NCBI GenBank assembly: GCA_001662655.1
Contig: KV460222.1
DNA: 64,000 bases
From: Pseudogymnoascus verrucosus
Taxonomy: Eukaryota
Strand: one strand, 5' to 3'
Position numbers and translations under genes: made by a program. Numbering within the stretch: the stretch's first letter is position 1; every line of letters starts with the position of its first letter. The notes under the pieces were generated by a model. It was not told the origin of the DNA and made no database searches. It saw only the letters and a program-made list of their open reading frames with translations. Positions 1 to 64,000 of this stretch are shown here, one piece after another.

Positions 1-639
1 CCTCCATCAGTGGCCACGCTCAGCCAGTTCGCGCCCGCCCAGGGAGAGGCATATGTTAGCGCTAGGTCTCCGGGGAGATGGTGCGCGACGAGTATGATGC
101 GCGCGCTTGGGGAGCGCTTTTGGAGGGTTAGGGCTGTGGTGAGGCCGATGACTCCTCCGCCGAGGATGATATAGGCTAGTATTGTCAGATTTGGCTGTTT
201 GAATGACTGTGAGGGGATTGTGAGAGGGCGTACTTGGTTGAGCCATAGCTGCGGGGATGGCGAGGCTGCGGTTTTTTACGAATCGGAATTGATTATTTTT
301 CGGCTGGGTGGGATGATAATGGGTAGTTTCTGTAGTCTGCTGATATATTAAGAAATATTTATCTGATAAAAGAAGTATGAGCAAGAAGTATGATTAAGTA
401 TAAAAGTTCTAGTCTCCGAAATCGCTGTGGTATTGCCGTCGTAGATGCCTATCTGCCCCTCATTCAGCCTTGTCTCGGTAAAGGGGAGATATTGGTTCTC
501 CACCAAGATTATTGGACATATCGAGATAGTGCGCCACTTTTACAGGATAATATTGATTGGGAAGCAGTGAGGTCGTGTGATGTTTTGGAAGGGTGGAGTG
601 AGGCTGAGATAGACGTGAGCGGCTGTTTATACTTTACTC

Positions 640-1095
640 ATGGACATGAGAATCGAGATCATACGAGTCAGTATGGAAGAGGAGCGAGCCACCCTCAAAA
701 CCTCCATCAACGGTGCCGCGACGGCAGAGGCATTATCAGAGTTTATGGGAAAGCTGTCGGACGCCACGGCACAGGAGAATCCAGAGACACGATGGAGCCA
801 ACTTCATTGCTCCTTCCGTCCTTGTCTTTGGCCCTTCCTGTGCCGCTCCTTTCTGTCGTCAGTGCTCCTTCCTGTCGTCGCGCCTTCCTGTCGCTGCTCC
901 TTCCTGCCGCCATCGTTCCTTCCTACCATCGTACCTTCCTGCCGCCGTTGCTCCTTCCTAATGCGAACCTTCCAGCCATGGTTTGCTCCTTCCCGGTCCT
1001 CCTACCCGCAGCCTCTATTCCGCTTGACATCTGCTAAACAGCCACTACCATCACAAGGCAGTCCTTCGCCTATTCGCACAGCAGCTTGTATCTAG
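640..1095 (+). CDS. Possible orphan ORF (151 aa); 3' half runs through a motif repeat, so coding status is doubtful
   Basis: N-terminal ~55 aa look helical and protein-like (MDMRIEIIRVSMEEERATLK...); the rest translates the CCTTCC repeat cluster. Confidence 0.25.
   Translation: MDMRIEIIRVSMEEERATLKTSINGAATAEALSEFMGKLSDATAQENPETRWSQLHCSFRPCLWPFLCRSFLSSVLLPVVAPSCRCSFLPPSFLPTIVPSCRRCSFLMRTFQPWFAPSRSSYPQPLFRLTSAKQPLPSQGSPSPIRTAACI
805..995 (+). repeat. Cluster of ~11 direct copies of a GCTCCTTCC/TCGTWCCTTCC motif spaced 15-21 nt
   Basis: CCTTCC-type cores at ~812, 833, 848, 867, 883, 899, 918, 934, 953, 968, 988. Confidence 0.8.
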
Positions 1096-1314
1096 TGTCC
1101 TTCCCACTTCTATGGCATGTATATCAATGGACTTTGTTGTCATTGGCGTATAGACTCTTCGTTGCTCTCGTTACGAACCTCCCGCTCATTCAACTTGCCC
1201 CGCACGTGTATATTCATATTTATATTATAATAACTAGCATCTAGCACCCCACCTGACCCCCTCCGCAACAACTCCCCTTGAACACCCTATGTTAACACGG
1301 TACCACCCTGCCCT

Positions 1315-4300
1315 TCACCTCGCACTCCCCAACGCCGCCAACAACTCCCCAAACCTCTCCGCAGCTCCCCACGCACAACTCGGCATCCTCTCCCCCACCC
1401 CCCCTACACCATGATTATCATGAGTAGACAACAACTTAATCCCCTCTCTCAGAATCTTCCTCCCGGACCCCTTCATGCTAATATCCCCAATCCTCGCCAT
1501 ATAGGGCGTCATCTTCTCCCCAAACCTCACAAAGAGCTGCACGATCTCGTCGTCGCAGGGCCGGTCTAGCTGTATCAGAGACGTCTCGTGGCACTCGAGG
1601 TGGTCTAGCGCGCCGGCGATTTGTGCGTGTAGGGATGGGGGGTTGGGGAAGTAGCTGGAGATGCTGTGGTGGCGTTCGGAGTTGGCGCGCATGGCGAGGT
1701 CTTGGGTGTGGTGTGAGGCGTCGTGGGAGGCCCCGGCGTCGGCGGACCTGTGGGACTCGTAGGTTACCGTGTTGGGCGTGGAGCTGGCGAGTAGCTTAGC
1801 TGCTGAAGTAGAGACGCTGTAGGCCCAGAGCACGAGGGTGGCGAGATAGTTGGCGAATGGTTCTATGACGGCACCGCAGCTGTATCGGCGCAGATACCAG
1901 AAGACGGAGCCGGCGTGGATTATCGCCAGACGCGCCTTATATTGATCATGCAAAACCCACTTGTGCACGGAATTCTGCAAGTCTTGTTCTTGCGTAGTAG
2001 CGTCGAGGAACGATTCGGAGTGGCTCTGTGTTTCCTGGCGAAGCTTTACCCTCGCCAGCTCTTGAAGGTCGGATACAGGGGCTAGCAATATGAGACGCGC
2101 AAGATGAAGGTGTAAGATTGTAGGGTGTTCAAGGCCAGATGCCTGCAGGATTCGACTTTTGGCTGACCAGTGGAGAACGTCAAGGCAGTCGCAACTCCCG
2201 TTAGTCCATCTCGAAACCACAGAGCTGGTTAATGGCATTGTTGTTTTCTCCGATGTGACCCCGTGATGGGATTCGCTCAATGCCGTTGGAACCCAGTCCG
2301 ATAGAATATCGCTTTGATATCTTGCGACTTCCCAAACTCGACGGTACATGCCGTGAATCAGTAGAATTCTGCTTAGTTCACCAAGATTTGACACAAGTCT
2401 CTTTTCAGTATAGAGAACATCGAGTGCGAGACAAAGAGATGGAGGCCCTATAAAGACAAAATGGATCAGTCTCGGTGATGAAGAAGAGCAAAAGGAGTAT
2501 ATGAGAAGACTAACCGCCATTGAGGATGAGAAGTGGTGCTTTGTTAAGCATCGGCTCGTCCCAGATTTGTTCTGGACATGGTAAGGGCGCCTTGCCATCC
2601 AATAGATCCATGTGTGTTCGAAAGTCAGATTCATAAGCCATCATACAATCCAACATCTATCAGAGTCAGTTAGAAGGTTGCAAATTGACAGGGCTTCAAG
2701 TGATCTTACCCAGACAAAATAACCTGCCCTGCATTTCAGTTCACCTTCGAGCCATTGTTGCAAGAATCTGTCTCCTTCCTCATCCGTTCCAAGACAAGCC
2801 TGCCAGCCATCGTAGTGGTTTGACGCCAGAAGCTTGTTTTCGATACACGTCGTCACGAGAATAGCTCGGCCCTCGCGGGCAAGACTCGACAGTTTCTGAT
2901 TTCCACTATGGAACATACCCAGGACATTCAAAATCCGAGCCTGTAAACGGGTAGGGCGCTGCGGATATCTCCTGAGTCCAAAAACCTCGGGAAACTCGCT
3001 AGGATTGTAATATGATGATGTGGCGATCTCCAACAACTTGTTGACCAATTCATGTAGAGACTCGCTACATTTTCGTGCGTAGGCCGTTCCTACATAACAC
3101 GCCCCAATGGCTGCTATGGCGAGTTCCAACACACACCCATCTCTGGTGTTCAAAAAGGAAGGCTTGTGCAAGAGGGGAAAGGACTCATGGAACCTGTCGA
3201 AATACAGCCCAGCGAATTCATTGAGCTCTTTCAGAGACGGGAAGGAGTCTGTGTAAGATAGAGATATATCTCTCCTGGACGTATACTTCAAATAGTCTAT
3301 CAGGGCAACGTATGACTCCTCGGCAATCCAGATCTGTTGATGAGTGTATCCAGCTAAATGCGTATGAATGTTTTCCAAAGTCGGGCTGAGAGGGCTGCTT
3401 CCCTGACCACCAAATAGCGGAAGGGGCGCCTGATTTGGCTGTCTGTGGTGAGATAGAAGGGGCGATTGTGCCGCATCTCCATCAGCATAGTACATTGAGG
3501 CATCGGATGGCGATCCGACTGTGGCTATCGACGGGATTCTCTCCAGTGAGAAGGGTTTGCTCCGACCTGAAGCCAACCCAATATTCCTTGAATTGGCATA
3601 CGACTCCATATATGACTCGTCGAAATGACCAGTCGATGCTGAACGCGGACTTGATTGTATATTTTGCCCTCGATGTCCGTTGCCAAAAGCATCCTGGGCG
3701 CTGACATTGGGAGACCTCGCTGATTGAAGTGAAGCGGCCCCAAAGGCCTGATCAATGTGGGAAAGGTCATTGGGGGGCAGCCAGTTGATCCTCGAGTAGT
3801 TATAAAGACTCCCGATATTGCCTTCGCTAACTTGAGGAACAAGCTGTGCTCCAGCCACAATGGTTGTCTCTGGGCTAATAATGCCTCGCGAAAGCAACCA
3901 ATCTCTAGTACTCATTGGGGAGTCCCCTGCCAGAAGGGTCTGGGCAGCACTTGGATCAACTGACGTAACTTCCGACCCGCTGGCATTCCATGATTGCCCG
4001 ACTGAGGTCGAGTTAGAAGCCGTTGGTATAAGGAGATTACTTGTCCAGTTGCTCTCTTTGGGAACCGATCCAAACACTCCGGTGCTTGATTCATTCTCCC
4101 AGGTGACAACAGCAGACTCATCCTCGTCTCGTTCTGTCATTATCTCATCACCCTGTCCAGCTTCTTCCGAGCTAGCTCGAGACGAGTCTACAGAGTCAGC
4201 CTCGATCGCAGATTCGCCGGGTTCACACGTACGAGTTCTCCTCGAGGGATATTCACACCGCAGATCCCGGCTTCTGCACCGTGGGCAGACAACTCCACGC

Positions 4301-4682
4301 AAACATCTCACTCGTGCGCTCGCGCAGGCAAAACAAGCCCGAGAATAGCGCCGCGTCTCGTCCGATGCGTTCACCTTCCGTTTCAGCTCATGGCTGGCTT
4401 GATGCCGCCTTAGAATGTCTCTATCATTTCGATTAGCAGGTTTCATCATACAGTAGTGTTGGCCACTTACTGTCTTGCGAATCGCTTCTTGCACTCAACA
4501 CAGGCGAAGGGCTTCTCAGATGAATGGGCGCGTTTATGTCGTCTCAGATGCTCTGAGCGGGTGAAGACCTTGTCGCAGATATCGCATTTTATATCTTGTA
4601 TCTTGGGGTCATCTGCACCACTGGCAGCACTTGGATATTGTGGTGACACCTGAACTCCTCCAACGGGATCACGTTCCGACAT
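1315..4682 (-). CDS. Transcription factor with two C2H2 fingers, a Zn(II)2Cys6 cluster and a fungal-specific TF domain; multi-exon
   Basis: [42 protein letters not shown] across intron 4421-4470; [12 protein letters not shown]5-CPRC-x6-[18 protein letters not shown]; further introns near 2657-2709 and ~2450-2514. Confidence 0.9.
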
Positions 4683-5454
4683 GGTTGGCGGGCGCAAAAT
4701 GGAACCCTAAGCCGCAAGTCCAACGGCCTGTGGTAGTCACAGATATATAGCTAGGAACCTTGCAAGCCGGGCATTGGGATTGGAATAGTTAACACGTCCA
4801 AGGATGCATCGGGGCTTTCGAAGCGCTATATTATGGCAGAGATGGCTCTCAAATGCTAAAGCCACATGGCAATGGAGAAGAGATTGAGAGAATTATGGCC
4901 TATAAGAGTTTGATTTCTCGACAAGGTATGCTGAGGGGTCCATACTTCGTGCCGTCCCTGCAAGGATAGAGTGCTCGTGGCGATTTAAATTTGAAAGTGG
5001 AGAGTAAAATGGAAATGGACTGGAATATGGGAAATGGAAATGGCGGGGTTAGCGTCGCAGTTGATTCGGTACTGGAAGGAAAGGGTCCGTCGTGCAGAAA
5101 ACCCCCGGAACCCCGCATATAGACGACTGGCGGATTGGCGACAGCGGCGATCATTTGTTCCTGGGGAAATTATCCGGTCTTATTAACCGGCCGTCACGGG
5201 CCGACCATAAAACGATCGACCAACGAGACAGAGAGAGGGCTGGAACATGCAAAGTATGTATAAGTAATAACTCGAGCAGATAAGTAAAGAGGAAGGTGCG
5301 TATGCGATATGATTCCTGAGTCTCGAGTATAGGTCGGTTGTATCTTCCGGCTTGAATGACCAGTGATACTCTTGCAAATAATATTGTCCACCGGCTGGAG
5401 GTAGCCGTTGCATGGTGGCCAGCACACCCCGATCCTGTCTCCTTTCAAGCTCAA

Positions 5455-5700
5455 GGTATGGAAAGAACGATTGTCAAGCAATGCATCAGTCGCAGCTTCC
5501 TCAAGAGCCTTTTAGCCCTAGAAATGGAAAGAACGATTACCAAGCAGTGCCTTATTCGCAGCTTCCTTAGATCATTCAGGTTATAGACATGGAAGGAACG
5601 ATTACCAGCAATTCCCCAGTCGCAGCTTCCTCAGGAGATTTCGAGTTCTAGATATGGAAGGAACGATTACCAGGCGATGCCTTGATCGCAGCTTCCTCTG
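5455..5700 (+). repeat. Tandem array of 4 ~65-bp units with dyad GGAARGAACG-N20/21-CGCAGCTTCC
   Basis: ATGGAARGAACGATT starts at 5458, 5524, 5589, 5654, each followed by TCGCAGCTTCCT. Confidence 0.95.
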
Positions 5701-5813
5701 GAGAATAACGGCTTGATACTAGCACGTCGTAACGTCAAATAGACGATGATATCAAGAGCTCTTTACATTAATATCATGTATCTATCCAAGGATAATCCGA
5801 TGCGCATGCAATG

Positions 5814-7968
5814 TCAGTGGCAACCTCCATTGTCGTTTTGCACCTGCGTCCCATCAGCCAAAGTATGCTTAGAAGAAGGATTCTGCACATTTGTAGGCAC
5901 ATCAATCGCCGGGTTACACGAAAAGAAATCCGCTGGCTTCAACATCAAACGTATCTTCTCCGTCGGCATGACAGGAAAATCTTCCACTCGAGGAATATGC
6001 GTCATCCCCATAGTCACCCAGACCACCAGATCCTCATTCCTCACACCCCCATCTCTCGCCACATAGCTAGAGATCCCATCAATCTCCTCATACGAATTCG
6101 TAGTCCATTTCCCCCCAGCCCAGAGATCCCCATCGCGGTATTTAGAGACCCAGAGGTGGTGCTGAGCGAACTTTGCCCTCCTCGCCACCACGGATGATGG
6201 GTGGGCGAGAAGCAGCTGCGAAGGTGGTGCGGCCACCTTGTATCCCACGGGATTCCCAGAGATTCCGTTGATTTTGCCCTCATTGACGATTTTGCACGTA
6301 CGATTTCGGAGAGGATCCGCGTCTTCGAAGCCGGACTTCTCTATATGTCTTTTCCGCACCTCCCATGCGTTTCCGTAGACGTTAGCTTCGTCGTCAAGGG
6401 GCAATGGGACAGCCTCCCTCATCCACTTGCACGGAGTTCAGGTGCCCGTCGATAGCTGGGTCAATTCGCACGCACATCATGTGCTGATGATTCTGAGCCA
6501 GGACGCGAGGAGCGACAACCGTTCCCCATCGCGACGACCCAGGGTCGATGGGACAAGTGGATAGGATTCCCGTCGCACCGATCTCATACGTGAGCCCGGC
6601 AGCTTGGTCGAATCTCCAAGCCATTATATAATCGTAGTTCCTCAGAGTCATTGTAGTCTGTATAACTAAGACGCGGGATCGAGCTGCCACAGCAGCCCCG
6701 GTCATTCCGTTTGTATGTTTCCACAAAGCCCCGTCGTCTTCTTCATGGAGACATATGGCATTGGGCATTGTAATCGCCTTCCCCTGCATATTATTAACAA
6801 TCCCATCAAAATAGTAAATACCTCTCAAATAATCACAACCTAACCGGAGGGCGTTCGCCACAGCCCCCGCACCCGCATCTCCTAGGTCGAAAGCCTGTTT
6901 GATGTGATACGGCGCGCGAGGGTCAGCATATGGCACCGTCATCTCGCTCATACTCAGGCGGTAGAACAGCGACCGGTTATCATACCGGATATCATGCAGC
7001 ACCATGCCCTCTCGAAAGTCGAAGCGCACGCGGAACCGCCACTTCTGCCATTCTACGAGCGAGCCATCCGTGACTGTGAAGCTCACTCCCTCGGGCTGGA
7101 CGATATGGAGAGGTCGTAGATCCTGACGAGGCTGCCGGAGCAGATCCGGATGGTAGTCATTGGGTTGGCATCCGTCTAGAGCGGTGCCGCTGGCCCAGTT
7201 TGGCGAAGCGCACGGCGAAGGTATGCGTTCGTTGGGAATCCCGTCTGCGGGCATGGGATCAATACGGACCACAGTCTTGTTCGCGACATCAACCACGTGT
7301 GACAATGGCAGGGGAAATGAGTACATCTTGCTCTCTGGATTGCTCCCCGCGGGACCCAGAGCGTACGCCCACCCCCGAAGGTACCTCAGGGGGTTAGGAC
7401 CAGTGTCTTTGTCCGCGCCATACAAGACTACATCGTATGACAAGTTCACGCCAGCGGGCAAGCCTAGCGAGGACACTGCGGTCGCCCATTCGGAGGAGCT
7501 GGCGACGATGGCGAAAACGGCCCTGTACTCGATTGGGTCGACAATCCCCTGATGAGGCTTGGGCACGGCGACATGAGAGGATTCCTGGGATGTGGTCAGG
7601 CACACCACGCTCGTATACATTTGTGCTTGGCCCTGGATGCAGTAGTGGACTTCGGCGCAGCGAGGAATGGCAATATCGTCACCGGGCTGAAGTGTATCCC
7701 CGTACTCGTTGTCTAGGTAGGGGATCATCGGACGCTTCGGTGCTTCGAGAAGCGTGATTATCTTAGTGACAATCAAGTCGGCCTCGACAAGATGGCGGAG
7801 GCTGGCATTCTGACGGACGATTTTGGCTGCGGTGACAATTTCGTGGGCAGTTAGAGAACTGAAGGGATGAGACCGACGAGTTGGCGGTGTTTTCACGGCG
7901 GTATCTGGAACCATAGTGCAGACGGACATGAGAAAAACTCGTATGAGTGTGTTTTTGCGTGACGGCAA
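5814..7968 (-). pseudogene. Copper amine oxidase (TPQ-dependent), frameshifted
   Basis: NYDY TPQ motif, HQH copper ligands, THIPRVEDFPVMP, WQKWRFRV; split into ORFs 6394-7968 and 5814-6422 by a 4-nt duplication at 6413-6420. True start may be a downstream Met. Confidence 0.85.
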
Positions 7969-8914
7969 AGGGCAGGAAGTCCAACTTAAATGGACAATAT
8001 CTCAACCACACAACCCCTAGTTAACAGAAAAAATGCACACTATCATCAGCATTGCATTACATCTACCGACGGACAGTAGTACAGCCAACGCTACACAGTC
8101 TCATATAAGTAGTGCAAGACAGTTCAGGGACGAGCTTAATATCCATGCCTTTGCTTCTCCCCTGGCGCTTCCTGCCTATTCTCCCCCGGTCCAATGAAGG
8201 ACGACATAAGTGCAATTTATCTATTCTCGTCAGTTTTGTGTATCTCAAACTAGATCTCGGATCAGCATCATAGCTACCATGTAAATGCCACCGGGTGTAA
8301 CAGTAGGACTACCGCCCTAGCATGCACATCAACTTTGAGTATACCGAAGGATATGCTCGCCATAAGGATATCGTCCCATCGGGATGGTGTTAGTATGAGA
8401 AGGGGGTGGGGTCAAGGGCAGAGCTCTCTTCTGTTCACTTGATGGATAATGGCAATGTAAGTGATAAGATATGTCGATCAAATTTAAGTTTAAATTCAAA
8501 TCCATACTAGTAAAGTCAGTAGCTGCAATCTGAACTGGTTAAATAGCTGATGTATATTTCGCAATTGCTGGTGAGTTTGAGGTGAATTCAGTAGGAAGCA
8601 AGTTACCTAAAGTAGTTAGCCCGTCAATCTATACCTATGTCACGTGCCGCGCTCCACTCAAGCTCCAGTGACGCGCCGCGCATTAAGAGCTGGTCGCGAA
8701 ATGCACGGCGTCATCCATTGCCTCCACCTCCAACCTCCAAACAGGGCCTCTTAACCACCTCCAACAACCCAATCCACCACTCAATCGACCCCAGCGCGCA
8801 CCTCACCTCGATCTACAATCCCAAAACAACACCACCACCAAACCAATTGACCACACAATAACCACACCCACCTCACCTGACAATCACCGCGCGCACCACC
8901 CCACAACCGCCACC

Positions 8915-10292
8915 ATGGCCTCCACCGGCATCAGCACCCCCGCCTCCGAAGGCGGAACCCCTCACTACAACGAGACCGAAGCGCACAACACCACCCTCGT
9001 GACCCTCGCCGACCTCAGCGCAAAAGGCACAAGCCACTACGCCCAGCGCCAGTACGGCGAGGCGGCCGACCTATTCGCTCGCGCCGCCGAGCTGCAGGCC
9101 GAGTTGAATGGCGAGATGGACCCTGCGAATGCGGAAGTGCTGTTCCTGTACGGACGCAGCTTGTTCAGGGTCGGGCAGAGCAAAAGCGATGTCCTGGGCG
9201 GCAGGGCGGGGGGGGAGAAGAAGAAGAAGGATGTGAAGCCGAAGAAGGAGGAGGGTGGGGCGGGGTTGGCGGTTATTGCTGAGGGGGCGGAGAAGGCGGA
9301 GGAGAAGGCGGAGGAGGCGGTGGAGAAGAAACCGCTGTTTCAGTTTACGGGGGATGAGAACTTTGAGGACTCGGATGACGATGAGGATGCTGAGGCGGAG
9401 GAGGAGGAGGAGGATGATGAGCTCGCTACTGCGTTTGAGGTTCTTGATCTGGCGCGTGTGCTGTTTACGCGTCGTCTTGAGGAAGTCGCTGCTGCTCCTG
9501 CTGAAGACGCGGGGAAGGGCAAGGAGGCGGATACGGGCGATAGCTCGTTGACAAGACACGTTAAGGAGCGCATTGCTGATACGCACGATCTGCTCGCTGA
9601 GATCGCGCTGGAGAGCGAGCGCTTCCCGAGCGCCGTGGCGGATTTCAAGGCCGCGCTGGGCTTGAAGAAGGAGTTGTACGAGAAGGCATCGGAGATCATC
9701 GCTGAGGCGCATTATAAGCTCAGTTTGGCGCTGGAGTTTGCGAGTATGACGACTACGGGGGAGGAGGGAGACGAAGCTCCGGCTGCGGCTAAGGAGGGAG
9801 TGGTGGATGAGGAGATGAGGGGGGAGGCTGCCGATGAGATGCAGAGCGCGATTGAGAGTACAAAACTCAAGCTGGCAGCGAGAGAGGCCGAGGAGGAGCA
9901 GACGGATGAGACAGCGAAGCAGATTAAGGATGTCAAGGAGATTGTGGCGGAGATGGAGCAGAGGGTATATTTTTCCGATTCACTATACAGCTATCTAGAC
10001 ACCAACTAACACTCTTCCACAGCTCACCGACCTCCGCGCACCCCCCATCGACATCAGCGCCGCCCTCAACGGGCCCCCCGGCGCCGGCTCATCCGGCGTA
10101 ATCGGTTCGATGCTCGGCGAGACGGCAGCACAGACAGCACAGCGCGTTGAGGAGGCCAAGAAAGGCGCAACCGATCTGTCGGGGATGGTGAGGAAGAAGG
10201 AGAAGAAGGAGGTGAATGGGAACGGCAAGAGAAGCGCCGAGGAGGCAGGCGAGGGGAATGGAGAGGGTGGGAAGAAGCCTAAGGTCGAGTGA
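8915..10292 (+). CDS. NASP/Hif1/Sim3-family histone chaperone (SHNi-TPR)
   Basis: LFLYGRSLF, acidic insert, AFEVLDLAR, DTHDLLAEIALESERF, AEAHYKLSLALE; intron 9965-10022 keeps frame; C-terminal basic NLS-like tail. Confidence 0.9.
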
Positions 10293-12572
10293 GTGACGTG
10301 ACCTGGGTGTAGGAGTATTGTAGCATATGGGCGTTTGATGGAGGGGGGGGGGATATTTTCGATTTTCGGGGGGTTATCAATCAATTGGAGACGAAAAGTC
10401 AAGGCTGCGGATGGGCGGCACGACATCATATCGCTGTAGCTAGATACTCGATCTAGCTATCTTATCACAACACAATGCGAACTGTGAGTTAAGTCAAACA
10501 GTTCGCCTCTCCTATCGGCGAGATGGATATATCAGCGGCGTGCTCTGCCTCGGTGTGGTGGCTTGTGATGCAGCTTTCAGACACACAGGTGAGACAAGAC
10601 AGGAGACAGCTGAGCCGCATGGCGCTTCTCACCGGCTGGCTGGCTAGAGCACTTGCTGATGCTGTGCATGTATTTGATTATATGCACGATACCCTATCCA
10701 ACCCTATCCATCCTCTTGAAACTTGTATCGAGAAGAGCGGGAGGAGCGCGGGACAGGCAGCAGCGGCAGGATGCCCACACCACCACGGAATAGACGATTT
10801 AGCCTTGCCAATCGCCCAGCTTATCTCGTGCATTAGACCAATCCCCAATTCACAATTCACGGCGCCGCGCTGTATCGCCTGTGTGTGGTCCTAGGCGGCA
10901 GTCGGTAGTGAGTTCCCCGGTCTGACCGGTGGAAGCCGTGCCGTTTCCAGGTGGCTGGTCGGTGGGTGTGGATGGTACTATATTGGAGGCGTGGTAGATA
11001 TCTCCGTATGTATGTATGTGTAATATAATATTATATTATATTACGTGTATACGATAGATCGGTTTTGTTGGGATATACAGTATAGTGAATCTAAAGGAGG
11101 TCTGAAGGCGGTGAGGAAGGTTGTTGTGGGCTGTACTGTACTATTGTGCACACTCACTCTCAGTAACGAAGTTAACCCCGCCACCTCACCATCCCATCAT
11201 CTCACCCATGAGGCTCTTTTCTCTTTGGAATACGCCCTCACTGTCGCCGAACATATGTGGGCGTGATTCACCATACTGAGTATATACACTCGAACACAGA
11301 GCACAGGGGCGGGACACACAGGCAGACGTGGAGACATGCAGATGAAAGGCAGTCATACACACAGAGGATAGAGATATATACACAGAGACAAGCAGACATA
11401 TACACATACATACATGCGTTCATGCATTCCCAGACCGGGTTTCTGATGCACGATACTCAACTCGAGATCCGATTCTTCACACTTGATACTTGACTGACCC
11501 TCAAAACTCGACATACACCACGCGCGCAAGGCTGCGTCAAGGCCAAGCCGGAACTGCGAGTCCTACCCGTTGATCGTTGATCGTTGATTCTCCACACCGG
11601 ATCGCCACGGCCAGGTGCGTCATCAGCCCTGCGACAGAAGGCAAAACTAGTATGCAGACCGGGTGGCTGGTGAGAGGTTGATTGGGTGATTGGGTGAGTT
11701 GAGGTTTCCCTTGAGTAGCTGAGTGGATAGAGGATAACTGACCAAGAGCGCCCAGGCATCGAGTACGACGAGTACATGGGCTCTTCCCGGTTCCCTTGAG
11801 GGGCCAGCTGATGACTTGCACCGCATCGACGGCTGTGGCACTGTGGACTTTCCATTGTTTGGGTGGATTGATTATTCACCTGCCGAACACACTGCAGCAG
11901 AGCACTAGAGTACTACTACTGGTGCTGACGGCGGCGATTTGTTTCGTCGTTCATACTCTCTCTCTGTCATTCATACATATCTTCATCTCCACCTCTGGAT
12001 CCAGCTCGTCTTCACCATCCCTATTGCTGCCAGTGGAGACGGCGTCATCTTTGTGCCTTACGTCGTTTCACCCGTTGCCTTGCTGACATACATCATCTTT
12101 GCTCTACTATCTCACTGCATCACTGTTCCAGCCCTCTCCGAATCAAGTCTCACGGCTCCTCGCCAAATTGCCACATCCTTGTCTATCTCTCACTGCACCC
12201 CGCCACTCCTTCCCACACCAAAGACGAGGACAGACGACCAAGGACGGACAGACAGAGACCCAGCCAAGGCTCTGTCTGACCAGGTAAAATCCTCCATTTT
12301 CTCGTCGTCGTCCTCCTCCTCTCCGCATACATATACACACATCTGTCAACAAAGCCCCGCTATCTTGACCTCGTTTCCTTCTTCCACCCTTCCAGAATTC
12401 CCGCACTGGGGCTGAGCCGGCATTCCAGGATCCACTTAAACATCCTTGCAGGAATTCCACCCCACCATCATCACCGTCATCTCTCATTCCCCTCCTCTTC
12501 ACATTCTCACCTCTTCATTTCCTCATCTCCTCATCACAACACCGACATCTCACAGTCATACCCACCACAGCC

Positions 12573-14826
12573 ATGCCTGAGATTGTGCGCACGCGCAAGT
12601 CGCGCTACCGCGACGACGACTACTCCGACGACGAGCGCTCCTACAAAACAACCGTGCATCGCTATCGCGTCGCACGCTCTCCCTCCCCGCAATCCGACTA
12701 CGAGCGCCCGCGCATCGAAGTCACCCACGACACGCGCGTCGAGCGCTTTGAGCGCGATCGCGATTCCAACTACGGGCGGGACGAGCCGGCGCGTAGCCGG
12801 ACACTGGTGTATGAACGGGAGCGGGAACGCGAACAGCCCCTCCGACCGTGGGAGCGCGAACAGACCTGGGAGAGAGAGGAGGACGTGCGCGTCATTGAGC
12901 GCAGCGGCGGGCCGGGCTACGACCTCGTCACCCGCGAGACTGAGTACTATGGACGACCCGATGTGGCGGCTCCACTGGTGATTAGACACAAGCAGCCCGA
13001 GCCACAGCGCATCATTGTTGAGGCTCCTCCCGCACCACAGCCAGTCGTGATCCACCGCGACCGTGAGCGCGAACCGCGCAGAGAAGAAGACGTCTACTAC
13101 CGCCGACACGAGGTCCGTGACACCGGCCATCCAGAGGAAGACTACGTCTCCGAGCGCAAAGTGATTCGCCGCCGCGGCTCCGGCAGCTCCGGCGAGTGGA
13201 GCAACGAAGAGAAAGTCGTACGCCGCACCACTCGCCGTTCCCGCTCCCGTTCCCACAGCCCGCACCATAAACTGCACCTCGCCGAAGGTGCCGCTGCTGG
13301 CGCCGCAGCTGCAGCACTCATCTCGCGCCGGCGCTCCAAATCCGGCGTCCGCCAGAACAAAGCCGCCAACCTCGCTTCCGGCGCCGCTCTCGGCGCAATC
13401 GGTGCCCAGCTCGCCACTCGCGCACACAGCCACTACGGACACCGTCGGCGGTCACGCTCACACTCCCGCCATCGCCGCTCGCCCAGCCCAGAGCACTCGA
13501 AACTTAAAATGGGCCTCGGTGCCGCCGCACTAAGCGTCGCCGCCCTCGCAGCAGGGAAATACTTCAAAGACCGCCACGACACCAAGCGCGCAGAGGAAGG
13601 CCGCGGTCGCAGCCGCACGCGCAGCCCCAGCCGAGCAGGCCGCGCCTCAAGCGAGGGGCGACACTCCGATCCGAAGAAGCGGCGACAGAGCATTGCGAAG
13701 GCCGGCGCGGCGGGTGCAGCAGCGCTAGCGATCGCGCAGGCTGTGCGGGCGCGCTCTAAATCCCGCAAGGGCGAGCGCACGAGGAGTAAATCCCGGATCC
13801 GGACGGGAGCGGAGCTCGCGGCTGCGGGACTGGCGACAGCAGCTGCCGCGGGGTTGTATGAGCGGCGCAAGGCGAAGCAGGAGGGCGAGAGGGGCGTATC
13901 GAGGAGTCTGAGCCGTAGTAAGAGTCGTAGTCGCAGCCGCGGCGGGAGGAGGAGGCTTGATGATGATTATGAGCGTCCCGGGTTGGTGGAGTACGGCGCG
14001 CAGCCGCTACACAGCCGCGGGTTAGAGAGAGGGTATGCGGATCAACGTTTCCTTACTGGTCATCGTGAAGAACATCCTAGTTCTGTTCTTGGGATTACCG
14101 CGCCCGTGCCAAGGGTGCGGGGGACGGATTTCGGGAGAAGATCTGAGTTTGATGATGCTAATACCCGTAGCAGGGGTTTGAGTCGAAGCCCGAGCCGAAG
14201 CAGGAGCCGAAGCAGGAGTAGGAGTCGCGCGAGGGATGTGCTCGGTGGGGCGGCGGCGGCGACGGCCGCGGCGGTGGGGGTGAGGAAGTATAAGGCGAGG
14301 AGGAAGAGGAGGGAGGAGGAGGCTGCGAGGGAGAGACGTGCGTATACCCCTGACATAACACTTTATTCCACCCATCTACCTACCCCGCCTATTTCCCCAC
14401 CAACCCCCTTTACATCCGCACACACCAACTGACACCCACCCCCTAGATTACTCCTCAGACTCCTACCCCTCCTCCCGCCGCTCAGCCGACTACTCCCCCT
14501 CCCCCCCCCACGCCTCCGGCGGCGCCTACTACCCCAACCACTCCACCCAACCGCCCTCCCACCCCTACCCCACCACCCCAGACCCACACCCCTACCCCGA
14601 CGCAAACCACTACGGCGCGCACCCCGATCCCAACGCTCCCACCGCGTTTCCACCACCCCCTGTCCCGCCATCGGGTGCGTACCATGCCCCGCCGAATGGG
14701 GGGTATGAGGCGCATTCTACGCATTCGGGACCAGCGCCGGGGGGATCAGCGGGGCCGGGTCATGTTAATCCGGATTATTATGGGGAGACGGCGGGGGATG
14801 CGGGGGAGAGGGTTGAGAGGGTTTAG
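12573..14826 (+). CDS. Arg/Ser-rich fungal protein of DUF3824 type
   Basis: RSRS tracts alternating with GAAAGAAAA helices; intron 14338-14446; Pro/Tyr-rich exon 2 reads in frame to TAG at 14824-14826. Confidence 0.8.
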
Positions 14827-15384
14827 TGGTTGGTGAGATGAGATGAAATACGTTTAAGGGGTTGTATCGGGCGTTCTTGTTTTTTTTGGTTGGTCGGGGC
14901 GGGGGGGTGTCATGTGATGGGGTTTTCGTATTTATTTATGGGAGGTTTTTCTGATTTTGTTTTTGTATTGTTTTTGGCTTTAGTACTGCGATTTCGTTTT
15001 GTGTAATGGTGGGAGTGGTTGGAAGATGGGGAGGGGGGAAGAAACGGACTTATGATGAGATGATGATGATTATATGGATATGCATAATAGATATATTATT
15101 CCGCATGCATATGAGTGATATCAGTGCGTACACATCCATCCAAATCTGAAACCACCCTCTTCTCCGACCAGGCCATCCAGACAGACTAACCAACTCCCAA
15201 CGCGCGCCAAAAGAAAAAGATAAAGATGAGCACTGGTGAGCGTAGGTAAATGTATCTAAACGCAATGTTCGCCTCTATCGTGCAAAATCAGTAACAGGGA
15301 ATCGATAGAACTATTATATTACGTACGTGCTGATCCCACCTTCATCCGCCATAAACTCCGTAATCCCCTCGAAAACTTAAACCC

Positions 15385-15882
15385 CTAGTGATATTGCTGT
15401 CTTTCCAAAACCAGCAGGCTCAACTTGTCATTCTCGTCACTATAAAGTTTCGCCTTATAGAGCTTGTCGAGTTCCTCATATGCTCTATCTCGCAGCAGGC
15501 GAGCAGTATCTCGTTGCTTGCGAACGGCATCTCGTTCCCCCAGAGCTTCATTTCGTTGCCTCCAATAGTCATCGCGTTCGTCCCAATACTTGTCTCGGTC
15601 CTTGAGTGCCTCGTCCCGTTCCTCATGAGCTACATCCCGTTTCTTGAGAGCCTCGTCTAGTTCCTTGCGCAGTTTTATAGATATGTCTCTCTGTTCGTCA
15701 TGCTTAAGCTTTGGCTCCGTCACATAGGATTCTCCCCCTGAATTCCCGAAGCACGCTCTCCAGCTGAGCTTTACTATGTGCCAGAAGAAGTTGGCTAGGA
15801 TTCCGGCCATGGCGATGATAATTGCGTCCCTTGTGCCAATGTCCGTGGGCAGTACTGTGATGTCTGCGTATAGTTCGACCAT
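15385..15882 (-). CDS. Orphan 165-aa protein: one hydrophobic segment plus heptad-like coiled coil
   Basis: AIIIAMAGILANFFW, then repeated (E/Q)RD-x4 heptads; intronless; TATA-like sequence upstream. Confidence 0.6.
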   Translation of the reverse strand: MVELYADITVLPTDIGTRDAIIIAMAGILANFFWHIVKLSWRACFGNSGGESYVTEPKLKHDEQRDISIKLRKELDEALKKRDVAHEERDEALKDRDKYWDERDDYWRQRNEALGERDAVRKQRDTARLLRDRAYEELDKLYKAKLYSDENDKLSLLVLERQQYH

Positions 15883-16002
15883 CCTGGCTATTGCTCCTGA
15901 ATTTTGTATGGCTTTTTATTGTGGTTTTGGATGCTAAATAATAAAGATAGTGTGTGGAAAACTAAAGCATATATAAGCAGTATATAAGAATTTAGCGGGT
16001 GG

Positions 16003-16112
16003 AATGATAAATCGTACCTTGCGGACACTTGTCTCTAGATAGGGAGTTAAGTTCTTTCTCTCTAATGATAATTCGTACCTTACGAGCACTTGTCTCTAGG
16101 TAGGGAGCTAAG
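16003..16112 (+). repeat. Two ~49-bp direct repeats, period 61
   Basis: AATGATAA.TCGTACCTT...CACTTGTCTCTAG.TAGGGAG.TAAG at 16003 and 16064. Confidence 0.85.
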
Positions 16113-16490
16113 AGGTTTATCTGTGGTAAACTAAACTAGCCTTTAACATACCTTACCGGCGTGTACCTAAATTAGTAGCATATATAGACTAATGCATAAC
16201 TATAGAATTAACTTATAGTAGATTACCACAAAGATTAGCGTTTGAATTCCGCTTATGCATGTGGCACACGTACCCATCATCTCACCTTATAGTTCTCCTT
16301 TACAACCTCGACCTCGCCAGCCCCTTACCCACCCCCCGCCCCAGCACAGCCATCTAGGCCTGCGAAACCAGACACGCGCGCCAAAAGGAAAGAAAAAACG
16401 ACATCTCCATTTCTGTTACTAAACTTCAGGTGCAAGATATATATTTGCCTATTTGCTATTCTAGATTATTCCAAACTCATCGACATAATT

Positions 16491-18434
16491 CTACAAGATA
16501 TATCTGAATAACGGGCTACGATCACCCATCTCCGTGAGATTCCACTCCCCTTGCTCCTCAATGACAATCGCCTCTCCGCCCATCTCTTCCACAGCCGCCG
16601 CGCGCTTCTTGTTGATCCTATCTAGGATGATGACCATGAGCGTCGCGGACACACCAGACATACAAATAAAGCCTATCGAGATGCCGTAACCAAGTCTGTA
16701 TGCAGGTGCGTCCTGAGCACGGAAAATATTCGACCCGATCAAACCGCCTGTGTTTCCCAGTGCTATTTCAAACTTGTCAGTCACTGGCCCTTGCAGAGAA
16801 TAAAATAATGACGGTTGGGACGTAGGAAGAGAAGAATCAATGGAGAAGATGCACTTACAAATTTGCAACCCCATTCCAATAGCACGCTTGTACGACCCGG
16901 CAAGATTGTTAGCAAGCCAGGCGATGATACCTGGGAACGCGGGATAGAAGCCGCAGCAGGCGATGAAACAGCCAGCGTAGGTTACGCCAGAGAGGTCTCG
17001 GCGGTTGGAGGTAGCGATGGCGAGGATGAAGCCGAAAGCGGAGGCAGTGAGGCTGCCGATGACGAAGACACCACGCTTCTTGTACTTGTCGGAGAAGTGG
17101 GCCACAACGATGGTTATCGCGCATGCGGTGGCGTAGGGGGGAATAGTGAGAAGCTGAGCGATGCGAGCGGTGTAGCCCTGGTGAGAGGAACGCTGTTAGT
17201 TTTGCTAATGCTATCCCCGTTGGGTTTACGGCGTCTTGTATAGGAGAGTGAAAGGGGGACGGACCAGGTTCTTAATGATTGTGGGTAGGCCGAAAACGAT
17301 ACCATACGTGCTAGTTGAGATTCCAATGTAGATTAAAGAGCTGAGGTAAATCTACGCAAGGTTAGTAACCCAGAGTAAGGATATCTATGTGAGAGGTTGA
17401 GAGATTAGAACATACCTGCCAATCACAGAAAGCTTCTTTGATGTAGACACTCTTCTTTTGTCCCTCTTGCATGGCATTTCCTGTGCTGTTTCCGTCATAA
17501 GCAAGCTGGGCGGTAACGAAGGCAGCCTCATCTTCATCGAGCCACTTCACTCCATTCGGGGAGTCGTGGATAAAAAACCATGCCACTAGGCCACCAACTA
17601 TTGTAGCTGCCCCCTCAAGAATGAAAATCCATTGCCACCCTCCATATCCTCCAACGCCATCCATTAGTGAGATGCAGTAAGCAAGTAAACCAGAAAATGC
17701 GCCACTGTAGGAACTGTCAGCAATATTTCTTGGGCTGGACTCTGAGCGCAACAACATACGCGAGGGAGGCGGCCCCGTAAAACAGTGCTGTCCGGTACTG
17801 TGCTTCTGCTCGAGGGTACCACATCGTCACGTAGTACGAGCAAGCGGGAAAGATTCCTGCTTCGGGGATACCAAGCATGAGTCGACAAGCTAACAAGCCG
17901 GCGTAGCTGTGGACAAATCCATGGCAGACCATGACGATTCCCCATAAGACGGCAATTGTTGGGACTTGTGTTGGTTAGCATTACAGCTCTTTATATCTAA
18001 CGAGGCTGGACTTACTCCAAACCGAGGGCTTGAACTTCTTCAGAAGCATATTGGCAGGAACCTCGAAGATCACGTAGGTGACGAAGAAAACCGTAAGGCA
18101 GATATTATATTCGGCGTCATTGATATGAGCACCCTCTAAAAGCCCAGCCAGCTTTGCATTTCCGATGTTTCCTCTGTGGAAGAAACCCAGTGTCAGTGAC
18201 TATGGCCTTGCAGTGGCTCTAGGTCTGGCCTGGTTTGTCTTACCTGTCTAGATATGCGAAAAGATAGAGCAGGGTGATGATTGGGATTAGATGGTAATCC
18301 ATCTTCCGCAGCAACTTTTTCCTTCTGTCATCGTCGAACTTCTCGTACAATGCGACGATTTCAGGAGGGTACGTTGATCCGGCTGGGCTACTCTCAATGT
18401 GCTTCTCTACACATTCTTCTTTAAGATCCGACAT
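16491..18434 (-). CDS. MFS transporter, anion:cation symporter family (Dal5/Tna1-like); multi-exon
   Basis: KMDYHLIP, YLDRGNIGNAKL (spliced), RLMLGIPEAG, WYPRAEAQYR, GWQWIFILEG, C-terminal GDRSPLFRYIL. Confidence 0.92.
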
Positions 18435-18582
18435 TCTTTAATAGTGAAATTTTAGCAGATCCGAATTGATAATGTATCTTGCTCTCACAAGGAAAAAGAA
18501 TCTAAGGAGCAGGAATTATAATCAGACATGCGTGACAGGGCTTTTATATCAAATCAAGGGTCATGATAGCCTGTTCTTGTTT

Positions 18583-18597
18583 TGCGGGGACCCCGCA
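18583..18597. promoter_or_regulatory. Palindromic pair of SYGGRG (CreA/Mig1-type) sites upstream of the MFS gene
   Basis: TTTGCGGGGACCCCGCAAA; further SYGGRG matches within 300 bp. Confidence 0.4.
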
Positions 18598-19381
18598 AAA
18601 CACCTTGGATTCCGCTGTGGAGACCAATTGGCATGACAGCCCGTCTCCAATGCGTCCATCTCTAGTTTGCGGGGTTCCAAGGGCCACTTAGATGTTTGTG
18701 TGGGTTTTTTGAGGAAGCAGAGGTAAACATTATTTCGAGGCCTTCTTTCTCTTCCACCGGAGGTCATCCGGTGGAGGACGAGAGGTCCTCCTGTCCAACC
18801 ATTTCCCCGCGCTTCCGCCGAAAGTCTCTAGCCCCACCCGTTCCGCCTGTTTCCCTAGCCACCTCCCCCGCGCGAGTAATTGCCGGTTGACACATCCAGT
18901 TACCGCGAATTGCCTCCACAGTCTGATCACAACTGAAGATTCATACTAGATATTTATACTGAGATGATTTATCTCTTGATCTCCGTGTCTAAAAATAGCT
19001 GGCTCATTAATTGGAGCTCTGAGTGACGGAGCGCCTTGTTTTAATTTATAGTTACTGTAAACACGACCTTTGTACATAGTAACTAAGCGTCTCTACATTA
19101 ATCACAATTTCTATAAACAACATATTTCAGAACAGTGATTAGGAATCTATATTTGAATTACAGTTGCTGTAAAGACTACGTTTATCGGTGATTGATAAAC
19201 AGCTAACTGAGAGGTGGGTGGGTTAATGATACTAAAGGTATGGTCGGAGTTCGGTGTTTGAAGATCTCAGCGAGGCGAGAGATGACAAGATTGTAAGGAT
19301 CTTGCCGATGAAGCGTCATAATAGAGAGTAATTATTTTCCATCTCAAGAGGTTATTTAATACAAATAGAATTTCAAACCCC

Positions 19382-22376
19382 TCATGTAATTCTATTCAGA
19401 CCCCAAAGCCATGGGGGTCCAGGTTCCGTGAAATTATGGAGGCTAGTAGCTCCAATGTTCCTTGCAGAGGCCGCTCCTCCATGGAAAGCCAACTGTGAAG
19501 CTCGAGATTCTTCAGAGGCCTCACGCAGTTCGGCAGCTGCAGGTAACCCAGCTGAGCTTGCGTCTGCTGGTCCCGAAAGGCCGTCCTGCGGCCGATGTTC
19601 GGTGGGATGTTGTAGATCACTGGTCGCCATAGAATGCATCCAGGCAGGGTCGAGCCGCTCTAAAGGCGCAAAATCATACATAACTGTAGGAGTAAGTATG
19701 TATCGACGAGGGGTGATTTTCCTTGAACTAACCTTTCTCTAAGGCACCGAACGCGTTGTTAAATCCATCATCTAGCTCAGCACCTAGGTCGCTGTAGTTT
19801 TGACTGTAATCAACACCATCACATGAAATAGCAGACGTAGATCCCTCATATGTAGGATGTAAAAGAGGAAGATCATTAGTATTTGTAGATCCTGGCACAG
19901 AATAGGTCGCCGTTTCAGGTGGACCCGCTTCAAGCTCCAAAGAACTATTGTTCTCGCCCATTGCGCCTGGGGTCAGTCGGGACTCTCCTGACGGCCGCTG
20001 TCCATATGGTAAAGTCTGATTTGTATATAGTTGGCCATTGCGTGAAGTGACATCCCCTAAGAGCCTGCCGCCGGAAGGTGATAAGATTGGAGTCGATTCA
20101 CCCGTCGCGAACATATGCCTCGAGTTGAACCCCATGCTCTCTTCATAGTTATTTCGCGATTGTTGATGCTCGGTAGGTTGTAACATCATGTCAAGCTCTC
20201 GCTTGATCGCAACTTTCATGAGCTCTTCCAAGATGGTGTGGCTCTGTACGGCTATTGGTGTATGGCTCGATAGACTTTTTTGCATTTGGATGATCCTTAC
20301 AACTCCAGCTTTGGCGTTGTGTGCAAGATAGCTAAAAGGGCTCATAGTCGCCGGGATGCATAAAATGACCCCGGCAGTGAACATATGCATACACATAAGT
20401 GCAAAGGGCATGTCGTACTCAAACTTATGGGCAGGCGTGCGAGAAATTCGCATCGCTGCGTCCATACAAGTGTTAAACGAGTAGGCAAATGGGTCGTCAC
20501 TGGCTACCTCTGGTGAACTTCCTTCCTTGTGAGAAGACATTTTGTATTCAAGTAGTGGACGGTGTAATAAGATCAAAATGTTGTCGTAAGAGACTTGCAA
20601 GGTGATTACTTGCAAGATCATATGGCGCTTGAGGGTCTCTTGAGATGCAGGAATCGCTGCTTCAGACCCTTGTAGCCCATCAAAGGGATCTCCTTGCATG
20701 TCTTTCCATTCGGCGTATTTGAGAAAAGTTGGTAGACTATCGTACCAGTTTCGTAATAGCTTGTCGAGTCCGCGAATGGTGTTCACCAGTTTCACGATGC
20801 CCTTTGCGGTCGAAACCCCCCTTCGACCACGCAAAGTGTAAATCTTGTTGACAATTTGAGCCTTCATGTCATACAGACGGTATTTTTCAGTATGAAAAGT
20901 GTGCCTCGATATTGGTTTACCATCGTTCAACCGCTCAACGCACCTTCGAAGCGGCATCGGTATTTGTGAATCGTCACACTCGTCTGGGAATGAAATGTCG
21001 CAAAATGCCCTGTCGATGGTGGATGGTCGACCATATATTGCAGCTGCAAAGGTGTCAGATATAAAAGTATGTGCCCAAGCCCTTTTCCGGGTCTGTAATG
21101 CAATATTGCTCCCGCGCCAGTCAACTTCGCGATGCATAGCCAGGGCATAAGAACATTTAACAGCTAAGCCAAGAATTGGCCATGACAAGTTTGGCTTTCC
21201 GTGATATATATAGAATGTGCCTAGAAGAACGCAGATTTGTACAACCTCAACCTGGCATCGCTCGAGACTGTCGAATAAACGAGATCGCACGTGCTGAATC
21301 ATGCTTTGAGTTAGGGTGTGAAGGTTAATAGAGTGCTTCTCAATAAGTGCTCTAAACTTCCAATTGGGGTTCTTGGCAGCATACTGCGCACCATATGCTA
21401 GTACCATCATAAGCAAGGTTGTGAATTCTGCATCTTCGGCTGTGCGGTCGGAAGAGGCCTTCTCCATGAAGCGTCTAGCTTGCTCCCGAAAGGAGCTCTC
21501 GTGAAGAATAAACATAAACCAATGAACGGCATCAAAGTATGTGTCAAGCAAAGCCTCTACCACCACGGCTGGAGGCAATTCGGCGGTCTCAGTAATCGAC
21601 TCCTGGAATCCGACATTGTCAGGAGAAGGTTGGCTTGCCCCACCTGGCAGGGCTGAGGTTAAGGAGTGATGCTGAGAGTCGTTGAAATCGAAAACCTGTA
21701 GAAGTTTAAAACAAAACATGTCTACTAGTATAGTATACACTTACTTCTCTTGTAAGTCCAATTGTAGAACTATCCCCGGTGAAGCCATTTCGTGTTGTAG
21801 GAGCTTCTGAATGACGAGATGATAGTCTTGGGGTGTCGTCCTGCGATCTAGGGGAGGTAGTAGGCTGCAAGCCTCCACGTCGATGTTGGTAATCCTGTGG
21901 ACGGCTTTCAACATTGCAATCAGCAGATCCTCTTTCATGCGGTAGTGCTTCTTCGGTCATCGGGCCATCCGTGTCAGAGGTAGCTTCGGAAGGAGCATCC
22001 GACGTAGCTGATGTTGTAACCAGCCGAGGACTTGGAGTTTCATTGTTCATCTCACGAGATAGTGGAATTTCATAGTTTGCAATGAGGCTTCTTCGGTTTG
22101 GGTGAGACTTCGTTCGCGCGATTCGGCCTCGCCCAAGTCCTAATGGTTTACTCCCATGAGTGCTATTACTCGTACACTCAATGCCACTCCTTGCACAAAG
22201 TGTACAAGGGCGCTCTACATCACACTACAAAGGAAAGAGTCGTTAGCTACGTATTTCAGATACGAATTGCTATATCAAGAAGAGGTTGTGAGTAAATGAC
22301 GGACCTTCAGTTTCTGCTTTCTGCAACGGTCACATGCCTTCCCCACCTTAGAGGCAGACCTAGCTCTACCTGCCAT
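19382..22376 (-). CDS. Zn(II)2Cys6 transcription factor with fungal-specific TF domain; 4 exons
   Basis: CDRCRKQKLK|CDVERPCTLCARSGIEC across intron 22225-22304; introns 21696-21744 and 19684-19732 keep frame; YFDAVHW, RKRAW, YGRP motifs. Confidence 0.92.
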
Positions 22377-23904
22377 GGCAAGGGCCAAATATGCAGCGGC
22401 ACAATGCCTTCGCCGTCTTGTCAAATTGTTTATGCTCTCGCGATCCGGTGGACGATGATGTAAATTGAGGATTGACAATAACTCCCGGTAGCCGGTTTAT
22501 GTCCTGTTCTCCGAAAACGGGGTCATCCCGTTGATTGGTCATTAGACAGCCCGTAGCTGGGTTTAGGACTTGGCTTCAACCACTCGGAATGGGTCACTCC
22601 CCAGCTGCACAGACATCATCATGCACCCCGCATCATTTTTTCCACCGGAGCAAACTTCGTTCTCATATTGACTACACCATTGGAGATAGATACGCAGATT
22701 CCCCATGGGGGAGGGGAAATCCGCTTTTTCGCCAATGCTCGTTAGTTTTACCCAACCCCGCGACAGAATTTGAATAACTCCCGTCCTCCATTTTGATCAA
22801 GAACCCACATTTAGTGCTTGGGGATACAATCGGGCTCCACCCTTCCCCTCCTTCCCCTCTTTCCCCTCCTTTCCCCTCCCTTTCCACATCAAGTCATATG
22901 CATACAGACCCTCAAACCACAATCATGATCACGACTCGACCATAAGTTGTGGTTGTAGATAATCTGCGCCATCTAGGTCTGCGGCTGTGGCTATATTGGA
23001 GGAGGCGAGGTATGGCGTAAATGGTGTTGGTTGAGGCGTATGTACGGCGCGTAATCGCGACCGGATGAGGAGGTGGGGGAATCAAAAGTTGGGTTTACGC
23101 GCGCGGTCAGATCTGCGAGTTCGAAACGGAGGACGTCGGTCTAGGTAAGCTGGATGTTTGCTGAGGAGAAGAGCGATGTGAGATGTTGTTGGATCGACGG
23201 CGCTTATGTTAATGTTATACTATGATACACTATCTGTACACCCCCACCAACACCGATGGTCTCCGTCTCAACCCAAAACTCAGATAATTTAACTAACCAC
23301 GGTCGCCCGCTGCTGGGGACGAGGGCGAGGGCGAGGGCAAGCGCTGTTTTGCGCTTTTGTGTGTGGGAGCAGCGGCGTCAACGGTCTTTGGTGGAGGGAT
23401 AGCGCGGGCAGGCCAGGCGGTTTTTAGTACTATATCGATGGTTTAAAGTGCTGTTGGGTACGCGGCGTGGTGTTTTCGATGGCCGCTGAATCTGGCCACA
23501 GGCGCTGGGTGCTCCGTATTGAAGCCTGGGTTATCATGAGATGGGCTTGAGATGTTGGGTTTCGTGGGATGGAGTATCATGTTGCGCAGCGCGAAGTGTT
23601 GGAGATCGTAGCTTCGACGTAGGTTGGGATGGGTATAAGAACTCTCAAATGTCGCAGCTGTAGAGTTATATCAAATTAGTAATCCAGTCACTTCGAAACC
23701 ATCTACCATTATCAACATATCCAAGAGCTCTACTTTGCTCCATCGGCTACTCTTCGACTCTCATTTCTCATCCAAACATTCATCGTGCTTCTTGTCTCGA
23801 GTCACCAACTACTACTCATATATCCGCAACCTTAATGTGCGTTCCCTCTCCCCAAACTATAACTATCCCACACTCTTCCTAACCCCCTCTTCCAGACTAC
23901 CACC

Positions 23905-24306
23905 ATGGCCTCCTTCATGAAAGCCCCGCCCCTCTCACTCACCCCCGACCCACCCTTCCCCGCCAGCACCACCGGCTGCTGGCGACTCGGCGGCGAACTC
24001 TACCACGAGTTCGGCCGCTACGAACGCGTTCTCACGGACCTCCTGCGCGCGCGAGCCCAGATAACTCCCAAGGTCCAAGAAAAACTGGCTGATATCGAGG
24101 CGAAGGGAGGGCCGGGTACCGAAGCCGGACGCAAGGCGCAGCTCGAGAATGCCTCGCTGTTTGTCAAGAATTATAGGGTTAATGACAAATTGGCGGAGTA
24201 TGGGAGGTTGAGAGATCGGTTGAGGGCGCTGTCGATGCATATGCGGACGAAGGGGATGGTGAGGCGTGGGGGGAATGATCTGAATACATTTCCGCTTGAA
24301 TTGTGA
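23905..24306 (+). CDS. Hypothetical 133-aa helical protein
   Basis: CACCATGG start context, GC-rich third positions, protein-like composition; no family recognised. Confidence 0.55.
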   Translation: MASFMKAPPLSLTPDPPFPASTTGCWRLGGELYHEFGRYERVLTDLLRARAQITPKVQEKLADIEAKGGPGTEAGRKAQLENASLFVKNYRVNDKLAEYGRLRDRLRALSMHMRTKGMVRRGGNDLNTFPLEL

Positions 24307-24545
24307 GGGGGGAGGGACTGGGCTGGATCGGTTTGTGGGTGTGGGGAGTTGGTTTTGCTGGTTTGGAGTTTGTCGCCTTCCTTTGGTATGGTGAGGGCAT
24401 GGCGCCGACTGGATCGGTTTGCAGTTGCTCGGGTCTGTTTGCATTTGTTTAGACTCTTTCGGTTCCGGTTTTGGTTTTGGAGCTCCATTTGTTTCGAATA
24501 GCTTGTAAATGGTCGCGTTGTACAAACTGAATATGTGGACTTCTC

Positions 24546-26547
24546 CTATTCCCCATCATCTTCCTCTTCCGTGACAACAAATGAACGCAACAGATCCCTT
24601 GCCTCCTCCGCAAATTCCGAGCCCTGATCAACTTGCCTCGCCAGATATCTCGCCCTCGTATCATCGCCATCCGCAGCTATCCACCGCGCCAAAAGTAGTC
24701 GTGATCGGTTTATAACCGACACAGTGGCGGTTGAAAGGGGTGCACCCACATCGCCACTACCCTCAACCTCATCAGCTTCATCCACGCAGATCTCCAGGTA
24801 CTTCGTAGCTTCCCCGCGCTCCTGCACTTCCGCATACGCATTAGCGAGTTGGAAAAACAGCTCAATGCGTTTGCACCTAGCACCAAGCTCATCGTCCTGG
24901 TTATTCCCCCTCCCATCACCACTACAAGCAATAGCTCTCTTCATCGCTTCAATCCCCTGCATCACCCTCCCCATACTCCCCAAACAGCTCGCCATCATAT
25001 GCCACAACTCGCCGTCATCCGGTCGTAACGCCAGCGCCTGGCGATAGTAATGCAGTGATAATGTTGGCCTCTCTAGCCTCTCATACACAACCCCTAACCC
25101 CACAAACGCGCGATAGTCTTTATTATCCCCCTTCACGGCCCGCCGATACGCCGATATCGCCGCATGCGTATTCTCCACCTTGTAGTACTCATGACCCAAT
25201 AACGTCCACGCAGCCGCGAAATTCCGGTCTAATTGCAGGGCGAGCCGGACTGGATGGCATCTGAGTGCCGCGAGGTTAGGGAGTAGTAGTTCCCGAGTGC
25301 GACGTGGGTTTCAGGGCGGTGGCGGGAGATTGAGGTGCTGAGGTGGGTGGGGAATGCGAGTTGCGAGGAGGAACCGATGATGTTGGAGTGGTGGGGTAGG
25401 AAGTCGAGGTGGAAGGGGGAGGATATAAGCATTGAGGAGAAGAGGGTGTTTGCTGTGTGGAAGTCTGGACGGGGTGTTAGAAGGAATAAGAGAGGTGGTG
25501 CTGGGGGGGTTGGTACCTTTCATGCGGTAGAACACCAGGGCTCGCTGGCCTTGGAGGAATAGGCTACGGGGGAAAACTCTCTGGAGCTGGGATATCTCGG
25601 AAAGGAGGGCCGGTGAGAACTGGTGCAGCTCTTGGCAACAGTGGACTGAGAATATGAAGGCCATAATATGTGGCTGGAGTTTAGACTGGACCTGGTTGAG
25701 CTTAAACCGATTGTCAGTTATTATGCCACTGTTAACAGTGCTGGATTCTCACATGTTTCACATCACGTATTAAACAGCTCAACTCCAGCCATGCCCCCCA
25801 ATTCCAAGGATACAGCAGTACACTCTTCAACAACCAATCTATCGCAAGATCATGGCTTCTCTCTTTCGCCAGTACAATTCCGTGCCTTGAGAGAACCGCA
25901 CTGTTAATCCCGTAATCACGTTCCAGAGAATGGGAATCCATACAGGTATTCCAGCCATCCCTGACTCAGCCTATTCCCCGCTTCCTGGTCAAACCACGTC
26001 TCCAACATACGCTTGAGAGGCGCCAACTGCTTGTTGATAACAGCGCCGGTATCTGAGGGTCCGAGGATAGGACCCAGCTCTTCAGTTTTCTGCTTTTCGC
26101 CTGCTAGGAGGAGAGCGTGTGATGCAAGGGATAAGCCTTTCAGGCTGGTTTTGCTGAATACTGACCTGGATGGTTTGCCGTGGGAGATGTTGAGCACATT
26201 ATTCTGTAGTGGAATAGTATGTTCGGAGGAGTCACTAGATAGGAAAACAGCAGCACAACCGTCTCATCTCATGGCAGTCGAGGAGAGACTTCGCCATGAG
26301 ATACTTGGGCAACTCATCCTGCTCTAACCGCAACTCCACCGGATCCGTCTGTGTATCAAAGACTTCAGCCAAAGACGTCAATTCCCCGCCCAAATCATCA
26401 TCCGGAAGCGCATCCAACAGCTCAGCCGCCCATTTCGCGGACTGGTACTGGCACCTCTCAGAGCAATTAATGACAGCTTGTCGGAGCGAGCATTGGAGTT
26501 CTAGAGTTTCGGTCTTGGAAAGACTCGTTTTTGGGATGGGGAGGCAT
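24546..26547 (-). pseudogene. Divergent Cdc23/Apc8 (anaphase-promoting complex subunit 8) paralog with two frameshifts
   Basis: CSERCQYQSAKWAAELL, KYLMAKS, AGEKQKTEE, YPWNWGAWLEL, RPETHVALGNYYSL, AWTLLGHEY TPR motifs; frame breaks at ~26260 and ~25246. Confidence 0.85.
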
Positions 26548-29500
26548 GGGTAGAGTAGGGCAGGGCCGTTTGTGAGGCTGATTGTTATGTTATGTTATGT
26601 TATCTTATGTTGGAACGCGATAAGATGTTGGTTGTATGAGAGTGTCTATGCGCGATCGATCGATCAACAGGGTCCATGCGCCAATCACCCCCAAGGGTGC
26701 ATGTTTATGAGGTGTTTTATAGGATAGGGAAACAGATAGATCGTATTTTTTAACTCAACTTGTTGCAGTGGTGATCCAAAAGTCTGAAGAGGGACTGCGT
26801 AGAGCTCAGGGTTTAATACTAGCAGCCTAGTCTCGTAGATCTGTTTGGGTTATTTGTCAGTAACTAACTTGCTAATTGCAGCCCTAGGTGATTAATCGCC
26901 CTTTACTTGAATTATGTTCGCTGTAATTGCTGTTGTTATGTACAATCCCTCATTAGACTTTTGGTCGATACGACAACTGGTATTTGAAAAGGGTGTTATG
27001 GGGTTTGTTTGGTTTTGTATTTGTATTTGTATTTGTATGGTGGCAAAAATAATAACAAATAAATAAATACACATTTAAATCCCTATCAAAATAAACAAAT
27101 CACCACATAAATAAATAAATAAAAACCTAACAAATGATTTTAAAAAACAAATAAAATTATTATCAACTAACGTCTATGATTCTTTATTTTTTACAATCTA
27201 GAGGGATGATCCTGATCTGGAGTCGAATCTAGACGTTGATTTCTCAATTATTGACATCCGTGATAAATCACTGTGGAGCATATTTTGGTATGGCGTGGGC
27301 CCCAAAACCCTCCCACCATCGATAAATCGATAAGAACCGACAACAGGGGTTGTCCACGACCCCGATTACGAGCATCACCACGCCGACATATCGCGACTCG
27401 CCCTCTGTCCTCTATCCCCTCTCCTCTGAAACTTCAGCACGACTCCCTACAACCCATCGCACCTCATCCGGATCCCCAAACCCACAGTAACTGAACTGAA
27501 CCCTCCCAAAAAAAAAAAAGCGCAACTGAAGACCCGACTCAGCCAAATATTCAGGGGTAAAAGAAAAACTGAGACTCGCCACACACACACACCGCACCGG
27601 ACGCAAGGGCGGCGAGGGGGAGTCCACACCGTCATTTTGACCGCCATCTCCTCTCCCTCCCCATCTCCCGTTCCCCCCGCCGCGGAATACCCCACTTATC
27701 CACCACACACGTCCCCGAAAGGAAATTGTGGAAAAGAAATACGTCTCTGCACAATTTCCGCGTGTTTGTTCGTGCCCTGCCCCTGTCTCCTATTTTTCTT
27801 CTCTTCTCCTTCTGGGGGGGGGGGGTGGGCTGGTACCTTTTTGGGGGGGGAGGGGGGCAGGGGAGATTGGGAGGTTGGAAGGCAATACTTTTGTAAGTAG
27901 GTATTTTTTACGGGAGACTCGGAGGTTGGGTATGTACTGTTTTCTGTAGAGTACGAGGTGTGCTACTAAATATTGATTCTTGGAGACTGATAGTTTGTCT
28001 CTTCCGTCGTTAGGTCTGATGTCTGATCCCTCGGTCCTCCTCCGTTTGTCTTGCCCTTTGCCCTTGGTGTGTCACCGAGCTCGGCTTACCTGCTTCAATC
28101 CCCATCACTCCTCAATCAGCCGACCTATCTCCTGCAGCCGGATAGCGAGAGAGGGGAAAAGAAAAGTGAGCGGGAGTGTATCGATTGTGCACACCACCTA
28201 TCGATTGCTTCCCGCCGCCGCCGCATGCATCTCATCGCTGTCTCACACGCGCCTCCTGAACCGTGAGGACCTGGCCTGGCTGGTGGCTGGGTGGCTTCTG
28301 ACCAGGCGGTGGAGCGATGATGACTGGACTTGACTGGGGATCGACCGCCGGCTGGCGGCGGCGGGGGCGCGCGCGCGCGAGCGGTGGGAACTGGGGATGG
28401 GAAGGGACGGGAAAGGGCGGACCGTGGGTGATGAGCGTGAGCGGCGTGTGGTCCTGTCCACCGCCACACCGCGCGCACTGTTCGGTTCGTCCACACCCAC
28501 ATGTCCACCGCTCTTGTTCGGGTTTTCGAGTTTTTCATTTCAGGAGAGGCAAGGGGGCAAGGGTACAGGGAGGATGAGGGTCGATCGTTGTGGGTGGTGT
28601 CCGGTTTTTCCGATTTTTTTACTTCGACGGACTTGGGGGGGCTTGTACTTAGCCCCCTAGGGTCTACCCGACGGTCGGGGCGGCCCCTGGATTGTGATGC
28701 CTGAAATAGACGGATGTGTCTCGGCAGAAGCGTTGGTCGAGATGAGATGGGGATGGGGGGGAGGGGGGGCGAGGGTGTTGGACGCGTCTTATTGGCTGGG
28801 AAGTGGGGGGGAGATCAAAACAATGATGTTTAGATGGGATGTTTGGGTGGTGGGTGTTGCATGATGCTTGAGATGATGTTTAGATGATGATAGATGATCC
28901 TTTATGATCCTTTATGAGGGTTTAGATGATGTTGATCATGCGAGAGGGTTTGTTTACATTGGGTATTTTGGTTTGTTTATGGTGGTGCTGTATGTTGGAT
29001 TAGAACCTCAAAGAATGCCGGAGAATGCCCAATAATGCCCAAAATCTTCAACAACCCCTCAGAAACATGTCTGTCGCGGCATTGTTTTGAATTTTGACTT
29101 CTTTTGTATCGTACCGCTGCAGATAAACGCGTCGTGCCTTGACCCGTCGACGTTGTAGACAGAAACTAGACAGAATCTAAACACCCACTAGTCCTAATCA
29201 GTCCAATAGTAAACAATCCCAGGTCGCGACTTCCCCGTACCCCCGTCCCTGCCTCACTAGCGCCAACCCGCGTAGGGGAAGTCGCGTTCCCGGCCTTGTC
29301 CCTTCCTATTTCGATCTTTAAACACCAAACGCACACCCACCCGCCACTCAATTCTCGATAACTTCATTTTTCCATACAATCCATACAATTACACATGAAT
29401 GTTGCTTCGCGCGCGCATACGACTACGCGCTTAAGGATTCAAGAGAGTCGAGGGGGTTGAAGAAGAAGTTGTTGTTGTTGGTGTTTGTTGTTGTGTGTGT

Positions 29501-29988
29501 GTGTGTGGGGTGCATGAGGCAAGACTGACAGATTGTTGGCTACAATAAACATCTCTGGCTTGTGTGTGTTGGCAGAAGGATACTATACATGCATGTCACC
29601 ACTTCGCCACGTTGAAACGCTGACTCCAAACCGCCTTTCGCTCTCGTTCGCCTTCGATCATCCTCATCTACCATACCAACATCTCGAAGCAAGAGAGTCT
29701 GTTGCCGCTCAAGACACTACTATTCCACTGTTGCCTTGATCATCTCCATAGATCTATACCGACGACGCCGACTCCCACAAACCAACCCACGACAAACCTA
29801 AAACTACAAAACCAACAAGCTTTTTGACATCTACCTTGGATGTCAACCCCTCATCTATCAGACCATCTCCCCCTCTCGCTATTTTCGATGAGCTGAGAGA
29901 TACAATCTGAACGTGCAAGATCGAGACCGCTCGTTCTTTCATACCGCTTACCAACCACATCACTTGACATCTACTGCTTCACCATACA

Positions 29989-32900
29989 ATGTCATACTCG
30001 AATAGCGGTGGCGGCACGCTTACCCTACCATCGCCAACACATGTTCGCCATGTTGATGTCACCTCAGCAGTAAGATCTTTGCGACGCTCGCTGTCGCGAT
30101 CACCATCAAAATTTAACCTCAAAACGCAGAGAACCCCCGCACAGTCGCCAAAGACACCTTTATCTCCCTCGCCTTTATCCCCAGGGTCGCCCTCGGGACT
30201 TGGCCAAACACACCACAACTTCTTTGGCACACCAACCCATGCGCCTTCGCCACTAGCGAAGCCCTTCCCGCCAAGCGTGAAGTTGTCGCTGCGCTCAGCG
30301 AATCGCGCAAAGAACTCACCCACAACATCTAGAGTGCGCACTTCTCCGAGGAGTCCACTAAAACGCGTCTCGACTAGCGAGTCCAACAACCGCCTTAACT
30401 CACAATTCCCACTCGGTGTGACACTCCGAGAAGAATACGAGATGAAGAAGTGCGAGAACACCAGACCTACCGAACCCAAGAATATGGCGGCACAGAACCG
30501 CGAGAAGAATACGCTCAACCCTGAGATGAGCGCTCCAATCAACCAAGCGCTGGCAAGATTGGAGGGGACAAATGAGGGCACCACTACGCCAACTTCGACA
30601 TCTAGCCCGTTGAAGCGCAGTGATGCGATTATGAACCTGGACCAGGCGAGTCTAGGAAGCCCAGTTGCAAAGCGTAGAAGCTTGCACGGGTCTGGGACGT
30701 TCGGATCTGACTTCAATGTCTTTGATCACGGACCAACGTCATCACCAAAATTTGATATCCACGATGATACAAATGTGCCAGAGTTTGAGTTCTCCGCACA
30801 ATCTGTTACGGGATCGACTTCATTCTCTAGCATGCCCAAGAGGTCATCATCTCTGCGCAAGTCGACTTTACAGCAGCGCCAGGAGAAGAGCGCTTCGTGG
30901 GGGAAGAGACAGGCAGTATACGAGTTATCCTCACTGTCAAATGAGTACTCGACGCCAGCACCACCGAAGAATAGGCCGCGCCTTTCCTTGGATCAGTTCA
31001 TGCCACCTATGTCTCGGGATAGCCCATTCTCATCACAGGGCGCACTCCCAAACCCGTCGATGCACATGTTTAACCTCCAACCCACACAGAAACAACACCC
31101 ACTATCTAGGACGCTGACTACCTCTTCGTCAAGCTCTAGCATGCCAGATGACTCGCCAACCCACATTCCCGCCAATTTCGGCGAGAACCCGAGGCCAAAG
31201 CTGGACTTCTCAAAGTCTCTGCCTGTGGGTGCTCTGCGCCCTATTGCCTTACAGACCATTGCTCGGGAAGAGTTTGGCTCGAACACGTTCTCGACACCCG
31301 AGAACTACAAATCGGCGAAGCCGAACCCACTTGCATTCATGTCTACTGGGCTTATCTCAAAGGTCAACCACCACCCGGAAATTATGCCCCGCGGAAACGG
31401 CAAATCGAATATGCCCGATACTCCGTGTAAGAAGCCACTCAATGGTTTCAACACAATGCCTGCTCCGTCTGTTGCAGGAAGTGCCATTGCGAAGGCTCGG
31501 CACATTAGGCACTCTTTTGGCGCACCATCCACTCCATTCAACGTGAACGGAATCCAAGGCGTATTTGGCATGAACAGCAACGTATTTGGCAGCTCCTTCG
31601 GGAATGGAGGTCTTGTTCGACGCGGTAGCTTTCTCAGCATCGATGGCGATGAAGACAACCAGAACGACAGCCAGTCGGCCAGCGATTACGAACTGCCACC
31701 AACCCCTACCAAGCAAGCACTTACCAGCAACAACACCAACCGCGGCAGCCCACATGGACTCCGATCTCTCCAACTTTCGGCATTTGGCAATGAGATGTCA
31801 AAGGTCTCCTCAAGACCAAGAACAAGCAGTAAGTTAAACCTACTTACTACCTTCTGTGACCCCGAGGACAACGGCGAAGATTTTCTCGACCCGGATTCTC
31901 CCTCTCTTCCTGTGTACAATTTCTCTCCTAGTCCTTCTCTCTCGATGCCGTACCTCGGCCGCTCTCAAGTATCCAAGGGGCCCAAGCTGGAATTCCCGGA
32001 GTCTTTTCCTACCAACTCTCTCGCTTCTCCCTTCGTCAGTCCTGTCTCGAAACCGGACAATGCTAAATTTAGTCACGTGGCTCCAGCCTCTCCTCTGGAC
32101 CGCATAGATTTTATTGAGAAGCGCGCTCCACAAACACCAAGTGAAGATGCGCTGCCGCACGACGCGGGCCGTTTCTCGATTTCGGCTCGGAAGGCTCGCC
32201 AGCTCGCAAGGCAGGGAAGTGCAACGAGCGGAACTATGCCACCACCGGCAACACCAACGACTGGCAAGGATCTCCAGACTAACGGAGGTGTTACTCCTGT
32301 TAACGGATCTGCGCCTGTTGAAGTGGACGAGGTCCTCACGTCCCTGTTTGAAACGGTTGAGAAGATTGGCGGAGGCGAGTTCTCGGACGTCTATCGCGTT
32401 ACACAGCGTCAGGTCACCCAGGCCAAGGAGCAGTCGTTCTACTTGGGAACATCGGATTCTCCACTTGAAGGAGGATCACCACCATCCCCAGTGCCGGACC
32501 GTGCCTTCGCAGTTAAGAAGTCTCGCGCTCCGTATACGGGAAACAAGGACCGTCAGCGCAAGCTGCAAGAGGTCAATGTGCTCAAGGCACTCGGACGCTC
32601 GGACCATATCATTCAGCTTTTCGACAGCTGGGAGACGAACGACCATCTCTATATCCAGACGGAGTTCTGCGAAGAGGGCACTCTGCAATTGTTCTTGAGG
32701 AATGTCGGTATGAAGGGTAGATTGGACGACTTTAGAATCTGGAAGATCTTGCTTGAGCTCGGACAGGGTTTGCGTTATATCCACGACGCTGGATATCTGC
32801 ACTTGGACTTGAAGCCGGCCAACATCTTCATCACGTTTGAAGGTGTCATCAAGATTGGCGATTTCGGAATGGCAACATCTTACCCAGCACAGCAGGGAAT

Positions 32901-33534
32901 CGAAGGCGAGGGAGATCGTGAGTATATCGGACCCGAGATCCTTCTCGGCCAGTATGACAAGCCGTCGGATGTCTTTGCGTTTGGCCTCATCATGCTCGAA
33001 ATCGGAGGAAACGTTCTGTTACCCGATAACGGACCAACGTGGCAGCGACTTCGGTCAGGCGACATGAGCGATGTTCCGAGTTTGACTTGGAGCAGCGCCA
33101 GCGCCGTGTCCCGCGACGCGACTGGCATCCCGGTAGACGATAGCGACACCAGCATGGACTCGTATCTCAGCGACGACGAGATCGAGCGCGACCTGAAGTC
33201 TCAACGCATCCAAGGCAGGAGGCGCAACTACAACCCTCCTAAGCGCTCGACTTCGCACGACCCAGCGAATCTATTTGGATCTCTTAGGCGCGGCGAATTG
33301 AACAATGCCCCGGCGTTCATGAAGGACCAATACCACCGCGGCGCCCTCGATGGACTCGTCAAGTGGATGATCACTCCTCGTCCTGAGGAGAGACCCACAA
33401 TCCACGAGGTTCTGGAGTCGGAAGGTGCTCGTTGGGTCGAGGCTCGTCGTCGTGCAGGCGCCACTGTCTTTGAAGGCAACTGGGGTCCTGGCGATGACGT
33501 GCTGGCCGACGACGCCGAGATGATCGATGTTTAA
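29989..33534 (+). CDS. wee1: Wee1/Swe1-family protein kinase
   Basis: GGGEFSDVY, AVKKS, HLDLKPANI, KIGDFG and Wee1-diagnostic EGDREY; long S/T-P-rich N-terminus. Confidence 0.95.
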   Translation: MSYSNSGGGTLTLPSPTHVRHVDVTSAVRSLRRSLSRSPSKFNLKTQRTPAQSPKTPLSPSPLSPGSPSGLGQTHHNFFGTPTHAPSPLAKPFPPSVKLSLRSANRAKNSPTTSRVRTSPRSPLKRVSTSESNNRLNSQFPLGVTLREEYEMKKCENTRPTEPKNMAAQNREKNTLNPEMSAPINQALARLEGTNEGTTTPTSTSSPLKRSDAIMNLDQASLGSPVAKRRSLHGSGTFGSDFNVFDHGPTSSPKFDIHDDTNVPEFEFSAQSVTGSTSFSSMPKRSSSLRKSTLQQRQEKSASWGKRQAVYELSSLSNEYSTPAPPKNRPRLSLDQFMPPMSRDSPFSSQGALPNPSMHMFNLQPTQKQHPLSRTLTTSSSSSSMPDDSPTHIPANFGENPRPKLDFSKSLPVGALRPIALQTIAREEFGSNTFSTPENYKSAKPNPLAFMSTGLISKVNHHPEIMPRGNGKSNMPDTPCKKPLNGFNTMPAPSVAGSAIAKARHIRHSFGAPSTPFNVNGIQGVFGMNSNVFGSSFGNGGLVRRGSFLSIDGDEDNQNDSQSASDYELPPTPTKQALTSNNTNRGSPHGLRSLQLSAFGNEMSKVSSRPRTSSKLNLLTTFCDPEDNGEDFLDPDSPSLPVYNFSPSPSLSMPYLGRSQVSKGPKLEFPESFPTNSLASPFVSPVSKPDNAKFSHVAPASPLDRIDFIEKRAPQTPSEDALPHDAGRFSISARKARQLARQGSATSGTMPPPATPTTGKDLQTNGGVTPVNGSAPVEVDEVLTSLFETVEKIGGGEFSDVYRVTQRQVTQAKEQSFYLGTSDSPLEGGSPPSPVPDRAFAVKKSRAPYTGNKDRQRKLQEVNVLKALGRSDHIIQLFDSWETNDHLYIQTEFCEEGTLQLFLRNVGMKGRLDDFRIWKILLELGQGLRYIHDAGYLHLDLKPANIFITFEGVIKIGDFGMATSYPAQQGIEGEGDREYIGPEILLGQYDKPSDVFAFGLIMLEIGGNVLLPDNGPTWQRLRSGDMSDVPSLTWSSASAVSRDATGIPVDDSDTSMDSYLSDDEIERDLKSQRIQGRRRNYNPPKRSTSHDPANLFGSLRRGELNNAPAFMKDQYHRGALDGLVKWMITPRPEERPTIHEVLESEGARWVEARRRAGATVFEGNWGPGDDVLADDAEMIDV

Positions 33535-34991
33535 TCCCCATATACCCTTCAATTTTGGCTTATGCCACGCAGCTTCTTTGCTCAGCTCCTCGACTGGATA
33601 GGAGATTTGAGACGAGGAAGTTGGATTGGGGATTGGACATTCGACCACCGCCTCAACTGGATACGCGCCTTTTATGATTCTACGCTTGTTGCTTGCCCTT
33701 CTACGCCGCCGACGCTCCTTACGACGACCCCTGATTTGAGTATGTGTTTACGACATGATTGTTTTTTACGCCTTCGACCACCTTTTATGATGATTTGAGA
33801 TTTGAGATTTTTACTGGCATCGCGGAGCCTTGAGAAAGGATGAGAGATATCCCGGATACGAAATAGCGTTCTTGTTTGGAATGCCCCCCGTTTTATAACG
33901 ACAGCGATTTGTGCTTGGGCTTTTGATTTATTGGTTTTCGAAAAAGAGCGAGGTTTATTGTTTGTGCTTGTTTCCCGCGGGAGGCCCCTGGAATTGGGGT
34001 TTTTTATCATCTCGCGGATTACGAGGAATCTTTTATGCAGGGCTCTCTCGTAACACTTCTCCTCGTCCCGAAGATAGGGAGTGGGAGAGGGGGTTCCTGA
34101 TGCAAAAGAAGGGAATATAGTGAGATCTCCCGCGGGATTTGATTTTTGCGGCACGCATGGACGGGGAGGAAAATGTGGTACATTTTGCTGGTTGTGTGTT
34201 TGGAGTATATCTTTGCTTCTGCTTCTTGTTTGTGCGAGAATGGGGGTGCATTTACGGGACATCTGGAAATGATGACTTTGTTAGAGTATTGTGTGTATGT
34301 ACCGAAAGAACGGATTAGGAATGGGAGGTGGATTTGAGAGTTGAGAAGGGGATGGAAGGGGAGGGGGGGATGGATGATGGGGATAGATGGATTGAGGGAT
34401 GGGATGAAAGGGAGGGATTGCGGCTAGTTTTTTCGGAGAGAAAGTACTATGTGGCATTTTTTGCGCGGACTTCCGAGCGCTCAATGGCCTTTCGGGCTGT
34501 TGGTCGTGAAGGGGTCTGTATGCTTCTTGCTGTGGTGTGCTTGCTTTGCTTTAGCTAGATTCCTAGGTCAGAGGGGCTGAGCTGAGCTCTCTTTTTGGGG
34601 GCTTGGTGGTAATAGGAAGTTGGTGATCCAAAAAGTATAATCGTCGCTCGTGTGTTTGATGTGAATGTGAATGTTCATGGCAATGTGGATGTAGACTTGA
34701 GCATGTTGGGGTGGCATTTTGTGACTGGGACTTTGGGTGTGTTGATTGGTATATTTTGTAATTGAATTCATATCCCTAACGCCGACGCTATGCATTTCAA
34801 AACCCCTTCTGTAACTATCCGTACCCATCTCCTCTCTGTAGCTGAGGGCTTCCCTTGGATCTTTCACCAGCCCATCCACCGCATGAAGTTCTCCATACGC
34901 CCAGAACACTCGCCAGACCTCCCAACTGAAATAGAGTAACTCCACGATCCCAGCCCTCGCAAACACCATCTCCACCGCCTCAACCCCCTCC

Positions 34992-35543
34992 TCACAACAA
35001 ATCAAAATCATCCAACTTCTCCCTATACTTAAGGATATTCCTCCGAATCTTACTCCCATCCACCCACGTCACAAAGTCCTCCATACTCTTCCCCACCAGA
35101 TACGCCGGATCGGTCACCGCCTCCGTCCCAACCCTCACATGTCCCTGCTCCACAATCTTCGTCGCCGCCTGCACCGTCTCCGCCATCCTAAGCCTCGTCA
35201 TCACAACCGGTAACCTCCTCCTCGCGAACGCGGAAACGGTAACACTATTCTCCACCGCGGATAACTTGGATGTCGTCGCGAGAATCCCCATATCATGCAG
35301 TTTATTGAGGAGTAAAGCTTCGTGCTTCTGGCGCACGGGGTCGTCGGGAGGGAGAGCGGCGAGCTTGTGGGCCAGTTGGCGCAGGGAGCCGCAGATGCGG
35401 TTGTATTTCTGGTAGTCGGAGGGGTTTTGGATGGCGTAGCGGCGGAGGACGGCTGCGTCGCGGTGGTTGTTGTCAGAGGCGTAGGTGGTGAAGTCGACCT
35501 TGCGGAGGAGCTTGGACTCGTGGTGCTTGAGTTTGCGGACCAT
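34992..35543 (-). CDS. IMP3: U3 snoRNP protein Imp3 (S4 domain)
   Basis: [18 protein letters not shown]...RRRLPVVM...QGHVRVG...DDFDLL, 183 aa. Confidence 0.97.
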
Positions 35544-35780
35544 CTTGTCTGAGGTCTGGGTTGTGCTGCTGGTAACTGGGGTGGTTGAAGATTTTCGTGA
35601 GGAGGCTGATAAGAAGGCTGAGATTATTTTTTGGGTAGGTCGTTCCTTCCGTTCGGAGAAACTTTTAAGGTAGCCGGAAAATCAATGTTCCGCGGTTGCT
35701 AGATTTTGGGGGTCCCGGTTAGTATGGCTTCAGGACGACGACACAAGGAGAGGAACGTAAATCTCGACGACGACGCAGTT

Positions 35781-36627
35781 ATGTTGCCGCTGAGGTTACA
35801 ATGCTTTAAGCCCGTCGTGGCAGCACGCCAATTAGGCCTCTGCGCCCGTGCAGCTTTCTCCACCGGCACCAGGTCCTTCGCTGGTACGCTCCCCATCTCC
35901 CTCACCCTCACCATCAAAGAAAGCCAGACCACTAACCCTCCTCCTCCTCCAGACTCCTCCTCCTCCTTTACCTCCCCAACAGGTGCCAGCCAACCCGCCC
36001 CCCGCGCCAACTTCAACCCCCGCCCCCGCACCCTCTCCCCCGGCAACGAGCGCGCCTCCCAAAACCTGCTCTCGCTAATCGACCGCACCGCGCAGCGCAA
36101 GGAGCGACAGCGCACCCAGCGCACCGCCGCGCACGCGGGTGGCAGCTCGGCTGAGGATCTGGCGCGCCACAAGATGGCGACGAAGGTCACGAAGCAGATC
36201 TCGAGGCGATGGAAGACTGGGGATGTGTACGCGCCGCATGATTTGAGCGAGGTGGAGATGAAGAAGTGGAAGCAGAGGGGGAAGCCGGCGGTGGATGTTT
36301 TTGATGTTTTGGAGCTGGATCCGTTGGTGGAGTATCGCGTGAGTGTTTGCCCTGTGCTATGTGGTGTGGTGCTGTGATGTTGTGGTGCGGAAGGCTGATG
36401 ATTGTGGACAGAATTTCGCGATGCTTTCGGAGTATATGACGCCCATGGGAAGGATTATGCACTCGAATGATACGGGGTTGCGTAGTAAGAACCAGAGGAG
36501 GATTGCTAAGGCTATTCGCCGTGCTGTTGGCATGGGATTCATGCCGTCGGTGCATCGTCACCCAGAGATCTTGATGAAGGAGAGCACGAGGAGGAACGAG
36601 CCGCTTAGCCGTGAGACGAAGGCTTAA
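35781..36627 (+). CDS. RSM18: Mitochondrial small-subunit ribosomal protein bS18m
   Basis: Presequence-like N-terminus; GDVYAPHDLS; LSEYMTPMGRI...TGL...QRRIAKAIRRA; introns 35884-35952 and 36339-36411; divergent from IMP3. Confidence 0.9.
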
Positions 36628-37666
36628 GCGGATTGATTTGATGGAGATGGGAATGGCACCTGTATGTTAAGTTGTGTACATGGTACGTGGCTTGTGGGAA
36701 TATAAGATGGACTCGAGGGGAGAAGCATTTAGAAGGACGATGTAAAACACAGGGTTGTCCGTTGTACAATATAAATCTTTTAAGAGCACACTCTCTTATG
36801 TTGAATTTGTCAATTCTATACACTATATCTCAAGCCTATATATGCTTTTCATACTCGATACACCACACCCCTCCGTTGGTGACGATTTCTCTCTGATTTG
36901 CATTAGGCCTGGCGAGGCAAAACTGAAAATCCGAGATGCAGTTCTCCAGACACAGTTCCTCAGACGCAGGTCTTCGATCCGCAACCTTCCAGACTCACTA
37001 TCTAGGATACATCCATATTTTCCTCTGATAAAGTGAGACCTATGACATATTCTAGAAGATGCTGCGCACTTGAACCCTATCTAATGGGGCGTTAGATCAC
37101 AGCCGCAGACCAAAAACTGGCCAACATGGAGTTTGATAGTATGAAAGCCTAAGACACCGCTGAACAGACATCAACATCCTATCTCTGAAACGAACAGCTA
37201 TGATCGTTGGGCCCTCGATTCTAAAAGAGGTATTTGGACCGCCACCTCCGATGCCTATGGTAGTAAAGGGCCTCCGACTACTCACTGACACAAAGTGGCC
37301 GAAGACAAAGAGCCGCCGTCCCCGAGTCTATATCAGAACACTCTGCGCCGCCACAGTCTCAGAATATGACTCCGACGAACAATGGATTTTCGAGAACAGG
37401 ACGACTGTTCAGGTTTCAAGTCTCGAGGACCAATGATGGCTGACCATGACCTGTTCACCGTTAATGTCTAGCTCTTGGCCCCTTCCGAGGTCGACAACAA
37501 TTCAAGTGAGAGCAAAATAGTATAAATACTCTCCAAGATCTCTCGATATTTCCTCATCAGTTCTCTCATCATCAGTTTCCTATTGCACAATCATACCCAG
37601 ACTTCTTCTCAAGATCTCTAATCATCATATTCTCATTCCCACAACCACACCCATCCACAACTTCCC

Positions 37667-38020
37667 ATGCTGGTTCGCCGCACCCAACACATCAAAATGA
37701 CGTTCCCAAAGCGCCCCAAGAAAAGATCGAAGAGCTCTTCCAAAAAGAGTCAAAACAAGACCCCGGAGCAGCCTCCGCAGCAAAGCTTCCGTTCAAGCAG
37801 TCAAGTCCTCTGCCCTAAACGGGACAAGAGACGCAGTGGCGAAAAAAGCTGCCGCATCAAAGCCCATCCGACTGTCCCTGGTGGCCGCTACTGCGACAGG
37901 CACCAAAAGCTGTGTCGTCTTTGTGAGGGCTCGCCGAGGCATAAGATCACTGAGAAGTGCCCCAGTTGCATGATCAGGTGGAAGAAAGAAGAGCTGGAGA
38001 AGAAGACGGAGAAGACCTAG
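37667..38020 (+). CDS. Orphan basic, Cys/His-rich small protein
   Basis: TATAAATA at ~37520; KRPKKRSK; CRIKAH...YCDRHQKLCRLC...H...CPSC. Confidence 0.45.
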   Translation: MLVRRTQHIKMTFPKRPKKRSKSSSKKSQNKTPEQPPQQSFRSSSQVLCPKRDKRRSGEKSCRIKAHPTVPGGRYCDRHQKLCRLCEGSPRHKITEKCPSCMIRWKKEELEKKTEKT

Positions 38021-38029
38021 ATAGGAATC

Positions 38030-38255
38030 AGAGAAAGAAGAAGAAGAGGAAGACCAGAAAGAAGAAGAGGAGAAAAAAACAGACAAAAAAGAGAACCAGA
38101 CAAGAAAAAGAACAAGAGGACGAGGAAGGAAGAGAGGAAAAAGAAAAAGAGGAGGAACAAGAAGAAGAAGGGGAACAAGAAGAAGAGGAGGAACAAGAAG
38201 AAGAAGAGGAACAAGAACAGAGGAAATAAATTGGACAAGAAGAAGAAGAAGAATT
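38030..38255 (+). repeat. Purine-rich (GAA/GAG) low-complexity tract
   Basis: Almost no T on + strand; GAACAAGAAGAAGA repeats. Confidence 0.8.
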
Positions 38256-38376
38256 ACACAATGAGTAAGTGGAAAGATGGGCCAACACGGCTTCATACCA
38301 GCATCTATTTTAAATATCCCATATATTCGATGGTGCTAGTCAATTATCTATAAACATGGCAATATATATATACATC

Positions 38377-40818
38377 TCATGCTTTCAACTCTCGTACAAT
38401 ATTGAACACTTCGTAATCGTCGTCCGCATCTGGCACCTTGCCAATCTTCTCCAGTTCAGCCCAGACTTCTGGGTATGTTATTTGAGCCCAAGTCTCAACC
38501 GCGTCCTTCTTAGTCTGCCCTGGCACGACATTATAGAATATGCCCAACCTTGAGTTTGGGTTAGCCATGCATCCTGGAAGATAGTCTGCGGATATCACTT
38601 ACGTATTAACATCCGGTCCAAAATCCACATCCTCCTCCATCCCCTCAATCAACTTCTTAACCTCCTCCACAAGACCCTGTCCCGCCAAAGCTCCGACGTA
38701 TGCATTAAACACCTCAGGAGTAATCTCAATCTCCATCCTCTTCATCGTGCCCCAAATCTCCTTGGCAGGTTTCTCACCAAAATCGTTCTTCTCACAAGCC
38801 CGGAACACCATCTCCAGACTCGCATAGCTCGGTCCCTCCCTACTATTCGTGACATCGATCCAGAAATCCAGCGCGCGGTCCGCATCGCCCACAGCCGTGA
38901 ACGCGGCCATCAGCGAGTTATACAGCTTCGTCGACGGCTCCACCGTTGAGTCCATCTTCATCATGTTGTGCACCATATCCAGGCTCTCATCGTCCGCGCA
39001 CTTCCCGATTCCCAGAAAGCAAGCCACATACGTGTCGATATTCGGCCGGATCTCGGGAAGATCGTGCTGCCGCATGTGTCCAAAGGCGTGGCAGGCCATA
39101 TCGGAGCGGCGGCGATCGAAGAACTCTGTCATGAGGCGCGTGCGCAGGTCACGCCCGGTCTCGGGATACACACTGCGTAGAACGGTATAGGCGTCCCAGA
39201 CCTGAGCGGTGCTGTTGCTGCGGTCGAGACAGTAGTCGAAGATGGCATCGCGGGTGCGATCGCGGTCTTCGAGATCGTGGTGGAAGACGTTGCGTTGGAG
39301 CGCATTGACTACTTCGGTCATGTCGCCGCGCTTGAGGTGGAGTATGACGAGGGATGATAAGGTATCGGCTTCTAGGCGCGCATTTCGCTCCTCAAGGTCC
39401 GTTACGACCGACATAATTTTGTCGTAGTTTGGAGATGATGTAGAGCACAAAGCTCGTATGTATTTGTTGGCAACGGGGATATCTTGTCTTTCGGAAAGAT
39501 CCTCCGCCCTCAGTGCATCATATGCGCCCTGCGCACCGGAAAGATCCTGAGCGTCGATCCGGTAGTCCATTTGCATAATATATGTTTTGGCATTTGGCCG
39601 GATGCCACGTCTCTCGGCGAGCGCAACATATCTCTCGGCCAGGTAATGATTCTTCCTCGATATGGCGGACTCCACTAGTTTGTTAAAGGTATCCATATCC
39701 GGCTGCTTATAACTCTCGTCGTTGTGCTTTGCCATAACATCCATCATGCGCTCTACCTCCTCTGGACCTTTCTCAAGCCCTTCCGCAGCCCAAAGTAAAA
39801 TAACATCCCAGTTTGCTTTATCCGGATTCGACTGGACGATTGAACGGAATATCGGATTCAGCCATTCCAGCTCGTTGTTCCGGAGAGCGAAATGTAATAT
39901 AGACAACAGTGTCGACGCTCTCGGATATGCGATTTCCTCATTGGCCTTTGCCGCAATCCGCTTGGTGAACCACTCCTTGGCCTTGGTCACATTGTTTCTG
40001 GACGCGTAAAAGCTCGTCATGATATCCTGCACCGCGGCATCATACTGCAATCCGCTCGCAGAAGCCATGTTGAAAGTCTCCGCCAGCTCTGCCTCTTTGC
40101 CTTCTGCAGAAAACCCATCCATCACGTATAACCACATTGTCTTGATCTGCTTGCTCCCATGGTCGTTCAGCTCCTTCCCTTCGGCCAGATATTGAACAAG
40201 GTAGTCCCTCGCCTCCAGTGTATTCCCCGTCGCCGTAAGCACCTTCACAAAATCCCTGGCCTCCACCAGCAACGCCCCTGGATTCTCCTGCCCCACCCTC
40301 CGACTCAGCTCTTCAAACACCTCCCTCGCAAAATCGACATGTTCGCTCGACGGCTTCGCAGGCAGAATCTTCATCGCATCCCTCGCGCGCTTCAGATCAA
40401 ACGTTTTCAGCCCGAACTCCGGCTCCGCACTATTTGTGTCCCTCAGATGCTGGAAAGTTCGCAGCACATACGACGCCTGCAGTGTATTGATCGGCTCCTT
40501 TAGGCCAGCCTTGTGCGCTACAAACTGTCGGAAAGCCTTCGCGAGGTCCTCGGCGGGGGGCGAGCGCGCGCGCAACGTGTTCATCAGGCCCAGGTCGAGT
40601 AGCGTCGAGAAGCCAGGATCCATATCCGGGTCTTTGATGCCACGTTCGGGCTTAGGTGAGAAGCCGAAGACAGAGGCATAGCGTCGGGTGGACGGCTGCA
40701 AGGCAGATACCGCGCCGCATCGTAGGCTTTGAAGGGCTGGGCGATGGGGACAGCGGAAGTTGAAGCCTTCGTTGCGGAGGAGGCGCCGGAAGACGGTGCG
40801 CGTTAGGTGCGAGCGCAT
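38377..40818 (-). CDS. cia84: Mitochondrial PPR protein, complex I intermediate-associated protein 84-like
   Basis: MRSHLTRTVFRRLL presequence; PPR motifs (PDMDTFNKLV, PSTKLYNSLMAAF, TPEVFNAYVGAL); intron 38549-38602. Confidence 0.85.
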
Positions 40819-41354
40819 TGTGAGGGGAGATTATATGGTACAAGTGGGAAAAAGGCTACATGGATCAGTATGATCCAGGTAATGATAGAAAGACGGGTAG
40901 AACCCACGGAACCATTGTTGTCGTCGCAATTGAGCACCTCTGATGGAGAAATAGTTTTGCAGCTATCGCGGCCATGGACAACCCAAAATGTCGACGGCAA
41001 TCCCCGCATCGGCAACTAGCCTGATGCGGTAATTCTTGACAACAGGGTCCAGGTCTCCTTCAACAACTCGATAAAAGGGCAAAATTTGTGAAATAAATAA
41101 AAATATGTTAATACGCGCAGGTTAGGTGAAAAATTGTATTAAAGAATTAGGTATTTATAACTCTTGGAATCCTGTTTATCGTACGCATGCCCCCCACGAA
41201 GTTATCATCGACGCCAAACCTGGAAAGGAGGCCTAGGTTCTCATATGATTACTTCTTATTTCGGCAAACCTGGCTTCTTTATAAGAGGGTTATTGTTAAT
41301 ATCACCTATACTTATTTGCCCGAGCATACTCTAAGCGTAATATAGCTTGAAGTC

Positions 41355-41792
41355 ATCGAGGAAGCTGCGACCGAGGCATTCCTTCGTATCGTTCCTTCCC
41401 AATATATAGCCTGAGAGATCTGAGGAAGCTACGACTGACGCATTGCTTGATAATCGTTCCTTCTATATCAAGAGCTCAAACCTATGAGGAAGCTGCGGCC
41501 CAGGCTTTCTTGGTAATCGTTCCTTCCATATCTACAACCTCAACGTTCCCGAGGAAGCTGCGATCGAGCCATGGATTGGTAACCGTTCCTACTATGTCTA
41601 TGACAAGATGGCTTCAAGGAAGCTGCGACTGGGGGCTTTGCTTGGCAATCGTTCTTTCCATATCAAGAAATTGAAAGCTCCGAGGAAGATGCGATTGAGG
41701 CTTGCTTGGCAATCGTTCCTTCCATATCTATATCCTCAAAGGCCCCCGAAGAAGCTGCGACTGGAGCTTGCCTGATAATCGTTCTTTCCGTA
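41355..41792 (-). repeat. Tandem array of 7 ~65-bp dyad units, reverse complement of the 5455-5700 array
   Basis: GAGGAAGCTGCGA-type boxes at 41358, 41422, 41486, 41551, 41616, 41682, 41748, each followed by AATCGTTCYTTCC-type boxes. Confidence 0.95.
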
Positions 41793-41923
41793 TTATTATT
41801 TATATATGCATGATCCGCACATCATTCACTTGCACGCCTTACTCCTAAAATGCCTAAACTACCACCCTAACGCTTCTAAACCGAAGAAAACCCCACACTC
41901 TAGCTGCAATGCAGCGCCCGCTT

Positions 41924-43537
41924 TTACAACAAAGCCTCCAAACCACCATCCCCATCCACACCCATAGCATCAGCGTCCTTCCCCCTCCTCCCCTCCACCC
42001 TCCTCGCCCCCAAAAGTGCACCAACACAATACAACCCCACCACAGCCACCACCGCAAACGGCCCTCCCCTCCACAACCCCCCCCACTCCAATCCAATCCC
42101 ATACAACTTCGCCAACACCGGCCCGCCCACAATACTCCCCAAAATCTCCACCACCCCAACCGCCGCATACAAACTCGCCACCTGACTCGCCGGAACCAGC
42201 TCCGTCAGTAACGACCGACACAGTCCCATGAACCCGCTCCCGAGCGAGAAGATAGCAAGCGCCGTCAAAACCAGCGCCAGCGGCGGCGAGAGCGCGAGTA
42301 AAACGCACCCTGTGACCATGGCGCCCGCCGAGAGGAGAGCGAGGAGGTAATCCTTCGCGCGCGTAGAGAGGGCGGGTCCGCGTGGGCGAGTGAGGAGGTG
42401 CGAGGCGATGGGGAGGATGGCGAGGATGACGCTCATGTCGATAGCGGCGCGGACGGACATGAGGTAGCCTGCCTGTGCGAGGGACCAGTGGAAGCGAGTT
42501 GAGACGTCGCGGAGGGCGAGCTGGACCATCTGTACGGCGAGGACGACGAGGAAGAAGGTGGAGAGGAGGAGGATGGCGGGAGTGGAGTTGAACATTGATG
42601 ATGTTGAGGCTATGGTTGTGCGGAGGTGGTCTTTGATGGAGGTGAGGAGGCTGGATGGTTGGTGAGGTGGAGAGGTGGTGAGGGGTGATACTGGGGCGGA
42701 TGTGGAAATGGGTTTGGTTGGGCGGGCGTGTAACGACTCGGGAACGAAGAGGAAGCATACTCCGCCCACGGCTATTATGACTATGCCTAACAGCATTGGT
42801 GGATACGGCGACCAGCTCATGAGTCTGCCGGAGAGTATGGGACCTAAGATCTGAGCTCCTAGGCTGCCGCTCATTATTATTAGGAAGGTCTGGGCGCGGC
42901 TCTCTGCAGGAGCAACGTCGGCGACGGTAGCGAAGAGCATAGCGGAAGTCACGGCGGCGCCGCCGCCGATGACCTGCAAGAGCGGCACGGCCCAGACGAG
43001 GCGAAGGGGAAACACGCGCCACCACCAACAGATGGCGAGGTTCAAGAGCTCACCGAGCTCTATACCGATCACGGAAAGGATGAAGACGGGTTTGCGGCCG
43101 ATGCGGTCCGCGAGAATGCCATATGGCATGGAGAACAGGAGACTGGGAATGGAGGTGGCGACGAAGAGGCCTCCAAAGACCGTGGCGAGCTCGGCCTGGA
43201 CGGGGCCAACTTTGCAGAGCGACTCATCGATCGGGGTGTCGAGGGAGAGATGGGATGTGCCTTTTAGGTTATCGTAGTAGTGGTGGCAGATGATATCCTC
43301 ATAGATGCGAGACTGAGGCATAGTCATCATGTATGCGCCGAGGTTGATGAGAAACATCACGCCCGTGAGGAGGGCAATGATGAGGCGGTGGTCGTGCAGC
43401 GTTGGCAAGCGATTTGGCAAGTGTGATATAGACGGCTTTCGCTGCCTAGTGCTAGGGAGGAGAGGCTCATTCTCCTGTTCGGACTCATGATGATGAGCCA
43501 TGCCGTAGTCGTCGAGTTCGGTCGCTGCCGCTTGCAA
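41924..43537 (-). CDS. MFS transporter, intronless
   Basis: Multiple hydrophobic helices; motif A GILADRIGRKPV; EDIICHHYY...CK loop. Confidence 0.9.
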   Translation of the reverse strand: MQAAATELDDYGMAHHHESEQENEPLLPSTRQRKPSISHLPNRLPTLHDHRLIIALLTGVMFLINLGAYMMTMPQSRIYEDIICHHYYDNLKGTSHLSLDTPIDESLCKVGPVQAELATVFGGLFVATSIPSLLFSMPYGILADRIGRKPVFILSVIGIELGELLNLAICWWWRVFPLRLVWAVPLLQVIGGGAAVTSAMLFATVADVAPAESRAQTFLIIMSGSLGAQILGPILSGRLMSWSPYPPMLLGIVIIAVGGVCFLFVPESLHARPTKPISTSAPVSPLTTSPPHQPSSLLTSIKDHLRTTIASTSSMFNSTPAILLLSTFFLVVLAVQMVQLALRDVSTRFHWSLAQAGYLMSVRAAIDMSVILAILPIASHLLTRPRGPALSTRAKDYLLALLSAGAMVTGCVLLALSPPLALVLTALAIFSLGSGFMGLCRSLLTELVPASQVASLYAAVGVVEILGSIVGGPVLAKLYGIGLEWGGLWRGGPFAVVAVVGLYCVGALLGARRVEGRRGKDADAMGVDGDGGLEALL

Positions 43538-44504
43538 TTAAGTCTCCGTCACCGCCAGCGAGAATTGGCAATCAATACTAAGCAAGCAGGCTCTGCAACC
43601 AAAGAAAACAAAATCACAAAACGGCGGCGACGATGCGAACTCTATATAAACACAGCACATACGTAGTTAGATTACGTTACAGAGGGCATAATCACGAATG
43701 CCACGCGGTGTTCCAAGACTGTATTGCTAGCGTCGCGATATTATTGGTGATAAGCCGTGTCAAAACGGGAAGGTCGCTGATGGGAGTATGCACGGTGCCA
43801 ATCGGGAAAATGATGTGCCTTGGTCCTTGGCTGACAGCCATGACACCCAGGCTTGGCATTGCTTTTGTTTTTCATTGTTGGCTGACGATATTATTTCTAC
43901 ATACGCGGCCTTGAGAAGGGGGATTATATTACCATTATATTATCATGACGCGTCAGAATAGCGACTTAATACGACTGCTTTTATACGCGGATGGCTTTTT
44001 AAACCGAGATAATATTGTACATGGACAACACGGTTTCATTTACTGTTCCTGTAGCTAACTCAAGGCGCACATGTGGCATTTGTGCATCTGTAGCTAATTC
44101 GACATGGACATGTGGCATTATCGTGTGTTTGTAGTCTGAGGCAGTCGAATGAGAATTGTCTTGTATCTGAGCTAATCTAAGGAAGACATATGAGACAGAG
44201 CTATGTTTTTCTCACACGTATCATCAGTTGTCTCAAAACATGCTGTCCACAATTTTGTCGTCTATTTTCTTGCCTATAAAGTGGTCCTGAGACGGAAGAA
44301 TAAAATAACAACTTGATTGGAGAAGAAGAGAATAAACGCCTTCGAAATGAACGAGACTGATGTTTGAAGTGTGTCATGGTGCATGTCTCTCTCAAGACGT
44401 AGACCTTAACAAGAGAGCACGAGATTCGAAGCACACCGTCAACATCCCCAGCTTATCCAATCCCCAACCCCCGTGCCTTCCCGACACCCCCGCAAACCCC
44501 ACTC

Positions 44505-45356
44505 TCACTCACCCACCCATCCCTCCACGAGCCTCATTTTCCTATCCTCCTCCCTCCCCCTCTTCTCCTTCTCCGCCTTCTTCTTCGCCATCCTCCTCTT
44601 CTGCGTATCTGTCACATACGCAAGCCTCGCCTCTCTAAGGGCCATCTTCTTTTCCTCCTCCGTCCTAGTGTCTTCCTCCTCCTTCTTCTTCTCCTCCTCC
44701 ATTATTTTCTCTTCATTGAACTCCCTCATAACAACCTCGTACATCCTCTTCTCCTCTGCCTTTCTCTGTTTCTCTATCTTCCTCTCCTCTTCTTTCCTCT
44801 CTTCCTCCGCTTTCCTCTCTTCTTCCTCTGCCTTTCTATCCTCATCCGTCTCCCGCATCTCTACCACCACCCTATCCATCTCCTTCCTCGCAATCTTCAG
44901 AATCTCATTCGCCGCCTCATGCGGCTCACCGATTTCCTCCCCCTCCGCTGCGAAAAATGCAGTCACGAGCTCAGTTGCGATCGCGAGGTACTGCTCGCCA
45001 CGCGCAGGACTCGTGCGTGTTAGCACCGCGGCGTCGCTGCAGAGGACTTGCACGGCGGTTAGGAGGAGTTGTTGCGAGGTGTGAGATTCGAGGGCGTCGA
45101 AGAGGTGGGCGTTTGCGCGGGTGAGGGGCGGTGAGGGAGAGAGATCTGTTGGGGGATTTGGGGAGATAGCTGCGGTTGAGGAGGGGTCAAAAGGAGCAGG
45201 AGTGGTGAGGGCTGTGGGAGGGGTGGAGGAGGGCTCGGAGGATGGTTCGGAGGGGGAGTTGGAGGGGGAATTAGAGATGGGACTTGAGGATAGACTTGAA
45301 GATGAAGCTGCCGACGAGCTCAATGAGGGCCCAGAAGAAGAACCAGACGACGCCAT
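44505..45356 (-). CDS. Orphan protein: Ser/Pro-rich N-terminus, short globular core, E/K/R-rich helical tail
   Basis: 283-aa intronless ORF with low-complexity ends. Confidence 0.5.
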   Translation of the reverse strand: MASSGSSSGPSLSSSAASSSSLSSSPISNSPSNSPSEPSSEPSSTPPTALTTPAPFDPSSTAAISPNPPTDLSPSPPLTRANAHLFDALESHTSQQLLLTAVQVLCSDAAVLTRTSPARGEQYLAIATELVTAFFAAEGEEIGEPHEAANEILKIARKEMDRVVVEMRETDEDRKAEEEERKAEEERKEEERKIEKQRKAEEKRMYEVVMREFNEEKIMEEEKKKEEEDTRTEEEKKMALREARLAYVTDTQKRRMAKKKAEKEKRGREEDRKMRLVEGWVGE

Positions 45357-46043
45357 TGAGAAGCACAGAGTAACAGTCCCGTGATATCGTTGAAGGTTAC
45401 GTTGTTTGTGCCCGATGTTAAATCACCCCAACTGCCTGCTCGGGAGTGAAGCTCGTTACACGATCCTACAATGTGCTCACAGAATGCCGGAGTACACAAA
45501 CTCTTATACCCCCCGCTTCTCCCTCCCCCCCAAGGCTACCACCACAACACCGCCCTGTCTCGGGAGTTCTCCCACCGCAAACCTGCTGTGTATGAAACTC
45601 CTTTACCTGCGCGCTGTTAAGGGGGAGCATACCACGGTACTGCTGGAAAAGCGAAGCACATAAAGAGAAGATGCGGCAGGATGATAGACACTTCCTATCA
45701 ACCGGGCTTATATAACCCTCATCTCGTCGGGCGGTAGGTAGTTGTCTCGGAACTTCCCCAGGTTCGTACACCTGCAGAATATGAGAACGCACCTCCCCCC
45801 CCCCCCCACAAGCGACGGTGAGGGTATGACAAACAAACCCTGTAGAACCCTATTGCAACACCAACGGAAGACATATCGGGAGTAAAAGTACGTATGGTCC
45901 CGATACCAACGGCTGTCTGTGCGATGTAGGGGCCCGACTAAAACATAACATCCCGCTACCCGCGGTTCCGACGGGATCGCGGGAAGATCAGATGACGGTT
46001 GTTAGCTGGTGCAAACGGCGACTGACGAACCGATCATGATCCC

Positions 46044-46323
46044 TCGCTCTTTCCCTATATCGTCCCTTCCATCTATAGTTATATCTCTGAATCGCTCTTT
46101 CCCGTAGAGTACTCTTTCCCGGGGTCGCTCTTTCCTTAGACAGCACTAGCCCTGGTCGTCGTTGATCCAGATCGCTCTTTCCCTCTCTCACTATTTCCAC
46201 GACCTGCTCCTACCCTCTCGCCATTAATCCTGTTCGCTCTTGCCGCTTCTTACCCCTTCCATGTTTCCCTAGATTGTTCACTCCTCCTCTCACCCCCACT
46301 CTCCCCCCGGGTCGCTCCTTCCC
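46044..46323 (+). repeat. Cluster of ~8 direct copies of TCGCTCYTTCC
   Basis: Exact or near copies at 46044, 46060, 46092, 46110, 46125, 46172, 46234, 46312. Confidence 0.8.
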
Positions 46324-46739
46324 ATTCCCCTATAAACGCCCACAAACCAAAAACGGGGCCCGTCCCTATGATACTAGTCTAACATCCACCCGTCCCCTCC
46401 CCCACCACCACGCCCCCCGCCAAAGCTAGCACAGACGCGCGCCTACGAAACATAACCACCGGAAATCACAGCAAAGTAGGTAGCTATATGCAATAATCCG
46501 TTTCTCTACCTAACCTACATAACACCCACACCCACCCCCACCCCGTCCACACAACCCCCCCACCCGTGGCAACGACCGCGGCAACCTACATCATAACATC
46601 ATCACATACCCCTTCCTCCCTCCCCATAGATGATCCCTATCTGCATGTAACGCCTTCACCCCCAAGCCCGTTGAACCACACCACAAACGCCCTGGTTAAC
46701 AGTCGCATAAATGAAAGAAAATCCTGGTTTCTATCCCAT

Positions 46740-46845
46740 CCACGCCTATGCCTATGCCTGTATCCGTGTCCATGTCCATGCCCGTGTCCTTATCCATGCC
46801 TGTTTCCGTGTCCATGTCCATGTCCATGCCTGTATCCGTGTCCAG
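46740..46845 (+). repeat. Degenerate hexamer microsatellite (TGTCCA/TGTCCG/TGCCTA)
   Basis: Visible tandem repeats downstream of the patatin gene. Confidence 0.75.
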
Positions 46846-47157
46846 CTCGTGAAATGTAGTTTTGTGGTTTTTTGATTTGAAGTTTAAACGACCGGTCGGT
46901 ACACAGATCCCGGTATCCGTGTTCGATCCGATCCAATATCCAGCATCGGGATAGAGTCATCTACCCCCCGCCCCCCACACCCAGTTCAATCAAGGCCCTC
47001 CCGCACAGAAAACGCTCCAAAAACGCCTGCAACCGGGTATTCCAACCAACTAAACAACTAAACAACCAAACAACCAGTCTCCCCCCTTCCCCGCCCCTCT
47101 CCACCCCTCAAACCCCCACCAAACCGAAAAATAAATATAACGAACAAGAACCCCCCC

Positions 47158-49213
47158 CTACCTCCCATTCCACTCCGGCTTCCTCGCCATATTAACCACC
47201 GGCGGCGGTCCATCATCCAACGGATACGGCGGCCCTAGCGTCGACACCGAGCTGGGCACCCTCCTATGCTCCCGCACCCCCATAATCGGCGTCTTCGGCG
47301 GCAACGGCGGCGGTTCCATCCCCCCATTGCCCTGCTCCTCATCCCCCTCCACGATAGCGATCTTATCCCGTCCCCCCGCAGTCCAGTACTGCGCCGGCGT
47401 TGGGGCATGGGATGTCAACCTATCTCCTCCTCCTCCCCAACCGCCCCCGCCGGCAGTAGCGCTAGTAGGTGTAGTAGACAAAGCAGACACAGGACGTCCA
47501 TCATCGCTTGTCCTCGGACTACCCCGGATGGGGGAGGGTACACCGAGGGATTCAGCGCCGAGATCGTAGCTGCGTCGCGAACTTGGCCGCGCTGCGGGCA
47601 CTGCAGACCCAGGTGGTACCTCAGCGGGTAACTCGGCCGCGAAAGAGGGGTACGGCGTCTCCGGTACATTCTGCAAAGTCATCCTCCTCGGGTCCCTGGG
47701 TGGCGGGACAAGTGGTGGCGGCGGCGCCGGATCACGACCACGCAAACGCGTGAGAAAGATGCGTGCTAATCGCGTGGCGGCATTGAGTGACATAGCCTGT
47801 ACATCCGGCCTCGCGAGATACCGTCTCGTGGACGTCGAGATATCCGCCAGACGTCCCCACTCATTCATCCCGAAATCCCCGACGCCAACCTCGACATTGA
47901 GGCGGATGTAGGAGTCTATCTCGATGTTCCTGGCAGCGAGGAGGGCGGGCATGGAAAGATGCGTCGTCTCGCACCCTTCGATCTTGGAAATTAATCTGCG
48001 TCGCGCCTCGGCGAAGTCGCCGAGGAAATCGTCGTACCAGAGGTGACTATTCGCATCTGTGTTCGAGGGCCTCTTCCCGGTACCTATAGAAATAAACGTC
48101 CCCACCGGCCTCCCAGGGTATTCATTCAGCGTCACCTCGTCCAGCGCGATCGGGGCAGGGTTGAAGCGCCCGTGGACTTCGTCGATGAATACCGACTGCC
48201 CGATTTGGATGGGTTTGAAGGCTAATCCGGTCGCGGAGGTGGCGCGCCCGGCTTGCCAGATCGTGCAGTTGAATTCGGGGGCGGGTTCTTTGCGGGAGTC
48301 GTAGGAGCGGAGGAGGGCGGGGGGGGCGCCTTTGGGGGTGTTTTGGTAGACTGCTGTTACGGCGCTAAGGGGTGTTAGTTGGGGTTTGTGAGAATGGAGG
48401 TGGGTTGGTTGAAGGGGGGATAGTGGGAGTGTGACAGAAAGATGATGATGGATTGGATAGGGGACTTACGTCTTCGTGCGATTCTCCCTCATATCATAAA
48501 GCAGCGCATTTGCATCCCCATACCTCGCCGAAGTGGACCACTTCCTATCCCCATACGTGCTCCTCGGCCCCCTCGCCGAAAAGCTCATAATACTCGCATT
48601 ACTATGATGCCTCTTCACCCCCTCGCTCCTCCCACTATCCCCCCTACCCAACGGATACCCAACAGGACTCTGCACATCCTCAAACGCCTCCCCATCATTC
48701 CCCTCGCTCTGAAACACCGTATGCTCCCTCACGCACTCGCGGATCGCTTCTTCAAGCTTACTCGCCTTGAACAGCGTGCTCCGGTACGGGATCCCCGCGA
48801 TGGTCTTGTCGGTCTCGAAGACCTTGCGCGTCATCCGCACGTAGACTTCTTTGCATGTCTCGAGGTCGAGACGCAGGCGACCGAGCATTATCGCGATTAG
48901 TCCGCCCGTGCCCGTGCCGACGATCAGGTCGAAGTGATCGCATGGTTTTGGGATCTCAGAGCGCTTCGGGGCGCGTCCTTCGATCTCGACAAAGGTCCGG
49001 TGCATGAGCTCTTGCAGGATGATGAAGACGCTGTAGCCGCGCACGCCGCCGCCATCTGGGGAGAAGAAGAAGAAGTTAGCGCAGTCCAGGCAGAGGCGCA
49101 AAGGCGCGGGGATGGAAGGGTGAAGGGAGGAGGAGGGAGTTACCTAGAGAGAGGACGCGCAGAGGTGCGCCTTTCGTGGTGTCCTTCCGGCGTAATCCTG
49201 TGTTGGTCTCCAT
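47158..49213 (-). CDS. Patatin-like phospholipase-family protein with non-canonical catalytic motifs; 3 exons
   Basis: PLRVLSL|DGGGVRG, FDLIVGTGTGG, WQAGRATSA, FIDEVHG; introns ~49057-49143 and ~48366-48469; Pro-rich tail. Confidence 0.9.
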
Positions 49214-49445
49214 GGTGGCCGTTGGTGGGGGAGAGACCCTTTGTTGTCGCCTGGAGATGTGCGCTCGCTCGCTCGCTCGCTCGCTGCCCCGCAGTGTTCG
49301 GGTACTGGTGGCTGTAGCTCCCGCCGCGGCGTCGCTTGTGTGGTTTGTATGTTCTGTCTGTGTGTAGTGGTGATGCGATGGAGTTGGTTTATATATCGGA
49401 TTCGTGAGTATGTTGTAAGGATCGTTGGTGATTCAGTTAAAGATT

Positions 49446-49478
49446 GTAGTAGTAGAGTAGAGTAGAGTAGAGTAGAGT
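49446..49478 (+). repeat. (AGTAG)n microsatellite
   Basis: Direct read. Confidence 0.85.
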
Positions 49479-50548
49479 AAAGTGTCTAGTTTGACGTGAG
49501 CTGAGATTTGTTGGTGGTAGTAGATTAGTAGTCGGTGGTGGCGGTGGTGGTTGTTGATCTTGGCTGGGGGGGTTGGCCGGGGTTAGAGATGCACGCGTCC
49601 TTGTACTGCTGTACGGTAACAATACGGTGGAGTTGGTGTAGCCGTAACGGGCAATACAGACTGCTGTCAGTGGGGTACAATGAGGGATATTTGGTGTATT
49701 TGAGGTGTATTTGTAGTGTTCTTGGCCGTAGCACGGACACGCCGGTGGGAGGGTATGACGGGTCTTGGGGGACGGTACAGACGGCACGCACGGGTGGTGG
49801 CAGTAGGTTTTTAGGTGCAGGTAGGCAGACCAGTTAGTGGATTGGTAACGGGACGGTCGGAAGTATCAAATAGTGTGTATACGCGTATAAGATTGTCTGT
49901 TTATACTGTTCGCACTGTTCTCTATATTGCTTCTATTATACTCTCTATTATACTCTCTAATATATATACTGCACAGTCAGTCTGACAGTATATGCAATAT
50001 TCATAGTCATGAAGCAGTCATCAATACAGAAACCAATATCTCGTCCTCGCCGACATGGACACCACGACCCCGTACACTACAGTACTGTACCCTCACTATA
50101 AATCAGCCCTACCCGTCCAAATCTCGATCCCACCGCCATCACCGCCGCCATTCCCTCCTAATCCCTCATTAATCTAATAAACTCATAACAAATTACTTAA
50201 GGTGATAGGACTCATAAAGTGAGTAGGTGAGTAGTATATTAACGCACCACCTGACACTAAACCACCACCACTACCCATACCTTAACCACCTGTCCCCATC
50301 CCCCAAGCGTTCCTGACCCCATCCCCCCCCACTAACTCCACTCCCCACACTAACAACAACCCAGAACAAACCCACCCGATGACGATGACGACGCCCACCT
50401 GTGGCTGTGCATGACGCCTCCCTTCCCTCCCGCGCCCGATCGATCACCAACAACGACGCCCAACTTTCTTCTTTGGCCTCGACTCGACTTTCCGGCTGGT
50501 CGGGTCCGCGGGTCCCCACGTTTTTATGAGCCGTATTGCCGGTGTTGA

Positions 50549-50590
50549 CTGGGATGGGATGGGATGGGATGGGATGAGGTTGGGATGGGG
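50549..50590 (+). repeat. (GGGAT)n microsatellite
   Basis: Direct read. Confidence 0.8.
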
Positions 50591-50732
50591 TTGGGATTCT
50601 CACCGCTTACTGGTGTTGAAATCGCTGGGAGGCAGGGCATGTGCTGACTACTACTCAGGGTTTGTGCTGGATGGATGGGATGGACTAAGCATCATTTCTC
50701 AGCCCGCTCGGAGTCTTTGCGGAGCTCACAGA

Positions 50733-51200
50733 AGGGGAAGGAGCAACTAACCAACGATGGGTCGTTCCTTCCCTCTTTTTAGAGGAGTATCGTCTGACAG
50801 CTGATGATACTACTCTAACCACCCCACCAGAAGCAACATCAGCGAGCTAGGTCAGCTGACGAGAGAAACCGCATGCTCAGGGTCCATGGTCTAGACTGTA
50901 ACGTCACCTGTACCCTTATTCTCATTTTTCTTTTGTCGTCGCCGTCGCCGTCTTCATCGTAGTCCTTGCCTTCGTCTTTGTCGTCGGGCGGGCCGAGTAT
51001 CTAGGGTTAGGTTGTATGGAGCTTCTAAAAGGAGGGAAGGAGCGCTGTCGTTGGTTTAGTCGCTCTTTCCCTTTATGTATGCCCGTCCGAGGATCTACAA
51101 GGAGGGAAGGAACGACTAATTGTTGGTTTAGTCGCTCGTTCCCTTTGTGTGAGGGTTGGAGGAGGGAAGGAGCGATCCGTTGTTGGTTGCTCTTTTCCTT
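50733..51200. repeat. Four hairpin-forming units GGGAAGGARCG...CGYTCBTTCC (three direct, one inverted)
   Basis: Units at 51031, 51101, 51161 and an inverted copy at 50733-50775. Confidence 0.85.
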
Positions 51201-51409
51201 TGTGTAGGAGTTGGGGGTATTAGGGACTTTACATCCGATACCGTACGTTCTCATATCTACCAGGTATTGCTAGACTTCGTATGCAATTAAACCCATTAAA
51301 ACCACCCACTATATGCAAAACTAAAACTATAATAAACCAAAAAATCTTAAATCATATCCCCGTCAAATATTCAACTTGACACGAACTAACCAAGCAACGC
51401 AAGCGCCCC

Positions 51410-52235
51410 CCATCTACTCACACTCCTAGGGTCGTAATAAGGCTTCTACCCAATCCCCACAACCCTCCTCCCCTCATAATCATCCGTCGCCGTATAAAAC
51501 ACCGACCTATTATCCCAAATCGCCACATCCCCCTTCCCCAACTTGAACCGGACTTGCAGATCGTGATTCCCCGCTACCACCTCTAAGAAATACGCCTTCA
51601 GCACCTCGCTCTCGCGATCGGTGAGGTCGTTGATCCACCCGTTTTTTAGTTGGCCGCCGGCGGCCAAGAGGGGTTTTTATCATGTTATGGGGTTCGTGCG
51701 GATGACGGGGTGGGTGGCTTGGAAGTCTAGACCGGTGTTGAGGGGGGATCCGCGGTTGGAGTTGATGAGGTCGAGACTGTGCTCTTTGCTGATGGAGACG
51801 AAATTAGGTTGGTGGTGGGTGGCTGTAAGGGACTCGGCGAGTTTCTGGATGGGAGGGGAGAGACGGTCATATGCTTCGTAGCTGGAGGCCTAGAGGGTGT
51901 CGTCGCTGGTGCCGGTGGGGGGGGGTGGTGTGGATTTGGAGGATGGCGTAGGAGGAGGGGATTTGTGAGAAGGTTATACTTGGGGGGGGGGATGGGGAAT
52001 GGGGAATGGGGAAAAAAGCTTACTCGGCGTGTCAGCCTTTATTAGAGATGCGCTTGTTGGTGTTGGTGAAGCGGTTGTATTTGCGGTTTTGCTGGGAGGA
52101 TGTGAGTATGGTTTTTGAGAACTGATGATTTTGTGCTGCAGTGGGAGTGGGTTGACTTACCTCTGAAGATATGACCGAGATCTCATCGTCTAGTTTTCCA
52201 TTTTCATCAACGGCAATTCCACGCTTCCTCAGTTT
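51410..52235 (-). pseudogene. TauD/TfdA-family Fe(II)/2-oxoglutarate dioxygenase, 5'-truncated with nonsense codons
   Basis: DDEISVISSE|QNRK...KG*HA|DITF (WHxD motif), DTL*ASSYEAYDRLS, HPVIRTNP, AIWDNRSVFY; introns 52092-52160 and ~51979-52023. Confidence 0.88.
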
Positions 52236-52343
52236 TGCTTTAGGGCGAAAGGCATTTTTTATGTATGTGGGGTAGAAACGCCCATGTGCCATTTTATTTC
52301 AATCATACGTGGACTATGTATGAACCATAGAACTAGATTATAT

Positions 52344-54939
52344 CAGTGTTCCCCAAAATAGTAAGAGTATTTGTGGTTTTCGAATAGTATTCGGCGATGA
52401 GCAGTATTCGGGCCATATTTGGAGTATTCGGCGAGTATTTGCCCAGATCTCGAATAGTATTCGGGCCCTCGAGTCCTTAGCGCCAAGATGCTAAGCTACG
52501 AAGATTTTACCCCGCCCTCATAGATAGATCCGTAGAAATAGATCTGTAGATACTATATTACTTGATATTTCCACTAGAATGAGCGACTCCGAGCTATTAG
52601 CGATTCTAAGTGACGAAGATGAGGATATACAGCGCCTACTACCCCTTTTTCTAGAGTCTTCGCCGTTGATAGCTCTACCATTACTACAAATACAACCACA
52701 ACTCCCAAATACTCAGTCACCGTTGTTCTTAAAGAATGTATTTAGTAGAACATTGTTAAGCACTAGCCCTACAACAATAAAGATTGTCTACATGTAAGAT
52801 GGCTGTAATTATAGGCCAAAGCCAAAGCTTTTGACATGGAATATCACAAGTAATTTATAGAGGCATGTTGAGAGCATGCATCCTTTATTATACGAAGCTA
52901 TAAAACCAGGATCTTCATTGCCACAGCGTGCTCAGAGTTCATAGAGTTAGAGTTCATAGGATTCGCAGGGCGCTCTAAATATGAGAACTGCCCGAAACAC
53001 CCAAGCATTCTTTACTCCTTAAGTAGGAGGATCTAGCTTAGTTCCTACCTCTCGATATAGAGAGTTATTACTTACATTTATTGTATCTAATAACTTACTA
53101 ATGAGTCTAGTTAATCGGCCTTCGTTTCGTCAGCTTATTCACTAGCTTAGTCCATTGACGTTAGCTATACCAACGAGCTCCTTAATGCGCGATTTACATA
53201 AGACATTCTACAACTACCATATGAAGCTACAAATCGAACTCTAGGCTCATGTAGCAAAGGGCGGATGGTTATTACTTACAACTAATACATAGTCTGCAAT
53301 GAATGGCGCAGAGCACGCTGTAATAACTGTCTATTAGATAAATAATGAATGGGTTTACTAGCACTGTGTTCTTGATATTGTACATCTAAAGGAGCCTATT
53401 CATTCTAGTGAATATCTTGTAGAGCAGCTTTAAGCTGTTACTAATGACTTTAGTATTACATATAGAGTCTTTACTATTACTAGAGATAACGCATCGAACA
53501 ATATAGCAATGCTTGCAGAGTTTGAAATAGCAGCATGCACAAGTGTTGTTTCTATATAGCAACTATGGAGCTTTATAGTAAAGGAAGGCGACGTCTAATG
53601 CATAGTACATATTATAAACCTTGTAGTTCAAGCAGCTTTAACTATGTTAAAAGCTGTACCATTAGAACAAATAGAATCATATAGGCTTAAGCAAGGCTTA
53701 GCTTATACTTAAGGCTTTGTTTCTAATCGAGAAGAAGTGGCAATAGTTCTTATAAAACTACGCTAGCATATCTATGTCTTTTAGAACCGTTAAGCGTAGA
53801 AAGATGCATTAAAAGTATAAGCATTTGCTATAGGTATTTAGGTGGTTTCAATGTCCCTCGACATGCCTATACGATGGAACTTAACATATCATATGCTCGA
53901 GAACGCTTTGAAGCTTAAGCAGCCGATTAATGCTTTATGTGCTTCGCAAACGATAGATTTAAGTATATGTAATATTATTATTACGTCAATAGAATGGCAA
54001 GTGTTACACGGACTAAGGGCGTTCTTTAAGATATTCGTTAAACTAGCAGAGCAAGTTCAAGCTAATAGTTATCTAACGTTAAACGTCTATATTCCACACT
54101 ATCTACAGCTTTTAAATAAGCTTAAGGCGATGCAAAACGCTCTATTAACAATAGCTACAATTAGCGCAGCTTGTAAAGCAGCATATAATAAGCTTGATAC
54201 TTATTATAACCTTGCAACAAATCAAGGCTCAAGCCACTCGTTAATTGCTACTATCTACGACCTAAGATTCAACCTAAGTATATACGAATTTTATATGCTA
54301 GATAGTATAGACGCTATAAAACGAGATAGAGTAAGAGCATAGTTTGCAGCTTGCTATAACTAGTATAAAGACTGTGAGAACGATATATAGGTTGCTGCTA
54401 TTAAAGCTACTATTGCTACTAAAATAGAGCAGCTAGCGATCCTAAGAGAACTTGATTCTAACGACGAGATGTATCAGCATCGTGGGCCTTCTATTGAGGA
54501 AGTTAAGTGGCGACGATGGTTTAAAGAGAATGGGGTCGACCGTAATACTAATATCCTCAAGTATTAGCAGGCAAAGCAGTATTAGTATCTAGTTATATCA
54601 CGGATCGCACGGGACTATTTAGCAATTCCGGCCTCATCGGCAGCGTTAGAGCGTATATTTAGTGTCGGCGGTGATATAGTCACAAAGAAAAGGAACAGGT
54701 TATTACCTTCAACTCTTCGATATCTACTCTGCCTACGGGATTGGGGGGTTATAGGCGACGAGGATGAGGAGTAAAGTAGAGTAGACAATTATCATATTTC
54801 ATTACTATATACTATAGTATTCGGCGAATACTCAAATACTATTCGGCGAGTATTCGTACGAGTATTCGCCGAATACTCTCAGATTACGAGTATTCGGGCA
54901 AACCCCGAATACTATTCGAATACTATTTGGGGAACACTG
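52344..54939 (+). mobile_element. hAT-superfamily DNA transposon, full length, RIP-inactivated
   Basis: 14-bp TIR CAGTGTTCCCCAAA; perfect 8-bp TSD GATTATAT (52336-52343 and 54940-54947); AGTATTCG subterminal repeats at both ends. Confidence 0.97.
52579..54774 (+). pseudogene. hAT transposase remnant
   Basis: BED-finger-like start, D..IRWN motif, C-terminal dimerisation motif IARDYLAIPASSAALERIFSVGGDIVTKKRNRL; many TAG/TAA stops. Confidence 0.92.
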
Positions 54940-54995
54940 GATTATATTGGTCGGGGGCTAAAATTTAACATATTAAATGCCAAAAATAATAAAAA

Positions 54996-55114
54996 ACATA
55001 CAACAGTGGGTATTCGCTGGTGGTCACCCACCCAACTACTAATCCACCGATCTCAAGCTTGTGTATGGCAGAGCGGACGGGATGCCCAATTCTCTTGAGT
55101 CTATGGTCGTATGT
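54996..55114 (-). rRNA. Dispersed 5S rRNA gene (119 nt)
   Basis: ACATACGACCATAG...CCCGTCCGCTCTGCC...TTAGTAGTTGGGTGGGTGACCACCAGCGAATAC...TTGTATGT; ends pair; followed by an oligo-T Pol III terminator. Confidence 0.97.
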
Positions 55115-56119
55115 GATGTGTTCTCAAGTATATTGGTATTTAAAGGCTTACAGAGCTCCGACTTCCAGAAACCCGGGATATGCAGCAGCATCGAGACCGG
55201 TGTTCCAGGGGAGAGACGCCGGATTCATGATTGCGAGAAAGCATATCGCATCAGAGGCAGTCCTCAAACTGTTCAAGCTTCGATTCCTCACTGAGGGAGT
55301 CTATAGGGAGCTAGCGATTAGCTTTATTAATCAATCTATCGATGTCTGCATCCACTAGGGCGTCCTCGCAGTCGAAGACACTATCACAACAGTCATTTTC
55401 GGCTTTATTGCAGGTTTAGCCAGCGTTTCGGCATCGGGCCGGTGGGTCTGGATCGAACACAGTGCAAACTCCGGCACCGTGAAGCGCTGAATCCTCATAT
55501 TCGAGGTTGGCACAACAGACCTGATCACCACTACAGGCTTCGACAACGATAATACATTGAGGCTATAGATTGCACTACGCCAATAGTAACTCACTCCATG
55601 TCAATCAACTGATTACATCTAACTTAAGCATTCTATAAGACTGCGCTTGCCGAGCCTAGAATATATATGTCATCAATAGCTGGATGTATTTTCTAACCAT
55701 GTATACAAAGGCGCGGAAGAGAGGAGGCAATATCGAATACATTGTCCGGAGTTTACCAGATGGGGTTGGACGGATATTGGCCTAGTACTTGATCCTTGGT
55801 AGAGGCCGTTGGTTCTGCATTAGACAGGCAGGGATCGGAGTATTTGTTTGAGGGCGGACATGGACTACAGTATGGGTTAGAGAGGGGCTGAGCTAAGCCT
55901 TGGGCAAAAACTACCAATAGTCGGTCAGGGGTGTGGTTGACAGTGATTGGTTAAAGACATGTTGTCAAAGAAGAAGAGATACGCTGTTTCAATCACAGCA
56001 GTTCCTTCAACACAGTGACACCAGATGTAGGCAGGCTGTCCCCTCCAAAGGGGAATTAATGAAATCCTATAAAAAGCAAGAGAAAATAGACAAAGAAGCG
56101 ATAGTAACACGTATAATTA

Positions 56120-56185
56120 CAGATCCTTCGCCGTCGAATGCACACCACAGTATTGCAGATCCTTCGCCGTCGAATGCACACCACA
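56120..56185 (+). repeat. Perfect 30-bp direct duplication, period 36
   Basis: CAGATCCTTCGCCGTCGAATGCACACCACA at 56120 and 56156. Confidence 0.9.
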
Positions 56186-56851
56186 CGCTGCCGAGCTGAC
56201 GCATGCTCCTAGGCTGCCGAGAATGACATGCCGATAATAACCCAATCGGGGAGGTTGACACGGCGCCCAGATTGGCGTGTATGCTAGGCTATGATTGGGT
56301 TAACCAAGGTTGCTTCTATTACAGTACGGTGGTCTGGGTTGAGGTAGCTGGGCAATTCTCGAGAATTGTTGGTGATTGTATCCACTGGCCTGTGAACAGT
56401 GCACCACCCTAGCTATCCGACCTCACTAGCTACCCGGCCCCTTTCCTGAGACACTGCCCTGTCACCGCACCCCATACATCCAGGCGGGACTATATTCCGT
56501 CGCACGAACTAGTTTCCAGAGAGACATGATAATGTTACATTTCACAGGTTCTATGTAGATATAGAATAACGATCGTCGATCCTGTAATGCTCTCAACCAA
56601 CCAGCAAAAAAAGATGGTAGGGAATCCGTTTCAGGCCTAGAAGAGGATATTAACAGTTACTAACAATATAGGGCCCCATAACTAGGTTGTTCTCGAATAG
56701 GATAACCCATGCGATCGAGGACGACTTCAATATCTGATTTTAAAATCTTACTTATTAACCTCAATTCACTTTTGCTTAACTTGTTCTCTTTTCTCATTAG
56801 AGTGATTCGCCGACATCTTGCAAAAACCACGACTATCTTCGCTTCTATGCA

Positions 56852-58165
56852 ATGGCTGGATTCCTCATCCCATCATGGTATAAAGAGGCCGTTCCAACTC
56901 TAGATGACCTCTTGATCGCAAGCATTATCTGGGGATTTACGCTGGCGTCTGGACTGTTCGCTGGTGCTAAAGCGTTCCAACAAACTACGACACTATGGAA
57001 ACGGTCTCGTCGAATTCAGCCCTATGCCGTCATGGTGTGGGCGGAATGGACTTCCTCCACAGTTATTGGAGTTTTGTCCTGGCTCTTCATCCGAGGAATC
57101 GTCCGAGCAAGGTATGCAAGATGAGGTGGTTTGGCCAAAGTGAATATGTTATTGACTTGTACTGCGGAATAGCTTCTGGGTTTATTTTGCGTTTTGTGAG
57201 GATACCCGATCACTCTATCCCTTGGTGCCCTGTTAACTGGGACTCTAGTGTGCCTCTGGGTAATTCAGATCCAGTGTATATGCGGAATCATTGTCAATCG
57301 AATCGCTCTTTTGATGGTCGACCGTCGCATGGCTGCAAAGATTAGATGGTCTGTGGCTATTATTCTGGGTCTAATCAATATCAGCGTGTTCTGCATCTGG
57401 ATTCCGGCTCGATTACAGATTTCCACCACTTTTGTCTACGTTAACGAGATCTGGGACAGGATTGAAAAGGTCCTTTTTCTATTCGTCGATGCGGCCCTCA
57501 ACTTTTATTTCATATATTTGGTTCGAACCAAATTGATCGCCTGCGGCCTTACCAAGTATATGCCGCTGTTTAAGTTCAACATGTTTATGGTTGGCGTGTC
57601 GATGAGCTTGGATGTAAGTGCAGCTTTGTATCAACTCGTGGTACGAACGACTATGGCTAAAGCTAATGCACCCAGATTATCCTCATTGGTAGCATGTCGA
57701 TTCCCAACGGTATTATGTACGTCGCACAAGAACCACGTCGCCCATTTATGTATGTGCTGATTCCCATCTAGCTACGTCCAATTCCACCCGCTGGTCTATA
57801 TGCTCAAGCTTCATATCGAGATGAACATCGCCGACCTTATTGTCAAGGTCGTCCGGGCATCAAACGACCACCCTTCTTATGCGGACGGTACAGAATTACG
57901 CTCGAGGCAAAATAGGGAGGAAACCGCCAAAGAACAAGCAAAAAGTAACAACCGGCAGCAACCAACGGACCCTTTCCCTATCAATAGAAATTATATCGAA
58001 ACATCGCCAGAAGGGGCCCAGAAGCGGTATTCAGGACATGGAATCACAAAGATGGTCCAGACCAAAGTGATTTCGAGGCGGCGCGACGAGGAAAATGATG
58101 AAGACAAAAGTTCGCAGTCGTCCACTCGCAAATTAAAGAATGATCATCAACAAGATCAGTTTTGA
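56852..58165 (+). CDS. Fungal multi-pass integral membrane protein of unknown function; multi-exon
   Basis: Hydrophobic exons (IASIIWGFTL; INISVFCIWIPARLQI; WDRIEK; KLHIEMNIADLI) separated by short GT-AG introns; hydrophilic tail. Confidence 0.75.
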
Positions 58166-59529
58166 GCGTGTACTGGAAGCTGTTGGTCGACTCAGCTGTC
58201 TGTGCCGCCCATTCCTGAATTATCCCACAGTCTTGTATGCATTACTATAAGAACAATATATATATTTCTAATAAACTTTGTTATAGACGGCGTGTACTTT
58301 CATAGATCTATATCCTCTACTCTAATGGCGACCTGCAGTCAAACCCCTCTTATAACGACCACATATAAAGCGATATACCTGTTTGTAACGGAGTACGGAA
58401 ACTCCTGTCTATTACTGGTTATAACAATACTAAAGTGATGCATCGTTGTAACTAGTTTTTAACTGTACCTCGGCTTTCATTGGCCCCTATGTTGAGATGT
58501 CAAAATGAAGCAAAGTGGCAGTTGAGATCGAGCCGCTAAGGACTCTAGCAGACATAGTGGCGGAGGCTAGTAACTTGCCGATAGTGGAGACGCCACCGGA
58601 CACATTCCGAAAATAGGTTGGGTCACTAAGAATGTTCACCGCAGTTCATAACATAATTCCGAACAAAATACAGGGGTCCTTAGGCTTCGCAATACGCATA
58701 ACGTATTAGAAAGGGATGACCGATTGGTGCAGATGCCAACCTTGCACCTCCTGCATGTTATTTATATTCAGTACACTTCGTTGCAGGGGCATCTGCATAT
58801 TTGATTTAGGGATACGAAGGATGTTTGACTCCTAACTCCAGCTTGCCCCACGTATAAGAGATTGATATAGAATAAAGACCGTTCTCGCTGCGTTGCTCCG
58901 TAGACATTATACGAGCACTTCCGGAGCACTCATTCTTATCTAGGTATACTTATGTATTTCCCAATTAAACTTAGATATATTTAGTTGGATGTACTTGAGC
59001 TTAGCTTTAATAATGCGGAGGGAAAATGTGAAGAAAAGTAGAGACATCTTCATTTGGTAAGGAACAAAAGTCATTGAATATTTCAGAAATATGCAAATCC
59101 CAGCCGTAACTTACATGCAACGAACTTCAGGAACCGGTGAAACTTCCGGTTAGTGCTACAAAGTACATCCGGTTTCACTCGACAGGAACTCTAAGGGTCT
59201 CTCGGTCTATGAGCGAGAGATCGCCATACTCCGCCGTGCCCAAGTGGATAGAAATCACACCGGACCCACGCAAGCTGTTTTGAACTTTGGAGCCCAACTG
59301 CAGCATTTGCTACCGTCCGAATCCATAGTTGGAATTCGAGGCGAATAACAGCCAAGTCTTGGCTTGTGTTATGGCAATGGGCCAACCCCACACGGTGCGG
59401 GGTACAGCCGCGACCCTTTGGAGAACTATAAAGCTAGGGGCCTATTCTCGACTGAATATAGAGAAATCTGATTTTATAGCTCGAACATCTTATTTTGTAT
59501 AGACATCTGTCGCTCCAGCTGAATTCACA

Positions 59530-61538
59530 ATGGGTTTGCACACCAAGCTAGCAGAGGGTATCGATGAGGTGGATGTGATCATTGCCGGAGGTGAGAAAAT
59601 ATCTACCCTTTCCCAGTCGTCCGGTTTGCGTGAAGCTCATCGCAAATTCTAGGTGGAACGGCTAGTTGTATTATTGCCGCAAGACTGGCTGAAGCGGATC
59701 CGAACCTGTCCATCCTAGTCATCGAGGGTGGTGCCAACAATTACAATGTGGCAAGCGTTATCTACCCGGCCTTGTTTCTACAAAATCTCGCGCCCAATAG
59801 CACGACAGCCATATTCTACAAGGGTAATAAGGCAAAGCAACTGGCGGATCGGGAGCCCATCGTTCCCTCCGGAGGTATCCTCGGCGGTGGATCATCTATC
59901 AACTTTATGATGTACACTCGAGCTCAGCGCTCTGACTTCGACTCGTGGAAAACCGCTGGGTGGTCAGCAGACGAACTGTTGCCATTCATGAAAAAGGTCC
60001 GGCTTCTTGAGTCAATATATTTGATTTTACTTGACGAGTACTCGCTAACAACCTAGTAGCTGGAAACATATCACGGCCCTGGCGAGAAAGAGCATCATGG
60101 ATTTGATGGTCCAATCCACGTATCTAATAGCACCTACCGTGCTTCGCGGCCGGAAACCGACTTTATTGATGCTGCACAAAAGGTTGGATACCCTGAGATA
60201 AAGGATCTGCAGAACCTCGATGCCAACAATGGTGTCGAGCGGTGGCTGCGTTACGTCTCGCCAGACGGCAAACGTCAAGACACCGCTCATACGTACCTTC
60301 ACCCTAAGCTTCAGGATAGCAACGCCTACCCCAACCTTCACGTGCTTGTGGAGGCTAAAGTTGTACGGGCCGTGGTTGACGACTCAGGTCGAGCAGTGGG
60401 AGTTGAATACACACCTAACCCAGACTTCCAGGCGGCCGGCATAAGCCTCACCAAGCACCCAAAGCAAACAGTGAAGGCCCGGAAGCTGGTCGTTATCTCT
60501 TGCGGAGCTTGTGGGACTCCGGCTGTGTTGGAGCGGTCTGGTGTGGGTAACGCAGAGGTTCTAGAACGCGCAGGTGTCCCTGTTGTTGTAGATCTCCCTG
60601 GCGTAGGTAATGACTATCAAGATCACCATTTGGTACTATATCCATACAGGACAAATCTAGCGGCCGACGAGACTATTGATGGGATACTTAGCGGTCGGGC
60701 AGATGCAGCAGAGCTCATTGCGAAGAACGACAAGATTATGGGCTGGAATTCAATTGACATTTCGTCCAAGGTCCGGCCCACCGATGATGAGGTTTCAGCT
60801 CTAGGTCCTGAGTTTCAGGCTGCCTGGGACCGAGATTTCAAGAATGCTCCAAACAAGCCACTCATGCTTATGGGTCTAGTCTCATGGTAAGGGTTCGAGT
60901 TTGACAATATCCAGATACTAGATATGCTAACCAGTAGAAGTTTTCTTGGTGACCCAAGCTCGGTTCCGGCTGGACAATACGTCACTATCGGAAACTACAC
61001 AGCCTACCCTTATTCTCGAGGCCATATGCACATTACTGGGTCCGACCATAGTGATCGACTTGATTTCGATGTCGGCTTCTTTACCGACCCACACGATATC
61101 GACCTGAAGAAACAGATTTGGGCGTATAAGAAGCAACGTGAGATCATGCGTCGCACTAAGATGTATAGGGGCGAACTGGCCCTCGGCCACCCACGATTTC
61201 CAGCTGGGTCTAATGCCGCTTGTGTGGAGACAAACGGCCCCCTTAATGATGTGTGCGACCTGAAATACTCAGCCGAAGATGACAAAGCAATTGAGGAATG
61301 GCTGCGTGAGAACGTTAATACTACTTGGCACTCGCTGGGAACTGCCAAGATGGCTCCGCTGGAGGAAATGGGTGTTGTCAAACCTAATCTCGACGTCCAT
61401 GGCGTTAAGGGGTTGAAGGTTGCTGACATGAGTATTGCACCCGAGAATGTTGGGGCGAACACCAACAACACAGCTTTAGTTATTGGTGAGAAAGCTGCAG
61501 ATATAATCATGCAGGAATTGGGTCTTAATCAACGCTAA
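59530..61538 (+). CDS. GMC oxidoreductase, alcohol oxidase-like (AA3_3); 4 exons
   Basis: DVIIAGG|GTASC FAD motif, LGGGSSINFMMYTR, WHSLGT and ANTNNTA catalytic His/Asn pair; introns ~59591-59652, ~59997-60056, ~60887-60939. Confidence 0.93.
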
Positions 61539-63094
61539 GCAATACCAAAGAGCGGGTTTAGGATAGGAATTATATACTTGAACCAGAATATTTGCAGAGA
61601 TTATAGAATCACTAAAAAATGTAACGTGTGAAGTGATATCGTCAGCTGTATATCAGAACTATTTGCTGAAAATCCGAATCTTATGCAAGAGTTTAATACG
61701 TTCTTGCATCTGAGATACCAAATTTAATCCGGTGCTAGCAATGATCCAGATACCATCTACGCCACTGACTGTCCTGGTTATTAAGGGGGGGCTTTCGCGC
61801 AAGTAATGAAATGCATCAAACCTTGGACTTATGCTTCGTTTAATATAGTTTGCTCCTAGCGATAGGGGTTGGCAGTAGGTGAAGCAGGGAGAGACCTATA
61901 AACAGGCGTAGAGGATAGTATGTAAGTAGTGCGTGGCCTAAAAGATGTGTTAGAACTCTCCCCATCACTTACGATCCAAGTTATCGATCTTCCTCAGCGA
62001 AAACGATACAACGTCTTTATCTAATTTCACACGTCTATTTCATGGATTTATGCATTGCGAGCCCATTATTTCTTGTTCGCGATGCAGACAAAAAAGTATC
62101 ATGCAAAGCACAGGCGGTATTTATAGTTGCAACTACAGGTCTCACTGCATTGTTTAATTATAGTTTATATTTGTATGCGTGAACTCATTGGGTATTACAG
62201 ACGGCCCGAATTGATAAGAAAGACACAACAGCCAAACTACGCATATTTCAAGTCAATTCCAATAAGGATGAGATTCACTTGTAGTCATCCAATCCTCTAG
62301 ACTCGAAGGACCAACTTGGGATTGCAGATGATGAGATCTACCATACAAGGAGAAACTTATGATGGTATTTGATCAGCAATGACGGCACATGAACGAGATC
62401 AGTTGATATTTAGTTACAAACCTCCATAAGAGCAATAATATTAGACAAAGAAGACCACTAAGGCGTATCTTAAATTTCATGATCTGAACTCATAGCCTTG
62501 CCGTACCATTTAATAGTTCTTACCACTGTGTTCAATCATTATTTGTACCCAAGACAAATACTGTGGCAGGGGAATAGGTATTTGCATTAGGCGCCGGTGC
62601 CGTCTCTAAATCCTAGTAGCTGTTTCATCTAAACCTTTTCTAAATAATTTGGAATTTGGGCTTCACCCTCCACTGGAGCATCGACATGCGCGTTGAAGTC
62701 GGCCTTGCGATCGACGATGAAAAACGTGGCTAGTGCCTTGTAGTCAGTATTATAAGAATCAAACCGGAGAAGAGTTCTAATAGTTACCAACAAGCGCAGC
62801 GGTTGAAAAGGCTCCTGCTGTCAGTTCGCTAATGAAAAAAAAACCGATGCTGTCCTGCGTTAAGAATGTTATACGGTGAAGAGATGACCAGGGTGGTAAT
62901 GTTGGTGTAAGGAAAATCACAGTTACAAGGGAAACAGGGTGATGACTAGGGAGGGCAGCTGAAAGCAGATGTATGCTACATAGGCGGAAGAGCTGGATGA
63001 CGCTCACAAGAGAGGGTGAGTGTTCGCTGTTTTGGCGCGGGGAGGTGGACGATGTGCATTTCGCTCGTGTTTTTGTGGTAGGAGGGATGGTGAA

Positions 63095-63312
63095 ACCGCC
63101 GCGTACAGTGCATTCTAGCATGGGTTGTGTATGGCCGCAGACCTTTAACACTGAAAGAATTGGAGGCCGCGCTGGCGACGCAGATGAACTCGACAAGCAA
63201 GGAATCCTCAGACGACTACTACACCGAACTTACGCTAAACGCGGTAACTAATGCTGCTGGCATCACCTTGGAAATCATAGACAATAAAGTTCATCTAATC
63301 CACCCGAAGTAG
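63095..63312 (+). pseudogene. Fragment of the winged-helix domain that follows fungal NACHT NTPases (NLR relic)
   Basis: RVQCILAWVVYGRRPLTLKELEAALA...LEIIDNKVHLIHP matches the RPL..EL..ALA / V.LIH pattern; no flanking NACHT or repeat domain. Confidence 0.6.
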
Positions 63313-63578
63313 AGGCGCTAAACCAATGTGAGCCAGGACGCTGAAAGCCGCGCCCCGCTTGCCGTAGCATAGTTTACTATATATGAACGTTATGTGTATT
63401 ATAGTTTGATAGTTAGTATTACATATCAAACCATGTATAGTTTAGTCTACCCTGTTCTCTGCCTAAGGGTACCCCTCTAGAGCCCTGTAATAGTATAGCA
63501 TAGCTCTCATTCTAATAAAAGTAGTGTGGATTTGTTATCAAGCAGATATCATATGTAATCTATCAAGTATAAATCCTT

Positions 63579-64000
63579 TTACTCCGTGCTGTTTATCAAC
63601 TTTATGCAATTAGTTAACAAATCCGCCCCCTCGTGTAGCAACTCCCATGTACCCATGCGGAAGATATAGCACAACACCTTTAGCATTCCTGTGCAGCCAT
63701 TAAGACGGTGGAAGGCTACATCCTCTGGGGATTTGATCCTCTCAGTCGATCTCAAAAAGTGCTGCATATCTTGGATGTGATCGTCGATGGTAGATCCCAG
63801 CGATGCTGGCACATGTGCAGGCCCATCAGCGACGTAACTGTAACACCACACTACCAAAGCAGCATAATAAAGCACCCATCGATGAATAGGCAGTGTGGTA
63901 TTACTCGTTGCATAGTTAGTAATGAAATTGTGATCACAGACTTGATTGCTTTCTGTCGACTTGCAAAAAACCGAGCATAAAAATCGAATGGCGTAAAACG
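63579..64000 (-). CDS. 3' end of a fungal-specific transcription factor; continues beyond the window
   Basis: WMLYYAALVVWCY...WELLHEGADLL resembles the C-termini of fungal TF-domain proteins. Confidence 0.65.
   Translation of the reverse strand, partial: FYAIRFLCSVFCKSTESNQVCDHNFITNYATSNTTLPIHRWVLYYAALVVWCYSYVADGPAHVPASLGSTIDDHIQDMQHFLRSTERIKSPEDVAFHRLNGCTGMLKVLCYIFRMGTWELLHEGADLLTNCIKLINSTE

What the first reader, a model, noticed from the sequence alone, without database searches (positions are those of the whole stretch)
805..51200. A shared TCG-NNN-CTTCC motif family forms six clustered arrays in three different geometries
Seen: an ~11-bp motif (TCGTTCCTTCC, TCGCTCTTTCC, TCGCAGCTTCC, TCGTACCTTCC and variants) clusters at 805-995, 5455-5700, 16003-16155, 41355-41792, 46044-46323 and 50733-51200. 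It occurs as close direct repeats, as inverted pairs inside 65-bp units, and as hairpin arms. The sequence between motifs differs among loci while the motif ends are kept. All clusters lie outside conserved genes. Inference: this fits selection on a binding site for one DNA-binding protein (insulator, chromatin, origin or recombinase type), or relics of an unrecognised mobile element, better than simple slippage. I know of no described fungal element with this pattern.
Basis: partly seen in the sequence, partly recalled or inferred. Interest (0 to 1): 0.78.

Follow-up and report, generated by a model that had tools for sequence, protein, structure and literature searches.

The report
Dispersed palindromic repeat arrays in Pseudogymnoascus
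A cold-soil fungus and its relatives carry a scattered family of short non-coding repeat arrays whose two 11-letter arms stay almost unchanged while the DNA between them drifts, which points to a recognition site for an unknown protein.

Summary
The motif clustering is real in five of the six places. TCGNNNYTTCC occurs 36 times against 4.6 expected, and 31 of those hits lie in clusters 1, 2, 4, 5 and 6. Cluster 3 (16003-16155) has no hit and is an unrelated two-copy repeat.

The clusters are not six independent events:
- Arrays 5444-5698 and 41357-41793 are one 64-66-bp minisatellite family in opposite orientation. Each unit is an imperfect palindrome plus a linker.
- Cluster 6 is a set of better hairpins that share the arm.
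- Clusters 1 and 5 are direct repeats of the pyrimidine arm alone.

The window is from Pseudogymnoascus (nuclear, core genes). The 66-bp family is dispersed. Extra contigs from four related organisms pile onto it, two metagenome contigs carry it, and five public "proteins" are translations through such arrays. The orthologous array has 7, 4 or 2 units in different relatives.

Across 18 units, pairwise identity is 0.89-0.90 in the arms, 0.63 in the spacer and 0.42 in the linker. This argues for sequence-specific constraint. Hairpin stability for the 66-bp family is not above shuffles.

Best reading: a dispersed, once-mobile repeat carrying paired protein-recognition sites, kept in 3' intergenic DNA. 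No transposon ends, RNA family or published description were found. Function is inferred, not shown.

The parts
5444..5698 (-). Array 2: four 64-66-bp units of the 66-bp family. Unit cores at 5651-5698, 5586-5632, 5521-5568 and 5455-5502, read on the - strand. Each core has a left arm GGAAGCTGCGA, a ~20-nt spacer and a right arm TCGTTCYTTCC followed by ATAT; a ~20-nt linker follows. The array starts 116 nt after the stop (5814) of the copper amine oxidase gene, on the same strand.
   Evidence: period 66, 3.9 copies; nhmmer E 1e-15 to 2.5e-14; CM 60-68 bits; Pfam Cu_amine_oxid
41357..41793 (+). Array 4: seven units of the same family in the opposite orientation. Cores at 41358-41404, 41422-41469, 41486-41533, 41551-41599, 41616-41664, 41682-41729 and 41748-41794. 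It ends 131 nt from the stop (41924) of an MFS transporter gene (- strand) and lies about 530 bp upstream of the CIA84/PPR gene (- strand).
   Evidence: period 66, 6.7 copies; 77-86% to array 2, inverted; 53-70 bits; extra contigs; unit-number variation in relatives
51030..51204 (+). Cluster 6, right part: three tandem palindromic units starting at 51030, 51100 and 51160 (period 70 and 60). Arms are GGGAAGGAGCGA / TCGCTCTTTCCC-type with a TTGTTGGTT loop. Stems are 12-17 bp with G.U pairs on the + strand.
   Evidence: MFE -22.7 to -24.6, z -4.0 to -5.2 on +; three units together z about -6; weak CM hits E 3.3-3.6
50731..50787 (.). Cluster 6, left part: one palindromic unit (arms GGAAGGAGCAA / TCGTTCCTTCC). 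Its loop and flank are inverted relative to the three units at 51030-51204.
   Evidence: I18: 50749-50783 vs 51094-51128, 35 nt, 86%; z -3.5 both strands; CM E 0.12
46009..46323 (+). Cluster 5: direct repeats of the pyrimidine arm alone. TCGCTCTTTCCC is exact at 46044, 46092 and 46172, and has one mismatch at 46125 and 46312. TCGTCCCTTCC sits at 46060. Spacers are non-repeated (33-140 bp start to start). The first copy may be the right arm of a decayed full unit (46009-46059).
   Evidence: 8 matches at <=1 mismatch, all in clusters 5 and 6; 0.37 expected, 0/100 shuffles reach 8; CM E 0.016
805..995 (+). Cluster 1: degenerate 16-19-bp periodic tract. It carries GCTCCTTCC five times (809, 864, 896, 950, 985) and TCGNNCCTTCC three times (878, 913, 929). 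It lies 320-510 bp beyond the stop of a Zn2Cys6-type factor gene on the - strand. This is the weakest member; its link to the family rests on the shared 9-11-mer only.
   Evidence: periods 16/35/51; 3 hits vs 0.05 in local shuffles

Best explanation
These are copies of a dispersed, non-coding repeat family restricted, as far as seen here, to Pseudogymnoascus.

The basic module is an imperfect palindrome of about 45 bp. Its purine arm is GGAAG-NNN-CGA. A 15-21-nt spacer holding TTG(C/T)TTGG follows, then the pyrimidine arm TCG-NNN-YTTCC. In the main subfamily the module is chained head to tail with ~20-bp linkers into 64-66-bp minisatellites.

The module spread to tens of intergenic sites, mostly just beyond gene 3' ends. 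The spreading mechanism is unknown. Arrays then gained or lost whole units by exchange between the conserved cores.

The arms are kept by sequence-specific constraint. The most likely reason is that each arm is the recognition site of one DNA-binding protein, so an array is a row of paired binding sites. Clusters 1 and 5 are rows of single sites. What the bound protein does is inferred only. Possibilities are an insulator or transcription roadblock between neighbouring genes, or the element's own recombinase.

Shown: family, dispersal, unit-number variation, differential conservation. Inferred: protein binding and any host role.
For: Real excess and clustering:
- 36 hits vs 4.6+-2.0 in shuffles. 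Five clusters vs 0.003 in shuffles.

One family:
- Arrays 2 and 4 are 77-86% alike in inverted orientation.
- 18 of 18 units (11 in the window, 5 in L004, 2 in L008) score E<=1.5e-11 with one profile. The next hits have E>=0.008.

Dispersal:
- In contigs of four related organisms, summed depth over 41254-41961 is about 2-10 times the depth of the flanking bins.
- Pieces of long contigs from elsewhere (34, 21 and 36 kb) align to the units.
- Loose ends and inserted letters again show GGAAG-YYR-CGA words.
- 2 of 8 metagenome loci are true arrays; the other 6 are single chance hits.
- 5 of 9 library proteins hit by a translation of the array are translations through further arrays. One is a GenBank 'hypothetical protein' of Pseudogymnoascus sp. 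VKM F-4518.

Unit-number variation at the orthologous site:
- Contigs of organisms B and E skip 196 bp. A contig of organism D skips 41381-41706. Both flanks stay joined.

Constraint:
- Pairwise identity is 0.89/0.90 in the arms, 0.63 in the spacer and 0.42 in the linker.
- The non-pairing arm positions are also conserved.
- One-arm clusters exist. The 12-mer TCGCTCTTTCCC is shared by clusters 5 and 6 only.

Position:
- Arrays start or end 116 and 131 nt from stop codons.
- In L004 the array lies about 270 nt from the stops of two convergent ORFs. The left one is only a 66-aa open frame.

Other:
- Core genes lie between arrays 2 and 4 (Cdc23, ribosomal S9, kinase, CIA84), so the two arrays are not the ends of one large element.
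Against: - No protein is identified and no binding is shown.
- In each arm type the middle three letters are fixed but differ between the arms (TTC vs CAG/TAG). The two arms may therefore not be the same site. Common descent plus some other constraint could give this pattern.
- Variation in the arms keeps G.U-tolerant pairing on one strand (159/162 cells vs 138/162 on the other). This leans toward a single-strand (RNA or ssDNA) reading. It is weak: 36 of 500 shuffles do as well.
- Clusters 1, 5 and 6 match the 66-bp profile only weakly (E 0.016 to >1). Their link to the family rests on a 9-12-mer.
- Clusters 5 and 6 are not dispersed at >=80% likeness in relatives (baseline depth).
- The whole genome could not be scanned. 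Copy number, orientation bias and empty sites are therefore unknown.
- Repeat libraries such as Repbase and Dfam are not available here.
Confidence: 0.45

Rival explanations
1. Relics of a non-autonomous mobile element (MITE-like, foldback-like, or the subterminal binding-site region of a DNA transposon). The arms are conserved only because they were transposase sites in recently active copies. There is no host function.
For: - The family is dispersed with the same unit architecture in several genomes.
- The module is palindromic.
- In cluster 6 an inverted unit pair flanks about 310 bp, like a small inverted-repeat element (I18).
- A hAT relic in the same window shows that transposons with clustered subterminal words exist in this genome.
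Against: - Neither the repeat finder nor my reading of the flanks of arrays 2, 4, L004 and L008 showed terminal inverted repeats or target-site duplications at the array borders.
- The arrays fade into degenerate units or linker-like sequence.
- No transposase domain lies next to any array.
- The hAT relic uses another word (AGTATTCGGCG).
- Array 4 is present at the same site in all four relatives laid. It is old, yet its arms are about 90% alike while its linkers are at 0.39-0.42 identity. Neutral decay of a dead element would not give this.
Confidence: 0.25
2. The units act as single-stranded hairpins. They would be RNA elements in 3' UTRs or read-through transcripts (stability, 3'-end formation, small-RNA precursors), or ssDNA hairpins recognised as in bacterial REP elements.
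For: - Cluster 6 units fold far better than shuffles (z -4.0 to -5.2; about -6 for three units).
- In the 66-bp family, 159 of 162 arm cells pair on the GAGGAAG strand if G.U is allowed, against 138 of 162 on the other strand.
- All four variable pairs change in the wobble-compatible direction. There is one double change, G-C to U-A.
- In array 2 and L004 that strand is the sense strand just downstream of a stop codon.
Against: - Single 66-bp-family units are not significantly stable (z -1.4 and -1.6).
- Whole arrays give z about 0 to -2 (with a weaker swap shuffle).
- The covariation test is not significant (36/500 and 144/500 shuffles).
- Two conserved mismatches sit in the stem.
- In array 4 the better-pairing strand is antisense to both neighbouring genes.
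- Clusters 1 and 5 have one arm only.
- No Rfam family matches.
Confidence: 0.15
3. There is no common element. Pyrimidine-rich low-complexity promoter or UTR tracts and an ordinary minisatellite share CTTCC-type words by chance.
For: - Cluster 1 is a CT-rich periodic tract.
- CCTTCC alone is only about 2-fold enriched (75 vs 39).
- Clusters 1, 5 and 6 do not match the 66-bp profile significantly.
Against: - Local dinucleotide shuffles of each cluster never reach the observed counts (0/1000 each).
- The 12-mer TCGCTCTTTCCC (<=1 mismatch) occurs 8 times, only in clusters 5 and 6, vs 0.37 expected.
- The right arm of the left unit in cluster 6 (TCGTTCCTTCC) is identical to the 66-bp family's arm.
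Confidence: 0.07

Closest known systems
Bacterial REP / BIME / REPIN elements. I saw the abstracts in the search listing: PMC3337134, PMC3116915, PMC3733652, PMC3479197.
   Same: - Short (20-45 bp) imperfect palindromes.
- Extragenic, often just after genes.
- Occur singly, as inverted pairs and in arrays with variable linkers.
- Conserved mismatches in the stem.
- Dispersed in tens to hundreds of copies.
- Proposed roles in termination, mRNA stability and protein recruitment.
   Different: - REPs are bacterial and are mobilised by a RAYT tyrosine transposase.
- Here the host is a fungal nuclear genome, and no such enzyme could be looked for.
- All units in an array of the 66-bp family point the same way.
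- The linkers share length and a weak consensus, so these arrays are true tandem repeats.
- This is an analogy of form, not membership.
Subterminal transposase-binding word clusters of DNA transposons (hAT, CACTA/En-Spm) and MITEs derived from them. This comparison is recalled knowledge. The hAT relic at 52.4-54.95 kb in this window is a local example.
   Same: A 10-12-bp word repeated in direct and inverted orientation with variable spacing within a few hundred bp.
   Different: - No terminal inverted repeats, target duplications or transposase next to the clusters.
- Core genes lie between the arrays.
- The arrays are syntenic in relatives.
- The local hAT uses a different word.
Homotypic binding-site arrays that act as insulators or roadblock terminators. 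Examples are Su(Hw) sites of gypsy, Reb1/TTF-I terminator repeats and variable tandem repeats in yeast promoters. All are recalled; none was read here.
   Same: - Rows of one conserved site with drifting spacers.
- Position between neighbouring genes.
- Copy number varies between relatives.
   Different: - No protein is known.
- The motif matches none of the fungal factor sites I could recall (Reb1, Abf1, PacC, AreA, FarA/B, Gcr1 CT-box).
- No functional data exist.
MATE elements with clustered Spe-motifs in Aspergillus nidulans (AMA1 is built from them). Recalled. One search returned only papers that mention MATE/AMA1, and I read none of them.
   Same: A fungal dispersed non-coding element defined by clusters of a short word.
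   Different: - MATE elements are about 6 kb with terminal repeats and a different word.
- Here the units are 45-66 bp with no larger element around them.

Membership tests
Minisatellite (tandem repeat, unit 10-100 bp) | Head-to-tail units of constant length | tested here: met
   TRF period 66, 3.9 and 6.7 copies. Unit starts are 63-66 bp apart.
Minisatellite (tandem repeat, unit 10-100 bp) | Unit-number variation between relatives at the same locus | tested here: met
   Contigs of organisms B and E skip 196 bp. Organism D skips 326 bp. Both flanks stay joined (tables 5 and 8).
DNA transposon / MITE | Terminal inverted repeats and target-site duplication at the borders | tested here: not met
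   The repeat finder and the array borders show none. Borders look like decayed units or linkers. This was done by eye and by repeat finder only, on 4 arrays.
DNA transposon / MITE | Linked or cognate transposase | tested here: inconclusive
   No transposase domain lies next to the arrays. The only one in the window (hAT, 54586-54774) has another subterminal word. The rest of the genome is not available.
DNA transposon / MITE | Filled versus empty sites among relatives | tested here: not met
   Array 4 is present in all 4 relatives laid. Only this one family locus could be checked.
REP/BIME-like palindromic units | Imperfect palindrome of 20-45 bp, extragenic | tested here: met
   Core of about 45 bp with 9 of 11 arm positions pairing. 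No Pfam-supported ORF overlaps.
REP/BIME-like palindromic units | Associated RAYT-type (HUH Y1) transposase; bacterial host | not testable with these tools
   No genome is held for the window. The host is a fungus. This is therefore an analogy only.
Homotypic cluster of protein-binding sites | Site over-represented and clustered beyond composition | tested here: met
Homotypic cluster of protein-binding sites | Site conserved more than its surroundings | tested here: met
   Arms 0.89-0.90, spacer 0.63, linker 0.42 pairwise identity over 18 units.
Homotypic cluster of protein-binding sites | A protein that binds it | not testable with these tools
   No binding data. No match to factor sites that I recall.
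Structured RNA family | Match to a curated family, or significant covariation and stability | tested here: not met
   Rfam gave none at gathering score over the window (apart from the 5S rRNA) and none at E<=1 over 41000-51500. The covariation test reached 36/500 and 144/500 shuffles. Unit z is -1.4/-1.6 for the 66-bp family. Cluster 6 alone is stable (z -4 to -5).
Helitron end | Hairpin followed by a CTRR terminus, with a 5' TC start | tested here: not met
   In the alignment, only 2 of 18 units have CTAG after the right arm. No TC start follows it.

The most novel reading that the evidence does not exclude
A fungal nuclear counterpart of bacterial REP/BIME elements. It would be a palindromic module that spread through Pseudogymnoascus genomes and is now kept by the host, in unit-number-variable arrays right after gene ends. 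There it would act as rows of paired binding sites (or single-strand hairpins) for one dedicated protein. That protein would insulate neighbouring genes or stop read-through transcription.
Probability: 0.2. Interest if true: 0.75.

Novelty: new variant of a known kind. Interest (0 to 1): 0.5.

Why it matters
If the arms are a protein recognition site kept by selection, these arrays give a ready-made handle on an unknown DNA- or RNA-binding factor. They would also bear on how compact fungal genomes separate closely packed genes. This matters in a genus that includes the bat white-nose pathogen and many cold-adapted soil fungi.

There are practical consequences as well:
- The arrays are being annotated as hypothetical proteins in public records (P0082) and should be masked.
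- Their unit-number variation makes them candidate typing markers.

If they are only decaying mobile relics, the finding is a new repeat family for fungal repeat libraries and little more.

Tried and rejected
- **Whole-genome scan:** no genome is held for the window.
- **One large element bounded by arrays 2 and 4** (inverted, 36 kb apart): rejected. The interval holds core genes, and array 4 is flanked by syntenic sequence in relatives.
- **Cluster 6 as the end of the hAT relic:** rejected. The relic's own repeats start near 52423 and use another word.
- **Known factor sites recalled from memory** (PacC GCCAAG, AreA HGATAR, FarA/B CCTCGG, Abf1, Reb1, BrlA, HSF, Mcm1, Gcr1 CT-box): each fits at most a minority of units by eye. 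None was pursued.
- **Coding repeat:** rejected. Unit lengths of 63-66 bp shift the frame, and public 'proteins' through the arrays switch frames.
- **Rfam and tRNA scans:** nothing at the clusters.
- **Earlier notes of this scan:** nothing for this genome or sequence. Word searches gave only unrelated genomes, mostly bacterial and viral. One search failed on word count.
- **RNA evidence:** no RNA holder listed among the runs.
- **Parts of the stretch without extra contigs:** clusters 5 and 6 sit at baseline depth. I only say they are not dispersed at >=80% likeness.
- **Metagenome scan:** 6 of 8 loci were single chance matches.
- **Representative-protein search:** 4 of 9 hits were unrelated 21-residue repeat proteins.
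- **Whole-array folding:** the first try timed out. The rerun used 30 swap-type shuffles, which randomise repeats less well.
- **Literature:** the motif words gave only unrelated papers among the 20 of 118 listed. Searches on Pseudogymnoascus repeats, fungal dispersed minisatellites and Leotiomycete MITEs gave nothing relevant in the listings. I read no paper in full. Repbase and Dfam cannot be searched here, so 'undescribed' means only 'not found by these searches'.

Full report
**What the window is**

ORFs with Pfam support include two Zn2Cys6-type factors, a copper amine oxidase, Cdc23, ribosomal protein S9, a protein kinase, a PPR/CIA84 protein, an MFS transporter, a patatin-like protein and a GMC oxidoreductase. 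The CIA84 ORF is 96% identical to a protein of Pseudogymnoascus sp. VKM F-4517. This is nuclear, gene-dense core DNA of a Pseudogymnoascus species (Leotiomycetes). No whole genome is held for it.

- TCGNNNYTTCC occurs 36 times on both strands. In 200 dinucleotide-preserving shuffles the mean is 4.6+-2.0 with a maximum of 10.
- 31 of the 36 hits lie in five of the six claimed clusters. The other five are singletons.
- Five clusters have three or more hits. The mean in 300 shuffles is 0.003. Shuffling each cluster on its own never reproduces its count (0 of 1000 each).
- Without any prior, the most over-represented 8-mers in the window are AATCGTTC, AAGGAACG and AGGAACGA.
- Cluster 3 (16003-16155) has no hit. 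It is two copies of a ~60-bp direct repeat that only shares TCGTACCTT. I drop it.

**Anatomy**

*Arrays 2 and 4.* Arrays 5444-5698 and 41357-41793 are one tandem-repeat family. TRF gives period 66, with 3.9 and 6.7 copies. They lie in opposite orientation and are 77-86% alike.

I aligned 18 units: 7 from array 4, 4 from array 2, 5 from locus L004 and 2 from L008. Read on the strand that begins GAGGAAG, the consensus unit has these parts:
- a left arm GGAAGCTRCGA
- a ~20-nt spacer ending TTGCTTGGTAA
- a right arm TCGTTCYTTCC followed by ATAT
- a ~20-nt linker with only a faint consensus

Mean pairwise identity is 0.89 (left arm), 0.63 (spacer), 0.90 (right arm) and 0.42 (linker).

*Cluster 6.* It holds one palindromic unit at 50731-50787 and three tandem ones from 51030 to 51204. 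Their arms pair almost perfectly (GGGAAGGAGCGA with TCGCTCTTTCCC). The first unit is inverted relative to the others.

*Cluster 5.* It repeats the pyrimidine arm alone. With at most one mismatch, TCGCTCTTTCCC occurs eight times in the window: five times in cluster 5 and three times in cluster 6. The expectation is 0.37. The spacers in cluster 5 are not repeats of each other.

*Cluster 1.* It is a degenerate 16-19-bp periodic tract. It carries GCTCCTTCC five times and TCGNNCCTTCC three times.

*Relation between clusters.* A profile and a covariance model of the 66-bp unit find only arrays 2 and 4 strongly. The best further hits are 46009-46059, the start of cluster 5 (E 0.016), and 50734-50777 (E 0.12). 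Clusters 1, 5 and 6 are therefore tied to the 66-bp family by the arm word, not by unit-wide homology.

**Dispersal and age**

I laid the contigs of four related organisms (coded B, C, D, E) on 40900-51500.
- Summed depth over the array bins (41254-41961) is about 2 to 10 times the depth of the flanking bins in all four.
- Pieces of long contigs from elsewhere in those genomes (34, 21 and 36 kb) align to single units.
- The letters these contigs carry between matched parts again contain GGAAG-YYR-CGA words.
- The family is therefore scattered over tens of places per genome.

At the orthologous site the array is present in all four relatives but shorter. Contigs of B and E join 41446 to 41643 (three units fewer). 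A contig of D joins 41380 to 41707 (five units fewer). The flanks stay continuous. Clusters 5 and 6 are covered at baseline depth, so they are single-copy at 80% likeness.

Two further lines show dispersal:
- One metagenome scan with a two-arm pattern gave 8 loci. Two are true arrays: L004 with five 63-bp units and L008 with two. Six are single chance matches in unrelated DNA. L004 is also Pseudogymnoascus, since its neighbouring ORF is 95% identical to a P. destructans protein.
- Searching protein libraries with a translation through the L004 array found five predicted 'proteins' that are translations of further arrays. One is a GenBank hypothetical protein of Pseudogymnoascus sp. VKM F-4518. 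Four other library hits are unrelated repeat proteins.

All named members are from this genus.

**Where the arrays sit**

- Array 2 begins 116 nt after the stop codon of the amine oxidase gene, on the same strand. It lies upstream of a Zn2Cys6 gene.
- Array 4 ends 131 nt from the stop of the MFS gene and lies about 530 bp upstream of CIA84.
- The L004 array lies about 270 nt from the stops of two convergent open frames. The left one is only a 66-residue open end.
- Core genes fill the 36 kb between arrays 2 and 4, so the two arrays are not the ends of one large element.

**Binding site or hairpin?**

*For a hairpin:*
- On the GAGGAAG strand, 159 of 162 arm cells form standard pairs if G.U is allowed. 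On the other strand the figure is 138 of 162.
- The four variable pairs all vary in the wobble-compatible direction. One unit has a double change.
- Cluster 6 units are very stable (z -4.0 to -5.2).

*Against a hairpin:*
- Units of the 66-bp family are not more stable than shuffles (z -1.4 and -1.6).
- Whole arrays give z about 0 to -2 (with a weaker shuffle).
- The covariation measures are reached by 36 and 144 of 500 shuffles.
- Two stem positions are conserved mismatches (C.C in 17 of 18 units, T.T in 16 of 18).
- Clusters 1 and 5 have one arm with no partner.
- In array 4 the better-pairing strand is antisense to both neighbours.
- Rfam has no match.

I conclude that the letters of the arms themselves are what is kept. 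This fits recognition by a protein better than stem formation alone. A single-strand reading is not excluded.

**Selfish relic or host element?**

The shared unit architecture at many sites means the module once spread. I found no terminal inverted repeats, target duplications or nearby transposase. The window's one transposase relic is a hAT at about 52.4-54.95 kb. It has its own subterminal word, AGTATTCGGCG.

The linkers of one array have drifted to near-random identity (0.39 in array 4) while the arms stay near 0.9. The species compared differ by only a few percent in flanking DNA. A dead element would decay evenly, so constraint in place is the simpler reading.

My best explanation is therefore a once-mobile module carrying paired recognition sites that is now retained (confidence 0.45). 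Its position just beyond gene ends makes an insulating or read-through-blocking role a reasonable guess. That role is inference only.

**Comparison with known things**

- In form it is closest to bacterial REP/BIME/REPIN elements (abstracts seen). Host, enzyme and array organisation differ, so this is analogy only.
- It also resembles subterminal word clusters of hAT or CACTA transposons and insulator or terminator site arrays (recalled). It fails or cannot be tested on their defining features.
- My literature searches found no description of it (listings only).
- Repeat libraries could not be consulted.

**Verdict**

This is a real and apparently undescribed dispersed repeat family with unusually clear differential conservation. 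Interest is moderate (0.5).

Noticed in passing
window 52400-54950 (+): Degenerate hAT transposon relic. It has an ORF with an RWN.TY-type motif at 53842-54342 and a Dimer_Tnp_hAT domain at 54586-54774 (E 1.9e-15). GC is low (0.39-0.43). Its own subterminal word AGTATTCGGCG is repeated at 52423-52461 and 54814-54927.
   Followed up: partly
window 54995-55114 (-): A complete 5S rRNA gene (74 bits, model 1-120) lies directly beside the right end of the hAT relic.
   Followed up: no
Its nature is unknown.
   Followed up: partly
window 46076-47191: C-rich stretch with no ORF, Pfam or Rfam support. It differs from a contig of organism C by only 13 letters in 1115, while neighbouring coding stretches differ by about 4% (table 8). 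It contains an 18/42-bp tandem repeat at 46754-46844. It may be an unrecognised conserved non-coding element or gene.
   Followed up: no
protein P0082 (GenBank hypothetical protein of Pseudogymnoascus sp. VKM F-4518); also P0078-P0081: Public gene predictions that are translations through arrays of this repeat family (IWKERLPSK...SRSFL periodicity with frame switches). They are probably annotation artefacts.
   Followed up: partly
L008 1027-1061: The metagenome contig ends in a sequencing-adapter-like tail, so its last bases are not biological.
   Followed up: no
window 38030-38224 and 44545-44840: Long purine-rich (AAG/GAG) and complementary pyrimidine-rich low-complexity tracts. They match each other as inverted repeats at 70-77% (I9, I13, I21). 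The second lies in a Glu/Lys-rich ORF. This is low complexity, not part of the family.
   Followed up: no
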